Positions 1 through 64,000 of a stretch of 64,000 bases of DNA are shown here, piece by piece. The stretch covers positions 128,001-192,000 of the forward strand of contig CBDBHR010000029.1 in assembly GCA_965205865.1 (NCBI GenBank). The letters run 5' to 3'. This DNA is from a bacterium (GTDB lineage: Bacteria > SAR324 > NAC60-12). The notes under the pieces were generated by a model that saw only the letters and a program-made list of their open reading frames with translations, was not told the origin of the DNA and ran no database searches. Both the position numbers and the translations under genes were made by a program. How positions within the stretch are numbered: position 1 is the first letter of the stretch; the number at the start of each line of letters is the position of its first letter.

Positions 1-139
1 CTACAAAAAAACGGTATGATTCAATGGGATGGATTGGAAATCCGTCTTTCTCCAGGATTTGGTTCACCGTATCTCCCAAATCTTCCAACGTATTCAGCAA
101 GGTTCCGTCAAGGTCAAACAAGACGGCTTTGTACTCCAT
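1..139 (-). CDS. HAD-family hydrolase (phosphoglycolate phosphatase-like), 5' part, runs off window
   Basis: Manual translation from ATG at 139: MEYKAVLFDLDGTLLNTLEDLGDTVN..., containing HAD motif I DxDGT. Confidence 0.85.
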   Translation of the reverse strand, partial: MEYKAVLFDLDGTLLNTLEDLGDTVNQILEKDGFPIHPIESYRFFV

Positions 140-196
140 GTATTCCATTTCAGAATTTAAAGTCCTGTACTAAAACCCAATATTGCCGGAAAAGCT

Positions 197-751
197 TCAT
201 GAGGAGGAAAGCAATTTTTTGATAGCATTTTCAAAACGTATGGCGCGGCCGTCGCCTTCATGTATTTCCCCGGGGCTTTGCAAAAGCACTTCTCCTTTGG
301 GACTGACCAAGTAGAAATTGGGCCAGTACTTGTTGCCCAAGGCTCTCCAATAGGCATAGTCGTTGTCCATCATGATCGGGTGATCCAAACCATAGCGTTC
401 AGCTGCCCGAACCACTCGCTCCCGTTCTTTTTCATATGAAAATTCCGGAGTATGAATTCCGATGACTTGCAACCCTTGATCCTGGTATTTCTTTTTCATT
501 CCATGGACCCATGGAAAACTGCGGATGCAGTTGATTCATATCGAGGTCCAAACTTCGATCAAGACCACCTTGCCTTGTAAATCGGCTTTTTTCAAGGGTG
601 CTGAATTGATCCACATTTCGGGGGAACTCTGTGTAAACTCCGGCATTGTTTTCGCCTGAACCGAGAGGATGTTCAGAAAAAAAAGCAGTGCAAGACCCAG
701 AAGTCCGCTAAAAAAGATTTTCATGCAGGAATAGAGTTTGATGGGTAGCAT
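197..751 (-). CDS. Exported TlpA/DipZ-like thioredoxin-fold redoxin, probable selenoprotein (UxxC)
   Basis: ORFs 536..751 and 197..499 are in the same frame, joined through TGA at 536-538: VLIEVWTSI-U-INCIRSFPWV. Also VIGIHTPEF and WPNFYLV motifs and an N-terminal signal peptide. Confidence 0.85.
499..516 (-). promoter_or_regulatory. Putative bacterial SECIS hairpin
   Basis: UUCCAUG-GGUC-CAUGGAA perfect 7-bp stem with a G-first loop starting about 27 nt after the UGA. Confidence 0.65.
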
Positions 752-931
752 GGCAATTTCCTTTCTTTATTTTATAAATTTATAGGGTGTGATCTGTTAC
801 CAATTCAGACATCCGTAGATAGTCGCAAATCGCCAAATTAGATTATACGCGATCCTCCGAAATAAGCGATCAATTATAAGGAAGGTTGATTTTTTTCAAG
901 ATCAGTAACAGATCCCAACGAAGAGTAATGG

Positions 932-1570
932 TTATCCAACGAGGAAAAAGACAACATCACGGCTGATGCGGCCGATCCAGGAAAGGGGGCTCCAGGTAGG
1001 AAGAGTCACACTGATGAGTAACAATCCTATGATGGCATATGTACCATATTGCATATTCCAGATATTGTATTTACGCCGCGCATCAGGAGGAAGCAGGTAA
1101 GGCAACACATAACTGCCGTCCAGGGGTCCCAGGGGAATGAGGTTGAAGAGACACAAGCTCATGTTGATCAGCATGAATATAAATAGAAACGGTTCCCATT
1201 GGAAAGCCGAGAATCCGGAGGACGAAAATGCGTGCGCCAGGATACCTCCGGCAATCGTCAGCAGTAGGTTCATACCAGGTCCTGCCGCGGCGACATACAG
1301 ATGCGCATATCGGTAACGAAAATTTCGTGGGTCCACAGGCACCGGTTTAGCATAGCCAATGCCAACGAAAAGAAGCATCAAACTCCCAAAAATGTCCAAG
1401 TGAACGAAGGGATTGATACTCATCCGACCTTGCAGCCGGGCGGTGGAGTCGCCGCATAAATAGGCCACATAGGCATGACCGAATTCATGCAGGGTCAAGG
1501 CGAACATCAAGGCAACAATGAGCAAAATACCCAAACGAGGTTCTTGTTGAATGAGATTGATCAGGGACAT
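932..1570 (-). CDS. Site-2 protease (M50) family membrane metalloprotease
   Basis: HEFGH, AAAGP and NLIPLGPLDG motifs; hydrophobic segments. Confidence 0.92.
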   Translation of the reverse strand: MSLINLIQQEPRLGILLIVALMFALTLHEFGHAYVAYLCGDSTARLQGRMSINPFVHLDIFGSLMLLFVGIGYAKPVPVDPRNFRYRYAHLYVAAAGPGMNLLLTIAGGILAHAFSSSGFSAFQWEPFLFIFMLINMSLCLFNLIPLGPLDGSYVLPYLLPPDARRKYNIWNMQYGTYAIIGLLLISVTLPTWSPLSWIGRISRDVVFFLVG

Positions 1571-1583
1571 GGAATCGACTCGC

Positions 1584-3705
<2,122 letters not shown>

Positions 3706-3935
3706 TCAGTTTCAAATTGTGTGAACTGCATGCTCCCCAATACCAGCAAAATTGACTGTATTTGCCGGATCGGGCTTGCTTGAGGACGCATAAAAAGATA
3801 AAACCAAAGGGTCCTTTATGTTTTGAACATGCATGGCATGATACTTTGTCAGTTTGGCATATTTTTTCAGACAACCTCTGCAAGAGTAAGGGGAGTTTCC
3901 ACAAAAATCAATTCCAAATTCTTTTACCAGGCCTT

Positions 3936-4721
3936 ATGACCCCCATTGTCCTTACTCCTTCTCAAAACAATCTCTATATTGTTACGGATTCCCATCTGGA
4001 TCAAGATATGGCTCCCTATCAAGAGTTTATCACCATGTTGTCTTCGCTTGAAAACCCGGGAACCCTGGTCTGTTTGGGGGATTTGTTCAAAGTTTGGCTG
4101 GCTCTTCCTAAGTTCTGGGTCACCATGCATCGGGAGGTTATGGCTGCTTTTGAGTCATTACGTAGCCGGGGAGTGGTGATAATTTTTGTGATAGGTAACC
4201 GGGAAGCGTTGCTTCCCAGAAAATGGAGCGAAGCGTGGGAGAAAAAATTCCCTTTCACCCATTTGATCCACGACGATTGTCAAGTGGAATGGCGAGCCAG
4301 GCGTTATGGTTTCATACATGGAGACACGATCAATCAGCAGGACTTGAAACATTTACGCTGGCGAAAGATTGTTCGCAGTCGGGGATTCGAATGGTTTTTC
4401 CGGGCCATGCCAAGCCCAATGGCCCGCAGGGTGGTGAATCGCCTGGAACAAACTCTGGCCCAATCCAACTACAAATATAAAATTGGATTTCCGCAAAAAG
4501 AAGTAGAAAGTTTTGCAAGAGAGTATTTGGATGAAGTGGACTGGTACTTTGTGGGGCATTTTCATGAGGATCATCAAATTCGTTTTCCTGACAAACGAGG
4601 CAAACTGCGAGTCGTTCCGGATTGGTTGACCAACCGGACTGTCCTGCAAATCAACCCTGCAGGACATATCCTTACCCTCCATTTTCAAAATGGGGCTTTT
4701 CAATACAGGCATAAGGGGTGA
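3936..4721 (+). CDS. Metallophosphoesterase, UDP-2,3-diacylglucosamine hydrolase (LpxH)-like
   Basis: DSH, GDLF, GNRE, HGD and GHFH calcineurin-like motifs. Confidence 0.75.
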   Translation: MTPIVLTPSQNNLYIVTDSHLDQDMAPYQEFITMLSSLENPGTLVCLGDLFKVWLALPKFWVTMHREVMAAFESLRSRGVVIIFVIGNREALLPRKWSEAWEKKFPFTHLIHDDCQVEWRARRYGFIHGDTINQQDLKHLRWRKIVRSRGFEWFFRAMPSPMARRVVNRLEQTLAQSNYKYKIGFPQKEVESFAREYLDEVDWYFVGHFHEDHQIRFPDKRGKLRVVPDWLTNRTVLQINPAGHILTLHFQNGAFQYRHKG

Positions 4722-4939
4722 ATTCCAAGTAAACGCAACTGAAATCCGCTCAGCTTTCTTGGTCTCATTGCCAAATTGAGCAATCCCCCAAATGCCACTG
4801 CCAATAGGAGTGATGCGAAGTAAGAATTCAACCGTGGCGTTTCCAATATTAAAACAATTCTGTTGTCATGTTTCACGTTGGCTGTCGAGTTGGAATTCTC
4901 CTGAATCGTTAACGGCCACTGCGTTGATTAGCGCTGTAT

Positions 4940-7822
4940 TCATGGATTCCAGGATTCCATGGGGGGACAAGCGCAGAACAGATTTCGGTCTCCATAACTT
5001 TCGTCAATGCGTCCGACACTGGGCCAGAATTTGTTGGATGACAAGCTTTTGACGGGAAATGCCGCTTTTTGACGAGAATAGGGATGGCACCAGTCATTGC
5101 GGGCAATCGCCGCACTGGTATGGGGAGCATTTTTGAGGACGTTGTCTCCAGGATCTGACAATCCTCTTTCGATTTCCCGGATTTCCTCTCGGATGCTGAT
5201 CATGGCTTCGCAAAATCGGTCTAATTCTTCTTTGTCCTCACTTTCGGTTGGTTCAATCATCAGGGTTCCTGGTACCGGAAACGAGACCGTTGGCGCATGG
5301 AATCCATAGTCCATCAGACGTTTGGCGACGTCCTGCACTTCGATCTGCGCCGTATTTCTGAAACGACGCATGTCAAAAATCAGTTCATGCGCGACCCGTC
5401 CGTTTTTTCCTTCGAACAACAAGGGGTAATATCCACTGAGACGGTCCTTGACGTAATTGGCGTTCAAAATAGCATAGCGGGAGGCTTCCCGAATTCCCAG
5501 CCGACCGAGCATTTTGATGTAAGCATAGGAAATCAAGAGAATACTGGCACTGCTCCAGGGGGCGGCTGCGATTGCGGAAATAGCTTTTTCCCCTCCCACC
5601 GTGATTAGGGGATGTCCGGGAAGATATGGCATGAGATGCTCTGCAACGCAAATGGGTCCCATCCCTGGACCACCTCCTCCATGGGGAATGCTGAAGGTTT
5701 TGTGCAGATTCAAATGGCAGACGTCAACCCCGATTTTTCCGGGATGGGTCAAACCGACCTGGGCATTGAGATTGGCGCCATCCATATAAATCTGCCCGCC
5801 ATGATGGTGGATGATTTGGCAGATTTCGAGAATCCGTTCTTCGTAGACGCCATGGGTGGAAGGGTAGGTGACCATCAATCCTGCCAACTGTCCCTGACAC
5901 TGCCTTGCTTTTGCTTGGAGGTCATCCACGTCGATGTTTCCCATGTGGTCACAATTCACGACCACCACATCCATTCCGCACATGGCGGCACTGGCAGGGT
6001 TGGTTCCATGCGCAGACGAAGGAATGAGAACAATGTTGCGATGCGATTCTTCCCGGTCCCGATGATAGGCGCGGATGACCAACAAACCCGCGTATTCGCC
6101 CTGTGCCCCGGAATTGGGCTGTAAAGAGATTCCCGGCAAACCCGTGATTTCACAAAGATCGTTTTCCAGTTCCCGAATTATTTCCGCGTATCCTCGGGTT
6201 TGCTCTTCAGGGGCAAAAGGATGGATTCTTGAAAATGCGGGCCAGGTCACCGGGATCATCTCCGTAGTGGCGTTGAGTTTCATGGTGCAGGACCCCAAAG
6301 GAATCATCGAGCCCGTCAAAGAAAGGTCTTTGTTTTCCAAAGACTTTAAGTAACGCAACATCTTGGTTTCAGAACGAAAGCGGTGAAACACGGGATGAGT
6401 TAAAAAATCACTGCGTCGAATCAATGAATCGGGAATCGCCAGGGAATTGTCTTCTCCTCCTTGAGAAAGCGCCTGCTCGTCCCTCATGAAGACAGAAAGA
6501 ATTTTTTGAATATCTTCCGGACTGGTTGTTTCGTCGACACTGATGCCGAGGGTTTTGCCGTCGATTTTTCGAAAATTGATTTCATTGCTCCAAGCCTTGC
6601 TCTCGATTTCATGCAAACTGAGAGGCGCGGAGGAGTCCAATTGGATTTTGAGGGTATCAAAAAAGTATGTGTTCTCCTGCCGGTAGCCGAGTTTCTTCAA
6701 TTCCCCGTTGAGTAATTGAGCGCGGCTGTGAACGGTTTCCGCAATAGCCTTCAAGCCTTGGGGACCGTGGTAGACCCCGTACATACCGGCCATGATGGCA
6801 AGGAGAGCTTGGGCTGTGCAAATATTGGAAGTAGCGCGGTCCCGTTTAATGTGCTGTTCCCGGGTTTGCAAGGACATGCGGTAGGCGGTGTTTTGATGGA
6901 CGTCAATGGAAACACCGATCACCCGGCCCGGAATCTCCCGAGCGTGGGTTTCACGCGTGGCAAAATATGCGGCATGGGGGCCACCAAAGCCCATCGGTAC
7001 ACCGAAACGTTGAGCAGAACCAATGACCACGTCGGCTCCCAACTCTCCGGGAGGCTTCAACAACACCAATCCCAACAGATCCGCGGCAAAAACAACCAGC
7101 AGGTCGCAGGCATGAGCATTTTTAACGAAATCCGAGTAGTCACAAACCAACCCCGTATCTGTCGGGTACTGCACGATGCACCCAAAATAACGATCATCGA
7201 AAACGGCTTGGCGGTGGTCCCCCACGACAATTTCTATATTCAAGGGGTCGGCGCGTGTTTTCATGATGGCGATGCTGGTTTCAAAGCATTCATCTGACAC
7301 AAAAAAAATTTTCTTCTTTGCTCCTCTTTGACGTTTGTTTTTCACACGATAGGCGAGCGTCATGGCTTCGGCAGCTGCTGTTCCCTCATCGAGCAGCGAA
7401 GCATTGGCAATCTCCATTCCCGTGAGGTCCATCACCATAGTCTGGAAATTGAGCAGGGCTTCCAGGCGTCCTTGGGATATTTCCGGCTGGTAAGGAGTGT
7501 ATTGCGTGTACCAGCCCGGGTTTTCCATGATATTGCGTAGAATCACGCTTGGCGTGATGCAATCGTAATATCCCAGACCGAGGTAGGATTTGTAAATTTT
7601 GTTCTTCTCTGAAATTTTCCGCAATTTGTCCAGCAGTTCAAATTCTCCCAAGGCTTCTGAAATGTCGAGTTCCTCTTCCATGCGAATCTGTGAAGGAACC
7701 GTTTCTTCCATCAATTGTTCCAGCGTACGCGCTTTGCACGTTGCCAACATCGCTTTGAGATCGTCGTCTCCAGGTCCAAGATGCCGCCTTTGAAAAAAAT
7801 CGGAATGATATTTCGTTGTCAT
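4940..7822 (-). CDS. gcvP: Glycine dehydrogenase (glycine cleavage P protein)
   Basis: [29 protein letters not shown] and HLNLHKTF (PLP lysine); start placed at MTTKYH. Confidence 0.97.
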
Positions 7823-7853
7823 AGGATCTTTCTTTCCCCTTACTGAAGAAACG

Positions 7854-8947
7854 TTATACTGCCACAAATGGAGGTTTGACAATAGTTGCCGGGAATAGCC
7901 TGTTTCGGATTTGAATGTTAAGGGTCTCACCAATGTTCGAGTGTTCCAACGGAACATATCCCATGCCAATTCCTTTTCCCAAAGTTGGAGAACTGGTACC
8001 ACTGCTCACTTCTCCCAAAACTTGCTCTCCCCTTGCATCCAGAATGGGATAGTGAGGACGGGGAATGCCCCGCACGTTAAGAATGAAACGGATCAATTTT
8101 TGTTGGATTCCTTCAGATTTTGCTTTCTGCAATGCCTCTTTCCCGAGGAAGTCTTTTTTTGCAAAGCGACGAAACGTCCCAATCCTGCTTCCAGCGGATT
8201 ATGCCGGTCATCAATGTCCTGACCGTAGAGTGGAAAGCAAACTTCCAAACGAAGTGTGTCCCGCGCTCCTAGTCCTGCGGGGAAAATTCCGAATATCAGG
8301 CCATGGAACATCAGAGTGTCCCAGATTTCCTCACTGCTTTGGGGAGGGCAATAAATTTCAAATCCATCTTCTCCGGTATATCCCATGCGCGCCAGTATGA
8401 CAGGATGTCCGTATAAATCGATCTCCCGAAAGCAGTAGTATCGTAAATCTTGCAATGTTTTCTTTGTGATGGATTCCAACACTTGTTGCGCATATTTCCC
8501 TTGGATGGCAATTTGCGCGAATTGAGCGGAGCGGTTTTCGCAGTGCGCCTGACCCTCTAAGTTTGATTGGATCCATTGAAAATCCTTGTCAGTGTTGGAA
8601 GCATTGACACAAAGAAAGTATAGCTCATTTGAAATTCGATATACTGTAACGTCATCGACAAAAGTTCCATTCTCATAAAGCAGCGCCGAATACTGCACTT
8701 CTCCATCGCTTAATCTCGACACGTCATTGCAGGTCAGTCGTTGCAGGTTGCTCAAAGCATCTGTCCCTTCAATGAAAATTTCTCCCATATGACTGACGTC
8801 GAACAAGGAAACCGCATTGCGCGTGTTGTGGTGTTCTGTAATGATGCTCTCATACAGAATGGGCATTTCCCAACCAGCATAATCCACGAACCTGGCCCCT
8901 AATTGGTAGTGAACCTCATTGAGTGGAGTTTTTTTCAGTTCAATCAT
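7854..8947 (-). CDS. gcvT: Aminomethyltransferase (glycine cleavage T protein), frameshifted in an A7 run at 8154-8160
   Basis: [18 protein letters not shown] and [11 protein letters not shown]; the C-terminus (SGTSSPTL...VKPPF) is in the next frame and one extra A restores it. Confidence 0.9.
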
Positions 8948-9199
8948 GGAAGCCCCCTTTTGAGATCGGTTTAATAAAGGCATATGGGATTAGCATATAA
9001 AAAATTGTCCCATTGAATCAAGAGAAATAAAACAATTCAGCAAGAATATTCCCGCAACCCATACTATTCTTGTCCTGCTTTTGGCGCAGTATTCCATTTC
9101 TTATTGCATTGCGACGACGATTTTGTCACATTGGGAGAATCGGTGCTTTGAAGAAGACGCTTGAAAAATCTTAAAATTTACAGGGAAAAGGGAGGAATC

Positions 9200-10230
9200 A
9201 TGAAACTTGGTCTGGCCACAGGGATCGCAGGAGCTAAAGTGCAATTGCCCATTGAAATCATCCGGGAAGCCGAGCAACTCGGTTATTCAATTGTTTGGAC
9301 GGCAGAAGCCTATGGCTCCGATGCGGTCACGCCATTGGCTTGGATCGGTGCGCTCACCCAAAAAATTAAACTAGGCACTGGCATTATGCAAATGCCGGCC
9401 CGCACTCCGGCCAACACGGCAATGACAGCCATGACTCTCGATCAACTTTCCGGGGGAAGATTTGTGCTGGGATTGGGGTTGTCCGGTCCTCAGGTAGTGG
9501 AAGGGTGGCATGGCCAGCCCTATGGCAAACCCATCGGAAAAACACGGGAGTACGTGGAGATTATACGCAGCATCTTCAAACGGGAACAACCCTTAACCCA
9601 TCAAGGGACGCATTACCAGATTCCCTACCATGGAGACAATGCCACTGGATTGGGAAAACCATTGAAGAGCATCTTGCGCGGAAGGGTCGATTTGCCTATC
9701 TATATTGCTGCCATTGGCCCTAAAAATGTTGAGTTGACGGCAGAGATTGCTGATGGATGGCTTCCTGTTTTTTTTCTCCTCGCCATTACAAGACGACTTT
9801 TAAAGAACGAGTGGAATCCGGTTTAGCCAAGGCGGAATATGTTAAAAATTTGGATGACCTTGATATTGTCAGCACGATCTCGGTTGCTTTGCATGATGAT
9901 GTGGGTGAAGCTCGCCGGCAAATCAAACCACAACTGGCCTTGTACATCGGCGGTATGGGTGCGCGAGGCAGAAATTTTTATAACGATTTGGCATGCCGTT
10001 ATGGATACGAAGCAGCAGCAAAACAAATTCAGAATCTCTATCTGGACGGCAAACGCCAGGAAGCCATTGCCGCCGTCCCGGATGAATTTGTGGATGATGT
10101 GGCCTTGTGCGGTCCCAAAGAACGAATTCGGGACCAACTCGCATTGTGGCGTGAAAGTCCTGTCACAACCCTCAATATCGGGATTTCATCACCAGAAACA
10201 CTGCGGGTGATGGCAGAACTGGTTTTGTGA
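9200..10230 (+). CDS. LLM-class (luciferase-like, putative F420-dependent) oxidoreductase, frameshifted in a T8 run at 9768-9775
   Basis: [36 protein letters not shown] and ALYIGGMGA, split over two frames. Confidence 0.85.
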
Positions 10231-10318
10231 GCTACCATATTTATATGCCCCTTCATTGCTAATAATCGGCATGCCCACAACCGGGGGCGTTGCCTTGGAT
10301 TCGTAGATAATGGTTCGT

Positions 10319-10425
10319 TGAGTTATAGCCCGGAAATCGCGTCAACTTTTTTCCGAAAAGAGATCATTATGCAACTTCATGGCAATGCTAAATTAACCAT
10401 AAAACAAAGAGCCGAAGTTCGTCGT
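10319..10425 (+). mobile_element. Possible IS481-family left-end and transposase N-terminal relic
   Basis: ATG at 10369 gives MQLHGNAKLTIKQRAEVRR, resembling IS481 transposase N-termini (HxNAxLT), then resemblance stops. Confidence 0.4.
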
Positions 10426-10569
10426 CCAAAAAACGCAGTCTTGATATTCGTCAGATTCATGCATTAAATAAACGTATCAGTTTATCACCAGTTACATTCT
10501 TATAAAGCAACCTACACAAAACAAGACAATGCGCCGAATCCGGGGACAGCGATTTTTCCTCTTATGCGC

Positions 10570-11541
10570 TTAGCGGTCGAAAGGGGAGAGGATCCGGATC
10601 AGGATGCCTCGTTTGCGTTTCATCTTCGCGGTGCCGTAACTGCCCTCACCGCCCCGTAGCCGCGGATCGAGCAGGTCCCTGAGGGCATCTCCGAACATGT
10701 TGAGGGAGTAGACGACAATCGTCAGGCAAAGCCCCGGCCAGAGCGCCAGCCAGGGGGCCTGCTCCATGTACCGGCGCCCTTCCCGGCTGAGCATGCCTCC
10801 CCAGTCAGGAATGCTGGGTGGCAGACCGTATCCGAGGAAGCCCAGAGAAGCCAAAGACATAATCACCCCCCCGATGTTAATGGAGAAGATAATGATGACA
10901 GGTGCCATAATATTGGGCAGCACATGGTGGTTGAGGATTTTGCTCGTGGGAGTGCCCACAGCCTGGGCTGCCAGAAAATAGTCATTTTCTTTGATACCGA
11001 TAACGGCGCTTCTGATGACTCTGGAGCCGCTGATGCCTCCGGCGATCCCCAGCACCACGATGATCTGGGGAAGACCCTTTCCTACAATGGACATGATGGT
11101 CAGCAAGAGCAGTAGTCCCGGGAAGGCCATCCAGGCATCGACAAAGCGCTGCACCGCCAGATCCAATTTACCACCAAGGAATCCTGAAGTGCCGCCGATC
11201 AGGACAGCGATGACCACATTGAGTACGGTCGCCGCCAGACCGACAAGCACGGAGATACGCGCCCCGATGATCAGGCGGCTGAGTAAGTCTCGTCCCGCCT
11301 GGTCGGTCCCCAGAAGATACTGGGATGATGGGCCCTGAAGCCTGTCTATCAGGTGCATTTCCTTATAGGGATAAGGCGCCAGCACATCGGCAAAGATCGC
11401 GACAAAAATCAAGATCAATACGATAATCCCGCAGAACGTACCCAGGGGCTTTTCCTTGAGCAGCCTGATCAAGAAATCCGCCAGCCGGGAACGTCTCTTT
11501 GGCTCGCTTACTGGTGATGGTATCCCTGTGAGATCACTCAT
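10570..11541 (-). CDS. Peptide/nickel ABC transporter permease (DppC/OppC-like)
   Basis: LLGTDQAGRD, HVLPN and FGDALRDLLDP. Confidence 0.93.
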   Translation of the reverse strand: MSDLTGIPSPVSEPKRRSRLADFLIRLLKEKPLGTFCGIIVLILIFVAIFADVLAPYPYKEMHLIDRLQGPSSQYLLGTDQAGRDLLSRLIIGARISVLVGLAATVLNVVIAVLIGGTSGFLGGKLDLAVQRFVDAWMAFPGLLLLLTIMSIVGKGLPQIIVVLGIAGGISGSRVIRSAVIGIKENDYFLAAQAVGTPTSKILNHHVLPNIMAPVIIIFSINIGGVIMSLASLGFLGYGLPPSIPDWGGMLSREGRRYMEQAPWLALWPGLCLTIVVYSLNMFGDALRDLLDPRLRGGEGSYGTAKMKRKRGILIRILSPFDR

Positions 11542-11626
11542 ATCCCTGATTTTTCTATAATACAGTCCCGGAGGGACTTCTTCTTACATACGAATCTCAA
11601 ACCTATATTTACCCGAAGCATAACGA

Positions 11627-12583
11627 CTATTCATACCGCACCCTCGGGTCCAGATAGGGATAAATCAGGTCGATGAGGAGATTGAGCAGCACCACGCCGG
11701 TGGCAAAAAACAGGTTGACTCCGGAGACCACCGGGTAGTCTCTGTTATTGAGGGCATTCACCAGGAGACGACCGATCCCCGGTAGGTTGAAGATGTTCTC
11801 CATGATCACCGCGCCCCCGACCAGGATCGGCAACTGCAGGCCGATCAGGGTCACCACCGGGATGAGGGCATTTTTGAGGGTGTGTCTGATAATCACGACC
11901 CGCTCCCGGAGCCCCTTGGACCAGGCGGTGCGGATATAGTCCTGCCGGAGCACCTCCAGCATCATGGTGCGCATCATCCGCATGGTGGCAGCCGCCGAGG
12001 CCGTTCCCAGAATCAGGCTGGGAATGAGGAACACCGCCAGGTTCCCCAGCGGATCTTCAGTCAAGGAAACCAGCTCCAGCGGCGGCGCCCAGCCCCACCA
12101 GAGGGCCGGGTAGATCATGACCATGATGCCCAGCCAGAAGTTCGGCGTGGCCAGGCCGATGACGGCGAGGGAGCGCCCCAGGAAGTCGGCGACGGTATCC
12201 TGGCGAATCGCCGAGTAGATGCCAACGGGCAGCGCGATCACCAGCCCGATGAGAATTGCCATCAAACCAAGCTCGAGGGTGACCGGCAGTCTACCTATTA
12301 TCTTCTCCTCGACCGACCAGTGGCCCAACAGTGAATTGCCAAGGGTGCCGTGCAGCAAGATACCTCCCATCCAGCGTCCGTACTGCACCCAGACCGGCAC
12401 GTCCAATCCGAGCCGACGCTCCAGCGCTTCCCGGTCGATGTCACCAGCCAGGTATTGCATGTCGCCCACCATCGCATCTATGACATCGCCCGGGATGAAG
12501 CGGACCGAGAGAAAGACCAGGATGCTCAAGATGAACAGCGTAGGAATGATGAGCAGTAATCTCCTGATGATGTAGGCTCTCAT
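11627..12583 (-). CDS. Peptide/nickel ABC transporter permease (DppB/OppB-like)
   Basis: YIIRRLL, EVLRQDYIRTAWSKGL and YLDPRVR. Confidence 0.93.
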   Translation of the reverse strand: MRAYIIRRLLLIIPTLFILSILVFLSVRFIPGDVIDAMVGDMQYLAGDIDREALERRLGLDVPVWVQYGRWMGGILLHGTLGNSLLGHWSVEEKIIGRLPVTLELGLMAILIGLVIALPVGIYSAIRQDTVADFLGRSLAVIGLATPNFWLGIMVMIYPALWWGWAPPLELVSLTEDPLGNLAVFLIPSLILGTASAAATMRMMRTMMLEVLRQDYIRTAWSKGLRERVVIIRHTLKNALIPVVTLIGLQLPILVGGAVIMENIFNLPGIGRLLVNALNNRDYPVVSGVNLFFATGVVLLNLLIDLIYPYLDPRVRYE

Positions 12584-12692
12584 TCGCTTCTACCAGAAAA
12601 AGATGTGCTGCTAGTTATCAGCTAATCGCTAAAAACCCCTCCCCCCCTGGGGAGGGTGAGAGGGACAAACGAAGCGAGTTTCGAACGTTTGC

Positions 12693-14480
12693 TCAAAAAC
12701 CCATTTCTTTCTTCAGCTCCTGGTCAACCCAGAGGCGGGCGAAGAGCGGCATTTTCATCAACCCTCCTAATCCACCTTCGCCGTTATACCCTTTGATCCA
12801 CGGCTGGACTACATTAAATAATGGGGTGTCGGGACCCCATATTACCCAGTGCTTCTTTATCACGTGCATATCCATCTCTATAGCCAACGGTTTCTGTTCC
12901 TCAAAGGTGCTAGCGGCTACGGCTTTCTCGTACAAGGCGTCGTAAACCGGGTCGTTGGCTGCAACTGCGTTCGACATACCGTCGGACTTAAACATCCGCA
13001 CCATCAGTATTGGATCAGCTATACCCGCAGTTCTCGTCTGAATCATATCAAATTCTCTGGTTCTTATAGCCTCCCCACGTTGGGTGTAGTTAATTGTTTC
13101 GATCTCCATCTCGACTCCAATCTTACGCCAGTATGCTGCGATTAATTCGGTAAAGCTCATGTCCATCACGTCCCCGTGCTTGTACACGAACTTGAACCTA
13201 ATGCCATCCGAGCCGCGAGGATACCCGGCCTCATCAAGCAGATTCTCTGCTCCCTCAGGGTCATAGGTATAGGCCTTCTTGACCTCCTGAGGCCACTCTT
13301 CAAACGGGATGTAAAACCCATCCATCGCTATCACCCCCATAGGTGTCGTATCTCCATAATCCTTAAAGTAACTATTGTTGACCGTCTCCAGGTCAAGGGC
13401 CATCTGCAAGGCCCAGCGCACCCGGATGTCGTCAAAGGGCGGCTTACTCACGTGGGGAGTAAAAATGTTTTCATTACCTTCCGAATACGGGTAAATCACG
13501 AGTTCGGGATTGGTCTGCTTGAGCTTCTCTATCAGGTCGATAGACGCAATTTGGGACCCTCCCGACCAGCCTACGAAGTCAACCTTACCAGTGCGTAGTG
13601 CCGCCAGATATGTTGATTTCTCCGTCATGATCTGGACCCTTAACTTATCAATGTAGGGCAGACGGTTCGCCGGGAACTTCTCGTCGTAGTCCCAGTAATC
13701 AGGATTCTTGCTGTAGGCAAAAAAGCTACCGTCGACATAGTCAGTCAGCATGAAGGGACCAGTACCTACCAGGTTCCTCCAATCCTCCATGTTCCCGTGT
13801 TCCTTGATCACCTCGGGGGGATTGATCGCTATACTATACCAGTCCGTGATAACGTTCACAGCACGGAGGTATGGCTGCTTCAGCTTAAAAACAACGGTAT
13901 ATCGGTCTGTGGCCGTTATCGACTCCCATTGGGGCTGCCCGAGCTCACCTATCCCTGTGCTCGGTTCCGTGAAGCCGCTTCCTATACCCAACATACGATG
14001 AAAGTTAAATACGACATCATCCGCAGTTAATTCTCTCCTATTCATCGGCGCCTTGTTATGCCAGTGAACGCCCTTGCGGATGTGGAAGGTATAGGTGAGG
14101 CCGTCCGGGGAAATATCCCAGCTTTCAGCCAGCGCACCCTTTATCACGTGTATAGGCATCATGTATCCGCCCAGAAAATGATATTCGTCCCTTTTCATTG
14201 CCCAGTCCAGCTTGCCCAGCTTCTCTACAACGCCACCGACGACGGTAGTCGCTGAAGGTGAAAGGTAAGTGTCAATCGGATATGTCCGATCGCTCTTCAT
14301 GACGAGGGTTATTGTCCCGCCATACTCCGGAGCGGTCACCATTTTACCAGTGGTGGGGTCTTTGACCATCTTCTTCTCAGCCGCAATGGCTGCCGGGCCG
14401 ACCCAAAAGGCGGCCACCATCAGGGTGAAGGTTAAAATAATGAATAATGATTGAATTATTCTGGTTTTTCTGGTTTTCAT
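12693..14480 (-). CDS. ABC substrate-binding protein, family 5
   Basis: Signal peptide, LAESWDISPDGLTYTFHIRKGV, VGTGPF and PFDDIRVR. Confidence 0.92.
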   Translation of the reverse strand: MKTRKTRIIQSLFIILTFTLMVAAFWVGPAAIAAEKKMVKDPTTGKMVTAPEYGGTITLVMKSDRTYPIDTYLSPSATTVVGGVVEKLGKLDWAMKRDEYHFLGGYMMPIHVIKGALAESWDISPDGLTYTFHIRKGVHWHNKAPMNRRELTADDVVFNFHRMLGIGSGFTEPSTGIGELGQPQWESITATDRYTVVFKLKQPYLRAVNVITDWYSIAINPPEVIKEHGNMEDWRNLVGTGPFMLTDYVDGSFFAYSKNPDYWDYDEKFPANRLPYIDKLRVQIMTEKSTYLAALRTGKVDFVGWSGGSQIASIDLIEKLKQTNPELVIYPYSEGNENIFTPHVSKPPFDDIRVRWALQMALDLETVNNSYFKDYGDTTPMGVIAMDGFYIPFEEWPQEVKKAYTYDPEGAENLLDEAGYPRGSDGIRFKFVYKHGDVMDMSFTELIAAYWRKIGVEMEIETINYTQRGEAIRTREFDMIQTRTAGIADPILMVRMFKSDGMSNAVAANDPVYDALYEKAVAASTFEEQKPLAIEMDMHVIKKHWVIWGPDTPLFNVVQPWIKGYNGEGGLGGLMKMPLFARLWVDQELKKEMGF

Positions 14481-14924
14481 ATTTCCTCTTACAATTGAAG
14501 TAAAATAAAAAGATGCGCCACACCATGAGGCGAATCGGTTTTTTGCAGTATCCGCCCAGAAAATGATATTCGTCCCTTTTCATTGCCCAGTCCAGCTGCC
14601 CAGCTTCTCTACAACGCCACCGACGACGGTAGTCGCTGAAGGTGAAAGGTAAGTGTCAATCGGATATGTCCGATCGCTCTTCATGACGAGGGTTATTGTC
14701 CCGCCAACTCCGGAGGGTCACGATTTTAAGTGGTGGGGTCTTTGACCATCTTCTTTCAGCCGCAATGGCTGCCGGGCCGACCCAAAAGGCGGCCACCATC
14801 AGGGTGAAGGTTAAAATAATGAATAATGATTGAATTATTCTGGTTTTTCTGGTTTTCAATTTCCTCTTCAATTGAAGTAAAATAAAAAGATGCGCCACAC
14901 CATGAGGCGAATCGGTTTTTTGCA
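14163..14924. repeat. Tandem ~380-bp duplication of the SBP 5' end (14163-14547 and 14548-14924); second copy degraded
   Basis: Direct comparison; the second copy differs mainly by single-base deletions and has lost the ATG. Confidence 0.9.
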
Positions 14925-15033
14925 GTAGATACGACGTCTGCTACGGTCAGCCCCCCAAAGAGGGCGAAAAATTTCTTTATTATACTCATAGTAACCTCGT
15001 TTAATTCGCACAATCGATTCACCCGCCCTGGGG

Positions 15034-15256
15034 AGAATCAGATTTTCGTAGCAGACACGACGTCTGCCACGGTCAGGCCCATGACGGGGGCCAGGAATTT
15101 TTTAATAAACATAATGACCTTTCTAATGATGGAGCGTAACTATAATAGAATCAGATTTTCGTAGCAGACACGACGTCTGCCACGGTCAGGCCCATGACGG
15201 GGGCCAGGAATTTTTTAATAAACATAATGACCTTTCTAATGATGGAGCGTAACTAT
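15034..15256. repeat. Two identical 110-bp direct repeats (15034-15143, 15147-15256) with a GTAGCAGAC-N5-GTCTGC(C/T)AC palindrome; diverged third copy near 14910-15000
   Basis: Direct sequence comparison. Confidence 0.85.
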
Positions 15257-15440
15257 TCAGGTCTCTGAAAAACCCGTTTAGTTAAATATCATGTAACTAT
15301 TCAGGTCTCTGAAAAACCCGTTTATTAAATATCGTTAAAAAAGATTCCCGGAGAGGATCGATCGTTTTCAAGTCCTCCCACGATATTGTTCAATCGATCG
15401 GAAACCCTCTTCTTTCATAAAAACACCTTAACGAAGACAT

Positions 15441-15468
15441 ATTATAACACAATAAAATGTAATGTCAA
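15441..15468 (-). promoter_or_regulatory. Consensus sigma70 promoter with extended -10
   Basis: TTGACA-N16-TATAAT preceded by TGn. Confidence 0.7.
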
Positions 15469-15666
15469 TCCCCTGATGTAAAATAAATTCGGGATTCGCA
15501 AAAAAAAACAAAAAATCAATAAATCTACTCAAATCCGGGGACAGTCAGAAGCCGTTCAGTTCAATAACATTGAAAAAAGATTCTCGGGAAGAATCCATCG
15601 TTTTCAAGTCCTCTCACGGTATTGTTCATTCGATCGAGCGGGAACCCTCCCACAGCTAATTTTGAA

Positions 15667-17070
15667 TCAAATGATACAAAAAGCCTGCGTTCCTTCAGCA
15701 GTTCGGAAGCCGCCGGAGATTTTTTGTTTCAGTTTAACCATGCGCACATCTCGCTCGGCTTGGTTGTTGTCAAAAGGAACCCGGAAGTCATCCATGAATA
15801 ACAAGGTTTCCTTTTCATAGAGGATCAAGCGATCGAGTAAATTTTTGGCTTTGCTCTGTTTGGGGCGTCCTCGTTTCTTTGTTTGAGGAGGGGGAGGATA
15901 GAGCTTAAGGGCTTCTTGGGTGATATCACGATAGCGTTGCCGGAAGTGATCGAGTTGGATTGGACTCAAAGCAGATTGTTCTTTGAACTTGGCTTGGTCT
16001 ACTTGCTCTTTGATCTCTACCAGTAAGTCGCTCATCTCCTGAGCCCACAAGGCCTTTTCTTGTTGATAGGCCCGAGTGAGTTCACGTAAATGATGCGCAT
16101 TGCAAAAGCCATGATCACACTCATAATGCTGGTAGCTCTCCCAGTGATCATGAATGGCTGTCTTTTCAAACTGAGGCAGGATACCGGCAGCATCCATTCC
16201 GGCTTGACCCCGTTTGTCGTGGATAAAATAAAAGGTCAGCTCTTCGGTAGAGGCTGAATGAAGCCAGCGACGTTGTTTGTTTTCAAACAAAGAGGTTTCA
16301 TCAAAATGAACCACCTCCGCTTGAATCAGAGCTTCAGCCACTTGTTGTTGGAAGGGATAAAGCCTATGGGCGGCTTGCCGGAGGCTGGCATAAATCGTGG
16401 CCGCATTGAGCGGCTGGCCGAACAGATCCTCAAAGAATTGCTGGCATCGATCAAAGGGCAGAAACTGATATTGATTGAGATAAACCGCTAAGCCTTTGAT
16501 CCGGGGACCATATTGAGTGGGCGCCTCTATCCCTGCTGGAAAGCTCGAGTGATTCAGATGCCGGCAGCAGGGACAAATTTTTTGTTCCACCTGGTGTTCA
16601 GTAACCTCTAATTGCAGAGAGGGGAGATCGAACACCTGACGTTTATGCGTGGCCTCAACCGCCACCTTGGATAAATCTTCTCCACAAGTTTCACAGGTGT
16701 TGACAAAATGAGGCTCCACATGATCTGGTGATTCACTGAAAGCCAAATGATGGCCTTGATGACCGGGTTGACCTCCGCGAGAGCGACCCCTGCTTTTACG
16801 TAAGCTTTTGTTCTTTCGACTTTGATCGGTGGAAGGAGGTTTACTTGAGTTTTGGCTGTTGAGAGCCAGCTGATCCAGAAGTTGCTTATTTTCTGTTTCG
16901 AGAGCTTCAATACGCTTATTTTCTATTTCGAGACGTTCGAGGAGTTTTAATCGCTCTTTCTTCCATTGGTCCCGTTCTTCTTCAAAGAGTTGACAGGCTT
17001 CTTGAAGAGCCTCAAGGAGGGAAGTCGATGAAATGGAATTAATATATTTTTTTTGAAATTTCGAGAGCAT
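15667..17070 (-). CDS. IS66-family transposase, apparently C-terminally truncated
   Basis: NSQNSSKPPS, GGQPGHQGH, zinc motifs, HFDETS, CNAHHLREL and VPFDNNQAERDVRMVKLKQKISGGFR, then an early stop. Confidence 0.9.
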   Translation of the reverse strand: MLSKFQKKYINSISSTSLLEALQEACQLFEEERDQWKKERLKLLERLEIENKRIEALETENKQLLDQLALNSQNSSKPPSTDQSRKNKSLRKSRGRSRGGQPGHQGHHLAFSESPDHVEPHFVNTCETCGEDLSKVAVEATHKRQVFDLPSLQLEVTEHQVEQKICPCCRHLNHSSFPAGIEAPTQYGPRIKGLAVYLNQYQFLPFDRCQQFFEDLFGQPLNAATIYASLRQAAHRLYPFQQQVAEALIQAEVVHFDETSLFENKQRRWLHSASTEELTFYFIHDKRGQAGMDAAGILPQFEKTAIHDHWESYQHYECDHGFCNAHHLRELTRAYQQEKALWAQEMSDLLVEIKEQVDQAKFKEQSALSPIQLDHFRQRYRDITQEALKLYPPPPQTKKRGRPKQSKAKNLLDRLILYEKETLLFMDDFRVPFDNNQAERDVRMVKLKQKISGGFRTAEGTQAFCII

Positions 17071-17261
17071 AAAATCCTTCCTGAATTTTATGCTATGCAA
17101 ATTCCGTGCTTAAATCGAAGGGGTCTCTAAAGAAACCTAAATAGTTACAATATCATTAAAAAAGATTCCCGGGGAGGATCGATCGTTTTCAATTCCTCTC
17201 ACGATATTGTTCCATCGATCGGGAACCCTTTCATTCACTAAAACAATTTAGCGATGGCATG

Positions 17262-17289
17262 ATCCTAGCACAACAAACCGCGATGTCAA
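17262..17289 (-). promoter_or_regulatory. Second copy of the sigma70 promoter
   Basis: TTGACA-N16-TAGGAT with TGn; boxes conserved while the spacer has diverged. Confidence 0.6.
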
Positions 17290-17520
17290 TCCCCTGATGT
17301 AAGATAAATACGGGATTCGCAATCGCTCGAGTCGTCTGCATACATCTATTTCCTTTAAAAATTGGAAATTCAGCAGACAAACAATATTATTACCAAACGT
17401 CTCTAATATATTTGAAACAGTGCTGTCCCGCGGAAAAAAGACTTGTCAACAGCGTGCGCAACCTTTACGATTGCAAAAAGCGCTCATTTCGATTCTTCAT
17501 CAATTTCAAAGGAGCTCGAT

Positions 17521-17796
17521 ATGACTTTTGAAGAATTGGCCTCCCTTGCCGATCCTCAGCGGATTGAGAACGATCACATCAAAGCTATTTGGTATGAACT
17601 TCAAGGCAATTGGAACAAGGCCCATCAAACTGTTCAGAACATGAGCACCGTTCATGCAAAATGGATCCACGCCTATTTGCATCGTAAAGAAGGCGACATT
17701 GGTAATAGCAAATATTGGTATCGCGCTGCGGGGAAAGAATATCCGGGCAATATAGATTTTAATAAAGAACTAGAAGCCATCTTCATGGATTTGTAG
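17521..17796 (+). CDS. Conserved small helical hypothetical protein
   Basis: AAGGAG RBS; WIHAYLHRKEGDIGNSKYWY motif. Confidence 0.7.
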   Translation: MTFEELASLADPQRIENDHIKAIWYELQGNWNKAHQTVQNMSTVHAKWIHAYLHRKEGDIGNSKYWYRAAGKEYPGNIDFNKELEAIFMDL

Positions 17797-17815
17797 ATGG
17801 TTTTTCTTCAATTTA

Positions 17816-18940
17816 TTAAGGTCTGTTAAGCGTTTCCCTGTAGATCTCCAACGTTTGTTCAGCAGTCTTCTCTTTAGAGAATTCTTGCACGAATTTCCGG
17901 GCTTCAGAGATCAAACCCGTGCGAAGTCCGCTATTGCTCAAAACTTCCTGAACAGCCCTTGCCAGTCCCGCCGTGTCTCCAACCGCAGCCGTTAAACCAG
18001 TCAATCGATTGCGAACGATTTCAGGCAGGCCACCTGCTTCAGTGGCTACAACTGGGGTTCCGGCAACAAATGCGTCGAGAACCGTCGTACCCAGCCCTTC
18101 GGTTTTGCTCGTGAAGAGCAGAAGGTCGAGTTCGGATAGGATTGCCGGGGCATCTTCTCGAAAGCCTGTCAACACGATGCGTTTCTCGAGACCTTTGGCT
18201 GTCACCAACTCGCGGATCATTCGTTCCTCTCCCCCGTCTCCTCCCACGATGAAATAAGTCGCATCCAACCTTTCCCGCAGTAGTCGTTCGGCGACTTCGA
18301 CAAACGTCCGATAGTCCTTGTGTCCGGCAATCGCGGAGACGTTGCCGATTAGAATATGATTTTCAGGCAGTTGATATTCCTTACGCAAAGCAGGCTTGAA
18401 TTTCTTAGAAAATTTTTCGAGGTCAACGCCGGAATACACGACCTCGAGCCGGTCTGCGCCTCGGAGAACGGGTCTTATCATATCTGCAATGAAGCGAGAA
18501 ACGCATACGATTGTACGTACACTCGCGTGATTGTACTTCCATTGAGAAATTACACCCTCACCCACCGGAATGTCGACACGCCTGCTGACGACGCCAGGGA
18601 CGGAATTTCCGAACAGAGCAGACGAAAGAACTATGAGAGAATGGGCGTGCGAATCATGCGCATGCATCAGGTCAATCCCATTCCTCTCACAGACGCGTCT
18701 GAGCGTCAATGCGCCAGGGAGATCGAATGGAGACCGTCTTTGATAGCAATGATGTGGCATCCCTTGAGAAAGGAAATAGCGTTCGGTAGACGAACCCTTG
18801 GGAGAGAAGAGCAGTTGTTCCACTCGCCGTTTGGCCATCTCCTCGACAAGATACGCAATTTGTTGCTCACCTCCACGCCAGGTTTTTGCTGTTGAGATAT
18901 GGAGAACCTTCAATGTTTTTTTTCTATATTGAACGCTCAT
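17816..18940 (-). CDS. Glycosyltransferase family 4
   Basis: WRGGEQQ, HAHDSHAH and EGLGTTVLDA; start uncertain. Confidence 0.9.
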   Translation of the reverse strand: MSVQYRKKTLKVLHISTAKTWRGGEQQIAYLVEEMAKRRVEQLLFSPKGSSTERYFLSQGMPHHCYQRRSPFDLPGALTLRRVCERNGIDLMHAHDSHAHSLIVLSSALFGNSVPGVVSRRVDIPVGEGVISQWKYNHASVRTIVCVSRFIADMIRPVLRGADRLEVVYSGVDLEKFSKKFKPALRKEYQLPENHILIGNVSAIAGHKDYRTFVEVAERLLRERLDATYFIVGGDGGEERMIRELVTAKGLEKRIVLTGFREDAPAILSELDLLLFTSKTEGLGTTVLDAFVAGTPVVATEAGGLPEIVRNRLTGLTAAVGDTAGLARAVQEVLSNSGLRTGLISEARKFVQEFSKEKTAEQTLEIYRETLNRP

Positions 18941-19102
18941 ATACGCATTTTGAGGCTTCAGGCGGTAGTCAGAAAATTTTATCCCTCGAATTGTAGCCTG
19001 TAATTTCCTGATTCCAGGCTTGACCAAGAATCCAAGGCGTTGCCATGCTATCTCGTTCCTTGATCCCGGACCAAATCTGGAATGATAAATTATTGAATTT
19101 AT

Positions 19103-19368
19103 TAATTAACCTGAGTTCGAGATAAGAATTTAATAAATTCAATATGTTATGGAATCTTCATATCTTAGAGAAACCTTGTCATTCCTGCGAGATCCGTGCG
19201 TACGCAGGGAAGGAATCCAGAGGTATGCAGCCAGACTGAAATCCGGATCCCCGCTCCCCGTTCCCCGCATTCGCGAGGACAAGTTTCGCGGGGACAAATT
19301 TCGCGAGGATGACAAATACACCAGGATACTCATATTATTGAAGATTTATGTCGAACTCAGGTTAATTA
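19103..19368. mobile_element. MITE-like element with 23-bp terminal IRs and an internal REP-like palindrome pair
   Basis: TAATTAACCTGAGTTCGA(G/C)ATAA at both ends (22/23 match); internal GTCATTCCTGCG...GGAATCC and GGATCCCCG...CGCGAGGATGAC. Confidence 0.7.
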
Positions 19369-19562
19369 TTTTTCAAATATAGAAAAACCACGACCAGCCG
19401 GATAACGGTTGTATTGTTTCTAATACAGTCAATCACAATGCACGAAATTGATACAATATGTTACAAAAAATTACTTTTTTGAAAAGAATTTCTGCCTTCT
19501 TTTTGAGACCATACAATTTATTCACCGCAGTCATGCTGCGATGAGATATTGTTTTACCAATA

Positions 19563-19595
19563 GATACGCCGCTGCTTGCCGCGGGGTTGTTCATT
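19563..19595. repeat. IS200/IS605-like end hairpin relic
   Basis: GATACGCCGCTGCTTGCCGCGGGGTTGTTCATT imperfect palindrome. Confidence 0.45.
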
Positions 19596-19621
19596 ACGAA
19601 TTTATAAGAAGGGAGTTTATT

Positions 19622-20083
19622 ATGTTGCAAATATTGAGCGATACGATTGAGGATTTGCACCCCATTACGGTTCATTTCCCGATTGCCCTCTTGGTAGTCA
19701 GCGCTGGATTGAGCGTTGTCTTGCGCTTCAAACACATTGCCAATTTGCGAGAAACATCCTGGCTTTTATTGTGGATTGGAACACTGGGGGCCCTTGTTGC
19801 CAGTGTCACAGGAGTCATTTCTCATTTTGAAGCAACTGATTTGCATGATGTGATTGAAACTCATCAAATGTGGAGTTTTGCCGTCACTGTTTTTTTCATT
19901 GCTCTGACAATTTGGCGCTGGCGTTCTCGCGCGCGGAGAACTGATGTTGGGGAATCTCCTTTATACTTGATCCTCATTTTGATTGGAATGATTGGACTGA
20001 TTTTGTCCGGAATGACCGGCGGAGATTTAGTCTATGACTATGGAATTAATGTCAGGGGAACGAATCCTTTGTTAGAACAGTGA
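19622..20083 (+). CDS. DUF2231-like membrane protein
   Basis: LHPITVHFPIAL and GGDLVYDYG; four TM segments. Confidence 0.85.
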   Translation: MLQILSDTIEDLHPITVHFPIALLVVSAGLSVVLRFKHIANLRETSWLLLWIGTLGALVASVTGVISHFEATDLHDVIETHQMWSFAVTVFFIALTIWRWRSRARRTDVGESPLYLILILIGMIGLILSGMTGGDLVYDYGINVRGTNPLLEQ

Positions 20084-20106
20084 TGGAGAAGTGAAGGAGT
20101 TGAATA

Positions 20107-20454
20107 ATGAAAGCATTGGATTTGGCAATGCAATATATGGAAATATTTTACTCAGGGAGTGACATTGAAACATTGTCTCCATTGTTTGCAAATGACTTTA
20201 TTTTCGAAGGGCCCTTTTTTCATTTTGATTCTGCCAAAGGTTATCTCGATTCTCTGAGGAAGAATCCGCCCAAAGACATGAAATATGAAATAATTTACTC
20301 CTTCGAAAAGGAGAATTGCGCTTGTTTGATTTATCAGTTTTCGAAAAAAGATAAATCAACCCCAATGGCACAGGTATTTGACCTGTCTGGGGATAAGATC
20401 CATAAAATTATTCTCATATTTGATACGAGCACTTTCAGGGGAATAGGGGAGTGA
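20107..20454 (+). CDS. SnoaL/NTF2-like protein
   Basis: LFANDFIFEGP and KIHKIILIFD pattern; GAAGGAG RBS. Confidence 0.7.
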   Translation: MKALDLAMQYMEIFYSGSDIETLSPLFANDFIFEGPFFHFDSAKGYLDSLRKNPPKDMKYEIIYSFEKENCACLIYQFSKKDKSTPMAQVFDLSGDKIHKIILIFDTSTFRGIGE

Positions 20455-20481
20455 GGGGGTTTGAAGATCTTTCAGAAAGGA

Positions 20482-20691
20482 TCATTCATCCAACAACCGC
20501 AAAAAAGTCTCCCGCAGATTTTGGGGACAAACCAAAGCCCGGTTGCCTTCAGCGAGGGCGTCGCCGTTTAAAAACGGAGCAACATAAGCGCCGGCTTGCT
20601 GACAAAGGAGGAGACCTGACAGCGCGTCCCAACTGTTCAAATGGAGTTCAAAAAAGCCATCGAAGCGGCCCGCAGCCGTATGGGCCAGCAT
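20482..20691 (-). pseudogene. C-terminal fragment of an inositol monophosphatase
   Basis: LAHTAAGRFDGFFELHLNSWDALSGLLLCQQAGA; N-terminal part absent. Confidence 0.7.
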
Positions 20692-20767
20692 GAGAGCCTT
20701 GGTTTGGCAATAAGGTCTCCAGATATGGCATCAACAGACACAACTCGATTTTTGCAATAAAACGCTT

Positions 20768-21580
20768 TCAATAGGCGATGGGTACGGCACTCTCCTCTTT
20801 GATCGGCGCCGGTGCGCCCATCAATTCATGCATCCGGTTGACGGCCGCTTCAGCAGCGCCGGCCATAATGCGCACGTCGTTGCTGATAGTGACAAAACGA
20901 AACCCTTTTTCAATCATGCGCATGGCGTATTCCGGCGTCCCATTGTGCAGTCCCGGTAGCACTCCGTATTCCAGAGACTTGCGCACGATCATATCAATGG
21001 CTTCCACGACCGGTTTTTCTTCCTGATCCAATTTGGGCGTACATCCCAGTGAATTGGAAAGATCGGCAGGGCCGACATAAATGGCCTTCAATCCATCAAC
21101 CCGGAGAATTTCGTCCAAATTGTCCAATGCTTGTTTGGTTTCGATCATGGCAAACGGAATGATTTCGTCATTCGCTTTCTTCGCATAGTCGTCTCCTCCA
21201 TAGATCAATGCCCGGATTGGCCCGAAACTACGCTGCCCGACCGGAGGATAATAGCAAGCCTCCAGAAATCGTTCCGTATCCTCACTTTTATTGATCATGG
21301 GACAGATCACCCCCATCACTCCGGCATCCAACATTCTCATGATGATACCAGGCTCCAACCAGGGCACCCGCGCTAAAGGCATGGTAGCGGTCGTTGAAAT
21401 TGCTTGAAGCATGGTCACTCCTATCTGATAATCCGCCACTCCATGCTGCAAGTCGATTGTGAGGGAATCCCATCCTTGATGGGCCATGGTTTCGGCAGAA
21501 AAGGAGCTGGGAATGGCCAACCAGCCATTAACCGTCGGTTTTTGGTTTTTCCAATTTTCCAATATTGTATTTTTTCGCAT
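20768..21580 (-). CDS. HpcH/HpaI aldolase family protein
   Basis: IDLQHG, LDAGVMGVICPM, AMIET and VGPADLS. Confidence 0.9.
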   Translation of the reverse strand: MRKNTILENWKNQKPTVNGWLAIPSSFSAETMAHQGWDSLTIDLQHGVADYQIGVTMLQAISTTATMPLARVPWLEPGIIMRMLDAGVMGVICPMINKSEDTERFLEACYYPPVGQRSFGPIRALIYGGDDYAKKANDEIIPFAMIETKQALDNLDEILRVDGLKAIYVGPADLSNSLGCTPKLDQEEKPVVEAIDMIVRKSLEYGVLPGLHNGTPEYAMRMIEKGFRFVTISNDVRIMAGAAEAAVNRMHELMGAPAPIKEESAVPIAY

Positions 21581-21774
21581 AATTACTCTTTCTTTCATAA
21601 ATTGGGTTGTCGTTCACAGCACCGGTCCTTCCACTCGAATAAGTTCTGAGCTTTTCAATCGAAAGGCCTGGCTGTCAGGGATTTTCGTCGTTTGTCCTTA
21701 TTGACGATGGGCTGTTCATATTGAAACAACAGGCCGACATGTCAAGTCGTTTTGATCACATCTACTGAGATAAA

Positions 21775-22935
21775 TCACAAGATGCTTTGTAAACCACGAA
21801 CCAATCGTCCGATTCCTTCAGCAACGGTTTCTTTTTCCAGGGCGCCATAGGCGACCCGTAAATAGCATCCATTCTGCAAACCAAAGGCGGTTCCGGGAAT
21901 CACGGCCACCCGGAATTCCTGGATGAGCCGATGCGCCAGTTCTAAGGAATCATGGGAGCCTTGGACGTTGATTAAAAAATAAAAAGCGCCCCGGGTCTTT
22001 GGGATCCGGATTTGCCCTTCCAGGGGGATTAATTTTTTCAGCACCAGAGAACGGACCTCTGCCAGGGATCGTAAGTGAGGCGCACAGAAGTCCGCTCCTG
22101 CTTGCAGAGCTCCTATGGCGGCATATTGACAGGGGACGGGAGGACAAATCAGAATCGTGTCCTGAATTTTCCGCATTGCAGAGGCCAAATGTCGTGGCGT
22201 CACCATGTATCCGATTCGCCAACCGGCAAATCCGTAGGCTTTTGACAGGGAATAGAGTGAAATCGTGTATTCCTCCGCATCTTCGAGTGATCCTGCAGAG
22301 AAATGCTCGACGCCTTCATAAGTGAAATACTCATAGGCTTCATCGCTGATATGATAAATCCGGGAGGCTCTACACATTTCATTGACAGCTGTCAACGCCT
22401 CGCGCGAATAGACGGCACCGGAAGGATTGTTCGGAGAAACCGTGACCACTGCCCGGGTTTTTGCAGTGATCGCCGCCCGGATTTGATCCGGCTGCAGTTG
22501 GTATTGATCATCAGTGGGCACCAAAACGGGTGTACAGTTGGCGATGGTGATAGCCATCTCATGATTGAAGTAATAGGGGGTCTGTAGAATGATTTCGTCC
22601 CCCGGATTGGTGATGGCCAGGATTGCATTGATGAACCCCATGTTGCCCCCGGCAGTCACGATGACCTGATTTTGAGGAGTAATGGCAATTCGATTCTCCC
22701 TCTGTAACTTTTCTGAAACCACCGAGCGCAACGTATCCACTCCATCGACGGCTTTATATTTGTGTATTTCAGTATCTTGCAATGCCCGCTGCATGTGTTG
22801 CAGCGCCTGGACCGGCGGACCATAATGTACCATTCCCTGTCCCAGGGAGATGGTGCCGGGGACTTGTCGAATCCAATCCCCGATAACCGGAATGATGGGA
22901 GTCTGTACTGCTTGAATCCGTTCTGCTTCTCTCAT
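21775..22935 (-). CDS. PLP-dependent aminotransferase class I/II
   Basis: SPNNPSG, ISDEAY and SLSKAYGFAGWRIG. Confidence 0.93.
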   Translation of the reverse strand: MREAERIQAVQTPIIPVIGDWIRQVPGTISLGQGMVHYGPPVQALQHMQRALQDTEIHKYKAVDGVDTLRSVVSEKLQRENRIAITPQNQVIVTAGGNMGFINAILAITNPGDEIILQTPYYFNHEMAITIANCTPVLVPTDDQYQLQPDQIRAAITAKTRAVVTVSPNNPSGAVYSREALTAVNEMCRASRIYHISDEAYEYFTYEGVEHFSAGSLEDAEEYTISLYSLSKAYGFAGWRIGYMVTPRHLASAMRKIQDTILICPPVPCQYAAIGALQAGADFCAPHLRSLAEVRSLVLKKLIPLEGQIRIPKTRGAFYFLINVQGSHDSLELAHRLIQEFRVAVIPGTAFGLQNGCYLRVAYGALEKETVAEGIGRLVRGLQSIL

Positions 22936-23256
22936 GGGTTCCCCTATTGTTGCCTCTTATCCAATTGCTATTCCCGAAAAACCAGTGCTGACAAAGATGC
23001 TTCATTTGCTGAAAATGTTCAATCATCAAATGCATCGATACATCGAATAGATTTATTTAAGGAATGAAATTTGATGGTCTCCCTCTTGAGTGCAGTTACT
23101 CTGAAAACCGGGGGAAACACACCGGAAAACGCCGTCTATTTGCAAAATAACAACACTCCAGAGGGTCAATTTTGCTGAGAACAGGCACCAACACTCCAGA
23201 GTGTGACTACCGAATTATGATCCCAATGGATTCGCTTCTGGAAAAAGAGGAGGGAC

Positions 23257-23532
23257 CTTTGTTGGAGTCCTGGTAAGACATTTGCCAGCCCCTTCTATTG
23301 GGAGATCATCAATGGAGTGGAGCAATCGATCAAAGGCAATAATATTGAAATGATTGTTTCCAGCTCAGAAGAAAGTTTGGAGCTGGAGCATAAGGCGCTC
23401 CATCTTTTAATCAACCGGCATTGCGATGCTTTACTTCTCTATCTAGAGAATATTGGTGGCCCGGATATTGCGGAAATCAGTGGCTCCCCTTTCGATATGA
23501 ATTGTTTGATTCCGAAAGTTTCTCTGAGATGA
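23257..23532 (+). pseudogene. LacI-family regulator relic (sugar-binding part)
   Basis: FASPFYWEIINGVEQSIKG...LLINRHCDALLL; no HTH, frameshifted and truncated. Confidence 0.55.
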
Positions 23533-23545
23533 AAGCCATTTTAGA

Positions 23546-24784
23546 TTAGATTTTTTTTACGGTGCTCCAATGGGGGCGAAAATATATAGGGATGTTCTCA
23601 ATGGCCTGTTCGGAGTAGTGATCCTTGGATGAAAGAATTCCGTGAGGAGGTTTATATTTTTCGAGAAAGCTGCGAAAGGACCTGGTCATTTTTGCTCCAC
23701 CTGTTGATGATTTGACTTCGATGGGTATCACACGATTTCCTTTATCAATGACAAAATCAACTTCCGCTTTGGATTTGGTCCGCCAGTATTGAATGTCAAA
23801 ATCGACTTTCAAGAGTTCCGAAGCAATAAAATTTTCGTTAAGACTTCCAAGGTCTGTTCGATTTTCGATGGAGTTGAAATTCTTAATAGAAATATTGCGA
23901 AAGCCATTGTCAATGAAATAATATTTTAGAGATTTCACCAATTCCAACCGTTTATTTTTGAAAAAAGGCCGACAAGGAGCAATAATAAAAGTTTTTGTTA
24001 AAATATCGAGGGCTTTGAGAAGTTCTTGATTCTTGAAACCTGTCAATAAAGATAGTTCATTGTAACTACAAATATTACTGATCTGCAGGGAGAGAGCTTT
24101 TATTAATTTTTCAAGTTTCAAATCATTTTGATAGTTCAGAATTTGACGCACCTCCTTCAGAAGATAAGTCTGAAAAATATTTTTCAAGATCAGTTCTTTT
24201 TCTTGAAGAGATTGAGCCAAAATGACTCTTGGATATCCTCCATAAATCACATATTCCTGATAATACGGATTTATCTTTCGAATGACCGCTGAACTCAAAG
24301 GCTGGTTTTCCTCAGCAAGTTGAGAGAGAGTAGGGTTTCGGAAGCTCAAAAATTCATCGAAAGAAAAAGGATATAAGACAAAAACAAAAATACGACCCAC
24401 CAAATGTCGAATACTTTGGATAGACAATTCAGTGGCTGAAGACCCTGTGATAATTATTTTTATCTGACAACTGTCGTAGATATATTTGAGCTGTTTGCCT
24501 CCATCAATGGCGTATTGAAATTCATCAATGATCAGATAATCTTTCCCTTCCACATGAAGTTTAATAAAGGCTTTAATATCATTTATAAACAAATTCAACT
24601 CATCCCGATCCTCAAAATCCAGAAAATTGACTGTTTTTCCTTTTAACTCCTTTGTAATGTGTTGAACTAAAGTCGTTTTACCACATTGTCTTGATCCAAT
24701 AATTGCAATGATTTCTGGTGAATCGAGATAAGGTAGGATTTCTTTTTCTAAACCCCTTTTGATATAGAAAGTGTTTTTCCTCAT
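23546..24784 (-). CDS. AAA_14 ATPase with C-terminal DUF4143 (PD-(D/E)xK-like) domain
   Basis: GSRQCGKT, IIDEFQ, TGSS, YGGYP and EVDFV...IEVK; visibly AT-rich. Confidence 0.9.
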   Translation of the reverse strand: MRKNTFYIKRGLEKEILPYLDSPEIIAIIGSRQCGKTTLVQHITKELKGKTVNFLDFEDRDELNLFINDIKAFIKLHVEGKDYLIIDEFQYAIDGGKQLKYIYDSCQIKIIITGSSATELSIQSIRHLVGRIFVFVLYPFSFDEFLSFRNPTLSQLAEENQPLSSAVIRKINPYYQEYVIYGGYPRVILAQSLQEKELILKNIFQTYLLKEVRQILNYQNDLKLEKLIKALSLQISNICSYNELSLLTGFKNQELLKALDILTKTFIIAPCRPFFKNKRLELVKSLKYYFIDNGFRNISIKNFNSIENRTDLGSLNENFIASELLKVDFDIQYWRTKSKAEVDFVIDKGNRVIPIEVKSSTGGAKMTRSFRSFLEKYKPPHGILSSKDHYSEQAIENIPIYFRPHWSTVKKI

Positions 24785-24869
24785 AAGTAAACCCTGATAA
24801 AATTTTATTGAATTAAAAATAGCAGGGTTATTATTTATGAATTATTAATAATGGCCAAGTTATTATTTT

Positions 24870-25654
24870 AAATCCAGGGACAGTTACTAATTATTTGCAA
24901 TGGATTCCATAATTTGATAATGGTTGTGAATCATTATCGAAGATAGAATTTTCACTTCAGAAATTGGAGATAAGATGGCCAGGTTAGCGAGAGTGGTCCT
25001 TCCAGGTGTCCCCCATCATGTCACCCAAAGAGGGGTTCGCTCCCTGGAAATCTTTTCAAGTGACGAGGATCGCAGAGAGTATCTCTCTCTTCTCAACGAG
25101 TATGGAGCAAAAGCAGGATTGGAGTTTTTATCCTATTGTCTGATGAATAACCATCTCCATCTTCTGGTCATTCCTCAGCATGAAAAAAGTTTAAGAGAAG
25201 GCATCGGCGAGACTCATAAACGCTACTCTCGTCTGGTGAATTTCCGAGAAAAGGTTCGTGGGCATTTATTTCAAGAACGTTTCTTCTCTTGTCCCCTCGA
25301 TCTTGCCCACTTGAGCGCCGTGGCAAGATATGTGGAGCGAAACCCGGTTCGTGCTGGAATCTGCCGCCACGCCAAAGATTTTCCCTGGTCTAGCGCCCGA
25401 TTTCATCTGGGGATGATTGATCGAGATCCCTTGGTTCAGCAAAGTCAATGGTTTGGCAGTCCTGACGATTGGAAGGAGTATCTCAAGGAGGAGTCCCATG
25501 ATTTAGAAAGATTTCGAGCACATTTTCGGACGGGTCGCCCCTTGGGAGATGACCGTTTTTTAAGAAAGGCGGAAGCCATCACCAAACGAGAATTGAGTCC
25601 AAAGAAACCAGGGAGACCTAAAAAAGATAAAAATTAGTAACTGTCCCCGGATTT
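24870..25654. mobile_element. Y1 transposase unit bounded by 23-bp inverted repeats
   Basis: AAATCCAGGGACAGTTACTAATT (24870-24892) and the reverse complement of AAATCCGGGGACAGTTACTAATT (25632-25654). Confidence 0.8.
24975..25637 (+). CDS. REP-associated/IS200-like tyrosine (Y1 HUH) transposase
   Basis: PHHVTQRG, YCLMNNHLHLL (HUH), YVERNPVRAG and WSS. Confidence 0.92.
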   Translation: MARLARVVLPGVPHHVTQRGVRSLEIFSSDEDRREYLSLLNEYGAKAGLEFLSYCLMNNHLHLLVIPQHEKSLREGIGETHKRYSRLVNFREKVRGHLFQERFFSCPLDLAHLSAVARYVERNPVRAGICRHAKDFPWSSARFHLGMIDRDPLVQQSQWFGSPDDWKEYLKEESHDLERFRAHFRTGRPLGDDRFLRKAEAITKRELSPKKPGRPKKDKN

Positions 25655-25751
25655 CCATGCCTGGCTGCAAATAAGGCTCGCTGTTTGCCAAACGCTTTGA
25701 TATACTTACTGAAAACAAGTGATTTCATGTTCCCCTTCTTTAAGGATCGTC

Positions 25752-26602
25752 ATGTTGAAACATCCCATTTCTCCGACAGTAGATTGTGTCTTCAAGAGCA
25801 TATTGGGGTCTGAGGGAAATACAAATTTATTGATTGATTTCCTCAACGGCGTGCTGGCTCCGGAGTCTCCCATTTTGGATGTTGAAATCCTCAACCCCTA
25901 CAATGAACGCGAGTTTTATTCGGACAAATTGACCATAGTCGATGTCAAAGCCAAAGATGAAAATAGAACCACCTACCAGATAGAAATTCAATTGTCCGTT
26001 TTTCCTCATTTGCCGGAGAGGATGCTCTACACGTGGAGCGATATTTATCGATCCCAACTGCAAAGCGGAGAGGAATTCGCCCAACTGCGGCCGGTCATTT
26101 CCATTTGGATGCTGACTCCCAACTTGTTTCCCGAAAGCCCTGCCTTTCATCATCACTTCCAATTAGTGGATCAGGAAAACCAAAAAAGATTCTCGGAGCA
26201 TTGTTCAATCCATCTTTTAGAATTGGACAAATGGAAGTATTCTGAGGCATTGAACAGGGAAGACCAATGGTTGTTTTTTTTAAAGAAGCCGCAAACTGGA
26301 AGGAATTACCCGAAATCATCAACACCCCTGAAATGAGGAAAGCAATGGCAGTTTTAAAACGATTTTCTGAAAAAGAAGCCGATTATCACTTATACCAAGC
26401 CCGCCAAAATGCAATCCGTGAGGAAAAAACAAGGCAAATGCTTTTGGAAGAGGCCCTGCGAGACAAGGAAGAGGCCCTGCGAGACAAGGAAGAGGCCCTG
26501 CGAGACAAGGAAGAGGCCCTGCGAGACAAGGAAGAGGCAAAAGCTAATGAAAAAAGTCTCAGAGAAATCTTGAAAAAAGCTGGAATAGATCCGGATGTAT
26601 AA
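25752..26602 (+). CDS. Rpn-family PD-(D/E)xK nuclease, frameshifted in a T8 run at 26274-26281
   Basis: PTVDCVFKSILG, VDVKAKD...QIEIQ and HLLELDK; coiled-coil tail in the next frame. Confidence 0.85.
26446..26538 (+). repeat. 21-bp tandem repeat, 4 full units plus a partial (EEALRDK)
   Basis: GGAAGAGGCCCTGCGAGACAA repeated exactly. Confidence 0.95.
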
Positions 26603-26668
26603 GCTCTTTTTCTTTGGTTTCTCACGACAACCACGTCTGTAACGGGGACAGGTTCTTTGGTGCGCTTA

Positions 26669-27634
26669 CTAGTTGAAAGGGTTGAGCAGTCTGGAGAGGA
26701 GACCTCGTTTGCGTTTCTTTGCGGCGCCATAACTGCCCTCTCCGTCCCGCAGCCGCGGGTCGAGCAGGTCCCTGAGGGCATCGCCGTACATGTTGAAACA
26801 GTAAACGACAATAGTCAGGCAAAGACCAGGAAAGAGAGCCAGCCAGGGCGCCTGCTGCATGTACTGGCGTCCTTCCCGGCTGAGTATCCCTCCCCAACTG
26901 GGAACCTTGACGGGCAGTCCGAATCCGAGAAAGCTCAGCGACGCCTCGGCAATGATGACACCGCCAATGTTGATCGAGAAGATGATGATGAGGGGTGCAA
27001 TGATATTGGGCAGGACATGGCGGATCAGGATTTGGCTCGTGGGGGTGCCCACGGCCCGGGCTGCCAGAAAATAGTCATTCTCTTTGATGCCGATCACGGC
27101 GCCTCGGACGACTCGGGAACCCCCGATGCCTCCTGATATCCCCAGGACGACGATGATCTGGACGAGACCCTGTCCCACGATGGACATGATGGTTAACAAG
27201 AGGAGCAATACCGGAAAGGCCATCCAGGCATCGACAAAGCGCTGCACCGCCAGGTCCACTTTCCCACCAAGAAACCCTGAGGTGACTCCGATCAGGGTCG
27301 CAACCACCACATTGAGCGTGGTCGCAGCCAGGCCGACCAATATGGAAAGACGAGCCCCATAGATAAGGCGGCTCAATAAGTCTCGCCCCAGATGGTCGGT
27401 CCCCAGCAGATACTGGGCTGATGGGGTTTTCAGTATGTCAGCCAGGTGTATTTCATCAAATGGATAAGGAATCAGAACATCGGCAAAGAGTGCCACCAAA
27501 GTCAATATCAAAATGATAATCCCGCAGATAGTACCCAGTGGCTTCTCCTTGAGAAGCCTGATAAAGAAATTCACAAACCGGCCCCGTCGCTTGGGTTCAC
27601 TGACAGAGGATGGTGTTTCTTGGGTGTTGTTCAT
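26669..27634 (-). CDS. Peptide/nickel ABC permease (DppC-like), paralog of 10570..11541
   Basis: LLGTDHLGRD, HVLPN and GDALRDLLDP. Confidence 0.93.
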   Translation of the reverse strand: MNNTQETPSSVSEPKRRGRFVNFFIRLLKEKPLGTICGIIILILTLVALFADVLIPYPFDEIHLADILKTPSAQYLLGTDHLGRDLLSRLIYGARLSILVGLAATTLNVVVATLIGVTSGFLGGKVDLAVQRFVDAWMAFPVLLLLLTIMSIVGQGLVQIIVVLGISGGIGGSRVVRGAVIGIKENDYFLAARAVGTPTSQILIRHVLPNIIAPLIIIFSINIGGVIIAEASLSFLGFGLPVKVPSWGGILSREGRQYMQQAPWLALFPGLCLTIVVYCFNMYGDALRDLLDPRLRDGEGSYGAAKKRKRGLLSRLLNPFN

Positions 27635-27696
27635 GTTATAGGTGTCTTCCCTCTATCAAGTGGTTTCACAGGTTTAAATGGACAGATAGAGTTTTT

Positions 27697-27814
27697 ACCC
27701 ACCCCCCCTCCTTCGGAGGCACCCCTCCAAGGAGGGGAATCTCTATTCACACTTTCATAGCTTCTGAGCAAATCCCCTCTTGGGAGGGGTGGAAGCGAAG
27801 CGGACGGGGTGGGT
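27697..27814. repeat. Inverted REP-like doublet between permease genes
   Basis: ACCCACCCC...ACCCCTCCAAGGAGGGGAAT paired with ATCCCCTCTTGGGAGGGGT...GGGGTGGGT. Confidence 0.65.
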
Positions 27815-28771
27815 CTATTCATACCGCACCCTGGGGTCTAAATAAGGATAAATCAGGTCGATCAGGAGATTGAGCAGCACCACCCCAGTGGCGAAGAATA
27901 GGTTTACTCCGGAGACCAGCGGGTAGTCTCTGTCGGTGAGCGCGGTCATCATGAGACGCCCGAGCCCCGGCAGGGCAAAGATGTTCTCCATGATCACGGC
28001 GCCCCCGACGAGGATCGGCAATTGCAGGCCGATCAGGGTCACCACCGGGATGAAGGCATTCTTGATGGCGTGTCTCACCACAACCACCCGCTCCTTGAGC
28101 CCCTTGGACCAGGCGGTGCGGATATAGTCCTGCCGGAGCACCTCCAGCATCATGGTGCGCATCAGCCGCATGGTGGCGGCCGCCATCGCCGTCCCCAGAA
28201 TCAGGCTGGGAATGAGGAACATCCCGAGACTCCCCAGCGGGTCTTCGGTGAAAGGAATCAGTTCAATCGGGGGCGACCAGCCCCACCAGATGGCCGGGTA
28301 GACCATCACCATCACGCCCAGCCAGAAGTTCGGCGTAGCCAGGCCGATGATGGCGAGGGAGCGCCCCACATAGTCAGCGGCCGTATCCTGGCGGATCGCC
28401 GAGTAGATGCCGACGGGCAGGGCGATCAGGAGCCCGATCACGATTGACAACAAACCAAGCTCTATGGTTACCGGCAATCTACCTAGTATTCTCTCCTCTA
28501 CCGGAAAACCGCCGCCCACCAGTGATTCGCCAAGGGTGCCGCGCAGTAAGATACCTCCTATCCAGCGGCCATACTGCACGTAGGCAGGCACGTCTAATCC
28601 CAGCATACGCTCCAGCGCTTCACGGTCTACCTCACCCACAAATTCAGCCTTAGCCAGCATGGCGACTATGACATCGCCGGGAATGAAGCGGACCGAAAAA
28701 AAGACGATGATGCTCAAGATGAACAGGGTGGGGATGATCAGCAATAACCGCCTGATGATGTACGCTTTCAT
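27815..28771 (-). CDS. Peptide/nickel ABC permease (DppB-like), paralog of 11627..12583
   Basis: YIIRRLL, EVLRQDYIRTAWSKGL and YLDPRVRYE. Confidence 0.93.
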   Translation of the reverse strand: MKAYIIRRLLLIIPTLFILSIIVFFSVRFIPGDVIVAMLAKAEFVGEVDREALERMLGLDVPAYVQYGRWIGGILLRGTLGESLVGGGFPVEERILGRLPVTIELGLLSIVIGLLIALPVGIYSAIRQDTAADYVGRSLAIIGLATPNFWLGVMVMVYPAIWWGWSPPIELIPFTEDPLGSLGMFLIPSLILGTAMAAATMRLMRTMMLEVLRQDYIRTAWSKGLKERVVVVRHAIKNAFIPVVTLIGLQLPILVGGAVIMENIFALPGLGRLMMTALTDRDYPLVSGVNLFFATGVVLLNLLIDLIYPYLDPRVRYE

Positions 28772-28865
28772 GACAGACTCGGAGTGGTGGATGTGCTTGG
28801 GAGTGTGCTTGGGAGGACGCTCGGAAGCGGTGCTGGGGGCCTGGGGCCCCCAGCTCGAAACCGCG

Positions 28866-30644
28866 CTAGTAACCCATTTCTTCCTTCAGCGCACTATCAA
28901 TCCAGAGGCGGCTGAGGACTTCTTGCCGCTCGGAAGGTCCCAAGTACATTGCTTCACCGTTAAAGCCGATGACCCACGGCTGATGAAAAATCAACTGTGG
29001 AAGTTTAGGACCCCACATCTGCCAGTGCTTCTCTATTGCGTACATATCTGCCTCTCTCACTAGCCGCTGCTGCTCCTCAATGGTGGTCGCGGCCAGGGCG
29101 GCGTCAACGAGGGCGTCCAACTCAGGCCACTTAGATCCGGGGCGGTTCCACTGTGCGTCCGAGCGATGCCAGCCTACCAATAGGGCAGGGTCATAGCCAG
29201 AGGCGCCCGCAATGGTCCCCATCACGCCTTTATAAGTCCCCGCGAATACCTCCTCGTGATAGGCGGCCCAGTCCTCAAAATAGACAATCTCAACATCGAC
29301 ACCAATCTTAGCCCAGTAGGAGACAGCTATTTCTACATAGCTTAAACCACCCACAGACCCCAGTATTCTCACGACGGTGTTGAATCTAGTGCCGTCCGCG
29401 CCGCGCGGATATCCAGCTTCGTCAAGGAGCTTCCCGGCACCTTCCGGGTCGTACCGATAGCCCTTCTTGACCTCTTCGGGCCACTCTTCAAAGGGGAGGT
29501 AATACCCTTTCACCCCGACCATCCCCATGGGGGTCGTATTTCCCTGACCCTTAAAAAAGGTAGAGTTAATGGTCTCAAGGTCCAGTGCCATCTGCATGGC
29601 CTGGCGCACGCGGATGTCGTCAAAGGGCGGCTCGCGCATTTGTGTCGCAAAGGCATGATTCGACCGAAACCACCACTCGTGCGGCACGAGTTCGGGGTTG
29701 GTCTGCTGGAGGCTCTCTGCCCCTGGCGTAGAAAGAGCCCAAGGAGTGACAAAATCAATCTTGCCTGAGCGTACTGCCGCCAAAATTGTTGTTTCCTCTG
29801 GAATTTTCGATAGCCTTAGCTCGTCAATGTAGGGCAAGCGGTTCTGCGGGTACTTTTCGTCATAGCCCCAGTAGTCAGGATTCTTGGTCCAGGTGATAGA
29901 GCTGTCCTCGACGAAGTCAGTCAGCATAAAGGGCCCGGTGCCGACCAGGTTCCTCCAATCCTTAACGTCGCCTTGTTCCTTGATGACCTCGGGGGGCATA
30001 ATGTAAACAAAGTAGTCGCTGAGGATAAGCTTCAGGGCAGGCAGGTAGGGCTCCTTCAGCTTCATCACAACCGTCGAATCGTCGGTGGCCGTTATCGATT
30101 CGAAGGGGATGGCTTTGAGTGGGCCAACGGCACCAAAGGGAGTCGGTTCGGTGAAGCCGCTGCCCAGACCCAACATACGGTGAAAGTTATACTCGACATC
30201 CTGCGCCGTCAGGAGACGGCCGTTCATCGGTGCCTTCTGGTGCCAGCGAACGCCGTCACGGATATGGAAGACAAAGGTTGTGTCGTCGGGCATCTCCCAG
30301 CTTTCCGCCAGCCTCCCTGTTATGGCAGACACAGGGAGCGGGCCCGAATTAAAGTCCCATTCGTCTCGATCTATTCCCCAGTTGCCGATACCCAGCTTCT
30401 GTGCGACACCATTGATGAGAATGCCCGCCCAGCCGAAATAGGGGTCAACTTGCGACGTATATGTTCTCAAGACGTAGGTTAATCTCCCGCCGTACTCAGG
30501 TACACTCACCATTTTTCCAGTGGTCGGATCTTTGACCATCTTTTTCTCAGCCGCAATGGCTGGACTGACCCCGAGGGCGGCCACCATCAGGGTGAGGGTG
30601 AGCAGGATTGCACTGAAGGTTGATTTGTTTATTTGATTTTTCAT
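28866..30644 (-). CDS. ABC substrate-binding protein, family 5
   Basis: Signal peptide from MKNQ; AAEKKMVKDPTTGKMV shared with the first SBP; LAESWE, VGTGPF and PFDDIRVR. Confidence 0.92.
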   Translation of the reverse strand: MKNQINKSTFSAILLTLTLMVAALGVSPAIAAEKKMVKDPTTGKMVSVPEYGGRLTYVLRTYTSQVDPYFGWAGILINGVAQKLGIGNWGIDRDEWDFNSGPLPVSAITGRLAESWEMPDDTTFVFHIRDGVRWHQKAPMNGRLLTAQDVEYNFHRMLGLGSGFTEPTPFGAVGPLKAIPFESITATDDSTVVMKLKEPYLPALKLILSDYFVYIMPPEVIKEQGDVKDWRNLVGTGPFMLTDFVEDSSITWTKNPDYWGYDEKYPQNRLPYIDELRLSKIPEETTILAAVRSGKIDFVTPWALSTPGAESLQQTNPELVPHEWWFRSNHAFATQMREPPFDDIRVRQAMQMALDLETINSTFFKGQGNTTPMGMVGVKGYYLPFEEWPEEVKKGYRYDPEGAGKLLDEAGYPRGADGTRFNTVVRILGSVGGLSYVEIAVSYWAKIGVDVEIVYFEDWAAYHEEVFAGTYKGVMGTIAGASGYDPALLVGWHRSDAQWNRPGSKWPELDALVDAALAATTIEEQQRLVREADMYAIEKHWQMWGPKLPQLIFHQPWVIGFNGEAMYLGPSERQEVLSRLWIDSALKEEMGY

Positions 30645-30680
30645 CTTTTTCCTTTTGAATGGATGTTCAAGATTAAGGAT

Positions 30681-30844
30681 TGCTTTGAAACCTGCCTTCA
30701 TTCCCGAAAGCACGTTCTCGACGATTGCTCTACTTTTTTGACGGTTCATCGTGCTCCTTTCTGCTTTTTGATTAAAAACAAGATTGCGGGTTGCTTTAAA
30801 ACCTGCTTTCGTTCCCGAAAGCACGTTTTCGACGATTGCTCTAC
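30681..30844 (-). repeat. Two 53-bp hairpin repeats upstream of the SBP (30681-30733, 30792-30844)
   Basis: GTAGAGCAATCGTCGA(A/G)AACGTGCTTTCG-GGAA-(C/T)GAA(A/G)GCAGGTTT. Confidence 0.85.
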
Positions 30845-31119
30845 ACATTGGGTCTCCTTCATTTTGGAGTGATCAAAAAACCAATTCATTGGCTCCAGGA
30901 TGGGGCAATGAACCATAAACCGACGCACTCAGGCGCCGATGATTTTCCAAATTCCCCATTGCTGTTTCGTTCCCAGAACGGGGAACGAGAGATCTTAAGG
31001 ATCTCTCCCTGATGTCGAGATAAGATAAGGGGGTAGAACTTGGGATTGGGAATTCGTTGCTTGGGGCTTTTGACTTAGAGCTTGAGAGTGGAAACTGGAA
31101 ACAAGGAACTGATAACTTA

Positions 31120-31181
31120 ATATGGGATATGGGATATGGGATATGGGATATGGGATATGGGATATGGGATATGGGATATGG
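31120..31181. repeat. Heptamer tandem repeat (ATATGGG) x8 plus a partial unit
   Basis: Direct reading. Confidence 0.95.
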
Positions 31182-32369
31182 CTTTTAAATTTACTCTCAT
31201 AACCACCTCATTGTCAAGATGTTTTTTATACTTGAAACGGGTTAATTTCAGACTTTCATGTCATCCTGACGATTTGCCCAAACAGCTGTACCGAAAGCGG
31301 CAATGCGAAGGATCTCATTATTGCCCTTCCGTTTTTAGAATAATATTTATAATCGCTCTGCAAATGTTGTCAAGCATTTAAGGCTATCTGTTCTCAGCTA
31401 ACCGTTTTCACTGACAAAAAAACGGTATATCAATATGATTCAAAAACTGATAGCTGACAGCAGAGGGCTAAAAGCCATTTCGCGACAGCGACTAATTAGA
31501 AGGATAATATTTTATATCTAGCAATAAATCAACTCTTTTTCTTAAGACATATCCGATTAGTCATTTAAAGCAAATTTTTCTCATATCTAGAAATAGTATA
31601 ATCGATCTGCAAATGTATCAAGATTTTTTTAAATAGGGCGACTCATTCATTCATGAGTGTCTTCTAAAGATCAACGAAATTACTTTTTCATATTAAGATA
31701 CAGAAGTCAACATTTTTGGCACTTTTCAATTCCCCGTTGACAATTTCTAAAAATCCTCTGGGGAGGATATGAGGTTTTACATGACTTTCGGCTAAATAAA
31801 TAGGAGCGAAATTGAAATAAAACCTTCAGCAAAAGGCAATTTCTCAAGAACTATCACAAAAGAAAAAGAAAGACCAGTAGCCATTCTTCAACCCTCTTTG
31901 ATGCCTCAGAAGGGGTCAAGGCCTATTTTGATCGTTGGTCTCTTGTGAAAAACATGATGACCTGATGAAGGCCGCGACTTGTTTGCCTTCCCCCTCACAA
32001 GCCTGAACTTTGCGATTGGCACCGCAGAAAAACTCGACAGAATAGACAAATTTTCTAAAAATCAACCATTCTATACAAAAAGGCATCCCCTCACCAAATT
32101 GAGCTCAGCGCCGGGTGTAATCAAAGGAGGTAATCCCTTCTTTCCAACTCACTTGACGCGTTTTTCTGCGATCCCCCGTAAAAGTAGAGTCTGCCGTCTC
32201 TACCAGAGGCACCATATACTTTGAGCATATGTCCAGCTATTTCTCTCTGCCCCTCACTTTTAATTACACCCGTTGGAATAAGAAATCTTGCATTATGAGA
32301 GTAACCCGATTATCTTTCATGATTGCGCAAAAAACCTGTCGATCAATGCCTTTTACCGCATCAGAAAAA

Positions 32370-33302
32370 ATGGAATCAACCGTCATTCAAGTGAAACAAG
32401 TGAATAAGAGTTTTGGTTCGCTGAAGGCCATCAAAGACTTCAACTTTGAAGTTCAAAAATACTCTTGTTTTGGATTTTTAGGACCCAATGGAGCGGGAAA
32501 GACTACACTCATTAAAATACTATATGGTAAATCATTCCCCGATAAAAATCATGCTGGCAGTGTCAGAGTTTTTGGACTGGACCCTCAAAAAGAAAGCTTG
32601 AAAGTCAGGTCCCTCTCCAGTGTGGTGCCCCAGGAAGATAACTTGGACGGTGAACTGAATGTTGCTGAGAATCTCGTGGTTTATGCAAAATTCTATGGAA
32701 TTCCGCACAGACAAGCAAAAATCAGGATCGAAGAACTCTTGGATTTCATGGAGCTGTCGGAAAAGCAAGAATCCCGAGTGATGGAGCTTTCGGGAGGAAT
32801 GAAACGCCGCCTCTCTATTGCCCGAGCGCTCTTGCACCAACCCAAGCTGTTGATACTGGATGAGCCGACTACGGGGTTGGACCCTCAAGTACGGCATTTG
32901 ATATGGGCCAAATTGAGGCAATTGAAAGCCCAGGGAACCACCATTCTCTTGTCAACGCACTATATGGAAGAAGCATTTCAAATCTGTGATCGCGTCATCA
33001 TTATGGATAAAGGACAAAAAATGATGGAAGGGGCGCCTCAAAAATTGCTCGAAGAACACGTGGAACAATATGTCATAGAAACATTAAAATTTGATCAAAG
33101 CCAATACGCGTCGCTGGCATTCGATCAAGAGCGGATTCGAAAAGACGACTCCCACCAGTTACCCGTTTATTATTCCAATGATTTGAATGCTCTGAAAGCA
33201 CTGGAGAATCATTTGATTCCGGGAAATTATCACCTGCGACAATCCAATTTGGAAGATTTATTTCTCAAAACGACAGGAAGGAATATCAATGCGCAACAAT
33301 AA
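32370..33302 (+). CDS. ABC-2 exporter ATPase (NodI-like)
   Basis: GPNGAGKTT, LSGGMKRR, LILDEPTTGLDPQ and THYMEEA. Confidence 0.9.
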   Translation: MESTVIQVKQVNKSFGSLKAIKDFNFEVQKYSCFGFLGPNGAGKTTLIKILYGKSFPDKNHAGSVRVFGLDPQKESLKVRSLSSVVPQEDNLDGELNVAENLVVYAKFYGIPHRQAKIRIEELLDFMELSEKQESRVMELSGGMKRRLSIARALLHQPKLLILDEPTTGLDPQVRHLIWAKLRQLKAQGTTILLSTHYMEEAFQICDRVIIMDKGQKMMEGAPQKLLEEHVEQYVIETLKFDQSQYASLAFDQERIRKDDSHQLPVYYSNDLNALKALENHLIPGNYHLRQSNLEDLFLKTTGRNINAQQ

Positions 33303-34065
33303 TCCTCCTTCGCTGTTTTCGAGGATATTCAGTGTCTGGTATCGTCATGCCTTGGTATACAGTCGATATCTTTTCAGTAATGCATTTCCGGTTTTGATAG
33401 ATCCTTTGATTTTCCTGGGCGGTCTCGGATTAGGGCTTGGATCTTATATCGTGATGAAAAATGGTGATTCCTATATCGAATTCCTGGTTCCTGGTATGAT
33501 CCTCGCTCCAGCAATGTTTTCCGCCGCATTTGAATGTACTTACGGTACTTTTTCCCGTATGGAATTTCAAAAACTCTATGATGGCATGCTGGGAACTCCT
33601 TTAACTGTCAACAACATTTTGGTGGGGGAACTCCTCTGGATCGGCACAAAGGGAATGTTTATTTCATTCATAATTGTGATCGTTCTTGTTTTACTGGGAA
33701 TCGTGCCCTTTTCTTCTTATTTTTTTACGCCCTTGGTTGGCTTTTTTACAGGGATTTTGTTCGGTTCCGTCACCCTGTTATATACTTCCTATGTCAAAAC
33801 CCTCAATCATCTCAATTTTGTGATGACTGGTATTATCTCTATTTTTATGCTTTCAGGGGTGTTCTTCCCGCTCGATGACGTGCCACAATTCATTCGTCTT
33901 TTGGCAGAAATATCGCCCTTGACTCACCCGGTTCGATGGGTGCGCGCCCTCATATCGGGGGAATTCGAGTTTTATTTAATTTGGGGCCTCTTGTATTGTC
34001 TCCTCGTCATTGGAGTGACAAGTGCTCTTGCCACCAAACGCTTTAGCAGACGATGGATTGTTTAG
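33289..34065 (+). CDS. ABC-2 exporter permease (NodJ-like)
   Basis: YIEFLVPG, FECTYGTFSRM and SGVFFPL; overlaps the ATPase stop. Confidence 0.88.
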   Translation: MRNNNPPSLFSRIFSVWYRHALVYSRYLFSNAFPVLIDPLIFLGGLGLGLGSYIVMKNGDSYIEFLVPGMILAPAMFSAAFECTYGTFSRMEFQKLYDGMLGTPLTVNNILVGELLWIGTKGMFISFIIVIVLVLLGIVPFSSYFFTPLVGFFTGILFGSVTLLYTSYVKTLNHLNFVMTGIISIFMLSGVFFPLDDVPQFIRLLAEISPLTHPVRWVRALISGEFEFYLIWGLLYCLLVIGVTSALATKRFSRRWIV

Positions 34066-34221
34066 ATGATCTTGTTGTCACTCGTGTTAAAGGGAGAAAG
34101 CATTTGTGATTTATTGACCATTGCTGCGAATCCGATGCCTTTTTTATCGGAAATTCTTGGCTCACTTCACCCATTCTAAGGAACAAAATTTTAATAACCT
34201 GTAATTATTACAATGGTGTGA

Positions 34222-34302
34222 GCAAAATTGGGGGACATGTACACCGCTGCGCATCCCAACTCTACTGTTATATGCCTGCTGTTACGTGTCCCCTAATTTT
34301 GC
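34222..34302. repeat. 81-bp miniature inverted-repeat element with GGGGACA core
   Basis: GCAAAATTGGGGGACATGTA paired with TACGTGTCCCCTAATTTTGC (18/20 match). Confidence 0.65.
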
Positions 34303-34353
34303 GTATCCATACTTCTAACTTATTTAAATTTCATTCCTAAGCTTGCAAATGAA

Positions 34354-35382
34354 ATGATTGATGTTGCAATTATCGGAGCAGCGGGTTTATCCGGTTTGGA
34401 ATTGATTCCGTTATTGGACAATCACCCTCGAGCCAACCTGAAATTACTCACTTCAGGGAGATATGCCGGGCAACCTTTGTCTGAAAACTTTCCTCGGTTT
34501 GCGGGCTCTGATCATGTTTTTTCCGAACATGACGCAGATGCTACGGCATGTGATGTCGCCTTTTTGGCCATTCCCGACAAAGCCAGTCTCGAGACAGTTC
34601 CGCGACTGTTGAGTCAGGGAGTACGAGTAGTGGACTTGTCCGGTGTTTATCGGCTGCGGGACGTGTCGGTCTTTGAACAATTTTATAATCTCAAGCACAC
34701 CTCACCAACATTGCTCAGCGAAGCGGTCTTTGGGCTGCCTGAATATTTCAAGGACCAAATCGCCAAGGCTCGCCTGGTAGCCAATCCGGGGTGCTATCCC
34801 ACGGGAGCGCTGCTGGGTCTCCTTCCTTTTGGCAACCTTTTGGATGCCTTGGACTGCCCACCGGTGATTGATGCGAAGTCAGGAGTGAGCGGAGCAGGAG
34901 GAAGAGTGGAAGACGAGATGACCAATTTCGTCAGTGTCAATGAAAATTTCAAAGCCTATAAAGTATTTCAGCATCAACATCTCCCTGAAATCCAGCAATA
35001 TTTGGAGGATTGCGCACCTTATGGCGCCTGTCGACAAGGCGCAGTGTTGTTCACGGCACATTTGCTGCCTCTCAACCGAGGCATTTTGTGCACCATTTAT
35101 CTGCACTTCAACAATGCGCTTTCCGTAGAGCAAGTGCGGCACCATTTTGAAGCCACAGCGCGAGAGCATCCTTTTTTTCATGTATTGCCACGAGGTCGAT
35201 TTCCTGAATTGAACATGGTCCGTCATTCAAACCGTTGTCTGGTGGGACTGGATTGTGATGGATCTAACAAAAGCTGGATCGTTATCACCGCCATTGACAA
35301 TCTGGTCAAAGGAGCGGCCGGGCAAGCGATTCAAAACATGAACCTGATGTTCGGTTTCGAGGAAACAAGCGGTCTGGTATAG
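34354..35382 (+). CDS. argC: N-acetyl-gamma-glutamyl-phosphate reductase
   Basis: VANPGCYPT, DAKSGVSGAG and IDNLVKGAAGQAIQNMN. Confidence 0.96.
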   Translation: MIDVAIIGAAGLSGLELIPLLDNHPRANLKLLTSGRYAGQPLSENFPRFAGSDHVFSEHDADATACDVAFLAIPDKASLETVPRLLSQGVRVVDLSGVYRLRDVSVFEQFYNLKHTSPTLLSEAVFGLPEYFKDQIAKARLVANPGCYPTGALLGLLPFGNLLDALDCPPVIDAKSGVSGAGGRVEDEMTNFVSVNENFKAYKVFQHQHLPEIQQYLEDCAPYGACRQGAVLFTAHLLPLNRGILCTIYLHFNNALSVEQVRHHFEATAREHPFFHVLPRGRFPELNMVRHSNRCLVGLDCDGSNKSWIVITAIDNLVKGAAGQAIQNMNLMFGFEETSGLV

Positions 35383-35438
35383 GATAGGAAGTCCAAGGGT
35401 GACATCTTGATTGTCCCTCGCATCTCAGATGAGTAGAT

Positions 35439-36329
35439 CTATGTTGTTCCTTCCGTGGTCCTTGAAACCTCCGATAGCATTTCACGGTGGTCCGGTCCTG
35501 TGAGGGTCTCGAAATAACACATCTCCTTCAATCTTGAATAGATGCGTTCCCCAACCCGTTTACGCAGGGTGTCGGCAACGTATCTTTCTTCTTCTCCTCT
35601 ATTTTTGGAAAGGAGACGTTCTTTGATGGTCGTTTCTTCTTTTTCGGTATGATTGGAAGTCACCATGATTCGATTGTTGCTGTTGTAACGTTCCGTGATG
35701 AGGGTATCCAGGATGTTTAATTCCCATTCGGTATTGCGACCCTTGCCCAGATCGTCAATAATCAGGAAATCTGCTTCCAGTAAGGGGGCAATGGTTTCCA
35801 TTTCTGATTTTCCGGTAGCATATCCTTCTTTCAATTCGGAAAGCAGCTTGTCGAAGGGACGGAACATGCAGGAAATGCCGTGATTGATCGTACACTGGTA
35901 GACAAAACCGGCCATCAGATAAGTTTTTCCCGTTCCGGGAGCCCCCATCAGGACCAATCCATTGTGGCGCACTGCGGATTGTTCAGGATTCGCTTTTATT
36001 CTGATGATTGAGGTCAGCATATTGTAGATTTTGCCGTTGTGTTTATCTTTTTCAGTGCGGTCGAGCCGGCCCAAACCATAATTTTTAGGGATGCGGGCCC
36101 GGTTATATAAGTGGATGTGCCGCAGGCGTCCCTCACATTCGGGACAGGAAACCGCTATTTCACGCCCCAGACCGTCTTGTTCCAGACAGAAGCGCGTATC
36201 GCCACAGGCGGGACAAGGGGAAGGAAAACACCGGCAAAATTCAGCTTGAGCATAATCTCCTGAAATGGGATCAATCACGATTCGATTGTCATGACAATGA
36301 CTGCAGGATTGGTTTTGTTTTTTTCGCAT
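35439..36329 (-). CDS. DnaC/IstB-like AAA+ ATPase with Cys-rich N-terminus
   Basis: GAPGTGKT, LIIDDLG, ERYN...TSN, RIYSRL and GPDHR. Confidence 0.85.
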   Translation of the reverse strand: MRKKQNQSCSHCHDNRIVIDPISGDYAQAEFCRCFPSPCPACGDTRFCLEQDGLGREIAVSCPECEGRLRHIHLYNRARIPKNYGLGRLDRTEKDKHNGKIYNMLTSIIRIKANPEQSAVRHNGLVLMGAPGTGKTYLMAGFVYQCTINHGISCMFRPFDKLLSELKEGYATGKSEMETIAPLLEADFLIIDDLGKGRNTEWELNILDTLITERYNSNNRIMVTSNHTEKEETTIKERLLSKNRGEEERYVADTLRKRVGERIYSRLKEMCYFETLTGPDHREMLSEVSRTTEGTT

Positions 36330-36343
36330 TTTCGGTTTTCGCA

Positions 36344-37456
36344 ATGAATAAATTGGATAGGCTTTCTCCGATGAAAACACGCTTTCCGCTTCCCAAATTG
36401 AAAAACGACTTGTTGTTGCGTGTGATCAACCACCTTCCGGTGGAACGGGTACCGGTCTGGATGATGCGTCAGGCCGGACGAACCGACCCCCTATACCGGA
36501 AAATTCGGGAAACAGACAGCCGCCCTTTGGAAATTCTCTTTCGGGATGTGTCGCGTGCTGTTGAAATTTCACTGTTGCCTCAACGGCTTGGAGTAGATGC
36601 AATTATCATGTTTCAAGATATCTTGACACCCTTGATCCCCATGGGTGCCAGATTTTATTTTCAACCAGGACCTATCTTGGATAAACCAATACGAAACAAA
36701 TCGCAAATTTTAGCCTTGAGACACCTGGATCCTCCTCGCGACGTGCCTTTTGTTGGTACGCTCATCCGGGGAATAACTCGGCATTTGCAGCAGGCGCTAC
36801 CCATTCTGGGTTTTTCCGGATCTCCCACCACCCTGGCCTTTTTTATGTGTGCGGGAAAGAGTCCGGGAAAAAACTATAGCACGATCTTTCGATTCATAGA
36901 AGAACAGCCAGCTGTTTTTCAACAATTGTTAGAGGTGCTCACAACGATGACCATCGACTATCTCAATTATCAAATTGAATGCGGAGTCCACGCGGTGCAA
37001 TTGTTTGAATCCTTTGGCGACGTAATTCCACGAAAAATTTATGAAGAATTTGTTCAACCCACCCACGAACGTATTTTTTCAGAACTGCATTCACGAGTTC
37101 CGTCCATTCTCTTTGTCAAGGAAAGTGAATATCTGGATTTGATGCTAAAAAGCGGGGCTAAGGTGTTGAGTGTCGGAAGAGTCATCAATCTGAAGAATGC
37201 CCTGCAGACAGCACCCGGCGACGTTGTTTTTCAAGGGAATGTGGACAACCGCGTGCTCTTGGAAGGAGACCACGATGCAATCACAAAGGCCGTGCAAACA
37301 TGCTATGAGCAAACGGGGAAACAGCGATTGATTCTCAACTTAAACCATGGCTTGCTGGCTGACACGCCATTTGAAAATGTGCGACATTTCGTCCGGGTTG
37401 CTCATTCGTATGGCAAGATCAACGATCCTGTACTTGATCCAACAGCAAAACTTTGA
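36344..37456 (+). CDS. hemE: Uroporphyrinogen decarboxylase
   Basis: PVWMMRQAGR, DAIIMFQDIL, QGNVD and LNLNHG. Confidence 0.93.
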   Translation: MNKLDRLSPMKTRFPLPKLKNDLLLRVINHLPVERVPVWMMRQAGRTDPLYRKIRETDSRPLEILFRDVSRAVEISLLPQRLGVDAIIMFQDILTPLIPMGARFYFQPGPILDKPIRNKSQILALRHLDPPRDVPFVGTLIRGITRHLQQALPILGFSGSPTTLAFFMCAGKSPGKNYSTIFRFIEEQPAVFQQLLEVLTTMTIDYLNYQIECGVHAVQLFESFGDVIPRKIYEEFVQPTHERIFSELHSRVPSILFVKESEYLDLMLKSGAKVLSVGRVINLKNALQTAPGDVVFQGNVDNRVLLEGDHDAITKAVQTCYEQTGKQRLILNLNHGLLADTPFENVRHFVRVAHSYGKINDPVLDPTAKL

Positions 37457-37513
37457 TTTGTAGAACCGTCCTATTGGCGACAATTGCGGCATTCAACTTT
37501 GATTGCATTTCAG

Positions 37514-38362
37514 TCAGGAAGACGTGATCGACGCAATTTCGTCAAGGATTCCCTGGATTTTTTTGTTCGCATGCTGACGCTGCTGTGGTGTCAGCAACTT
37601 GTCAATGGCTAAGATCATCGCTTTGACATGCTTGTGAGCATCCAGAACGACTTGACGGTATTCCGGAGGATAGCCGGCTTCCAGATCAAGATACCATTTG
37701 AGCAGTTGAGCTTCGATGGTTGCCGCATCACTGTCAGAGCGCAACAAGGCGGCGAATTCCCTTTGCCGTTGCAGACGGAATTTTATACGAGATTCCTGTA
37801 TATCCGGCAATGACCGGCTCAAATGAGTGATTTGCCTTTTTTGATCTGCTGTCAGTCTGCCAAACCACTCCTCAACGAAATCAATGATTTTTTTTGCCTG
37901 ATTTTGCAAGCGTTTTTCAGGGGATTGTTCCAGGCGGTGCTGGTCTGTTTTGTTCAGTTTTGCCAGGTAAGATTCCAGATAAAGAATTTGATCTTCCTTT
38001 AACTGTGCCAGGAAAAAAGCGGAATCCACCGCTATCTGTTGGACGATATTTTTGCGCAACCGATAGATATTCTCATAAACCCAATCAATTTCGGAGGCTG
38101 TCAATCCATCCTGTCCTTTTTGCTGTAATTGCCGCAAAAATGTGGCGTAGACAGGAAGTTCGTGCCGTCTGTGCCAGAGCAATTGTTCTTCAATCTTTTC
38201 ATCTAAAAAAGCTCTTTGCTGAAAATCGAGATCAAAATAGTCATCAATCGACCAGATCAGCATCCAGTCCGCATACTGGTACATCAATTTCAGAGAACAC
38301 GCGCATAACAGCAGTATCGCCAGGAATAAAGGAACCATTCGCATCCGATACGTTACATTCGC
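37514..38362 (-). CDS. DUF6279-like lipoprotein
   Basis: Lipobox LLCAC; DDYFDL, WHRRHELPVY and LTPQQRQH. Confidence 0.75.
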   Translation of the reverse strand, partial: ANVTYRMRMVPLFLAILLLCACSLKLMYQYADWMLIWSIDDYFDLDFQQRAFLDEKIEEQLLWHRRHELPVYATFLRQLQQKGQDGLTASEIDWVYENIYRLRKNIVQQIAVDSAFFLAQLKEDQILYLESYLAKLNKTDQHRLEQSPEKRLQNQAKKIIDFVEEWFGRLTADQKRQITHLSRSLPDIQESRIKFRLQRQREFAALLRSDSDAATIEAQLLKWYLDLEAGYPPEYRQVVLDAHKHVKAMILAIDKLLTPQQRQHANKKIQGILDEIASITSS

Positions 38363-38449
38363 CATCCTTGCCTTACCCTTTTTTAACATAAAATCTCAAA
38401 AAGCAGACATGCCTTTCCTGTTGATCAAGAGAAAAAATCGGCATTTGTC

Positions 38450-38914
38450 TCAACTGTCTTTAATTAATTTCGGCCAGTTACGGTCGCCATTCAAAATGTT
38501 TCCCGGAACGTCTTGCAACCATTTTTTTTGAATCCCCTTACTATAATTCAGATACAACTTCCTCTCGTGTATGTGCCAGGCTTCGGGATCAATACTGGCA
38601 GTGTATCCCTGACTGACCGCCCATGCGCAATATCCTCCATACTGGGGAGCGTAGCTTTCGGGGGATTGCATGAACGCATCCAGGTTTTCTTGCGAGGCAA
38701 AATACCATTTGGCTCCCTTCCATTCATACTGAAAATCAGAATCACCCTCGACAGGTTGGCCTTCTTTGAAATAAGCAACCGGATCGTATCCCCGGATGGC
38801 TTGCCCGAAAAAATTAGTAAAGATTGGGTCCAGTGCAAAAACCGGAGTCGTTTGAAAGAAAAACAATAAAGAGAAACTAATAAAGATAAAACTGGATCGC
38901 ATGAGCTTTTTCAT
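38450..38914 (-). CDS. Exported YHS-domain protein (Cys form)
   Basis: AIRGYDPVAYF, YAPQYGGYCAWAV and KLYLN. Confidence 0.9.
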   Translation of the reverse strand: MKKLMRSSFIFISFSLLFFFQTTPVFALDPIFTNFFGQAIRGYDPVAYFKEGQPVEGDSDFQYEWKGAKWYFASQENLDAFMQSPESYAPQYGGYCAWAVSQGYTASIDPEAWHIHERKLYLNYSKGIQKKWLQDVPGNILNGDRNWPKLIKDS

Positions 38915-38965
38915 GAGGCCCTCCTCTCGATTGACAAGAACGATTGATAACGATGCTGTATGTGA

Positions 38966-39523
38966 CTAAACGTCATTGATGACTTGATACGTGGTTTGAA
39001 CAAAGCCATTGGGAAAATTCTTGGTTCCCAGATGGCGCAATGGCAACTCTTTCATTAAGAAACCGAAGAGTGGAATCCCATCTCCCAATAAAACCGGAAG
39101 TTGGGTGATAGTGAGTTTGTGGATCAGCCTGGCCTGCAAAAATCGCTGAATGGTAATACCTCCATCGATATAGAGGTGTTTGGCTCCCTCGGCGGCAAGC
39201 TTGGAGACAAGGACTTCCGGGTTAAGGTTTTCCAGTCTGATTTTGTCTTGCAATGCTTTTGGAATCTCGAGGGTCTGGCTGGAAAGGACGATAACAGGCG
39301 TATCTTCATAAGGCCATGTCTCGAATGTAAGAATTTTTTCGAAACTGTTGCGCCCCATGACCAAAGCGTCTACCGATTCAATGAACGACTTATAACCGAA
39401 ATCATCTTCCTCTGCAGCATATTCCGCTTTGCGCAGCCAATCGACTCCGCCGTCCGTCCTGGCGATAAACCCATCGACGCTCGTGGCGACGTAAACCGAA
39501 CATTTGACGTTCATCACTTCCAT
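38966..39523 (-). CDS. Dihydrofolate reductase/RibD C-terminal family protein
   Basis: ATSVDGFIA, MGRNSF, YIDGG and PVLLGDGIPLF. Confidence 0.9.
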   Translation of the reverse strand: MEVMNVKCSVYVATSVDGFIARTDGGVDWLRKAEYAAEEDDFGYKSFIESVDALVMGRNSFEKILTFETWPYEDTPVIVLSSQTLEIPKALQDKIRLENLNPEVLVSKLAAEGAKHLYIDGGITIQRFLQARLIHKLTITQLPVLLGDGIPLFGFLMKELPLRHLGTKNFPNGFVQTTYQVINDV

Positions 39524-39680
39524 GACCTTCCATTTTCGGCAAGGGCGCTTCCTTGCTTCGCTTCAAAATGAATTGATCCCCTTCATCCGTATGGATCACT
39601 TTCCATACTGTATGTTTTCCCTGCAAGATACCAGCCATAAAATTATTGACCGGGAACACAATCACAATCCGCATAGACAT

Positions 39681-40439
39681 TCAAATACCGTCCTCACGCA
39701 GCTTCACAAGATCATCATCCGGACCGTAACGGTGGATTTCCAGACGAAGCGAGAAAGATGCCACCTGCTCGGCCGGGATGTGGGCCAGGCGGAATGGAAA
39801 GATGCTCGGACCGTCGAGCAAGTCCGTTATGGCGGCCGAACCGTTCGCACGGGCGTGGAGAGACGCCTCCACCAGCCAGGCAATGAGACGGGGTTGCTCG
39901 AGCGGGTATTGATCCCCTTGGGCATAGACGCCTCTTTTACGCGTATCGTTCAAAACGCCCCAATCTATGAATGATCGCAGAACGCGTTGGGTGGCCCGAG
40001 ATGCGGTTTCCCGCTCTCCGTATTGTTCCTTGACCCGTCGCTGAACCTGCGACGCCTTGGCTGTTCCCTGAAGCCGCAAGAGCCTGCCGGCGTACAGGGC
40101 GACCGCACCCCAAAAGGGGTAGGCCGCCTGCGTCATGCCCCAGTGAACGGCAATTCGGTCTCTACGAGGAAGTCCCCGCAATATTTCCAAACCATCGTCC
40201 CGCAGTTTCTCCAATTCGTGAGGGACGGTGAGCCAGGTCTTCAACAGGATGGTAATTACTTTTTCCCTGTTGCACCTGCCGGACTCACTACCGACTGAAA
40301 TTTTATCTCGCAACAGATCCCGGAGTGATTCGCTGATGATGAGCCTGTTGTTTCCGGCAAGTATCAGATTGACTGTCTGTTCGAACCACTCGAGTCGGAC
40401 TCGCTGGCTGAAGCCGATCCGAGTATCCCGTCTGTTCAC
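39681..40439 (-). CDS. brxA: BREX type 3 BrxA-like protein
   Basis: GTG start overlapping the pglZ stop, with an AGGAGG RBS; IGFSQRVRLEW, HWGM...AYPFW and YGERET; last gene after pglZ. Confidence 0.7.
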   Translation of the reverse strand: MNRRDTRIGFSQRVRLEWFEQTVNLILAGNNRLIISESLRDLLRDKISVGSESGRCNREKVITILLKTWLTVPHELEKLRDDGLEILRGLPRRDRIAVHWGMTQAAYPFWGAVALYAGRLLRLQGTAKASQVQRRVKEQYGERETASRATQRVLRSFIDWGVLNDTRKRGVYAQGDQYPLEQPRLIAWLVEASLHARANGSAAITDLLDGPSIFPFRLAHIPAEQVASFSLRLEIHRYGPDDDLVKLREDGI

Positions 40440-42442
40440 GTGTTCCTCCTTTCTACCTGAACCAGAGGGACGACGAGTTCTTCGAGAGTCGCGCCACCGT
40501 GGCCGACAAGGCGTTTGCTCGTCTGCGTAAATGCCAGGCGGCCAGGAGCCAATAGGGGCAAATAGTCTTCCGGTAGTCCAACCGTTGGCCATTCCAAAGC
40601 ATCCGGGAATCGTTTTTTGATTTGACCACGCAGTAAAGAATCGGAATAAATACGAACTCGTTCGCCGCGCAAATCCGCAACCGCCCCTTCAGCGGGACGA
40701 CCACATCCGGAGGCTTCGATATTTCCGTGATCGGAGGTCAGGCAGACATGGAATCCATTATCCAAAAGCGAATCGACGAGGCGCGCCATGAACGGCTGTC
40801 CGGCCCACTGTCGTACCTGGTTGCGCATGCCTGCTGCTCCCAGTTCCATACCGTGCATGATCTTGTCGATTTTGTCGACGACGAGTGCGACAACGCGCGT
40901 TTTGGGGCGGGTAATTATCTCCTCCACGCTACCCAAGGTACCGTCTCCCAGTCCCTTGACGTAGGCAACCTCCTGCTGTGACAACCCCTGGTCCGCCCAA
41001 AACTGCGTCCACAGAGCGGGTTCCTTGTCGGTGGTATGGATACTGTTCGGAAAGTAGATGGGTGGTTTTCCTGCAAAGGCAGCTTGTCGTGAAACGGAAG
41101 TGATTGTCGGTATCCAGGCGAAAACCGCGTTTTCACGGAATCGGACCCCCGGACGTTGTTTGACGAGTTCCTGGCGTATGACGATCCACTGGTGCAAGGC
41201 AAGGCCGTCGATCAAGACCAACGCCGCTTTGCGTCCCCCGACTTCGTTGACGTGCCGTGCGAGATGACGCGGGATGTGATGGAGCATTACCGGTGGCACC
41301 GGAGGCAGATTGATCAATCCTGCGTAGCGCTTGGCCAACCAGGGTACGAAGGCAGCATCGATTTGCGCTTGCAACGTTTCCATCTTCCGCTCGGCTGGTT
41401 CCGGCAACGTGGTTTCCGGATCCGGAACGAGAGCCACCAACTCGGCCCAGTTTCTGGCAAAGTGAAACCAGTCTTCGTGCCTCGCGTCCTCCTTGGGAAT
41501 GTTGGACTCCAAGGCGTCGAGGAGCCCATTGACGCGTCGAGTCCGGTCTGCCTGCTCGTCCGTTCGGATGCCAATGAGCAGCCAGGACTTCGACCAGGAT
41601 TCAGCCTGTTCATGGGGAACGGCTTGCAGCAGTCCTTCCAGGAACAGGTTGTCAACGTAGATACGAACGTCATCGTGGTCGAAAGGCAAATCCGAGGGAC
41701 CGGGAAGTTCAAAACCATAGACTTTCTCCTTTTCATGGACGCCCGTGCCATCCTGATTCGCCAACTGCTCGAGAAAGACGGGCCAGCGTTCCTGGAGGAA
41801 GGCGAAAAAAGCTTCCCGCTCCGGGATGATCGTTTCCAGGGGCCAATCGTCAAAACTTCCTTGTTTACGGAGAACCCCTACAAAGCGTTCATCGAGCGAA
41901 GCCGGGATTCGCTGTTCCCGGTAATGGCGACGCAGCAGCACGCGCAGCAGATCGGACGGCTTTTTGATGAGATCCGGCTCAATTTCGAAAACATGGCGCA
42001 GAATGAAATCTTTAGTCGCGTTGTCACCCAAAACAGCAGGCGTATGCCGCTGCTGCGCTTCGTAGAGCGCGTCCAGGTCTCCACGGTCGAGGGCGGTTAC
42101 AATGGGATAGCTCAGATTAGGAAATATCTCTCCAAGGTTGAAAGACAACTGGCGTCCGGCTTGCAGCAGGTCGTATGGTAAAGAACCAAGGTCACCGGCT
42201 GCGGAGCGCAGCACGACCCCCCGCTCCGTTTGCTCATCCCGGTCCCAGCGGACACGGAATGCGGACTCGTAGGCATAGCGGAATATGATATGATCCTCGA
42301 ACGGGATCAGTTCGAAACCCCGCTGCCGTATGTCGGCAAGAACGTCTTCCTCCGGAAGCAAACCGTCCGGGTCGGCAACCACGGTCAGCCGGGACTCATT
42401 GGCAGTGAACTCCCTGAGAATCGAGTCGCGCCAATTACTCAT
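40436..42442 (-). CDS. pglZ: BREX-3 PglZ alkaline-phosphatase-fold protein
   Basis: VADPDGLL, LIDGL, WIPTITSVSRQA, DKIMHG, LTSDHGN and HGGATLEE. Confidence 0.92.
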   Translation of the reverse strand: MSNWRDSILREFTANESRLTVVADPDGLLPEEDVLADIRQRGFELIPFEDHIIFRYAYESAFRVRWDRDEQTERGVVLRSAAGDLGSLPYDLLQAGRQLSFNLGEIFPNLSYPIVTALDRGDLDALYEAQQRHTPAVLGDNATKDFILRHVFEIEPDLIKKPSDLLRVLLRRHYREQRIPASLDERFVGVLRKQGSFDDWPLETIIPEREAFFAFLQERWPVFLEQLANQDGTGVHEKEKVYGFELPGPSDLPFDHDDVRIYVDNLFLEGLLQAVPHEQAESWSKSWLLIGIRTDEQADRTRRVNGLLDALESNIPKEDARHEDWFHFARNWAELVALVPDPETTLPEPAERKMETLQAQIDAAFVPWLAKRYAGLINLPPVPPVMLHHIPRHLARHVNEVGGRKAALVLIDGLALHQWIVIRQELVKQRPGVRFRENAVFAWIPTITSVSRQAAFAGKPPIYFPNSIHTTDKEPALWTQFWADQGLSQQEVAYVKGLGDGTLGSVEEIITRPKTRVVALVVDKIDKIMHGMELGAAGMRNQVRQWAGQPFMARLVDSLLDNGFHVCLTSDHGNIEASGCGRPAEGAVADLRGERVRIYSDSLLRGQIKKRFPDALEWPTVGLPEDYLPLLAPGRLAFTQTSKRLVGHGGATLEELVVPLVQVERRNT

Positions 42443-44195
42443 GGGAGGGTCCTTTGTACCGGTAGTCAAACACGCACGATGAGCCCACCATCTCGCGAAA
42501 CCACAACGTGGCGCTGGCGCCCATCGAATCAGTCAGGCGGACGGGTTCGTTAAGACTGAAGTGAACCGGTTGCTGCAGACCATCTTCGATCGCCACGTTG
42601 TCGGCATAAAGATAAGTGCGATCCAGATGGTCGAGTATGGGATTCAACCGTCCCCGGATGCCTGGCAGATGTCCCGTCCGGTTGGCGATGATCAGTGAGC
42701 CTCCATTTCGCATGGATTGCATACGCAGATCAAACGGCCCGTCGTCAGGCATATAGTCGCTCGCTACTTGCGCCATGAAACCCGGCGCGGCGCACAGCAC
42801 GGTCATCGGTAGCCTCGTATGCACTTCGAAATCCGCATGCCCAAATTCATCTGTGCGCTCCTCCCGGTATGTCTTGTTCGGATAGATTAACAGTACGTGT
42901 ACGTTCCGCAGGGGTTCGCCAGTGTCGTGGTGGTGGATCGAAATTCCTGCTGCAATGCCGTTGGGCAAGGGCGGGCTAGCTGCCGGTAGGACAAGCTTTA
43001 GTTCCCGTTCGCCAATCAATTCGAAAACGGGCTTCTTCCCGGAGAGAGCGAAGGTCTCGTCCTCGATGACGGCGATGCCCTCGCCGCGTCGTTCGATAAA
43101 GTACTGTCGTCCACCGGCGCCGGGCACGTCACCAGCCGGACATTGTCCCAACCGGGAAGCCAGTAATTCGTTGCGCGTGAACTGACTGGTACGCAGATCT
43201 TCGGTCGTCATGGAGTTGCACAGACCGCCGGGTGAATAGAGTTCCAGCCGGTCATCGAATATGAACAGGCGTATCTGCGACTCCGAAACCGCGTAGTCCC
43301 GGTGAACCACGGCGTTGACCACGGCCTCGAAGACTGCGCATTCACTGTATTGGGGCACGTCACTACGTGCAGGTTGCTTACAGGCGGTGACGCGCCGGTT
43401 GCGAACGACAAAGCGCATCGCATCCAGAATTTGCTTGTCAAGAGGTCCGCTGATATCCTGGGCATCGAGTTGCCGGTTACCGTTCATCCGTTGGCCTTCG
43501 TAGCAAACAGCCTGGATGTAGGCATTCGGCAGCCAGTCACGGGGATCTTTGGCGGCGAGCAGCAAACCACCGACCGTGGCGCGGAGCGTTTCTCTTTGAT
43601 CGTCTTTGAGGAATTTCAGTTTTGAGAGGACGATCTCGGCGGGCTCGTTTATGCGTGAGCTCGCGTACCGTCTCCACAACTCAAGGCGTAAGCTGTTGAT
43701 ACCGGTATCGCGGACGACCTGCGTATCGGTGGCAGTGGCGTCGGATTGTCCACGCGATTGCAGCAATCGCCGGATTGCATCGGGTTGCATCAATCGGTTG
43801 CTGTCGCCTCGTCGCCGGAAGTAGCCGCCGGGCGAGCGGTGAACGGTTTCACCCGCTGGTATTTCGACGAGCAGGACACCTCCTCCCGTTGACGCCTGCA
43901 CCCGGTAGATATTGAATTCCACCGGTGGTTCGATACTGTCCGCACAGATATCGGTCACGAGGTTCACCAGAGCATCCAGTTGCTTCGGGTCCAGTGATTG
44001 CGGCTGACGATCATCCGAGACACCCAGGACGAGACGACCGCCGCGGGAGTTGGCAAACGCAGCTAACTCGTCAGCAAGACTGTCGCGATGAGGGGCGTAA
44101 ATCCGTTGACCTAGAAATCCAACTTCTTTCAGCTCGAGATCACTGTCCTCACCGAGACAAACCTGTTCCCAGAAACTTGTGGTATCGATTGGCAT
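42435..44195 (-). CDS. AlbA_2 (Schlafen-like) + HATPase_c_4 protein with an extra C-terminal domain
   Basis: GEDSDLELKE, AFANSRGGRLVLGVSD, EAVVNAVVHRDY, YSPGGL and ERRGEG; about 170 additional C-terminal residues. Confidence 0.85.
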   Translation of the reverse strand: MPIDTTSFWEQVCLGEDSDLELKEVGFLGQRIYAPHRDSLADELAAFANSRGGRLVLGVSDDRQPQSLDPKQLDALVNLVTDICADSIEPPVEFNIYRVQASTGGGVLLVEIPAGETVHRSPGGYFRRRGDSNRLMQPDAIRRLLQSRGQSDATATDTQVVRDTGINSLRLELWRRYASSRINEPAEIVLSKLKFLKDDQRETLRATVGGLLLAAKDPRDWLPNAYIQAVCYEGQRMNGNRQLDAQDISGPLDKQILDAMRFVVRNRRVTACKQPARSDVPQYSECAVFEAVVNAVVHRDYAVSESQIRLFIFDDRLELYSPGGLCNSMTTEDLRTSQFTRNELLASRLGQCPAGDVPGAGGRQYFIERRGEGIAVIEDETFALSGKKPVFELIGERELKLVLPAASPPLPNGIAAGISIHHHDTGEPLRNVHVLLIYPNKTYREERTDEFGHADFEVHTRLPMTVLCAAPGFMAQVASDYMPDDGPFDLRMQSMRNGGSLIIANRTGHLPGIRGRLNPILDHLDRTYLYADNVAIEDGLQQPVHFSLNEPVRLTDSMGASATLWFREMVGSSCVFDYRYKGPSHE

Positions 44196-44383
44196 GGCAT
44201 TTTCCTCAATCTTGCGTAATCATTTTTTGCAGGTGAAATTCAGGAATTTTATGTCCGTTTTGACGGCCCGTGGAGTAGTCTGCCGCCAAGGTCATTTCAT
44301 TCACGTTGGAATCTGAACCGGATAAATTGGTTACCTTTCCTCCCTCGTGCGCATTGATCACGTGTTCGGCTCGACTCATTCTA

Positions 44384-47300
44384 TCAACGATCGATCTTCT
44401 TCAATTCGTCACCAATTCCGAGAAAACCAACTTGCTCCATGCGATCGATTATGTCCAGGCAATGCGTCTTGACGTTTTCATCTGTTGTTTGCTGGTATTG
44501 ACGCACTATGAGCTTTGAAATAATAAGGGCAACTGTCGACTCGCGGTTGGCGATATTCGTCCCTTCTTCATCAACAGACTCCAAAATGCGATCTGCCGCT
44601 GGGCAAATGATCTCTGGAAGTTCGACGTTCGATTCTTCAAGAACGCGTAGAAGGTCATCCGCTCCACTTTCAAATGATTTGCTCTCAATGAACCCTGAGA
44701 TAAAATCTTTCAATTGCAGGAGCCTTTCTCCCGGAATATTAAAAAACACTCTGGAAACCTCTTGTCGTACGGATTTGGAGTTATCGTCAAAGAATTCTCG
44801 CAATAGTTCCGCGCATCGGTCACCGACGGTTTCGTGTAAAAGGTTCCCAGCGTAAACTCTGGCCGCAGCTTTTCGCATCGTTTCGCTGCCTGCCCTGATG
44901 TCTGCCGCATCGCATCCAACGTCAACGTGTTCGAGTTCTGCCAAGGTTATCTGAAGAGCGGCGTTCTCAACTGCTTCAGTATTCTCAGAACGCAGCGTGA
45001 ACTGGATTATTTCTCGTAATTGCGCATAGTGAGTGTGTATGGCGTAATGGATAAAATCACTGAAAGGCTCAGTGGCGCATATCGCTTCTGAACGACCACA
45101 TGTCTTGAGAAACAAATCAACCGCCAGATCTCGATTGAAGTTGAGCAGCGGCAGGAAAGCGTCGACTGCGCAAGTACGCACCGAGATTACCGGATCATTC
45201 GACAAGGATTCCAAGGCGGGTCGCAAGGCATCGATTCGCGATTGATCACCGTAAAGCAGCGATGCTATCGTCTGCGCAGCTTTTCCACGAACAGAATTAA
45301 TCCCGTGAGAATACGGGTCGCCTGAGTAATAACTGGTTCCATTTCCGGCGTCCTTCTGCCAGATGTCCGTCTCCGGATCAGGGTCGCTGGTGGCATAGTA
45401 AGAAACAATCTCCAGGATTCGCGATGGAAGGTGCCGGCTGGCTAAGACCCGGATACAGTGCAGGATTGAAGACCCGCTTGGTCTGCCCGGAAGCGAGTGC
45501 AGACGATCAATGATTTTTAAGAAAGTTTCCGTTGGTGTCGCCTCTATTTTCTGCTGATCGGCTTTCTTTTCCTCTTCACCTTGCGTGAAACGACTGCAGA
45601 GTCCATCAAGAATGGCGGAGAAATAATATGGATGGAGGTCATCGGGCATCTTCATGGCCAACGACGCAAAGCGATCGCGTTCTTTTCTGGAGAAGTCGGT
45701 CAATAACCTGGAAAGTTGTTCAGCATCGCCCTTCAAGAAGTCCGCAGGGTCACCCCTGAAATCGTCAGTCGAACCGTCATATTCTCTCATCGCCGAGATC
45801 CATTGGTCATCGGTCATGAATTCGGCGTTGTTCTTTGGAATTGGAGACTCTACCAATGTTGCAAGGCGCGGCCCCTCTTCCTCCACAATTTTATCGGAGA
45901 GATCAGGAAATTTTCTTTCGAGTTCTTTAATCCTGGACCTCGCCTTTTCTGAAATTCGGGAATCGTCCAATGAGCGAAGCAGGAGCAACTCAGAATAACC
46001 ACGGCGCCTCGGTGTTTGCTTCTCGTAGTCTTGACAGTAGCCGATGATGCGAGATTCAAATTGCTCAAATAGTTTGGCCGAACAATGCGATGAAATTTTC
46101 CGGAGAGCAATCCGGCTGATCGCGCTGTGGCCGGTACCTTCTCCCCTGATGGTCCACATTTCGTATCCAATATCCAATCGCCGCTGGTCCGCAAGCAAAT
46201 ATCCGGCGCACTCGTCGGCGAATTCTTGCGGGTTGTCGGCCCATGATCGAAGCAGCAAATATGAGAAAGTTTCATGTGGATGGTACGCGATCTGCGACAT
46301 ATAATGCCGAAAGAGTTCGACTTCATGCTTTGCCAGATGCTGCAGGGATTTTCGCAGATATAGCAAAATCGCATCGTCGATCTCGTAGGGAGCAACATTG
46401 TTCGACAGGGAAGGCCATAGACGATTCTTTACATATTCTCCTCTTCGATCTTCTGTCTGCAAAACGGTCGCTGTCAGACGAGGAAGCATTTTCTCGACAA
46501 AGTATTGAGGTTCCTTGGAAGCCAACTCCTCGATCATCTGCGCACCCGTGCGCGAATGATTCAGTTTACATTTATCTAAAAAATTCTGGGTTTTACCATC
46601 GTCGAATTGCTTCACGACCCGTTCAAACCATGTCGCCAGAACGTCGATGATGAATTTCGGACTTTTTTTCTTCACATTGTAATACTGGCTCCAAAAGTCG
46701 GAACCGGAGAATTCACCGACATAGTCGTCGTAGGCGCCTTGCGCAATCAGATCGAGATAGAGGGTAGTCATCCCCCTGCTCTGATGAGCTTTGCCCCACG
46801 ACATGATTCGCAGGATTCGCTGTCGCCAGTCCCCGTCGTATCCAACGTAGGGTGCAATCAACTCAGCTATGCGGGATGATCTTCTATCGTGCAGTTCCGG
46901 TATTTCCAGATACCGGGTTGCAATGTCGACGAGACGGGTGTCGTCGGAAGCAAGCCAGTTCTCATAAACTTCAAGCGAGTCCAGCAGGTCGAACCATCCA
47001 ACGTGGCCAGACATTGCTGCGTATATGTAGCGGGAAAGATCTCCATCCAACAAGTATGATTCTGCTAAGGACCAATCCTCCGGTTTTGGCTTGTCGATTT
47101 GCCCGAATCCTGACGCGACCATACGCATGATGTGAAAGCGAACTTTCTGCGATTCGAAGATTTCACGAACATCAGTTATATACTGGTCAAACTCCTCCTC
47201 TCTGCGAAAAGCGAGAATCTGACGCACCTGGGCTCTGCGGAACAAGTGCTGCTGTTTCTTCGATCCCAGAAAATCGACTACGCCATCTCCTTTTGCGCAA

Positions 47301-49051
47301 AATCGCCTGGCGTATGCATAGTCGAAGAACGATTCGTGGAAAAAGCGATACTGATGTTTCTCCTGATCCTCCACCAGCACGTGTTCCGAAATCATTGCCT
47401 TTGCATCTTTGGCCCAGTTGTCAATAACTAACTTGGGAGCAAAGAGAACTTGCTGTTCACTCATCCTCCCAGTCAGCGCATCGATTATAAGATCCCAATG
47501 TGATTCACGCCCAAGGCGTTCCTCCAAATTCTGACGCTTTCTGTCCCAATATCCCTTATACAACTCACCCACCGAATTGAAACGACGGGTCGGATCACCT
47601 TGGAGAAAAAGGAGCAGTTGGAAGGGAATACCGAGTAATTCAAGCTGTTGCTCTGTTGGGTTGAATTGAGCTTGTCCGGCCTTGCGAAGCGATTCCAGGA
47701 TGTCGGTCTTGTCCAATTTCTCGAGCGTATGTTTCGTAAAACCGGACTGAGAATCTCCCAGCCCTCTCAGACGGTAATCGTGATTCAGGTCGAAGTCCCG
47801 GCACGCCATCATCATTTTCATATGGGGATAGGACTGCACTTCATTGAGCAATTCACCGAACACCTCCCACATCCTGGGGTTGCGACCGGAAACGAGGCTG
47901 ATGGCATCCAGTTGGTCGACAACGAGCACGCTCGATGCGTTGTCCGCGATACCAGCGAGCACAACCGCCGGTGAAGCAGGTAAATCCAACTGTTCGCCGA
48001 GTTGACGAGTTGTATTGCAAGGATCGAGAGAGTCCATTCTCAAACATATGTAGGGTGTGCCTTTAACGGAAAGTTGAGAGAGACATTGCGCCAGTATGCA
48101 ACTTTTTCCGAACCCGCCAGGCGCTACGAGCAAAGCGCCGCGCGAATCAGTATCCCAGAGTGTAACAAGAATCTGCTCAACGATATTGCGGACGATTGGA
48201 GCCGAATTAATGAGTTCAAATTCCGTTACCTCCAGATAACGTTGGTTGATCTTTTTGACGAGTTTATTGACAGATAAATCGGTCTTCCAGTCACGGTTAC
48301 CGATCCCATTGCCTTGAAGAAACTGACGAATGTGGTCAGCATTGATCCGGGCGCCAAGACGATCGAGGATGAATTCGGCGATCATTCGACGAATATCGCC
48401 CGGCTTCAAAGGAGAACCGTCCGTGCGATAGAAATGATCGGAAATTCGTTGTTCCACAGTCTGGACTAGATCATTTTCTACACGCGTAATGACTTCAAAA
48501 CTCTTTAAGGCCGAGAATGCGAATTCTTCGTCACCGTTGCAAATTGGAACGATTTTCTGATCAAATTCTTTCTGGAGCTTTGGAAGTGGATTGATTTCAT
48601 TCTGGAGCTCTGGATGCTGGTTGAATTCATTCCGGAGTTTTGGAGAAAGTCTCTTTCGGAACTCGGAAAGGTCGTTTGACGATTGCGCACGTTCGGACAG
48701 TTCGCGAAGTTCGTTCGCCCCGGTTGACGATAAGAAGCGAGTTTCCGCATTGGGATATGAATGCCGCTTATTTAATAAATCGCCAAGGATACTCCGGCCT
48801 GTCTTCTTGTCTTCACGGCAGAGGTCCGCAATCGACCAGTCTCCGCCTGGCTTTTGACGTTTGACGGAGTGGAACTGCCGCTTGTTGTCGTTGGTCTCGA
48901 GATAGAACTCGACGCCGAGCGATTCATCGTCAAAGGGTTCGACCGTAATTGCCTTGAACGTTCCTACGAATACGTCGATGACCTTGTCAACGGTCCAAAC
49001 CGCCTCATATTGGTTACTGATTTTGTTTGCTTCTCCACCTGATCGAGGCAT
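44384..49051 (-). CDS. 1555-aa STAND/NACHT-like NTPase (Avs-like) with putative N-terminal nuclease-like domain
   Basis: Walker A APGGFGKS, Walker B LVVDQLD, FFHESFFDY, long helical C-terminus; N-terminal GVEF...FHSVKRQ. Confidence 0.75.
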   Translation of the reverse strand: MPRSGGEANKISNQYEAVWTVDKVIDVFVGTFKAITVEPFDDESLGVEFYLETNDNKRQFHSVKRQKPGGDWSIADLCREDKKTGRSILGDLLNKRHSYPNAETRFLSSTGANELRELSERAQSSNDLSEFRKRLSPKLRNEFNQHPELQNEINPLPKLQKEFDQKIVPICNGDEEFAFSALKSFEVITRVENDLVQTVEQRISDHFYRTDGSPLKPGDIRRMIAEFILDRLGARINADHIRQFLQGNGIGNRDWKTDLSVNKLVKKINQRYLEVTEFELINSAPIVRNIVEQILVTLWDTDSRGALLVAPGGFGKSCILAQCLSQLSVKGTPYICLRMDSLDPCNTTRQLGEQLDLPASPAVVLAGIADNASSVLVVDQLDAISLVSGRNPRMWEVFGELLNEVQSYPHMKMMMACRDFDLNHDYRLRGLGDSQSGFTKHTLEKLDKTDILESLRKAGQAQFNPTEQQLELLGIPFQLLLFLQGDPTRRFNSVGELYKGYWDRKRQNLEERLGRESHWDLIIDALTGRMSEQQVLFAPKLVIDNWAKDAKAMISEHVLVEDQEKHQYRFFHESFFDYAYARRFCAKGDGVVDFLGSKKQQHLFRRAQVRQILAFRREEEFDQYITDVREIFESQKVRFHIMRMVASGFGQIDKPKPEDWSLAESYLLDGDLSRYIYAAMSGHVGWFDLLDSLEVYENWLASDDTRLVDIATRYLEIPELHDRRSSRIAELIAPYVGYDGDWRQRILRIMSWGKAHQSRGMTTLYLDLIAQGAYDDYVGEFSGSDFWSQYYNVKKKSPKFIIDVLATWFERVVKQFDDGKTQNFLDKCKLNHSRTGAQMIEELASKEPQYFVEKMLPRLTATVLQTEDRRGEYVKNRLWPSLSNNVAPYEIDDAILLYLRKSLQHLAKHEVELFRHYMSQIAYHPHETFSYLLLRSWADNPQEFADECAGYLLADQRRLDIGYEMWTIRGEGTGHSAISRIALRKISSHCSAKLFEQFESRIIGYCQDYEKQTPRRRGYSELLLLRSLDDSRISEKARSRIKELERKFPDLSDKIVEEEGPRLATLVESPIPKNNAEFMTDDQWISAMREYDGSTDDFRGDPADFLKGDAEQLSRLLTDFSRKERDRFASLAMKMPDDLHPYYFSAILDGLCSRFTQGEEEKKADQQKIEATPTETFLKIIDRLHSLPGRPSGSSILHCIRVLASRHLPSRILEIVSYYATSDPDPETDIWQKDAGNGTSYYSGDPYSHGINSVRGKAAQTIASLLYGDQSRIDALRPALESLSNDPVISVRTCAVDAFLPLLNFNRDLAVDLFLKTCGRSEAICATEPFSDFIHYAIHTHYAQLREIIQFTLRSENTEAVENAALQITLAELEHVDVGCDAADIRAGSETMRKAAARVYAGNLLHETVGDRCAELLREFFDDNSKSVRQEVSRVFFNIPGERLLQLKDFISGFIESKSFESGADDLLRVLEESNVELPEIICPAADRILESVDEEGTNIANRESTVALIISKLIVRQYQQTTDENVKTHCLDIIDRMEQVGFLGIGDELKKIDR

Positions 49052-49115
49052 GTGAATTACCTGCGAAATTATTGAAAATCAATCCACCATAAATTGCGCT
49101 TTGGAAACAAATCGT

Positions 49116-49308
49116 TCATTCGTCTTCTCCGCTGCGCGTCAGAGCTTGGTCGTACCACATGAGGAGTTTGGGGTCCTCCTGGAGCACGGTCTCGGGTATT
49201 TTACGGGCTGCGGTGATGATGGTGACATAGTCGCGCTCTTGCCAGGCTTTTGGAAGCCAGTTCAAATGCATCCAAGCGAAACACCTTCAGGGGTCACTGT
49301 TTGGATTC
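49116..49308 (-). pseudogene. Degenerate copy of the pglXI 3' end
   Basis: ESKQ*PLKVFRLDAF.../QERDYVTIITAARKIPETVLQEDPKLLMWYDQALTRSGEDE*, matching 57045-57240. Confidence 0.9.
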
Positions 49309-49414
49309 CAAGAATGCCTTCTTGCGGAAGAAGGCCGGCGGGGTCGGCAACCACGATCAGCCGGGCCACCTTGGCATTGAACTCCCTGAGGATCAAGTCG
49401 CGCCAGTCACTCAC
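49309..49414 (-). pseudogene. Degenerate copy of the pglZ 5' end
   Basis: GTG-SDWRDLILREFNAKVARLIVVADPAGLLPQEGIL versus PglZ MSNWRDSILREFTANESRLTVVADPDGLLPEEDVL. Confidence 0.9.
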
Positions 49415-49431
49415 GGATACCTTCCTTTGTA

Positions 49432-50685
49432 TCAATCTTCATCCCCAGGTTGCAGGCTCGCGGCAAAAAAAGTCAGTAAAAGTTCGGAATCGTCAATCAG
49501 ACGATAAACTGGTTTCTTTCCGGAAATTTTTTCACTCTCTTCTATGATGATTGGAACGCCGTCGCCTCGCTTTTCCATGTAAAAACCGCGTCCATCATCT
49601 CCCACTGTTTTCACAGGCGTTTCTGCAAACAAGCTTGTAATCAATTCGTTACGTGTTGCCTGACGCAGGGATATGCTGTCAATGGTCACCGTGTTCGGGA
49701 GAGCACCTGGCGAGTAAATTTCCAGACGATCAGCAAACATGAAAAATCGAATTTTCGAGGCAAAAATAGAGTAGTCCCGGTGAGCCACGGCATTGACAAT
49801 TGCCTCGAAGACGGCTCTTTCACTGAATTGTTTCATTTCCACTCTATGGGGCTTTTTCACGGCCGAGACCGTTTGGTTTCTCCTGAGAAAGGCCATTGCC
49901 TGTTCAACTTGCTGATTCAGCGGGCCGCGAATCTGTTGGGCGTCTCTCTGGTAATTGGAATCCTGCTTTTTCCCACGATAGCGCACTGCTTCGATATACG
50001 CGTTGGGCAAAAAGCGTTCGGGCTCCTCACAACAGAACAAAACACCGGCAACCGAAGCCCGAATGATCCCACTTTCTTCTTTCGACAATAGACCACGTTT
50101 AAGGAGCACAATGTCGGCAGGTTCGCTGTACCTGGTTGTATAGTTGGCCGATAGTTTTTCCGACAAATCGTCAATGCTTGCTTGCGGAACCGGCTGTTCC
50201 TCGAATCGAATCAAACGGGCCTGACTTCGTTGCTGGAACAATCGTGCCAGGTATTCGGGAGGCATCTGCCGTCTTGAACTTCCTTGCCGAAAGAAATATC
50301 CCCCGGAACTCCTGTGAACGAAAAGACTGCTTGGAATCTCTATTTTGATCACTGCTTGCGAAACACCGGTACTGTCTGGAACTCGCATGCGAAACGAGCG
50401 AAACAGAACAGGAGGTTGGATGTTATCGTTACAGATTTCATAGACAAAACGTTCGACAGTATCGAGGTTGTCTATAGGAATGCCGACGACGTCTCTCGTC
50501 TTATCATCCACACCCAGCACCAGCACGCCGCCATGGGAGTTGGCGAATGCTGCTAGTTCGTCGGCCAACTCATCATGCCTCGGATCGGAAACCTGGCTGC
50601 CTCTGAATCGGACTGTCTTGAGTTCCAATAAAGAGTTTTCTTCAATATGTATCTTTCGTAGCAGTTCTGCCGTACTTTCAAACAC
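49432..50685 (-). CDS. AlbA_2 + HATPase_c_4 protein, paralog of 42435..44195
   Basis: ENSLLELK, AFANSHGGVLVLGVDD, EAIVNAVAHRDY, YSPGAL and EKRGDG. Confidence 0.85.
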   Translation of the reverse strand: MFESTAELLRKIHIEENSLLELKTVRFRGSQVSDPRHDELADELAAFANSHGGVLVLGVDDKTRDVVGIPIDNLDTVERFVYEICNDNIQPPVLFRSFRMRVPDSTGVSQAVIKIEIPSSLFVHRSSGGYFFRQGSSRRQMPPEYLARLFQQRSQARLIRFEEQPVPQASIDDLSEKLSANYTTRYSEPADIVLLKRGLLSKEESGIIRASVAGVLFCCEEPERFLPNAYIEAVRYRGKKQDSNYQRDAQQIRGPLNQQVEQAMAFLRRNQTVSAVKKPHRVEMKQFSERAVFEAIVNAVAHRDYSIFASKIRFFMFADRLEIYSPGALPNTVTIDSISLRQATRNELITSLFAETPVKTVGDDGRGFYMEKRGDGVPIIIEESEKISGKKPVYRLIDDSELLLTFFAASLQPGDED

Positions 50686-50893
50686 GATGTTCCTCAAGTG
50701 CAATGCGGATATAACAATTTTAATTGAGTGGTCGTTCCTCAGACTGCTACTTAGCGACGTTCTTCCAATTCGGCGTCACAGTTGCCAAAGATGAGGGAGA
50801 TAAGTCCACCGTTTCCCGGATAAGTTCATCGAAGAGATAGACATAACGTCCGGTTGAGCCATTATGGACAAAACTTATTGCCGCGTTTTCATT

Positions 50894-52507
50894 TCAGTCT
50901 CTCAGATCCTCTAGTCTTCGGAGCCACTCCGTATTATTTACGGCAACGCGAGATTGTGCTGACGCGAAGCGGTGGGCTATGCTCTGGGCGAATTCTTGTT
51001 TCAGTTCTCCCAACCAGTCAAATCGTTTACCGCATACATCGGTGAAGATGAAACCTCCTTTTTCATCTCGCTCTGCAATGACTGGGGCTCCGTCATTTTT
51101 TGGTTTGAATTTAACCAGCTTCCATTGAGATGCTTTAATTCCAACACTGAAACGCTGAAACGTATTCTTATCTGTGCGCAGAACAAGTTGGATTATCTTC
51201 TCCTTCGGCTTGATCAACGGCAAAAGAAGGAAGGAATACTCATCATTCACCTTCAATCGTACACTGTCACATCTTGGTCTCATACAAAGAAAGTAATTTG
51301 GATCACTTGTCTCGTTCTGCTCCCGCAGGACAGTACCTAAATGTAGTATCAGACGAGGGTCATCAAAGACTGTACGGAAGCTGAACATCCAAGCCAATTT
51401 GTGATCCAGTTTGTTCTCCGGTTTGCCGTTCTTCGAAAATACGGAAGCCAATTTGTCGAAATTTTCCTTTTCCTTTTTTCTGTTTTTCAGGACACTGGGT
51501 TTCTTCTTGTCCCAACCCTCTTTTTGAAGATCAACAGCCTCGTCAAGAGACACTTGCTTGTTTTTTTCGAATATGAATTTCTTGTTCGGCCCGGCTTCTG
51601 CTTCCAGCCATTCATTGACGGCCTTCATCCCCGCCGGACTCTTCTTTGCCGTAGCATCGTCCATGATAGCGTGTAACTCGCTTGTGAGTTGATCCACCAT
51701 TTGCTGTTGTGAGTCTTCGGGAACGGGCAGACACGCCCGATGCGCGAGGAAAGCCGGGTCAAGTTCCGCATGGAATTTATCAAGGACTTTATGAACGTTC
51801 TCTCGAATGGCTGTGAGCGACGTTAAGGCGATGCTGGGAAGGAGTCCTTCGGTCATACTTGCAAAGTCTCTGATGAGTTTTTCTGGTACCTGCTCCTCCG
51901 GAACAGTCCTGTCCTTCAACCCTAATGCGAGTGATATGTCAGATTTCGCATATATTACGATACGACAATGCTGATAGCAGAGCACAACATCATGCTTATC
52001 TCTCTGAAATTTCCATTTCGATTTTTCCAATTCTTGAGCGATAGTTTGTCCGATTCCAGAGATATCCTGCTCCCCCGTGTAGATCGCGATCAAGCGGAGT
52101 TGCTCATGAGCGTTATCTTTCAGAATTTCTTTCAACATCGACATGGTCTTTCTGCCGTTGTCTACGTTCAATTGCCAGTCCAACACCACGATATCGGCCT
52201 GTTTTGCGATACGAACCACTTTGTTGTTGACCGTCGTGTCGTCGGGTCTAGGCGCAATTACGCCACAGATCAACCCATGCCTGGCGAAGGAGTCTACAAG
52301 AACCCGCGCATCAAGACTGTGACGACCTGGCAAGTCGATTCCCTCCGTTTTTTCCGTATTTCCATCCAATGTATGTCGATCTGGTGTAACAAGAGAATGG
52401 TTTGCAGGCGGTGCACCATCAATTCGCGCCTCGTCGTCCACGATAACAGCAGTTTGGAGAAAACGCTTAGCGATTTCCATACAATGTTGGCTGAAGTCAC
52501 TCACCAT
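50894..52507 (-). CDS. Atypical response-regulator receiver-domain protein with large uncharacterised C-terminus
   Basis: AVIVDDE, VVLDW and IYTG; C-terminal LCMRPRCDSVR; overlaps the kinase stop. Confidence 0.8.
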   Translation of the reverse strand: MVSDFSQHCMEIAKRFLQTAVIVDDEARIDGAPPANHSLVTPDRHTLDGNTEKTEGIDLPGRHSLDARVLVDSFARHGLICGVIAPRPDDTTVNNKVVRIAKQADIVVLDWQLNVDNGRKTMSMLKEILKDNAHEQLRLIAIYTGEQDISGIGQTIAQELEKSKWKFQRDKHDVVLCYQHCRIVIYAKSDISLALGLKDRTVPEEQVPEKLIRDFASMTEGLLPSIALTSLTAIRENVHKVLDKFHAELDPAFLAHRACLPVPEDSQQQMVDQLTSELHAIMDDATAKKSPAGMKAVNEWLEAEAGPNKKFIFEKNKQVSLDEAVDLQKEGWDKKKPSVLKNRKKEKENFDKLASVFSKNGKPENKLDHKLAWMFSFRTVFDDPRLILHLGTVLREQNETSDPNYFLCMRPRCDSVRLKVNDEYSFLLLPLIKPKEKIIQLVLRTDKNTFQRFSVGIKASQWKLVKFKPKNDGAPVIAERDEKGGFIFTDVCGKRFDWLGELKQEFAQSIAHRFASAQSRVAVNNTEWLRRLEDLRD

Positions 52508-55472
52508 TGTTTTCCTCTTCTGTATGTGTTTGAATAGGTCGGATGACGAACGTAGTCCCTTTAGCGTCCTTGTCGTCTTTGAGGGTCAAATCGTAGCCCA
52601 CCCGACGAAGCACTTCGCGGGAAATGTGTAATCCCATTCCTCGGCCCCCTGGTTTTCTTGTAAATCCGAACTCAAAGATCGTTTCACGATCCCTCGTTAC
52701 TACTCCCGGACCAGTATCGGAAACCAGAAAGATTTGGTCCCTCGCATCAAGTTCAATCTGTCGTTCCTTGGATGGGTGTTGTTGCGAAAGCCAGTAGACC
52801 GCATTATCAACGAGATTGACGAAAACCGGATAGAAGGACGAAGGATATCCCGTTATTTTTATCTTGGAGAACGACTCTGTTTGTACGAACTCGATGTGGT
52901 GACGCGTGAATCTTTCTCGAAAAAGATCGTTGAGAAATGCATGAATCTCGAAACCGCGAATATCCACGGCCTTGCGATAGAGTCTTCTGTGGAGTGGCGT
53001 AAATAGCGTCAGATACCCGTCCAAGTGGTCAAAACTGGCACGAATATTATGGTAGAGTCCTTCGAGATCTTTATTGATGTCAGCCCATGCCTTCAGTCTT
53101 CGCAGGTTATTACGAATAGAACGAACCGTGGCATTGAATTCATGATTGATGATCTCTACCGCCATGCCGAGCTGAGCCAATTGCAAGTCGGCCTCGGCTT
53201 CCTCTTCAAGTAAGACGTTTCGCTGCTCGACTGCCACGAGTTGATCAAGCGCTGATGTCTCGCCGCTCAAGTCGATCGCTTCAAGTTGTCCAAGAAGCGA
53301 TTCAAGCAAGCCGGATCTATCTTCAGCAACCTGCAGGATTCGCAATTCCAAAACGTCCCGTGTCCTCACGAAATCCTCATCTGTCAGTTCGGACACGTCA
53401 GTCCGCTGAAATTCACTGACAACAGCACGTAGCTCCGCTTCCACCTCGCCGATGCATACTCTGGCGACATCGTGAACTTCCGTGGCTATTTTGTCCGCTT
53501 TTTGCACAACTGTCGTTCCTCTGTCCCTTGTTTTATGCCTGGCCTGCTTCGCCAAATCATCCAACGTGGTTTCTACTCGCAGCCTCCGGTCAATCTCTAT
53601 GCGGGCTTTTGCGGCTTCATCCTCAACAAGGTCTTCGATTAGTTCGCGTGTCTGCCGGAATACGCTCTTCGTGAGTCTCGAGAACTCTGCGGTGTAGTCA
53701 CTCCATTCTTTCTGCATCGCTTTGTTCAAGGCTATTCTGGGACGCGTAATCCTGTAGCGGGACTCGAGCTTCTGTAGCTCCACACGAGCATGTTGCTCTA
53801 CTTGAATGATTTCCAGTGCAGCCTGTTGAGAATCAGCAATACGGCACGCACGCCCGAGTTTCTCGGAAACGTCCTGGCTCAATTGGAGTGATTCCTCTTC
53901 CGGAGCACCGGAAGACACCTGGTTGAAGAACCAATTAAGATCCTTCGCCAGTTTGTCTTTCTTCTCAGAAACCAACTTCTCCCGTCGTCGCCGGTCCAAT
54001 TCTATCTTCTCAAGCTCTGCCTTCTGTTTTTTAAATCTCTCACCGTGCACACCTTCTGTTCGGAAAAAATCCGCGGCCATTTGCAGAAAAAATTGTTTCA
54101 GGATGCTCTTAAACTGGCGATATGCCCTATTTTCTCGGAATCCTTCTCGCCCGGCTTTTTCGCTTAGATCGCGATTATTTTCATTATCAATCTCGACGAC
54201 TCCAAACATTTTTCGGTGAGAAAAGTAGTAATAAGAAGCGCCCTTTGTTCTGTTAAACTCTATATCTAGCCAGTCATAGTCCGTGTCACCATACGGCAGG
54301 ATGCGCACACCATTCCGGTAGATGTACAGACCTCCATTCTTTCCCATCTTTTGAGTCATGCGAACGTGATCTTCCGGGGGAATGGCGGAATGCAATCCTT
54401 CTCCCTCAATTGCTGCAACATTGATCGCAAAGGGGCCGCAATCCGTCCGGTTTCCTCCAGCTCCCTGCCACGGAATCACGTGACCATCATTGGCTTCGCC
54501 GTATATCGACACTTCGCCTTCGAATTGGCCATACTCGTCGAAACGCCCTCTTATTTGATGATCAGCGTTTAGAAATTCTTCAGGCGTGAAAAACTCTCCT
54601 TCGGCAATCAGGTCCTCAGCGGTCTCATCGGTTTTATGGTCTCTGAAAGCTGTTTGGATAACAGGAGGTGAATGGTCCGGTGTCATCGTGTTCGTGAAGC
54701 CCAACAGGGCCTTCGTCATCGGTGTTGCCTTGTTGAATCCCGGCTCGCCGTCTATGTCTATGGGAAGAAGATCGGAACTCGGCAAAATGATGAAGTAGGT
54801 TCCACTTCCCGTGCCACACAGCGTAGGACCGTCAAGATAAGAGTCGATGTCTTGGGGATTGACCCTGAACTGCTCGAGTTCTTCGTTAAGACGAGCGTAG
54901 AAATTATCTCCTATTACGGTTTTGAGGTGCTCATTGTTCTTGTCGAACTCCGCAACCATCTGTGACACTTCCTCCCCTGAAGGTAGTTCCCCGCCAGGAA
55001 AGGTACGAATGGAAATCCGGATATCTTCGAGATCCACTCCCGGACATTCAAAGAGGCTCCAGTTAACGAATGCTGCGGTCAAATCAGACAAAGATCCCTC
55101 GCGTCTGGCGCGAGTGAGCACGAGAACCTGGGGACCGATCGTTGCGATCGCCAGACGACCAATTCCCTTTTCGCCCAGCATGGGCCGCGATTCCTTGTTG
55201 GGATCTTTCTGTGGTGTTTCCAACCCGACGGCAGTGAGCTTGCTTTCGGTGCCGATAGTGAGCCATCGACGGACAAAGTCCTCTTCAGTCATTCCCATGC
55301 CATCGTCGCGCAATACGAACAGGCTATCGGTACGATAGTAATCGATTTCGACGTGTTCCGCATAAGCATCGTGGGCGTTCTTGAACAATTCGCTGATTGC
55401 AGTAGGAATCCCTGCAATCTGTTGCCGTCCAAGCATGTCCAGAGTTCTTGCGCGCGTCTTGAATGTCTCCAT
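52497..55472 (-). CDS. MORC/MutL-like GHKL ATPase fused via a coiled coil to a histidine kinase
   Basis: N-terminal ELFKNAHDA, DDGMGM, GEKGIGRLA; C-terminal IINHEF, NLVDNA, DTGPG, FEFGFTRK, GRGMGL. Confidence 0.85.
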   Translation of the reverse strand: METFKTRARTLDMLGRQQIAGIPTAISELFKNAHDAYAEHVEIDYYRTDSLFVLRDDGMGMTEEDFVRRWLTIGTESKLTAVGLETPQKDPNKESRPMLGEKGIGRLAIATIGPQVLVLTRARREGSLSDLTAAFVNWSLFECPGVDLEDIRISIRTFPGGELPSGEEVSQMVAEFDKNNEHLKTVIGDNFYARLNEELEQFRVNPQDIDSYLDGPTLCGTGSGTYFIILPSSDLLPIDIDGEPGFNKATPMTKALLGFTNTMTPDHSPPVIQTAFRDHKTDETAEDLIAEGEFFTPEEFLNADHQIRGRFDEYGQFEGEVSIYGEANDGHVIPWQGAGGNRTDCGPFAINVAAIEGEGLHSAIPPEDHVRMTQKMGKNGGLYIYRNGVRILPYGDTDYDWLDIEFNRTKGASYYYFSHRKMFGVVEIDNENNRDLSEKAGREGFRENRAYRQFKSILKQFFLQMAADFFRTEGVHGERFKKQKAELEKIELDRRRREKLVSEKKDKLAKDLNWFFNQVSSGAPEEESLQLSQDVSEKLGRACRIADSQQAALEIIQVEQHARVELQKLESRYRITRPRIALNKAMQKEWSDYTAEFSRLTKSVFRQTRELIEDLVEDEAAKARIEIDRRLRVETTLDDLAKQARHKTRDRGTTVVQKADKIATEVHDVARVCIGEVEAELRAVVSEFQRTDVSELTDEDFVRTRDVLELRILQVAEDRSGLLESLLGQLEAIDLSGETSALDQLVAVEQRNVLLEEEAEADLQLAQLGMAVEIINHEFNATVRSIRNNLRRLKAWADINKDLEGLYHNIRASFDHLDGYLTLFTPLHRRLYRKAVDIRGFEIHAFLNDLFRERFTRHHIEFVQTESFSKIKITGYPSSFYPVFVNLVDNAVYWLSQQHPSKERQIELDARDQIFLVSDTGPGVVTRDRETIFEFGFTRKPGGRGMGLHISREVLRRVGYDLTLKDDKDAKGTTFVIRPIQTHTEEENNGE

Positions 55473-55473
55473 C

Positions 55474-56535
55474 TTAAGTATATGCTCGTATTTCTTTCAG
55501 GTGTTCGGTGACGTGCTGCCCGATGATCTTTGCCAGTCTTACGGGTACGGCATTGCCGATCTGCCGAGCCATTGAGGTGAGGCTTCCCTCAAAAAGAAAA
55601 TCATGCGGGAACGTCTGCAGACACGCCGCTTCGCGTACGCTTATGGCTCTGTCCTGTTCCGGATGTCCGAAACGGCCATTGGAGTAGCTGATACATCGCG
55701 TCGTCAACCCGGAGGCGGGTCGATCCCAAGACATACGGCCGTAAACGTCACTGTACCCCGGAGTTTTCTTATGACACTCAAGTCGAAGTCGTTTCGGCCA
55801 ATCCCCGTGACCACCGCCTTCTGGCGTTGCTCGCACTCGTTCCATGTTATGTTTTGATAATCCTGCAGCACGATGATTCGGAACAGTCGCGTCTTCCTCA
55901 CCGGCGGCGATGGGTGGTAGATCTTCAATCCAATTCCTCACAGTTTCGTAGTTTAGTTTTGTTGTTTCGGGTCCGTTCGTCTCCGGTGGCAGTTCAATGG
56001 GTCCATGGAGACTTGCCAGAAGCACAAGTCGACAGCGACTCTGAGGGACGCCATACTTCATGAGTGACACTCGCTTGTATGCAACATAATAGCCGGCGTT
56101 TTTGAGGCTTTGAAGAAATCCGCCGAACGGCTGAGTGTGGTGGTTCAACTTCTGGAGACCTGGCACGTTCTCGACAAACACGATATCCGGCTTGCAAACA
56201 TTGACAAGCTTAGCGAAATAATAAAGAAGTGGCACCCGATCGTCCTCTTCTCGTGCGGGACGCATGGTATTCTGCTTTGTAAACGGCTGACATGGTGCGC
56301 ATCCGCAGAACAGAATGGGATTCGGTCTCTGAGCAGCTAGAAGCGAACTAACGTGACTGACCGATGTTTCACAGATATCCGCGAGTTCGAAGTGGACGGA
56401 AGGAAAATTTATTTGGAAAGTGCGTTGTGAGTCCGGGTCGCAATCGAGCGCGAAAACGATTTCCATCCCGGCATCACGAAATCCGCAACTCGCTCCGCCA
56501 CAACCGGAGAAAAAATCGAATACCTTGACGTTCAT
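55474..56535 (-). CDS. dcm: C5-cytosine DNA methyltransferase
   Basis: DFFSGCGG, APCQPF, ENVPG, QSRCR, REAACLQTFP and QIGNAVP. Confidence 0.93.
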   Translation of the reverse strand: MNVKVFDFFSGCGGASCGFRDAGMEIVFALDCDPDSQRTFQINFPSVHFELADICETSVSHVSSLLAAQRPNPILFCGCAPCQPFTKQNTMRPAREEDDRVPLLYYFAKLVNVCKPDIVFVENVPGLQKLNHHTQPFGGFLQSLKNAGYYVAYKRVSLMKYGVPQSRCRLVLLASLHGPIELPPETNGPETTKLNYETVRNWIEDLPPIAAGEEDATVPNHRAAGLSKHNMERVRATPEGGGHGDWPKRLRLECHKKTPGYSDVYGRMSWDRPASGLTTRCISYSNGRFGHPEQDRAISVREAACLQTFPHDFLFEGSLTSMARQIGNAVPVRLAKIIGQHVTEHLKEIRAYT

Positions 56536-56969
56536 ACTCTCACTTTCCCTTGGCAAAGATTTTCTTCGAAGAAACGACGTATTTTCCCTGCGAGCCGATT
56601 TTGGTCTCTTGTCTCGCACTCCCATATTATCATTACCCCCCAGCCAGCCTCCCGGAGAGCAGTGGTGTTTTGCTGATCACGTTCCATGTTTCGTGACAGC
56701 TTCTGTTCCCAAAAAGCGCTGTTCGTTGCGGGGCGTTTTGCTTTCGCGCAATGCCTGTGCCCGTGCCAGAAACAACCGTGTACGAAAATTACTTTCCCGT
56801 ATAGTGGGAACACCAAGTCAGGTTTGCCAGGTAGCCCCTTCCTATATAACCGGAAGCGATAACCCAGGCTGTGGGTTACTTGTCGTACCAGAAGCTCTGG
56901 CTTTGTTCCTGTCGTGCGTATGCGCGCCATGATTTCGCTACGCTTCTCACGACTGTATATATCATTCAT
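56532..56969 (-). CDS. vsr: Very-short-patch repair endonuclease
   Basis: RSEIMARI, TKPE, LPGKPD, FVHGCFWHGH and IWECE. Confidence 0.95.
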   Translation of the reverse strand: MNDIYSREKRSEIMARIRTTGTKPELLVRQVTHSLGYRFRLYRKGLPGKPDLVFPLYGKVIFVHGCFWHGHRHCAKAKRPATNSAFWEQKLSRNMERDQQNTTALREAGWGVMIIWECETRDQNRLAGKIRRFFEENLCQGKVRV

Positions 56970-57044
56970 AAGATGAACTCAATAACAATGGATCAACTCG
57001 CATAAGGTAATCACCGTCTTAAACTGCGTTTGGAAACCGATCGT

Positions 57045-59838
57045 TCATTCTTCCTTCCCGCTGCGCGTGAGGGCTTGGTCGTACCACATGAGGAGTTTGG
57101 GGTCTTCCTGGAGGATGGATTCGGGTATCTTGCGGGCTGCGGCGATGATAGTGGCGTAGTCACGTTCCTGCCAGGCTTTTTTGAACCCGGTCCGGAAGGC
57201 TTCCAAACGGAATACCTTCAGGCGTCTTTGTTTCGATGTACGGTATTGCTCGAATTCTTTCAGCAAAGCGCGTTCCCGGAGTTGCTCGAGGTCACCCGCT
57301 TTGTTCGGGTCGGGCACGTACCAGCGGTTCTTGGCCTTGACCCTGAGCGTACGGGTCGTCCTTTGTCCGGTTGCGCAACTCCTTGAAGTTCGAGGAAAGG
57401 TAGCTGTGAACCTGACTGGGCACCTGACCCATGCCGTCATAGCGCAGGAAATTCTGCTCGAGCAGTAAAGAAAGCTCCAAAATCTTTTCATGCTTTTGCC
57501 AGCCGCCGATCTCTTTGAGGAACTGTGGGTGAATGTCCTGGAAGGTCTGAGGCTTTTTAGTGAGTTGCTGCTTGAGCCATTGGATGGCTGAAGCCTCGTC
57601 GGAAACATAAAGCTGAAGTTGAAGAACCTCCTTGACCGTCATGCGCTTCTTGTCGTATTCGGCTGCTTGTTCCGGCAAGAAAAACATGCTGTCACGTGAC
57701 GGGAAACGTTGTTCCAGACCTGCATAAAATTCGGAGGCGGACAGAGGAACCATCACGCCGCGCTGGACGTGGAAGGCCACCATGCGGTCAAAGAGCAGGT
57801 AGTTCTGGCGCTCGGCAATGACCTCGACTTGACCATTGTTGGAAATAAATACGGGGAGCTGTCTCAGATGCGTGCGGACGAAATCCCAGGTACCTTCCTC
57901 AGTTCCGGCGGTAAGTTTGAAGCGGTCTTCAAGACCACCGTTGGGCTTATACGCCGAGATGATAAGGTCTTGCTTTACAGCCCCACCAGATGTGACCTGC
58001 TTAAACGTTCCAGCTTGTTTGTCAAGCGTTCGCACATCGGCAATCACCAGACCAGCGTGCTGTAAAGCTTCTTGAATGCAGTTCCAAACGCTGTTTTTTG
58101 AGTTGTGAAACTCCACGGTCATCCATCGACCGGGCTTAAGAACACGGTAATATTCTTTAAAACTATCCGTCATCAGCGCTTGGTACTGTAAAAGGCCTTT
58201 ATCTTGATGTTTTGATTCAATTGCCTCTTGATTACGTTGTGTTACGACTTGCAGCCACTCCTCCCACAGAACATTGAGCTCTGCATACGCAAGATTGCCA
58301 CCGAACGGCGGATCAGTAAATACGTAGTCGCAGCTTGCATTGGCCATGATCATGCGAGTCGTGGAATGGCATTCTATTACATTTCTTGACCGCAGTTGCT
58401 CATAAGCAGCCACAAAACGACGCAATTTATTACTGTATGCAACAAATATATTAGGTTCCGATATCTGTGAACCGACATACAGGGTGCCACTAAGTGGGTT
58501 GTATGGGAATGATACACCCGGTCTGTAACGGTTCAAGCGGGATACATTGACCAGTTGGCTCGTAAAAAGAAGCATTGTTTGGGGCCAGTCTTTGAAACGC
58601 TCTCTTAAAGCGGCCAGTATCCAAATACTGCGTCGAGTGTATAAATGATGTACATGCGTAATGCCAATGATATCGTTTCTACGGGTTTCTCCTCCCTCAA
58701 AGAGCCTATTCGTTGGCAACCAGTAAGAAAGATCGCTTTGCTCGATCGTCTCGATCAGCGCCAAGTCTTTGTTATCAGGCCTCTTCTCATACCGCTTCTT
58801 GTCTACACTATAGTTAATGAGTACTGGAATCTGCTTGGTCTGCCGAATAGTCTGGTTACTGGCCTTATCGAACTTGGTTACCCAAGCCCGGTCCATACGC
58901 CGCTTAGTAAGTGATGCATTGCAATCGGGACAAGAAAATTTTTTCGATACCCTTCCGGTCTCTTTATCAACAGCCGCTTCCCAGAAAACCACCTCGTCAG
59001 TACATTCCGGACAGACGAATACATCTGACCAAACTGTGTAGTTGATTATTCCAACACATCCATCGGAATGCCTGGTTTCATACATCCAACCGCACTCGTC
59101 CTCGACCTCCTTCAAGATGCGCTTCGCTTTACTTTCGAAGGACTTCACATCTACAGGTGAATTATAGTTGTAGGCGATAAATGTCGCGGCGGGTGAGAGG
59201 TCGTTTAGAATAGCTAGGCGCGGTCCGAACATGGAGAAGGGCATCCAGTTCATTTTCCCGTTTTCACCCGTTTCCTGCTGATAAATCGTTCCGTCCTTGC
59301 CCACAAGGTAGTCAAGAGATTCAATAATTGCCTTGTCACCACAAAATTGTGCCGCCACGCCTGTCATCCCTGTCCCGCAGAAACCGTCGAAAACCACGTC
59401 ACCTGGCTCGGTGTAATGGAGAATGTACCGCATGATGGCCTTGTGCGGCACCTTGGTGTGGTAGGAGTGGGCGTTGTAGATAGGATCATTCTTTCCTTCA
59501 CTCACATCCGACGCGAATGGTTCCCGGTGGTAGTTGTCGGTAGCCGGGTCATAGGGCTTGCCGTAGTGCTCGATGAAATCCTCGATGAAAGGATTGGGAC
59601 AAGCCGTGTAATACGGTGGATCGGACAAGGCCAGGATATCCTCGTCTTCGCCAATGGGAAATCCCTCGATCTTGCGGAACTCCGGGTCCTTGAGTTTCTC
59701 GCGAAGCTTATCCAGGAAATATTCCTGGCGCATCTCATCGTTCTGGAAGGTCATTCCGAGGCAAGTCACCGGTTCCTGCAACATGGCTTCGGCTTCTTCC
59801 GGAAATAAGGACATGTTGTCTTCATTATTTGTCGCCAT
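57045..59838 (-). CDS. pglXI: BREX-3 amino-methyltransferase (PglXI-like), +1 frameshift near 57351
   Basis: HSYHTKVP, FDGFCGTGMTG, CPEC...CPDC and FTDPPF; the tail WYVPDPNKAGDLE...LLMWYD is in the adjacent frame. Confidence 0.8.
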
Positions 59839-59907
59839 ATTTCTCCTCGCTATAGTGAGCTGACTTCAACCGAGTTTCCAGCGGTTCTCTTTGTTCCGAT
59901 CGGGTCA

Positions 59908-60684
59908 TCATCTCGCGATACTTTCAGCCAGGAATTTCGTGATCCTCTCACGATTTGGAACGAGGCTGGAAAACTGATTCTCGCAAACATCGCTGTAGCG
60001 CACCAGTACTTTTCGATTGATCGACTCCTGGTCTTCGAAGATGCCGAGAGAGTGGAACGGGATGCCCCATCTCTCAAATTGGAGCAACGTGATGGTAGCA
60101 TCGCGGGTTTTGCCGTCGTTAGGGAGGGCATGAACGAATAGAGGAGGCTGTATCCCATTGATTCGACAGTCCACGGTGTATTTTCTTTGCGGATCATGCT
60201 GAATATCATACCAGTCGAAAACCCGACGGTCGACAGGTACGGTTTCGCTAATCAAGGTCCGGAAATCCTCCATGAACGTGGAGTGCACCCGTTCCCGTGT
60301 CAGGTAAGATACGTCCGAGATTTTGAGAAGGGCCTGGACAAAGGAATAAAGCGAATCACCGTAGCGGTCGTCCGGGACGTCGAGGAGGAGCTCACCATGC
60401 CGGTCCTCTATTCGGAACGTGGACAGTGCGTTGGAGATGATCTTCTGGCGGGTACCACTATGAAGTTCCTTTTCTTCAATGTCGTAGGTGAGATGCATGT
60501 AGGTGTGCGCTTCGTCAGAAAGCATCCAGCGCTCTCCCTCTTTCTTGAGGACGATGACGAGGTGGTCACCATCCTCGAACAGGAAAGGCGTGAATACTCG
60601 GTATCTCTCCAGTCCCTCAGGCGCCAGCCGGATTTTTACTGATACCTTTTCGTGAAAGTCTTTCTCTATGGTTTCGATGGACAT
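59908..60684 (-). CDS. DUF1828-like protein
   Basis: RVFTPFLFEDGDHL...LSDEAHT N-terminal signature. Confidence 0.7.
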   Translation of the reverse strand: MSIETIEKDFHEKVSVKIRLAPEGLERYRVFTPFLFEDGDHLVIVLKKEGERWMLSDEAHTYMHLTYDIEEKELHSGTRQKIISNALSTFRIEDRHGELLLDVPDDRYGDSLYSFVQALLKISDVSYLTRERVHSTFMEDFRTLISETVPVDRRVFDWYDIQHDPQRKYTVDCRINGIQPPLFVHALPNDGKTRDATITLLQFERWGIPFHSLGIFEDQESINRKVLVRYSDVCENQFSSLVPNRERITKFLAESIAR

Positions 60685-60687
60685 TGC

Positions 60688-60873
60688 TTACACCTCGTCG
60701 AAAAGCCGCAATTGCAACTCAGGTGGAACATCGAGATTCGCGTCCTCGATCAGACAGCATAAGGCCCCGTGAAAACTGTCGTAGCGGACGGTTGGCTCGG
60801 CGTATGCGTCCTCTCGTGTTCTGAACTCCTGATACCGTTCTTTGGCCCTGTGATTCGAATAGGTTTTCGCCAT
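60688..60873 (-). pseudogene. Short, probably truncated partner gene upstream of the DUF1828-like gene
   Basis: 61-aa ORF tightly packed between brxC and the DUF1828-like gene; reads like a C-terminal fragment. Confidence 0.4.
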
Positions 60874-60876
60874 GGG

Positions 60877-63800
60877 TTACTCCATCACGATCCTCACTTT
60901 TCCTGATTCCTTGCCTTTGGTGAGTTCGTCCAGGTACTGCTCGAAGCGTTTCTTCATTTCCGCTGGCGTTGCCGGTGCACCCCCGGAGAGAAGAGTGGCG
61001 CGCAGGTCATCGAACCGCAGCGGCACCTTCCGGAGACCGGAAAGCGCTTCGCTGAGGGCATGGATGAAATTCTGGTCGAGTTCGTCCGGCAAAACCTGCT
61101 TCTCGATGAAGTCGTTCAACAACTCCCTGGATTCGGGTTGGAGCAGGTGCAGGTTCTCCCTGGTGGTGGAGTCTTCCAGATTGTTCAGTATTGTCCAGGT
61201 CCAGTTGGCCAGCAGTTTGTCCAACTCGTCCTCCAAACCATCAAGGATCGTTCCGCCAGGGGCGGCAGGTGATTCCGCACCCGGTTTGTAGTTGCAGTGC
61301 GGGCAGATGGGCGAGACGATCATCTCCTGTTCGGTCAGGGCAAAGCAACTCTGCAATCCGGCCAGACGATTTTGAAAGCCGGTCAATTGTTGACTGGGCA
61401 TCAAATCGATGGAGGACAGTTTCTGCAGCACCTTGAGCCGTTCGTCTCCCATCAGTCTGGTCTTGCGCTCGTCGTCGTTCACGCCCAGCCGGGCCCTGGC
61501 GTGTAACTCCAGGTAGATCCGTACGTAGGCTTTCTTGAGTTCGCTCATTTCGCGCCGGGTCTGCTGCGGGAACATCGATGCGCCGCGCCTGTCAGGATCG
61601 ATGAGTTGATCAAGGACTGCGTCTCGTACGGCTTTCATCTTGTCCACCCATTCGTGCTCTGCGGACAGCACCGCTTCCGCAGTGGAAAGGAATGAGGCGG
61701 TGGTAGCGAGATCGGCCACCAGTGACTGGAGGGATTCAACTTCCTGCAGCGCATCGAGCCCGTCCCGGTGCGTGACGACGTCCTCATCGCTGTAACGAAG
61801 GTTCTTGAGCTTGCCGGGCGAATTGTAGACCTGCAGTGATTCCAGGAAATTCTTGGTCTCGTCAAACCGCTTGCCGAGTTCCCGCACCTCTTCCTGGCTC
61901 AGCAGGTTGCGTCCCCAGCAGGACAACCCACTTTGCAGACTCTGCTGCGCGAACACCAGTTTTTCTACATGCCTGGAAATGGCTTGCTGCAATTCCCGGA
62001 CGGGTTCATCTTTGCTCTGGGTGACCAACTGCCCCATACCGGGCGTGAGAGCAAGCAGTTCGAACAAGGCTTTGATCGCCGGGAGATTCCAGTCCCTGGG
62101 CCGTTCTATGTGTTTGAATTTGGTGAGTTCATTCAGGCCGGTCCCCGCCAACTGCGGCAGGTTGGTAGCGTCGAACTTCATGCCAGGGACGGCGAGAACC
62201 AGATCGCCTGAATAGACCAGGGCGGCCAGCACAACCACGACCCATTCCGGTTCCAGACGCAGCTGGTCTTTGTCCATATACTCCACACCCTTGTCGTCGT
62301 GAATCAACTCGGAGCGATTGACCACCTGACCGTGTCCTTTCTTTCTGAACAGCCCGAGGACGTGCCCGGCATACTTCGATTGGTCGAGATCGAAGCGTTC
62401 GCCGTCGAGCAGTTCCAGGGCATCGAGTACCGCTGTAGCCTGCCTGGTTCGCTTCTGGCCTGCGATAGCGCGCAAGGCGTCTTGCGCGGCCTGGTCCCGG
62501 TTGTCGCTGGTGATGAGCACCGAAAAGGAAGGATATTCAGGTGCCTGATCCTGGAAATGGGTTCCCAGACAAATGCCGGCGATGGTATTGACCATATCGC
62601 GGAGGTTGATACGTTCATGAGAGTCGATGCCGGACAGTTGCCGGATCGACTGACCTCTGGCCCATTCCGTGAGCGATCTGGCGCGCCCCTGGTAGGTAAC
62701 CTCGAAGGCATCGGCCATGCGCATTTGCAGCCATTGCTGCAAACTCCGCAGAAAAAGGGATGACTTGGATTGATAGGTGGAGCTGGCATACCCCGATGAG
62801 GTGGAAGACAGGTCCAGGGATGCCGCATAGTTCCTGAGAGCGGTACGGAAATCGTCGTCCATGTTGCTCAGTCTCAGGAACAACTCGTCGGAGTTCTTTT
62901 CATCCTTGAAGTGCGGAGCATCGAAGGGTTGGATGAAATAGAGGTAGAAATCCCGGGGTGGAACGACGGTGGAACGTTCGTTGGGCGCACCAAAAAAGAG
63001 GTATCCCTGACGCGAGACTTTTCTCTCCAACCATTCCAACTCATGCTGCCAGATCTTGTAACCGGTCACGTAGGTCTGGTCCGTACATTCCATGACCCTT
63101 TTCAAGGCCTCGTAGTAGTAGCGATCCAGTTGAAAGGAGTCGAGGCTCTCCGCCCGTTTTTCGACCAGCGCGTCGAAGTCGTCGGTCTTTTTCAGGTCGA
63201 GATAGAACTGCTGGTTGTCCGGGTTCGAGGAGATGAATTGCCCGCTGACCGTCCTGTGGATCTCACGCAAGACGGTTTCCACCTGGGAGAGCAGATCATC
63301 GGCCGGATCGCCACCCAGTTCTTCGATGCCCGGTTGATAGAGGCAGAGCCCGTCCCGTAGCTCCCGGGCAGTCGCGCCCAGAGAAGCGTATATGTCGCCG
63401 GTTGTCAGCCGGTGGACCGACAGGGCATGGATGATCCGTAATGCCATGGGCTTGTAAGCCGGACGCGTGAAGACCTGCCGGATGCGGGATTCCAGCACCC
63501 GGCTGCAGTCGATGACCGCCCTGATATCCGGAACAGCGCGGAACGAAGGGTTCTCCCGTAAATTGGTCCAATACCCGTCGTAGGCGATGAGCCCGGGTCG
63601 ATCGTTCGGCATGTCCTGGTCGAGCATATTTTTCATGGCCGACGAGAGCGTCTTCAAAACCTCACGCTTCTCCACGGCAGTCACTCGCTCGAAGGTGTCG
63701 ACGTAGTCCGGATGTACCGGAAAGAGGCGGACAAACTCATCCATGCGTTCGTTCATGAGTCCGTAAAATTTGCCGAAGGGTGTCAGGTACTCGCGTATCT

Positions 63801-64000
63801 TGGTCTGCTGTTCACCGGTCTTCTTGAGCAGCCGTTCTGCTACCACGAATTTGATATCGCTACGGACGATAAGAACCTGCTCAAAGCGATCCTTCACCCG
63901 GCGGATGCTGTCCGCGACGAAGGAAAAACGCGGGCTGTCGAAAATGGCTTCCTGTACTCCCGCCATGAAGCGGAAACGCAGGTCCTTGCAAACCTCACCA
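60877..64000 (-). CDS. brxC: BREX-3 BrxC-like (DUF6079) ATPase, 5' end outside window
   Basis: [44 protein letters not shown] and C-terminal CPHCNYKP; upstream of pglXI and pglZ. Confidence 0.85.

Follow-up and report, generated by a model that had tools for sequence, protein, structure and literature searches.

The stretch of DNA analysed here, called the window, is 64,000 nucleotides long and holds a type 3 BREX island, the genes of which lie on the minus strand in the order brxC, DUF1828, pglXI, cassette A (vsr, dcm, paraMORC-HEF_HK, Response_reg_2, AlbA1), scar, cassette B (STAND NTPase, AlbA2), pglZ and brxA (Table 1). Gene identities were assigned by Pfam and PADLOC scans, and these confirmed the order that had been given in the original prediction from pglXI through the two cassettes to pglZ. 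The type 3 markers recognized by PADLOC in the window are a PglZ of the type 3 clade, BrxC/PglY, PglXI and BrxA. The SNF2 helicase gene brxHII, located between pglXI and pglZ, is a canonical type 3 gene. In the available text of a study of BREX effectors, BrxHII is present in 77% of type 3 systems and missing from 23% (PMC12839542). No helicase was detected in the window's slot by Pfam or PADLOC, and no brxHII 5′ remnant by an nhmmer profile; this absence is a correction to the original prediction. At least nine of the other BREX-3 loci fetched keep only a 5′ remnant of the gene (nhmmer). The window very probably holds a chromosomal type 3 BREX island without brxHII, in which the slot 3′ of pglXI contains two concatenated slot alleles. 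In a genome of the same genus (G001) the flanks of the island are ~560 nt apart, compared to 25.6 kb here.

Table 1. Features of the BREX island, in order of transcription (positions in the window).
Feature	Positions	Strand	Evidence and remarks
brxC/pglY	60877..63966	-	PADLOC PDLC02482 (1588 bits) and Pfam DUF6079, E=0; 5′ end beyond window
DUF1828 / PDC-M24B gene	59908..60684	-	Pfam PF08861 1.4e-25; PADLOC PDC-M24B 1.1e-19
pglXI methyltransferase	57045..59838	-	PADLOC PDLC02541 on both ORF pieces; last ~220 nt form conserved upstream arm of slot
vsr, very-short-patch repair endonuclease	56532..56969	-	Pfam PF03852 2.1e-29; first gene past real pglXI stop
dcm, C5 cytosine DNA methyltransferase	55474..56625	-	Pfam PF00145 1.4e-53
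paraMORC-type GHKL ATPase with HEF_HK histidine-kinase-like module	52497..55472	-	Pfam HATPase_c_3, HEF_HK (PF19191) 1.2e-30, HATPase_c
Response_reg_2 receiver protein	50894..52507	-	Pfam PF19192 6.7e-39, residues 16-190; C-terminal ~340 aa without domain assignment
AlbA1, Schlafen/AlbA_2 and HATPase_c_4	49432..50703	-	Pfam; abuts pglZ′ relic
pglZ′ relic	49309..49431	-	blastn to real pglZ; nhmmer
′pglXI relic	49090..49306	-	blastn to real pglXI end
STAND-type NTPase, putatively Avs-like, 1555 aa, putative N-terminal Cap4-like nuclease domain	44384..49051	-	Pfam, PADLOC
AlbA2, Schlafen/AlbA_2 and HATPase_c_4, 586 aa	42435..44195	-	Pfam; overlaps real pglZ start
pglZ (real), downstream arm of slot	40436..42442	-	PADLOC PDLC02558, E=0, 1011 bits, full length
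brxA, last gene of island	39681..40592	-	PADLOC PDLC02444 8e-98

BrxF, a further type 3 component, is a small inactive STAND/P-loop protein encoded upstream of brxC; at that place, outside the window, there is a BrxF-like ORF of 159 aa (L085:2640-3119) with weak P-loop matches only (nSTAND_NTPase5, 1e-3). The gap between brxC and pglXI that holds the DUF1828 gene is a second, smaller variable gap, ranging from 0 to 2 kb among loci. The STAND NTPase matched Cap4_nuclease at 1.5e-5 (25.7 bits, under the 26.2 cut-off), PADLOC PDC-M54A at 3e-13, Avs2 weakly (only 5e-5) and HEAT weakly (0.009). PDC-M24B and PDC-M54A are presumably PADLOC phage-defence-candidate (PDC) models of the kind described in the 'guilt by embedding' preprint. 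An alignment of 29 STAND NTPase sequences supplied the conserved P-loop motif PGG[FY]GKSC as a search pattern, and 209 homologs of this protein were found at E≤1e-10. AlbA2 is 44–47% identical to the AlbA1-type proteins of two other loci (L018, L049); its GC content of 0.572 matches that of the BREX core, and that of the STAND gene is 0.49. The window's pglXI is split by a frameshift near 57350, which also corrects the original prediction; contigs of three runs (X2, X3, X5) are without one base at 57350, and removal of that base restores an intact PglXI of 930 aa.

Between the two cassettes, ~35 codons of pglZ are fused to ~64 codons of pglXI. The pglZ′ relic (49431→49309) aligns to the start of the real pglZ (42458→42337) over 123 nt with 80.5% identity (blastn, E 3.7e-23) and matches the nhmmer Z5 profile at E 2.7e-21. 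It consists of a 17-nt leader ahead of the start codon, a GTG at 49414, and the first ~35 codons of a foreign pglZ. After only 2 nt it is followed by the ′pglXI relic (49306→49090), which aligns to the end of the real pglXI (57237→57020) over 219 nt with 81.7% identity (blastn, E 2.2e-51), and which includes the last ~64 codons with one internal frameshift, the stop codon (49116-49118) and ~26 nt beyond it. Both relics are diverged copies of the real gene ends, at 80–82% identity, and none of the genome's other contigs has a copy of the scar, which is real and non-random. The original prediction had described it as a pglZ′/′pglXI fusion with diverged relics, with similarity running past the pglXI stop and an AlbA gene closing each cassette, and in all these respects it proved accurate.

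The differences between the ′pglXI relic and the resident pglXI end are mostly synonymous, with a pN/pS of 0.13 (pS 0.49, pN 0.06). This is the mark of purifying selection and shows that the relic derives from another functional allele rather than from local decay of a copy. The pglZ′ relic has a pN/pS of 0.69, which in so short a relic is uninformative. The search for donor alleles yielded none with more than 85% identity to either relic. We hold with high confidence that the window contains two slot alleles concatenated head to tail, each with bits of its native core-gene flanks.

The joint that had been predicted is present in read-derived data. A Logan contig of 331 nt from run X2 (49149-49479) bridges it with 0 differences and more than 150 nt on each side. 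The ′pglXI relic and the real pglXI end have ~33 identical bases in a run in common (counted by eye from the alignment, not computed), and contigs assembled at k=31 break inside this repeat, at 49149-49164. The contigs alone therefore do not confirm the order of the cassettes relative to the pglXI copies; k=31 contigs cannot phase a ~33-nt repeat, and the order pglXI-A-scar-B rests on the assembly.

For comparison, 80 other BREX-3 loci were fetched, ~50 of which have a pglXI 3′ end upstream of pglZ; scars could be scored in 50. The slot after the pglXI stop is hypervariable among these ~50 loci: it is as short as 50 nt (L040), can exceed 8.8 kb, and holds unrelated defence cassettes, namely OLD, GmrSD, Mrr-STAND, SIR2, AIPR, AAA_15-DUF3696 with RNA ligase, AAA+/subtilase, DUF3644, DUF3800 and ABC-ATPase with AlbA. 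The first cassette gene starts no more than 15 nt from the pglXI stop, or overlaps it, in 37 of the 50 loci. The last ~210 nt of pglXI and the first 150–360 nt of pglZ and brxHII are conserved anchors, and nhmmer profiles made from them find all loci. No motif in common was found after the pglXI stop in the sequences of 48 loci and 8 relics. These comparisons support the view that the interval from pglXI to pglZ (or brxHII) is an exchangeable slot. Loci L065 and L068 display mosaic identity, 99% in the cassette and 89–99% along brxHII and pglZ, which indicates frequent homologous recombination in the core genes.

Scars of the same design, in which a 5′ piece of the next core gene, in these cases brxHII, is joined to a 3′ piece of pglXI, are present in 5/50 scorable loci (L015, L046, L052, L065, L068). 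Since L046 and L052 have cassettes in common, as do L065 and L068, there are at least three independent scar groups besides the window. Four joints have 0–2 nt of microhomology, and L068 has a 15-nt filler. Lone ′pglXI relics are located ahead of cassettes in L061, L050 and L075. A second sample of seven new loci yielded no full scar.

Most cassettes that flank scars also stand alone in other loci, where they directly follow the real pglXI stop. Mrr-STAND does so in L039 and AAA_21 in L051 and L070, and both are stacked in L015. DUF3644 (single in L006, L069) and a 449-aa gene (single in L048) are stacked in L046 and L052. An AAA_15 gene of 634 aa is single in L009 and stacked in L068; the AAA_15-468/177/RNA ligase set occurs singly in L025 and L078 and is part of the stacks in L065 and L068. 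The same is true of GmrSD (single in L014, L033, L041; stacked in L061) and of ATPase922 with AlbA1 (single in L007, L031; stacked in L050). No single occurrence was found among these loci for the upstream genes of L065, nor for DUF488 and DuOB of L046. The relics in L032 and L050 are similar to the real pglXI end of L007/L031, the loci in which the adjoining cassette is at home; relics travel with their own cassette. The hypervariable slots, the scars and the cassettes found singly support the earlier proposal that two alleles of one exchangeable slot were concatenated, and they also support its extension to other BREX-3 loci, where similar events appear to have occurred.

Neither of the window's own cassettes was found as the sole occupant of a BREX-3 slot in the 80 loci or in the 7 further loci, a result that, by the refuting condition stated there, counts against the original prediction. 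Homologs of Vsr, Dcm, HK, RR and STAND were found in 0/80 and 0/7 of these loci, and the STAND homologs in 40 metagenome loci stand alone, with no adjoining BREX genes and no AlbA. Homologs of AlbA1 with 74–79% identity are present in L007, L031, L032, L049 and L050. In L007 and L031 their immediate neighbour is pglZ, and in L032 it is a pglZ′ relic; the AlbA1-pglZ junction is the only one of the window's junctions that recurs. Elsewhere AlbA1 is paired with a 922-aa ABC-type ATPase, and vsr-dcm-HEF_HK-Response_reg_2 is a published module, so that cassette A is probably composite. The earlier interpretation as a whole is partly supported.

The best overall explanation, which we consider probable, is concatenation of slot alleles by means of homology arms, with occasional one-ended illegitimate capture. 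The cassette boundary in BREX-3 is the pglXI stop codon, with the purine-rich ribosome site of the first cassette gene usually placed within the last pglXI codons and the last cassette gene abutting the start of brxHII or pglZ. The conserved ends of the core genes would act as homology arms, through which whole cassettes may be swapped by ordinary homologous recombination between BREX-3 loci of many phyla. Occasionally an incoming allele would be captured by homology on one side and joined illegitimately at its other end, leaving a head-to-tail joint of the next core gene's 5′ piece and the pglXI 3′ piece, so that a single operon would hold the old cassette and the new one in tandem. The relics would permit later loss of either cassette through recombination with the real gene ends. 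The mechanism would be the homology-facilitated illegitimate recombination that has been suggested for T6SS effector-immunity arrays, and two of its features, a conserved anchor beside a variable module and a joint with little or no homology, are seen here. Core-gene identity in the relic/real pairs is 68–86%, which is low for efficient RecA-dependent recombination and counts against it. The one-ended illegitimate route specifically is put forward tentatively, as plausible but somewhat short of probable. Such a process would show how BREX operons collect defence genes without a dedicated recombinase.

One-ended capture, a circle and a duplication intermediate are indistinguishable from sequence alone. 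In the circle route, already part of the original prediction, excision of a cassette together with short flanks would yield a circle with a pglZ′/′pglXI junction, and a single homologous crossover in one of the short arms would then insert it into a resident BREX-3 locus. Such a circle would have precisely this scar as its junction, and L032 has a ′pglXI-ATPase-AlbA1-pglZ′ unit with relics at both ends, located outside the operon after brxA. Recombination of the relic with the real pglXI end would release a ~7.9 kb circle with cassette A, with which the k=31 contigs are compatible. However, no circle junction distinct from the chromosomal scar is visible in the data, the arms are short (27–219 nt) and diverged, and a non-replicating circle would need a transfer route. 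We regard this route as unlikely; it is not required, since linear one-ended capture leads to the identical product, and one-ended homology-facilitated illegitimate recombination fits at least as well.

Less likely again is a tandem duplication, by illegitimate sister-strand exchange, of the segment bounded by the 3′ end of pglXI and the beginning of the next core gene; this would have created the joint, and one copy would later have been replaced with a foreign cassette through homologous recombination. Head-to-tail joints with 0–2 nt of microhomology are typical of duplications, and homologous mosaicism is evident in the core genes, but no scar among the 50 + 7 loci is flanked by two like cassettes. 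Extra conversion steps would be needed to account for the synonymous character of the ′pglXI relic's differences from the resident end, and for relics that resemble the native flank of the adjacent cassette. A deletion between two complete tandem BREX-3 loci, from the pglZ start of the first to the pglXI end of the second, is very improbable: one genome (G091) does have two BREX-3 pglZ genes, on different contigs, and L032 has relic-flanked remains directly after a complete locus, but a tandem pair of complete loci was seen in 0/87, and at least four lineages would each have had to arrive independently at the same pair of end points. That the assembly is a chimera of two strains with one cassette each is scarcely credible. 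The genome is indeed MAG-like (30 contigs, 92% complete), strain variants occur in the runs, and contigs end within the ~33-nt repeat. Yet the joint, a unique and diverged sequence marked by a frameshift that is all its own, is mismatch-free in a read-derived contig and cannot be the invention of an assembler, and the same scar design is found in unrelated assemblies.

That BREX systems harbour embedded defence genes is known from earlier publications; the papers searched contained no account of the scars. 'Guilt by embedding' has been used to describe defence genes placed within BREX, DISARM, type I RM and Hma systems (bioRxiv 10.1101/2024.01.29.577857), auxiliary or backup effectors have been reported in BREX (NAR 2026, PMC12839542), and BrxU and PrrC are further examples (PMC12707154). 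As in the window, co-oriented defence cassettes lie inside a multi-gene system, and the published classes include GmrSD, OLD/PARIS-like ATPases and Schlafen-miniHK-wHTH proteins, which are also seen here. The passages found in these papers do not address the route by which cassettes enter. The words 'recombination' and 'remnant' are absent from the main texts of both the preprint and the NAR paper, as are 'hotspot' and 'acquisition' from the former and 'cassette' and 'pseudogene' from the latter; the preprint, in its available text, left out systems with pseudogenes.

One-ended illegitimate capture was proposed by Kirchberger et al. for T6SS arrays and Rhs orphan strings (PMC5361080). In the available part of that work, Vibrio cholerae T6SS effector-immunity modules and Rhs/CDI orphan arrays resemble the present loci in that a conserved upstream gene is the homology anchor, and modules are added without an integrase while old ones are displaced but retained along with part of the conserved gene; homology-facilitated illegitimate recombination is the mechanism suggested by the authors, who also compare the arrays to integrons (PMC5361080). 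Those are toxin-immunity loci, whereas the genes carried here are anti-phage systems within a BREX operon, each of the two core genes that border the slot has left a piece in the scar, and both stacked cassettes are apparently intact. The minimal mobile elements of Neisseria, as described in the accessible text, are variable regions between specific conserved genes, exchanged by homologous recombination in the flanks without mobility genes (PMC3787668). They share with the BREX-3 slot a variable region with conserved flanks, but they are replaced rather than stacked; the flanks of the BREX-3 slot belong to a single defence operon, and its exchange extends across phyla. In integrons, as in the slot, promoterless cassettes accumulate in order downstream of a fixed point. 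Unlike integrons, the slot lacks an integrase and any attC-like conserved site after the stop, and it holds a few cassettes at most; no IntI tyrosine recombinase was among the Pfam matches of the scanned larger ORFs (≥100 aa) of the island and its flanks. The term 'integron-like' in the original prediction is an analogy only.

The four genes at 50894-56969 match a published module. Two-component-like HEF_HK/Response_reg_2 pairs have been linked to C5 methylases and paraMORC ATPases, and the module in the passages available comprises HATPase_c_3 with HEF_HK, an adjacent Response_reg_2 and Dcm (PMC8011034); unlike those described there, the one in the window is embedded in a BREX-3 slot and accompanied by Vsr. 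Functionally, the operon would provide layered defence, in which BREX-3 is combined with a Dcm/Vsr and paraMORC-HK/receiver module, an Avs-like STAND NTPase and two Schlafen-like proteins.

The gene order that had been predicted for the BREX-3 island was borne out, with all of the named genes on the minus strand and Pfam and PADLOC in agreement. Relative to the single same-genus genome, where the housekeeping flanks lie ~560 nt apart, the island is inserted DNA throughout, 25.6 kb in length. No recombinase gene is present among the ORFs scanned. A small P-loop ORF upstream of brxC, outside the window, may encode BrxF. An extra base in the window pglXI, lacking from contigs of three runs from two studies, splits the gene into two ORFs; without it PglXI is an intact protein of 930 aa. 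Since the base is missing from all of these contigs, the frameshift probably reflects an error of assembly or a rare or minority variant. BREX-3 PglZ was detected in only 3 of 41 host relatives and 3 of 88 genomes of the phylum (genome G000 being counted in both), so that there is no close comparator for the locus. An IstB/DnaC-like ATPase ORF (PF01695, 9e-14) lies 3 kb past brxA, outside the inserted island.

Coordinates of features in the window and in the fetched BREX-3 loci (L numbers); window proteins were assigned by Pfam and PADLOC
Locus	Feature	Coordinates	Strand
Window	BrxC, cut by window end		-
Window	DUF1828/PDC-M24B gene, next after BrxC, in brxC-pglXI gap	59908-60684	-
Window	PglXI, then Vsr, then Dcm		-
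Window	extra base in pglXI	57350	
Window	991-aa protein (HATPase_c_3 + HEF_HK + HATPase_c), after Dcm		-
Window	Response_reg_2 protein, then AlbA1 (Schlafen/AlbA_2 + HATPase_c_4)		-
Window	scar, non-coding, between AlbA1 and STAND NTPase		-
Window	pglZ' relic; real pglZ start	49431 to 49309; 42458 to 42337	
Window	'pglXI relic; real pglXI end	49306 to 49090; 57237 to 57020	
Window	STAND-type NTPase, 1555 aa, Cap4-like N-terminus, after scar		-
Window	AlbA2 (second AlbA-type protein), then PglZ, then BrxA		-
Window	IstB/DnaC-like ORF	35439-36380	
Window	Logan contig, run X2	49149-49479	
Window	breaks of read contigs	49149-49164	
Window	joints in read contigs	41661 to 49135; 42577 to 49546; 55563 to 56757	
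L015	scar: brxHII'; 'pglXI	5337-5505; 5486-5596	
L046	scar: brxHII'; 'pglXI	5618-5698; 5696-5810	
L052	scar, weak; cassettes as in L046		
L065	scar: brxHII'; 'pglXI	4439-4491; 4485-4525	
L068	scar: brxHII'; 'pglXI	4240-4411; 4427-4525	
L032	unit past brxA	13736-17963	
L006	brxHII 5' remnant	9883-9971	
L009	brxHII 5' remnant	9790-9891	
L014	brxHII 5' remnant	9771-9953	
L016	brxHII 5' remnant	2-94	
L019	brxHII 5' remnant	9773-9873	
L021	brxHII 5' remnant	9773-9953	
L023	brxHII 5' remnant	5731-6053	
L054	brxHII 5' remnant	975-1049	
L069	brxHII 5' remnant	1562-1805	
L065	internally deleted pglXI	1853-2431	
L078	internally deleted pglXI	3297-3832	
L007	interrupted pglXI	2336-3941	
L023, L034, L048, L051, L067, L071, L077, L136, L138	brxC-pglXI gap		
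L044	PF05635-type scar	6604-7129	
L078	PF05635-type scar	6483-6920	
L130	PF05635-type scar	6787-7187	
L134	PF05635-type scar	11213-11691	

Between cassette A (vsr to AlbA1) and cassette B (STAND NTPase and AlbA2) lies a scar made of a 5' piece of pglZ and a 3' piece of pglXI. In searches against the whole genome the pglZ' relic aligned with the real pglZ start over 123 nt at 80.5% identity (E 3.7e-23), 17 nt of leader included, and the 'pglXI relic with the real pglXI end over 219 nt at 81.7% (E 2.2e-51), extending about 26 nt beyond the stop; two bases separate them. As the original prediction had it, translation gives 35 pglZ codons followed by about 64 of pglXI, the latter with a single frameshift, and at these identities the relics are diverged rather than identical copies. 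No second copy of the scar is present on any other contig of the genome, and tblastn with all slot proteins of 80 BREX-3 loci found no relics of other cassette genes in the window slot.

Reads had been expected to span this junction. The joint exists in read data, since a Logan contig of sequencing run X2 bridges it with zero differences, but read contigs break within ~33 bases (counted by eye) that are identical in the relic and the real pglXI end. Contigs of k=31 thus cannot assign the downstream sequences with certainty to one or the other copy of pglXI, and the cassette order downstream of each copy rests on the assembly. Runs X5 and X6, from a second study, cover both cassettes patchily, with no bridging piece listed. 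Three further joints occur in read contigs, each with only 20-30 letters on its shorter side; those at 41661/49135 and 42577/49546 come from single contigs. The second of these skips 6968 nt, close to the 6972 nt that separate the pglZ' relic from the real pglZ, and could represent either a pop-out allele or the locus of a relative, on evidence too thin for a firmer reading.

The differences between the 'pglXI relic and the resident end are mainly synonymous (pS 0.49, pN 0.06), which argues that the relic evolved within a working gene of another lineage; the pglZ' relic (pN/pS 0.69) is too short to inform. Among the loci fetched, the best match to the relics (85%, L006) is no nearer than the resident ends, and therefore no donor was identified. 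Base composition is mosaic. Whole-genome GC is 0.48; brxC, the last 300 nt of pglXI, AlbA2, pglZ and brxA stand at 0.57, and the pglXI body, DUF1828, the vsr-to-AlbA1 genes and STAND at 0.47-0.51. The pglXI body and DUF1828 (0.49-0.51) are host-like (57400-60800 compared with 39681-44195 and 60877-63966), and the specificity-bearing pglXI body may itself have been exchanged. Given this mosaic, cassette B may itself be composite, with STAND as one piece and, as the other, an AlbA2 long associated with the core. Cassette A probably joins a published module of four genes (vsr, dcm, paraMORC-HEF_HK and Response_reg_2; PMC8011034) to AlbA1, whose partner elsewhere is a 922-aa ATPase.

A profile built from three PglZ proteins yielded 477 confirmed matches in species-representative genomes; the best 80, spread over many phyla, were taken as loci, with PglZ 57-78% identical to that of the window. 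In 50 of the 80 a complete pglXI 3' end lies upstream of pglZ, and these formed the scoreable set. From pglXI stop to pglZ start the fetched loci measure between 50 nt (L040) and more than 8.8 kb. The slot proved exchangeable, as proposed, its variable part holding unrelated defence cassettes: OLD-type and other ABC ATPases, GmrSD, Mrr-STAND, SIR2, AIPR, AAA_15-DUF3696 with RNA ligase, AAA+ ATPase with subtilase, DUF3644, DUF3800, the 922-aa ATPase with an AlbA1 homolog, and others without family assignment. The upstream boundary is sharp. Similarity between loci stops at the pglXI stop, the first cassette gene starts within 15 nt of that stop or overlaps it in 37 of the 50 loci, and a purine-rich ribosome-site motif usually falls within the last pglXI codons. 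In at least 30 loci BrxHII, an SNF2 helicase of ~950 aa canonical for type 3, abuts pglZ, and the variable part then lies between pglXI and brxHII. The brxHII gene is absent from the window island, where no remnant was found; many other loci without it keep a 5' remnant directly upstream of pglZ, which argues that the helicase was lost repeatedly by internal deletion.

A second variable gap, of 0-2 kb, separates brxC from pglXI. Its occupant is DUF1828 in the window and in L056 and L074; several other loci have distant AlbA/Schlafen-like genes there. In L065 and L078 pglXI is internally deleted, an N-terminal piece being fused to the last ~70-90 codons, and in L007 the gene carries an interruption of about 1.6 kb; these degenerate loci still hold full cassettes. 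One cultured species (G091, the genome of L081) has two BREX-3 pglZ genes, on contigs C6 and C68.

Other scars of the same kind, which the original prediction had called for, were found in 5 of the 50 scoreable loci, with a brxHII 5' piece fused directly to a pglXI 3' piece inside the slot. Three methods agree: tblastn searches in which the gene ends of every locus served as queries, blastn comparison of each suspect interval with the locus that holds it, and nhmmer profiles built for the pglXI 3' end and for the 5' ends of pglZ and brxHII. The joints share 0-2 bases, with a 15-nt filler in L068. L050 and L061 have a lone 'pglXI relic ahead of a cassette, and L075 a weak one. In L032 a unit composed of a 'pglXI relic, the 922-aa ABC-type ATPase, AlbA1 and a pglZ' relic lies 1 kb past brxA, outside the operon, and ends at a convergent FAD-oxidoreductase/BNR housekeeping gene; its pglZ' part is 95% identical to the pglZ of the same locus. 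Most cassettes beside scars also occur singly, directly behind a real pglXI stop; no single occurrence was found of the L065 upstream genes or of DUF488 and DuOB of L046. The relics are nearer to the native pglXI end of their cassette than to the resident one, those of L032 and L050 resembling the real ends of L007 and L031.

Cassettes found both singly and beside scars
Cassette	Single	Stacked
Mrr-STAND	L039	L015
AAA_21 pair	L051, L070	L015
DUF3644	L006, L069	L046, L052
449-aa gene	L048	L046, L052
634-aa AAA_15 gene	L009	L068
AAA_15-468 / 177 / RNA ligase	L025, L078	L065, L068
GmrSD	L014, L033, L041	L061
ATPase + AlbA1	L007, L031	L050

Seven of ten 'pglXI relics (L015, L046, L052, L061, L068, L075 and L032) start between profile positions 87 and 111 of 210, some 100-120 nt ahead of the stop; the other three, in the window (5), L050 (129) and L065 (165), start elsewhere. 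The cluster could mark a preferred break region or merely the edge of detectable conservation.

The original prediction took single occurrence in other slots as the mark of a slot allele. No homolog of Vsr, Dcm, the histidine kinase, the receiver or STAND was found in the 80 loci or in seven more from a second sample, and by that measure the window cassettes are not shown as slot alleles elsewhere. A single-protein scan found no STAND relatives in metagenome contigs; a profile scan gave 40 metagenome loci (28-60% identity), none with STAND near pglXI, pglZ, brxHII or AlbA. The phylum has only one distant match in 88 genomes, and the closest relatives (P0001-P0008, 81-96% identical) are not among the 40 metagenome loci whose context was seen. 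Concatenation in the window is supported by the scar and the parallel stacks, but its cassettes were not found singly in the loci searched; the case for them rests on these two features and on an AlbA1-pglZ junction shared with L007 and L031.

The slot is bounded by conserved gene ends, these ends are joined head to tail with almost no microhomology, and the cassettes keep their native core-gene flanks. L065 and L068, which have the downstream cassette in common, show mosaic core identity: the cassettes agree at 99%, and brxHII and pglZ at values that vary between 89% and 99% along their length. Routine exchange would occur by homologous recombination in the conserved ends and leave no scar; rare stacking would follow when recombination is homologous at one end only and the other end is joined illegitimately. 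Such one-ended capture has been proposed for Rhs orphan strings and for arrays of T6SS effector-immunity modules (PMC5361080). The same product may arise from a circle whose junction is the scar, or from duplication followed by replacement. Recombination between a relic (123 or 219 nt, ~81% identical) and the real end should permit either cassette to be lost again, and loss of single cassettes is a testable prediction of the scars.

Embedding of defence genes in BREX is already published, BrxU and PrrC being among the examples (PMC12707154), and the exchange principle of the Neisseria minimal mobile elements (PMC3787668) matches the BREX-3 slot. A BREX-wide survey (PMC12839542) reports that 77% of type 3 systems have BrxHII and that core BREX loci are linked to Schlafen-miniHK-wHTH proteins in at least 1017 taxa. 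The passages found of the embedding papers do not address cassette entry into an operon without mobility genes. The words 'recombination' and 'remnant' appear in the main text of neither the survey nor the 'guilt by embedding' preprint (bioRxiv 10.1101/2024.01.29.577857), 'hotspot' and 'acquisition' are absent from that of the preprint, and 'cassette' and 'pseudogene' from that of the survey. Nothing relevant to such scars in BREX turned up in the literature searched. Embedding and one-ended capture, the likely mechanism, both have precedents; BREX-3 scars tying them together were not found in that literature.

The scars are direct physical evidence of cassette entry events and mark exact break points. 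A brxHII or pglZ 5' piece followed by a pglXI 3' piece is a searchable signature of cassette boundaries and stacking in any BREX-3 locus. A wider generalization, which we consider possible though rather unlikely, is that the pglXI slot serves generally as a cassette platform needing no recombinase. In this view the 3' end of pglXI would serve as both ribosome site and homology arm, and cassettes would move between phyla as units, perhaps circular, that carry short stretches of the core genes on either side, to be stacked and later popped out singly by recombination between relic and real ends. If true, the same logic may apply to cassette embedding in other multi-gene systems such as BREX-1, DISARM, type I RM and Hma.

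A second, independent sample comprised 401 genomes of one phylum, 15 of them with PglZ; the 13 regions fetched included 3 duplicates of earlier loci, 3 that were too short and 7 new loci. None of the 7 has a full scar; in 2 a small PF05635 gene stands between a brxHII 5' piece and the full brxHII that follows. This arrangement, with a 5' piece of 50-110 nt and no pglXI piece, is a second recurrent scar type, seen in four loci; PF05635 is the 23S rRNA intervening-sequence protein, bAvd-like.

Follow-up and report, generated by a model that had tools for sequence, protein, structure and literature searches.

The window analysed here, a 64,000-nucleotide stretch of bacterial DNA, contains a cassette of four tightly coupled ORFs on the minus strand (50894-56969) coding for Vsr, a C5 cytosine methylase, a soluble kinase and a Response_reg_2 protein (Table 1), which may represent a self-contained and horizontally mobile R-M-like unit whose 'restriction' arm would be a cytoplasmic His-Asp phosphorelay and not a nuclease gene. 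Judging from the sequence, there is in our opinion an even chance that it acts as a methylation-guarded, Detocs-like phosphorelay with the tail of the receiver protein as the effector. By its domain content the cassette is a member of the HEF_HK/Response_reg_2 family and not a new gene family. This pair, which accompanies C5 methylase, Vsr and R-M genes, was described by Bellieny-Rabelo et al. (2021; PMC8011034), and the two domains defined there by Bellieny-Rabelo, Pretorius & Moleleki are Pfam PF19191 and PF19192. The preliminary description of the locus thus overstated its novelty, the association having been published in 2021 and Detocs being established (10.1101/2023.01.24.525353). In the literature we found no functional test of a HEF_HK/Response_reg_2 cassette, only the bioinformatic description of 2021.

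Table 1. Genes, domains and motifs of the cassette, in window coordinates.
Feature	Position	Strand	ORF, 5' to 3'	Basis
vsr, very-short-patch repair nicking endonuclease	56532..56969	-	56969..56532, 145 aa	PF03852 2e-29; TIGR00632 3e-42, above cut-off
dcm, C5 cytosine DNA methyltransferase	55474..56535	-	56625..55474, 383 aa (longest ORF)	DNA_methylase PF00145 1e-53
Soluble hybrid GHKL-ATPase / histidine kinase, 991 aa	52497..55472	-	55472..52497, 991 aa	Pfam; 'HK-like', group 1 architecture of PMC8011034
N-terminal GHKL ATPase domain, residues 24-132, putative sensor/motor	55077..55403	-		HATPase_c_3 1e-14, 54.8 bits
HEF_HK dimerisation/phospho-acceptor domain, residues 767-833, H777	52974..53174	-		PF19191 1e-30, 106.2 bits
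Kinase catalytic ATP-binding domain, residues 879-979	52536..52838	-		HATPase_c PF02518 3e-18, 66.6 bits
Receiver protein with long conserved tail, 537 aa	50894..52507	-	52507..50894, 537 aa	PF19192 7e-39; 'RR-like' of PMC8011034
Receiver (REC) domain, residues 16-190, phospho-acceptor D110	51938..52462	-		Response_reg_2; Foldseek REC matches
Tail domain 1, helical, residues 195-376, no known family	51380..51925	-		AF2 secondary structure
Tail domain 2, beta-barrel + helix, residues 390-518, MazF/PemK-like fold (weak)	50954..51340	-		Foldseek
C-terminal SEWLRR-type motif, residues 526-532	50912..50932	-		Conservation

The four genes overlap or abut, on the minus strand and at the coordinates first described for them, and the catalytic motifs of all four proteins are intact. 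An in-frame dcm ATG at 56535 overlaps the vsr stop (ATGA), has an SD-like GGGAAAGTGAGAG upstream and gives a protein of 353 aa, the length of many homologues. A single nucleotide separates the dcm stop from the kinase ATG, and an 11-nt overlap joins the kinase gene to that of the receiver. The genes of the cassette are translationally coupled. Scans of 50500-57400 for promoters and terminators gave numbers not above those of shuffled sequences (9 vs 5.5±1.9 and 9 vs 7.7±2.5, respectively).

For comparison, two peptide motifs served to collect 57 related loci, which therefore represent a single clade; they span at least ten bacterial phyla and include one archaeon. Dcm, kinase and receiver are found together in 55 of the 57 and constitute the conserved core, and 48 of the 49 loci with a single-ORF kinase and receiver also have Dcm, the methylase being an obligate companion of the kinase-receiver pair. 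A Vsr homologue is present in 35 loci and absent from 22. The identities to the window proteins co-vary among the three core proteins (Spearman 0.84, 0.78 and 0.67), something that is expected from shared descent alone, with the highest median identity for Dcm (66%) and the lowest for the receiver (42%). The complete genomes of E. coli gave no DNA match to the cassette, and there were two plasmid matches, both distant, one of them unannotated and the other, on a plasmid of Pseudomonas syringae, a remnant truncated by IS5.

The 991-aa protein carries two GHKL folds, as had been noticed before, and the scores of HATPase_c_3, HEF_HK and HATPase_c all exceed the Pfam cut-offs. In its C-terminal half we recognised the H box (H777-E-F), the N box (884-894), G1 (D919xGxG), the F box (933-940) and G2 (942-948), all at least 95% conserved in 52 kinases, so the phospho-acceptor His in the DHp and the N, G1, F and G2 boxes that define a classical two-component kinase are all present. 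Residues I775, H777, E778 and F779 are invariant in an alignment of 46 sequences, and searches of PDB sequences matched the DHp+CA region to ZraS, HK853 and WalK. No membrane segment was detected in the kinase (best 19-residue Kyte-Doolittle mean of 1.18), in agreement with the earlier claim that it has no TM sensor. Only H-E-F is conserved in the H box of the 52 kinases. A Thr or Asn at H+4 has been associated with phosphatase activity and the HEF_HK family is described as devoid of such a residue (10.64898/2026.02.27.708494), which would suit a one-way trigger.

At the other end of the protein the GHKL motifs are E28/N32/D35, DDGxGM (56-61) and GEKGIGRL (100-107). These, too, are at least 95% conserved in the 52 kinases. 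The alignment of 46 sequences likewise shows E28, N32, D35, G58/G60 and GEKGIGRL conserved, and within DDGxGM of the 46 kinases D56 is invariant and D57 and M61 near-invariant or invariant. The protein therefore has, by HATPase_c_3, the N-terminal GHKL domain with intact ATP-binding motifs that is asked of a MORC or paraMORC. The MORC label given to it previously is a loose one, what is shown being HATPase_c_3 membership. In a profile search the matches of the N-terminus to solved structures were Hsp90-type and non-significant (E of at least 0.016). The domain also resembles the N-terminus of the BbrUII/HgiDII-family REases (NF050001, 1e-19, profile positions 8-117 of 659), with 70 bits that fall far below the cut-off of 550, and it is similar to the REase_II models of PADLOC. 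Further conserved blocks of the kinase, at 380-395 and 438-445, are unassigned and would be compatible with an S5-fold transducer after the GHKL domain or with the MORC-specific motif. No recognisable sequence-specific or methyl-sensing DNA-binding domain was seen in kinase or receiver.

The Dcm has invariant PCQ (C82), ENV, QxRxR and GNAV motifs in 46 sequences, and its target-recognition region is likewise conserved among them. Kinase residues 1-480 were also predicted in complex with Dcm, in case the latter serves as a physical specificity subunit, and the score of 0.00 is no evidence either way on binding. None of the four cassette proteins matched a REase or HNH family in Pfam, PADLOC or NCBIfam, which bears out the absence of such genes noted previously, with the two qualifications that the ATPase N-terminus is REase-like and that Vsr is itself a nicking endonuclease. 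The cognate REase gene beside the methylase that characterises type II R-M systems was not found in the cassette and is not recurrent in the 57 loci either. Indeed, no dedicated nuclease gene recurs across these loci, where just 4 of the 108 nearest-neighbour ORFs belong to a nuclease family (two HsdR, one HNH and one GmrSD), and the possibility that a nuclease had simply been lost from this locus can be rejected for the sampled clade. HNH_2 and other nuclease genes have been reported near receiver-like genes of other clades, in seven genera (PMC8011034), and some relatives may thus use a separate nuclease.

In the receiver protein, Response_reg_2 (PF19192) matches residues 16-190 with 134.3 bits against a cut-off of 27, and D24, D25, D105, D110, T144 and K188 are invariant in 57 sequences. 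The pocket described before (acidic pair, phospho-acceptor Asp and Thr) is thus intact, and so is the Lys. The REC domain has Foldseek matches to LvrB and PorX in the AF2 model of the receiver protein (pLDDT 81.4, pTM 0.78). As many as 732 receiver homologues were found at E<=1e-3, those listed aligning over ~99% of the length, and the tail is conserved family-wide across its full length, which makes it a natural effector candidate. The preliminary description was right in finding no known family in this long C-terminus: residues 191-537 of the window protein match nothing in Pfam, NCBIfam or PADLOC, and Pfam at E<=10 on 57 members gave no tail family and no HTH or other DNA-binding family. 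No recognised output domain of a classical two-component system, DNA-binding or enzymatic, was thus found. A profile search of the tail against PDB sequences had HisF as its only match (E=2.2), and in the ESM Atlas residues 385-537 and 195-385 found unnamed clusters or their own family only (scores of 0.90 or lower).

Each part of the tail has its own conserved positions. In the helical domain R235, D250, H256 and E277 are invariant (63 sequences), and no credible fold or family match was obtained for it. The conserved R235 and H239 invited a HEPN reading. However, the HEPN motif has a spacing of R-x4-6-H and here it is R-x3-H, and no fold match supports it. In the beta-domain G391, C408, C413, R417, F488 and W498 are invariant (54 sequences). 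This domain defines 1478 clusters at 50% identity, and in the best 150 of them it lies always at the C-terminal end, with no other architecture carrying it. At the very end, E527 and R530 of the SEWLRR-type motif are invariant and W528 and L529 nearly so; the segment that holds it (519-537) is of low confidence in the AF2 model, and we infer a docking peptide as one possible role.

A structure search of the receiver C-terminus, proposed from the outset, did bring up MazF/PemK matches for the beta-domain, weak ones and without profile support. MazF proteins of five species head the Foldseek list (E of 4.7e-3 to 7e-2, TM by target of 0.50-0.64), PemK/MazF phage proteins were matched as well, and in two independent libraries (PDB and BFVD) these are the only credible fold neighbours, all of them at E>=3.9e-3. 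The MazF-type alignments have an rmsd of 5-7 A and 7-14% identity, none reaching E<=1e-3, the beta-domain profile when compared by hhalign with an alignment of MazF gave a probability of 0.8%, and 0 of the 57 members match PF02452 (MazF/PemK) even at E<=10. The models thus weakly suggest a MazF/PemK-like fold, and we make no claim that the tail belongs to the MazF/PemK family. Two other readings of the tail were discarded, namely a PH/DH-PH resemblance (Foldseek probability of 0.23 at most) and a PD-(D/E)xK site at D...E501-x-K503, which sits at a strand-helix junction and has no nuclease fold match.

The way in which these cassettes decay is asymmetric. The kinase or the receiver is broken by an IS or a frameshift with an intact Dcm in L033, L037, L041 and L043, while in L003 the receiver is split and dcm is a single ORF whose coverage of the query is just 0.85. 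A working Dcm is lacking in two loci only, L017 and L035, and both have a damaged kinase as well: in the former an integrase element replaces Dcm and the first ~14 kinase codons, and in the latter there is an IS within dcm, with kinase and receiver both fragmented. Errors of assembly could account for several of the broken genes from long-read MAGs, and the secure cases are only those with an IS or element (L017, L035, L037 and L041). The asymmetry fits a toxic arm guarded by the methylase.

Regarding its location, the cassette sits inside other defence operons, a BREX locus in the window and type I R-M elsewhere. Here it lies between PglXI and PglZ, with BREX genes on both sides, and among the other loci type I HsdS adjoins in 12, HsdM in 16 and HsdR in 9 (HsdS being directly upstream in 10 of the 108 nearest-neighbour ORFs), with MmeI-like methylases nearby in five and N6/N4 methylases in three. 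Some cassettes are found among plain housekeeping genes (htpG, cysS, purH), and many lack any restriction gene within 5 kb and have housekeeping or mobile genes next to them. It had been proposed that the effector was either the receiver tail or the downstream AlbA protein, and only the tail stands as a candidate. AlbA is not a partner, since just one of the 57 loci (L013) has a homologue of it within 10 kb, and there it is encoded on the opposite strand. In the window the AlbA gene is separated from the cassette by a 190-bp gap and is part of a separate inserted unit. A homologue of the 1555-aa neighbour was found in none of the 57 loci.

In the methylation-guarded phosphorelay that we favour, sensing of DNA or its methylation by the GHKL domain, phosphotransfer, the toxicity and target of the tail and the antiviral function are what we infer, and the events could run as follows. 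Dcm would mark the host DNA at a motif apparently fixed across the family, and Vsr, where present, would repair the T:G mismatches that come from 5-methylcytosine deamination. The 991-aa protein would be the sensor, its N-terminal GHKL ATPase, presumably of the same kind as the module heading HgiDII/BbrUII-type REases and paraMORCs, engaging DNA. Through a long helical linker this event would lead the C-terminal kinase core to autophosphorylate H777, and the phosphate would then move to D110 of the receiver. Phosphorylation would free the conserved two-domain tail as the effector, most likely a nucleic-acid toxin (by way of the MazF/PemK-like beta-domain) that could halt the infected cell or the invader. 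The most complete version of this scheme is tentative, and we regard it as possible rather than probable: a new type of R-M-like immunity in which self and non-self would be told apart by cytosine methylation, read by the GHKL ATPase and passed as a His-Asp signal, in place of DNA cleavage, to a hitherto unrecognised receiver toxin domain of MazF-like fold, causing abortive infection and spreading by insertion into other defence operons. The best candidate residues for the key roles would be H777, D110, C82 of Dcm, and C408, C413 and R417 of the tail.

Among the alternatives, it seems rather unlikely that the cassette is an ordinary regulatory two-component system, in which the kinase would respond to an intracellular cue (NTP level or DNA state) and the tail would be a new DNA-binding output controlling transcription of dcm-vsr or of the surrounding R-M or BREX genes, the role suggested by the 2021 authors. 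The chemistry of kinase and receiver is typical, no catalytic signature can be recognised in the tail, a terminal DNA-binding domain is common among response regulators (10.1101/2023.01.24.525353), and the 2021 discussion proposed signalling control of R-M systems (PMC8011034). However, the host locus varies (BREX, type I R-M, MmeI-like, housekeeping) and leaves the cassette's own dcm as the only constant possible target, the tail shows no HTH or other DNA-binding family (see above), its fold neighbours are toxins and not regulators, and the decay asymmetry would be unexpected for a harmless regulator. The repeated insertion in ATP-dependent restriction operons, with HsdS directly upstream in some and HsdR nearby in nine, could instead mean that the tail is an adaptor recruiting or activating a nuclease encoded elsewhere (type I HsdR, the BREX machinery, an HNH protein or Vsr). 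The HNH_2 genes that adjoin receiver-like genes in seven genera (PMC8011034) and the conserved C-terminal motif, which in its low-confidence segment could be a docking peptide, point in the same direction. We consider this unlikely, since so many cassettes stand more than 5 kb from any restriction gene, 22 of the 57 loci have no Vsr, and the partners would vary by host, yet the tail is conserved.

The decay evidence for a methylase-guarded toxic arm applies equally to selfish addiction, that is, post-segregational killing by the kinase-receiver arm when loss of the cassette dilutes methylation, with no dedicated antiviral role. The mobility of the cassette across phyla and into one archaeon agrees with this, and R-M systems act likewise (discussion of PMC8011034). 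Addiction is compatible with defence, but placement in defence operons and islands argues for selection through immunity, and addiction would require kinase and receiver proteins to outlast methylation. We consider it quite improbable as the whole explanation. Finally, the MutL-like GHKL could serve DNA repair or epigenetic maintenance, aiding Vsr at T:G mismatches and reporting damage via the phosphorelay. In E. coli the activity of Vsr is stimulated by MutL, and the cassette encodes both Vsr and Dcm. The MutL-Vsr parallel has also been drawn for (para)MORCs by Iyer et al. 2008 (PMC2292703). Nevertheless, kinase and receiver persist in the 22 loci without Vsr, the N-terminal ATPase most resembles the beginning of a restriction enzyme and not MutL, and the conserved 340-residue tail is left unexplained, all of which makes a repair role very improbable.

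The family is large and present in many phyla; the description of 2021 left it as no more than a pair of domain models to which a role in regulation was given speculatively. Should it indeed serve in defence, it would follow Detocs as a second kind of defensive two-component system and be the first one with a methylase-supplied self mark, joining the logic of R-M to a phosphorelay and contributing an effector domain that is new. Our analysis takes both AlbA and any hidden nuclease out of the model.

Compared with known systems, the closest is the pair of the 2021 study (PMC8011034), with the same families, adjacent genes and a soluble group-1 kinase (HATPase_c_3 + HEF_HK + HATPase_c); the C5 methylase upstream, the nearby Vsr and the R-M neighbourhood reported there are all found in the window. 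The commonest order in that paper has Vsr downstream of the receiver gene, whereas in our 57 loci Vsr is mostly upstream of dcm and downstream of the receiver in L052, L054 and L056. In that paper, moreover, no domain is assigned to the tail and the role preferred is a regulatory one. With m5C type II R-M systems that have a BbrUII/HgiDII REase, and often Vsr, the cassette shares the C5 methylase, Vsr and the kind of ATPase, but the likeness of those REases to the kinase ends after the ATPase, the remainder being a histidine kinase with no detectable nuclease domain.

Among paraMORC-effector proteins, VcSduA (paraMORC3, GHKL + DUF4263 Shedu nuclease) is reported to defend against phage and to need both ATPase and nuclease (PMC12137116), and paraMORC-HEPN (Ymh) fusions have been likened to PrrC/RloC (PMC3710099). 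In these, as proposed here, an effector that targets nucleic acids is under the control of a GHKL ATPase, and R-M loci are where the genes occur. Nonetheless, there the ATPase and effector form one polypeptide, while in the cassette a phosphorelay would stand between the ATPase and a separate effector protein. The MazF/PemK toxins are the best consistent fold neighbours of the beta-domain, with nearly the whole toxin covered. They share no sequence or profile similarity with it, however; the domain has extra insertions and no identifiable catalytic residues, and the cassette has no antitoxin gene.

Detocs is an experimentally established defensive two-component system in which defence is lost when the His or the Asp is mutated, the effector domain by itself is toxic and effectors can be swapped; its genes code for the TPR-kinase DtcA, the stand-alone receiver DtcB and the receiver-effector DtcC, mostly with a PNP effector (10.1101/2023.01.24.525353). 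No Dtc match was obtained in PADLOC, whose release may not include Detocs models. The cassette would share with Detocs the logic of kinase, receiver and fused effector, and its use in immunity, established in Detocs, is proposed here. It has no TPR sensor, no stand-alone buffer receiver gene and no PNP effector, and belongs to other Pfam families; on the other hand, it adds to what is described for Detocs a self-marking methylase and a putative GHKL ATPase sensor.

The vsr, dcm, kinase and receiver genes form a compact cassette (see table) and belong to a published family, the HEF_HK/Response_reg_2 pair having been known since 2021 (Bellieny-Rabelo et al., 2021; PMC8011034). In the available text of that paper the two genes are linked in 91.6% of 644 regions, a soluble kinase and an upstream C5 methylase are noted, Vsr is frequent near the pair, R-M genes are enriched, and an origin from paraMORCs is proposed; the same text finds no domain in the receiver tail. 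Our literature searches found no functional work on the pair after 2021. The ORFs, Pfam families and junctions agree with the four-gene module of the preliminary description. An in-frame dcm ATG at 56535 overlaps the vsr stop (ATGA) and gives a product of 353 aa, the usual homologue length, the dcm stop and the kinase ATG are 1 nt apart, and the kinase gene shares 11 nt with the receiver gene, junctions which indicate a single, translationally coupled operon. NCBIfam and PADLOC agree with the Pfam assignments of the cassette and add no nuclease, as had been claimed, and neither the kinase, rightly described as soluble, nor the receiver protein has a membrane segment. No Pfam match was obtained for the final 347 residues of the latter.

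Positions of the cassette genes and of other features in the window
Feature	Position	Strand	Length	Annotation
vsr	56969..56532	minus	145 aa	Vsr, Pfam 2e-29
dcm (longest ORF)	56625..55474	minus	383 aa	C5 DNA methylase, Pfam 1e-53
kinase	55472..52497	minus	991 aa	HATPase_c_3 24-132, HEF_HK 767-833, HATPase_c 879-979 (Pfam)
receiver	52507..50894	minus	537 aa	Response_reg_2 16-190 (Pfam)
SEWLRR-type motif	50912-50932			receiver residues 526-532
BREX-type locus	40436-63966			BrxC/PglY DUF6079 (past window edge), DUF1828/PDC-M24B, PglXI, PglZ
PglXI, split	57045-59838	minus		
PglXI, main ORF	59838..57292	minus	848 aa	PADLOC PglXI profile 4-821 of 919
PglXI, other frame	57608..57045	minus	final ~100 codons	profile 815-918
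Second insert	42435-50703			Cap4/LmuA-like nuclease-NTPase between two AlbA_2 genes
ORF past PglZ	40592..39681	minus	303 aa	no Pfam match
ABC transporter sets	10570-14480, 26669-30848			oligopeptide-type, SBP_bac_5 and two permeases each
Mobile-element genes	15667-17100, 24975-26336, 35439-36380			

The observation is confirmed by the conservation of the catalytic motifs of kinase, receiver and methylase. Dcm keeps PCQ (C82), ENV, QxRxR and GNAV, with a target-recognition region that is likewise conserved (46 sequences). Among the 52 kinases aligned, one being that of the window and the others coming from 51 related loci, conservation of at least 95% was seen for the N-terminal Bergerat motifs (E28/N32/D35, DDGxGM 56-61 and GEKGIGRL 100-107), for the H box H777-E-F and, within the kinase core, for the N, G1, F and G2 boxes, all five boxes having been called intact. 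PDB sequence searches matched the DHp+CA part to ZraS, HK853 and WalK. The MORC label initially given to the N-terminus is looser than the evidence: this part is a HATPase_c_3 member, and profile searches against solved structures returned Hsp90-type matches alone, none of them significant. It also resembles restriction enzymes of the BbrUII/HgiDII family (1e-19, profile 8-117 of 659, far under the model cut-off). In the receiver, the acidic pair, phospho-acceptor Asp and Thr noted beforehand proved invariant in 57 homologues, as D24, D25, D110 and T144, together with K188.

The receiver protein is conserved over its whole length, with 732 homologues at E<=1e-3, those listed aligning over ~99%. 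Its AlphaFold2 model (57 sequences; pLDDT 81.4, pTM 0.78) comprises the receiver domain, a helical domain (195-376) with invariant polar residues R235, D250, H256 and E277, a beta-domain (390-518) with about eight strands and then a helix, and a low-confidence C-terminal segment; the tail modelled alone gave the same layout. Invariant polar residues of the beta-domain and C-terminal extension are C408, C413, R417, E527 and R530, and the low-confidence segment carries at the extreme C-terminus an invariant SEWLRR-type motif, a putative peptide that may dock a partner. When the tail was compared with the PDB by Foldseek, consistent matches were only to MazF toxins (E. coli, M. tuberculosis, B. 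subtilis, D. radiodurans and S. aureus; probability ~1.0, TM by target 0.50-0.64, identity 7-14%, E 4e-3 to 7e-2), the full-length model also finding receiver domains. No credible match fell below 1e-3, the sole one under that value (ASK1, TM 0.19) not being credible, and among viral models the credible matches were again PemK/MazF-like, none <1e-3. Profile comparison of the beta-domain with a 30-sequence MazF alignment (hhalign) gave a probability of 0.8%, PF02452 matched 0 of 57 receiver members at E<=10, and searches with the tail, by profile against the PDB and in the ESM Atlas, were empty. Against 1.84 billion representatives the beta-domain profile found 1478 clusters at E<=1e-3, and in all of the best 150 the domain sits C-terminally, or nearly so, in a cassette-type receiver or a fragment thereof. 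Because the fold matches come without sequence backing, homology to MazF is not claimed; the tail appears to be a family-specific two-domain module, the MazF/PemK-like fold of the predicted beta-domain being a lead.

Related loci were collected by a pattern-plus-tblastn scan, one genome per species, using two peptide motifs of the window's clade, and the resulting 57 are therefore a biased sample of the family as a whole. They come from Gammaproteobacteria, Alphaproteobacteria, Nitrospirota, Acidobacteriota, Latescibacterota, Verrucomicrobiota, Spirochaetia, Cyanobacteria, Bacteroidota, Actinomycetota, Planctomycetota, Myxococcota, Campylobacterota and one Methanosarcina MAG. The last (5884-12102 of its locus, L052) has a complete cassette of Dcm, kinase and receiver with Vsr downstream, at 31-47% identity, which, if the binning is right, points to transfer between domains of life. 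Searching all ORFs with the window's proteins, we found Vsr, Dcm, kinase and receiver together in 35 of the 57 loci, the last three without Vsr in 20, and kinase and receiver only in two (L017, and L046, where the contig ends). The 1555-aa neighbour had no homologue in any of the 57.

A neighbourhood survey for usual fifth genes had been proposed beforehand. The 423 ORFs lying no more than 5 kb from the cassettes were clustered, and one example was annotated for each cluster present in at least three loci; the recurrent ones were HsdM (16 loci), HsdS (12), HsdR (9), a MmeI/Eco57I-like enzyme (5) and, at three loci each, an HsdR-like protein with an S24 peptidase domain, a helicase, an unknown 143-aa protein and a long N6/N4 methylase. 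The 108 nearest-neighbour ORFs include 11 HsdS, three N6/N4 methylases and many housekeeping or mobile-element genes, with a nuclease family in only four (HsdR twice, HNH at L007, GmrSD at L057). Given these counts, no fifth gene or dedicated nuclease accompanies the cassette in the window's clade, and it can stand alone. The interpretation first offered is supported in part. As for the effector, proposed to be either the receiver tail or the downstream AlbA protein, the tail stands as a candidate, being conserved with the whole protein, whereas AlbA does not: a homologue occurs at one of 57 loci (L013, opposite strand), and the gene belongs with a separate insert outside the cassette.

This second, Cap4/LmuA-like insert adjoins the cassette; the BREX-type locus has its inserts between the PglXI and PglZ genes, these two among them. 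In the 1555-aa protein of the second insert the N-terminus gives a weak match to Cap4/LmuA-like nucleases (25.7 bits, slightly below the Pfam cut-off), and there are NTPase matches of Avs2/PDC-M54A type; with the AlbA_2+HATPase_c_4 genes on either side (423 and 586 aa) the whole resembles a defence unit of its own, as yet uncharacterised. The BREX-type locus showed no recognisable BrxHII-type helicase. PglXI changes frame near 57350-57370, where there is no obvious homopolymer, owing to a sequencing error or to a genuine frameshift that would abolish BREX methylation. Elsewhere in the window, the two ABC transporter sets are paralogous and lie in GC-richer stretches (0.52-0.58), and an IS66 transposase, an IS200-like Y1 transposase beside a PDDEXK_2 transposase, and an IstB-like ATPase are scattered.

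Across Dcm, kinase and receiver, identity to the window proteins rises and falls together (Spearman 0.84, 0.78 and 0.67), with medians of 66, 61 and 42%, respectively. The three travel together, the receiver evolving fastest, and shared descent alone would yield such correlations. With counts that are small and frameshifts some of which may be assembly errors, dcm is intact and the kinase or receiver broken at four loci (L033, L037, L041 and L043). An IS3-type element (DDE or rve transposase) lies in the kinase of L037 (8030-9040) and a DDE transposase in the receiver gene of L041 (11025-12146). L003 is similar, with a split receiver and a single-ORF dcm covering only 0.85 of the query. A working dcm is missing only at L017 and L035, the kinase being damaged in both: in L017 (1884-7106) dcm and the first ~14 codons of the kinase gene have given way to an integrase-bearing element (tandem integrases and an HTH gene), and in L035 a transposase (DDE or rve; 4186-6003) interrupts dcm, with the kinase in three pieces and the receiver in two. 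Where kinase and receiver are single ORFs, dcm is present in 48 of 49 loci. Such an asymmetry, in small numbers, would be expected from a toxic arm checked by the methylase. A remnant of a distant cassette was also seen on Pseudomonas syringae plasmid pPsy0479a (L059, 7745-9268), its kinase cut down to an 82-aa 'ATP-binding protein' next to an IS5 transposase, with a receiver gene that is both truncated and split.

The most economical model, to which we give an even chance of being right, is an R-M-like system whose restriction function is a phosphorelay. Self DNA would be marked by Dcm, Vsr paying the mutational cost of marking; the GHKL ATPase of the kinase, a relative of the ATPase found at the head of some restriction enzymes, would respond to DNA, H777 would be phosphorylated and pass its phosphate to D110, and the tail would become an active toxin. 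According to the accessible text of a preprint (10.64898/2026.02.27.708494), the H+4 Thr/Asn linked to phosphatase activity is absent from the HEF_HK family, which would fit a trigger not readily reset. How methylation would be read is the model's weakest point, as the cassette shows no evident methyl- or sequence-reading domain.

A regulatory link to R-M systems was suggested in 2021 (PMC8011034), and that the cassette is a true regulator we consider unlikely, if the least unlikely of the other readings. Slightly less probable again is an adaptor for a nuclease encoded elsewhere, in favour of which HNH_2 genes lie near the pair in seven other genera (PMC8011034). We find it improbable that the cassette is an addiction module, and a role in repair, Vsr notwithstanding, would be surprising. 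Specialists would recognise the family, and the small size and clear definition of the cassette suit it to a direct functional test. A functional precedent for a two-component system in defence is provided by Detocs, described in the available text of its preprint (10.1101/2023.01.24.525353) as a proven defensive two-component system.
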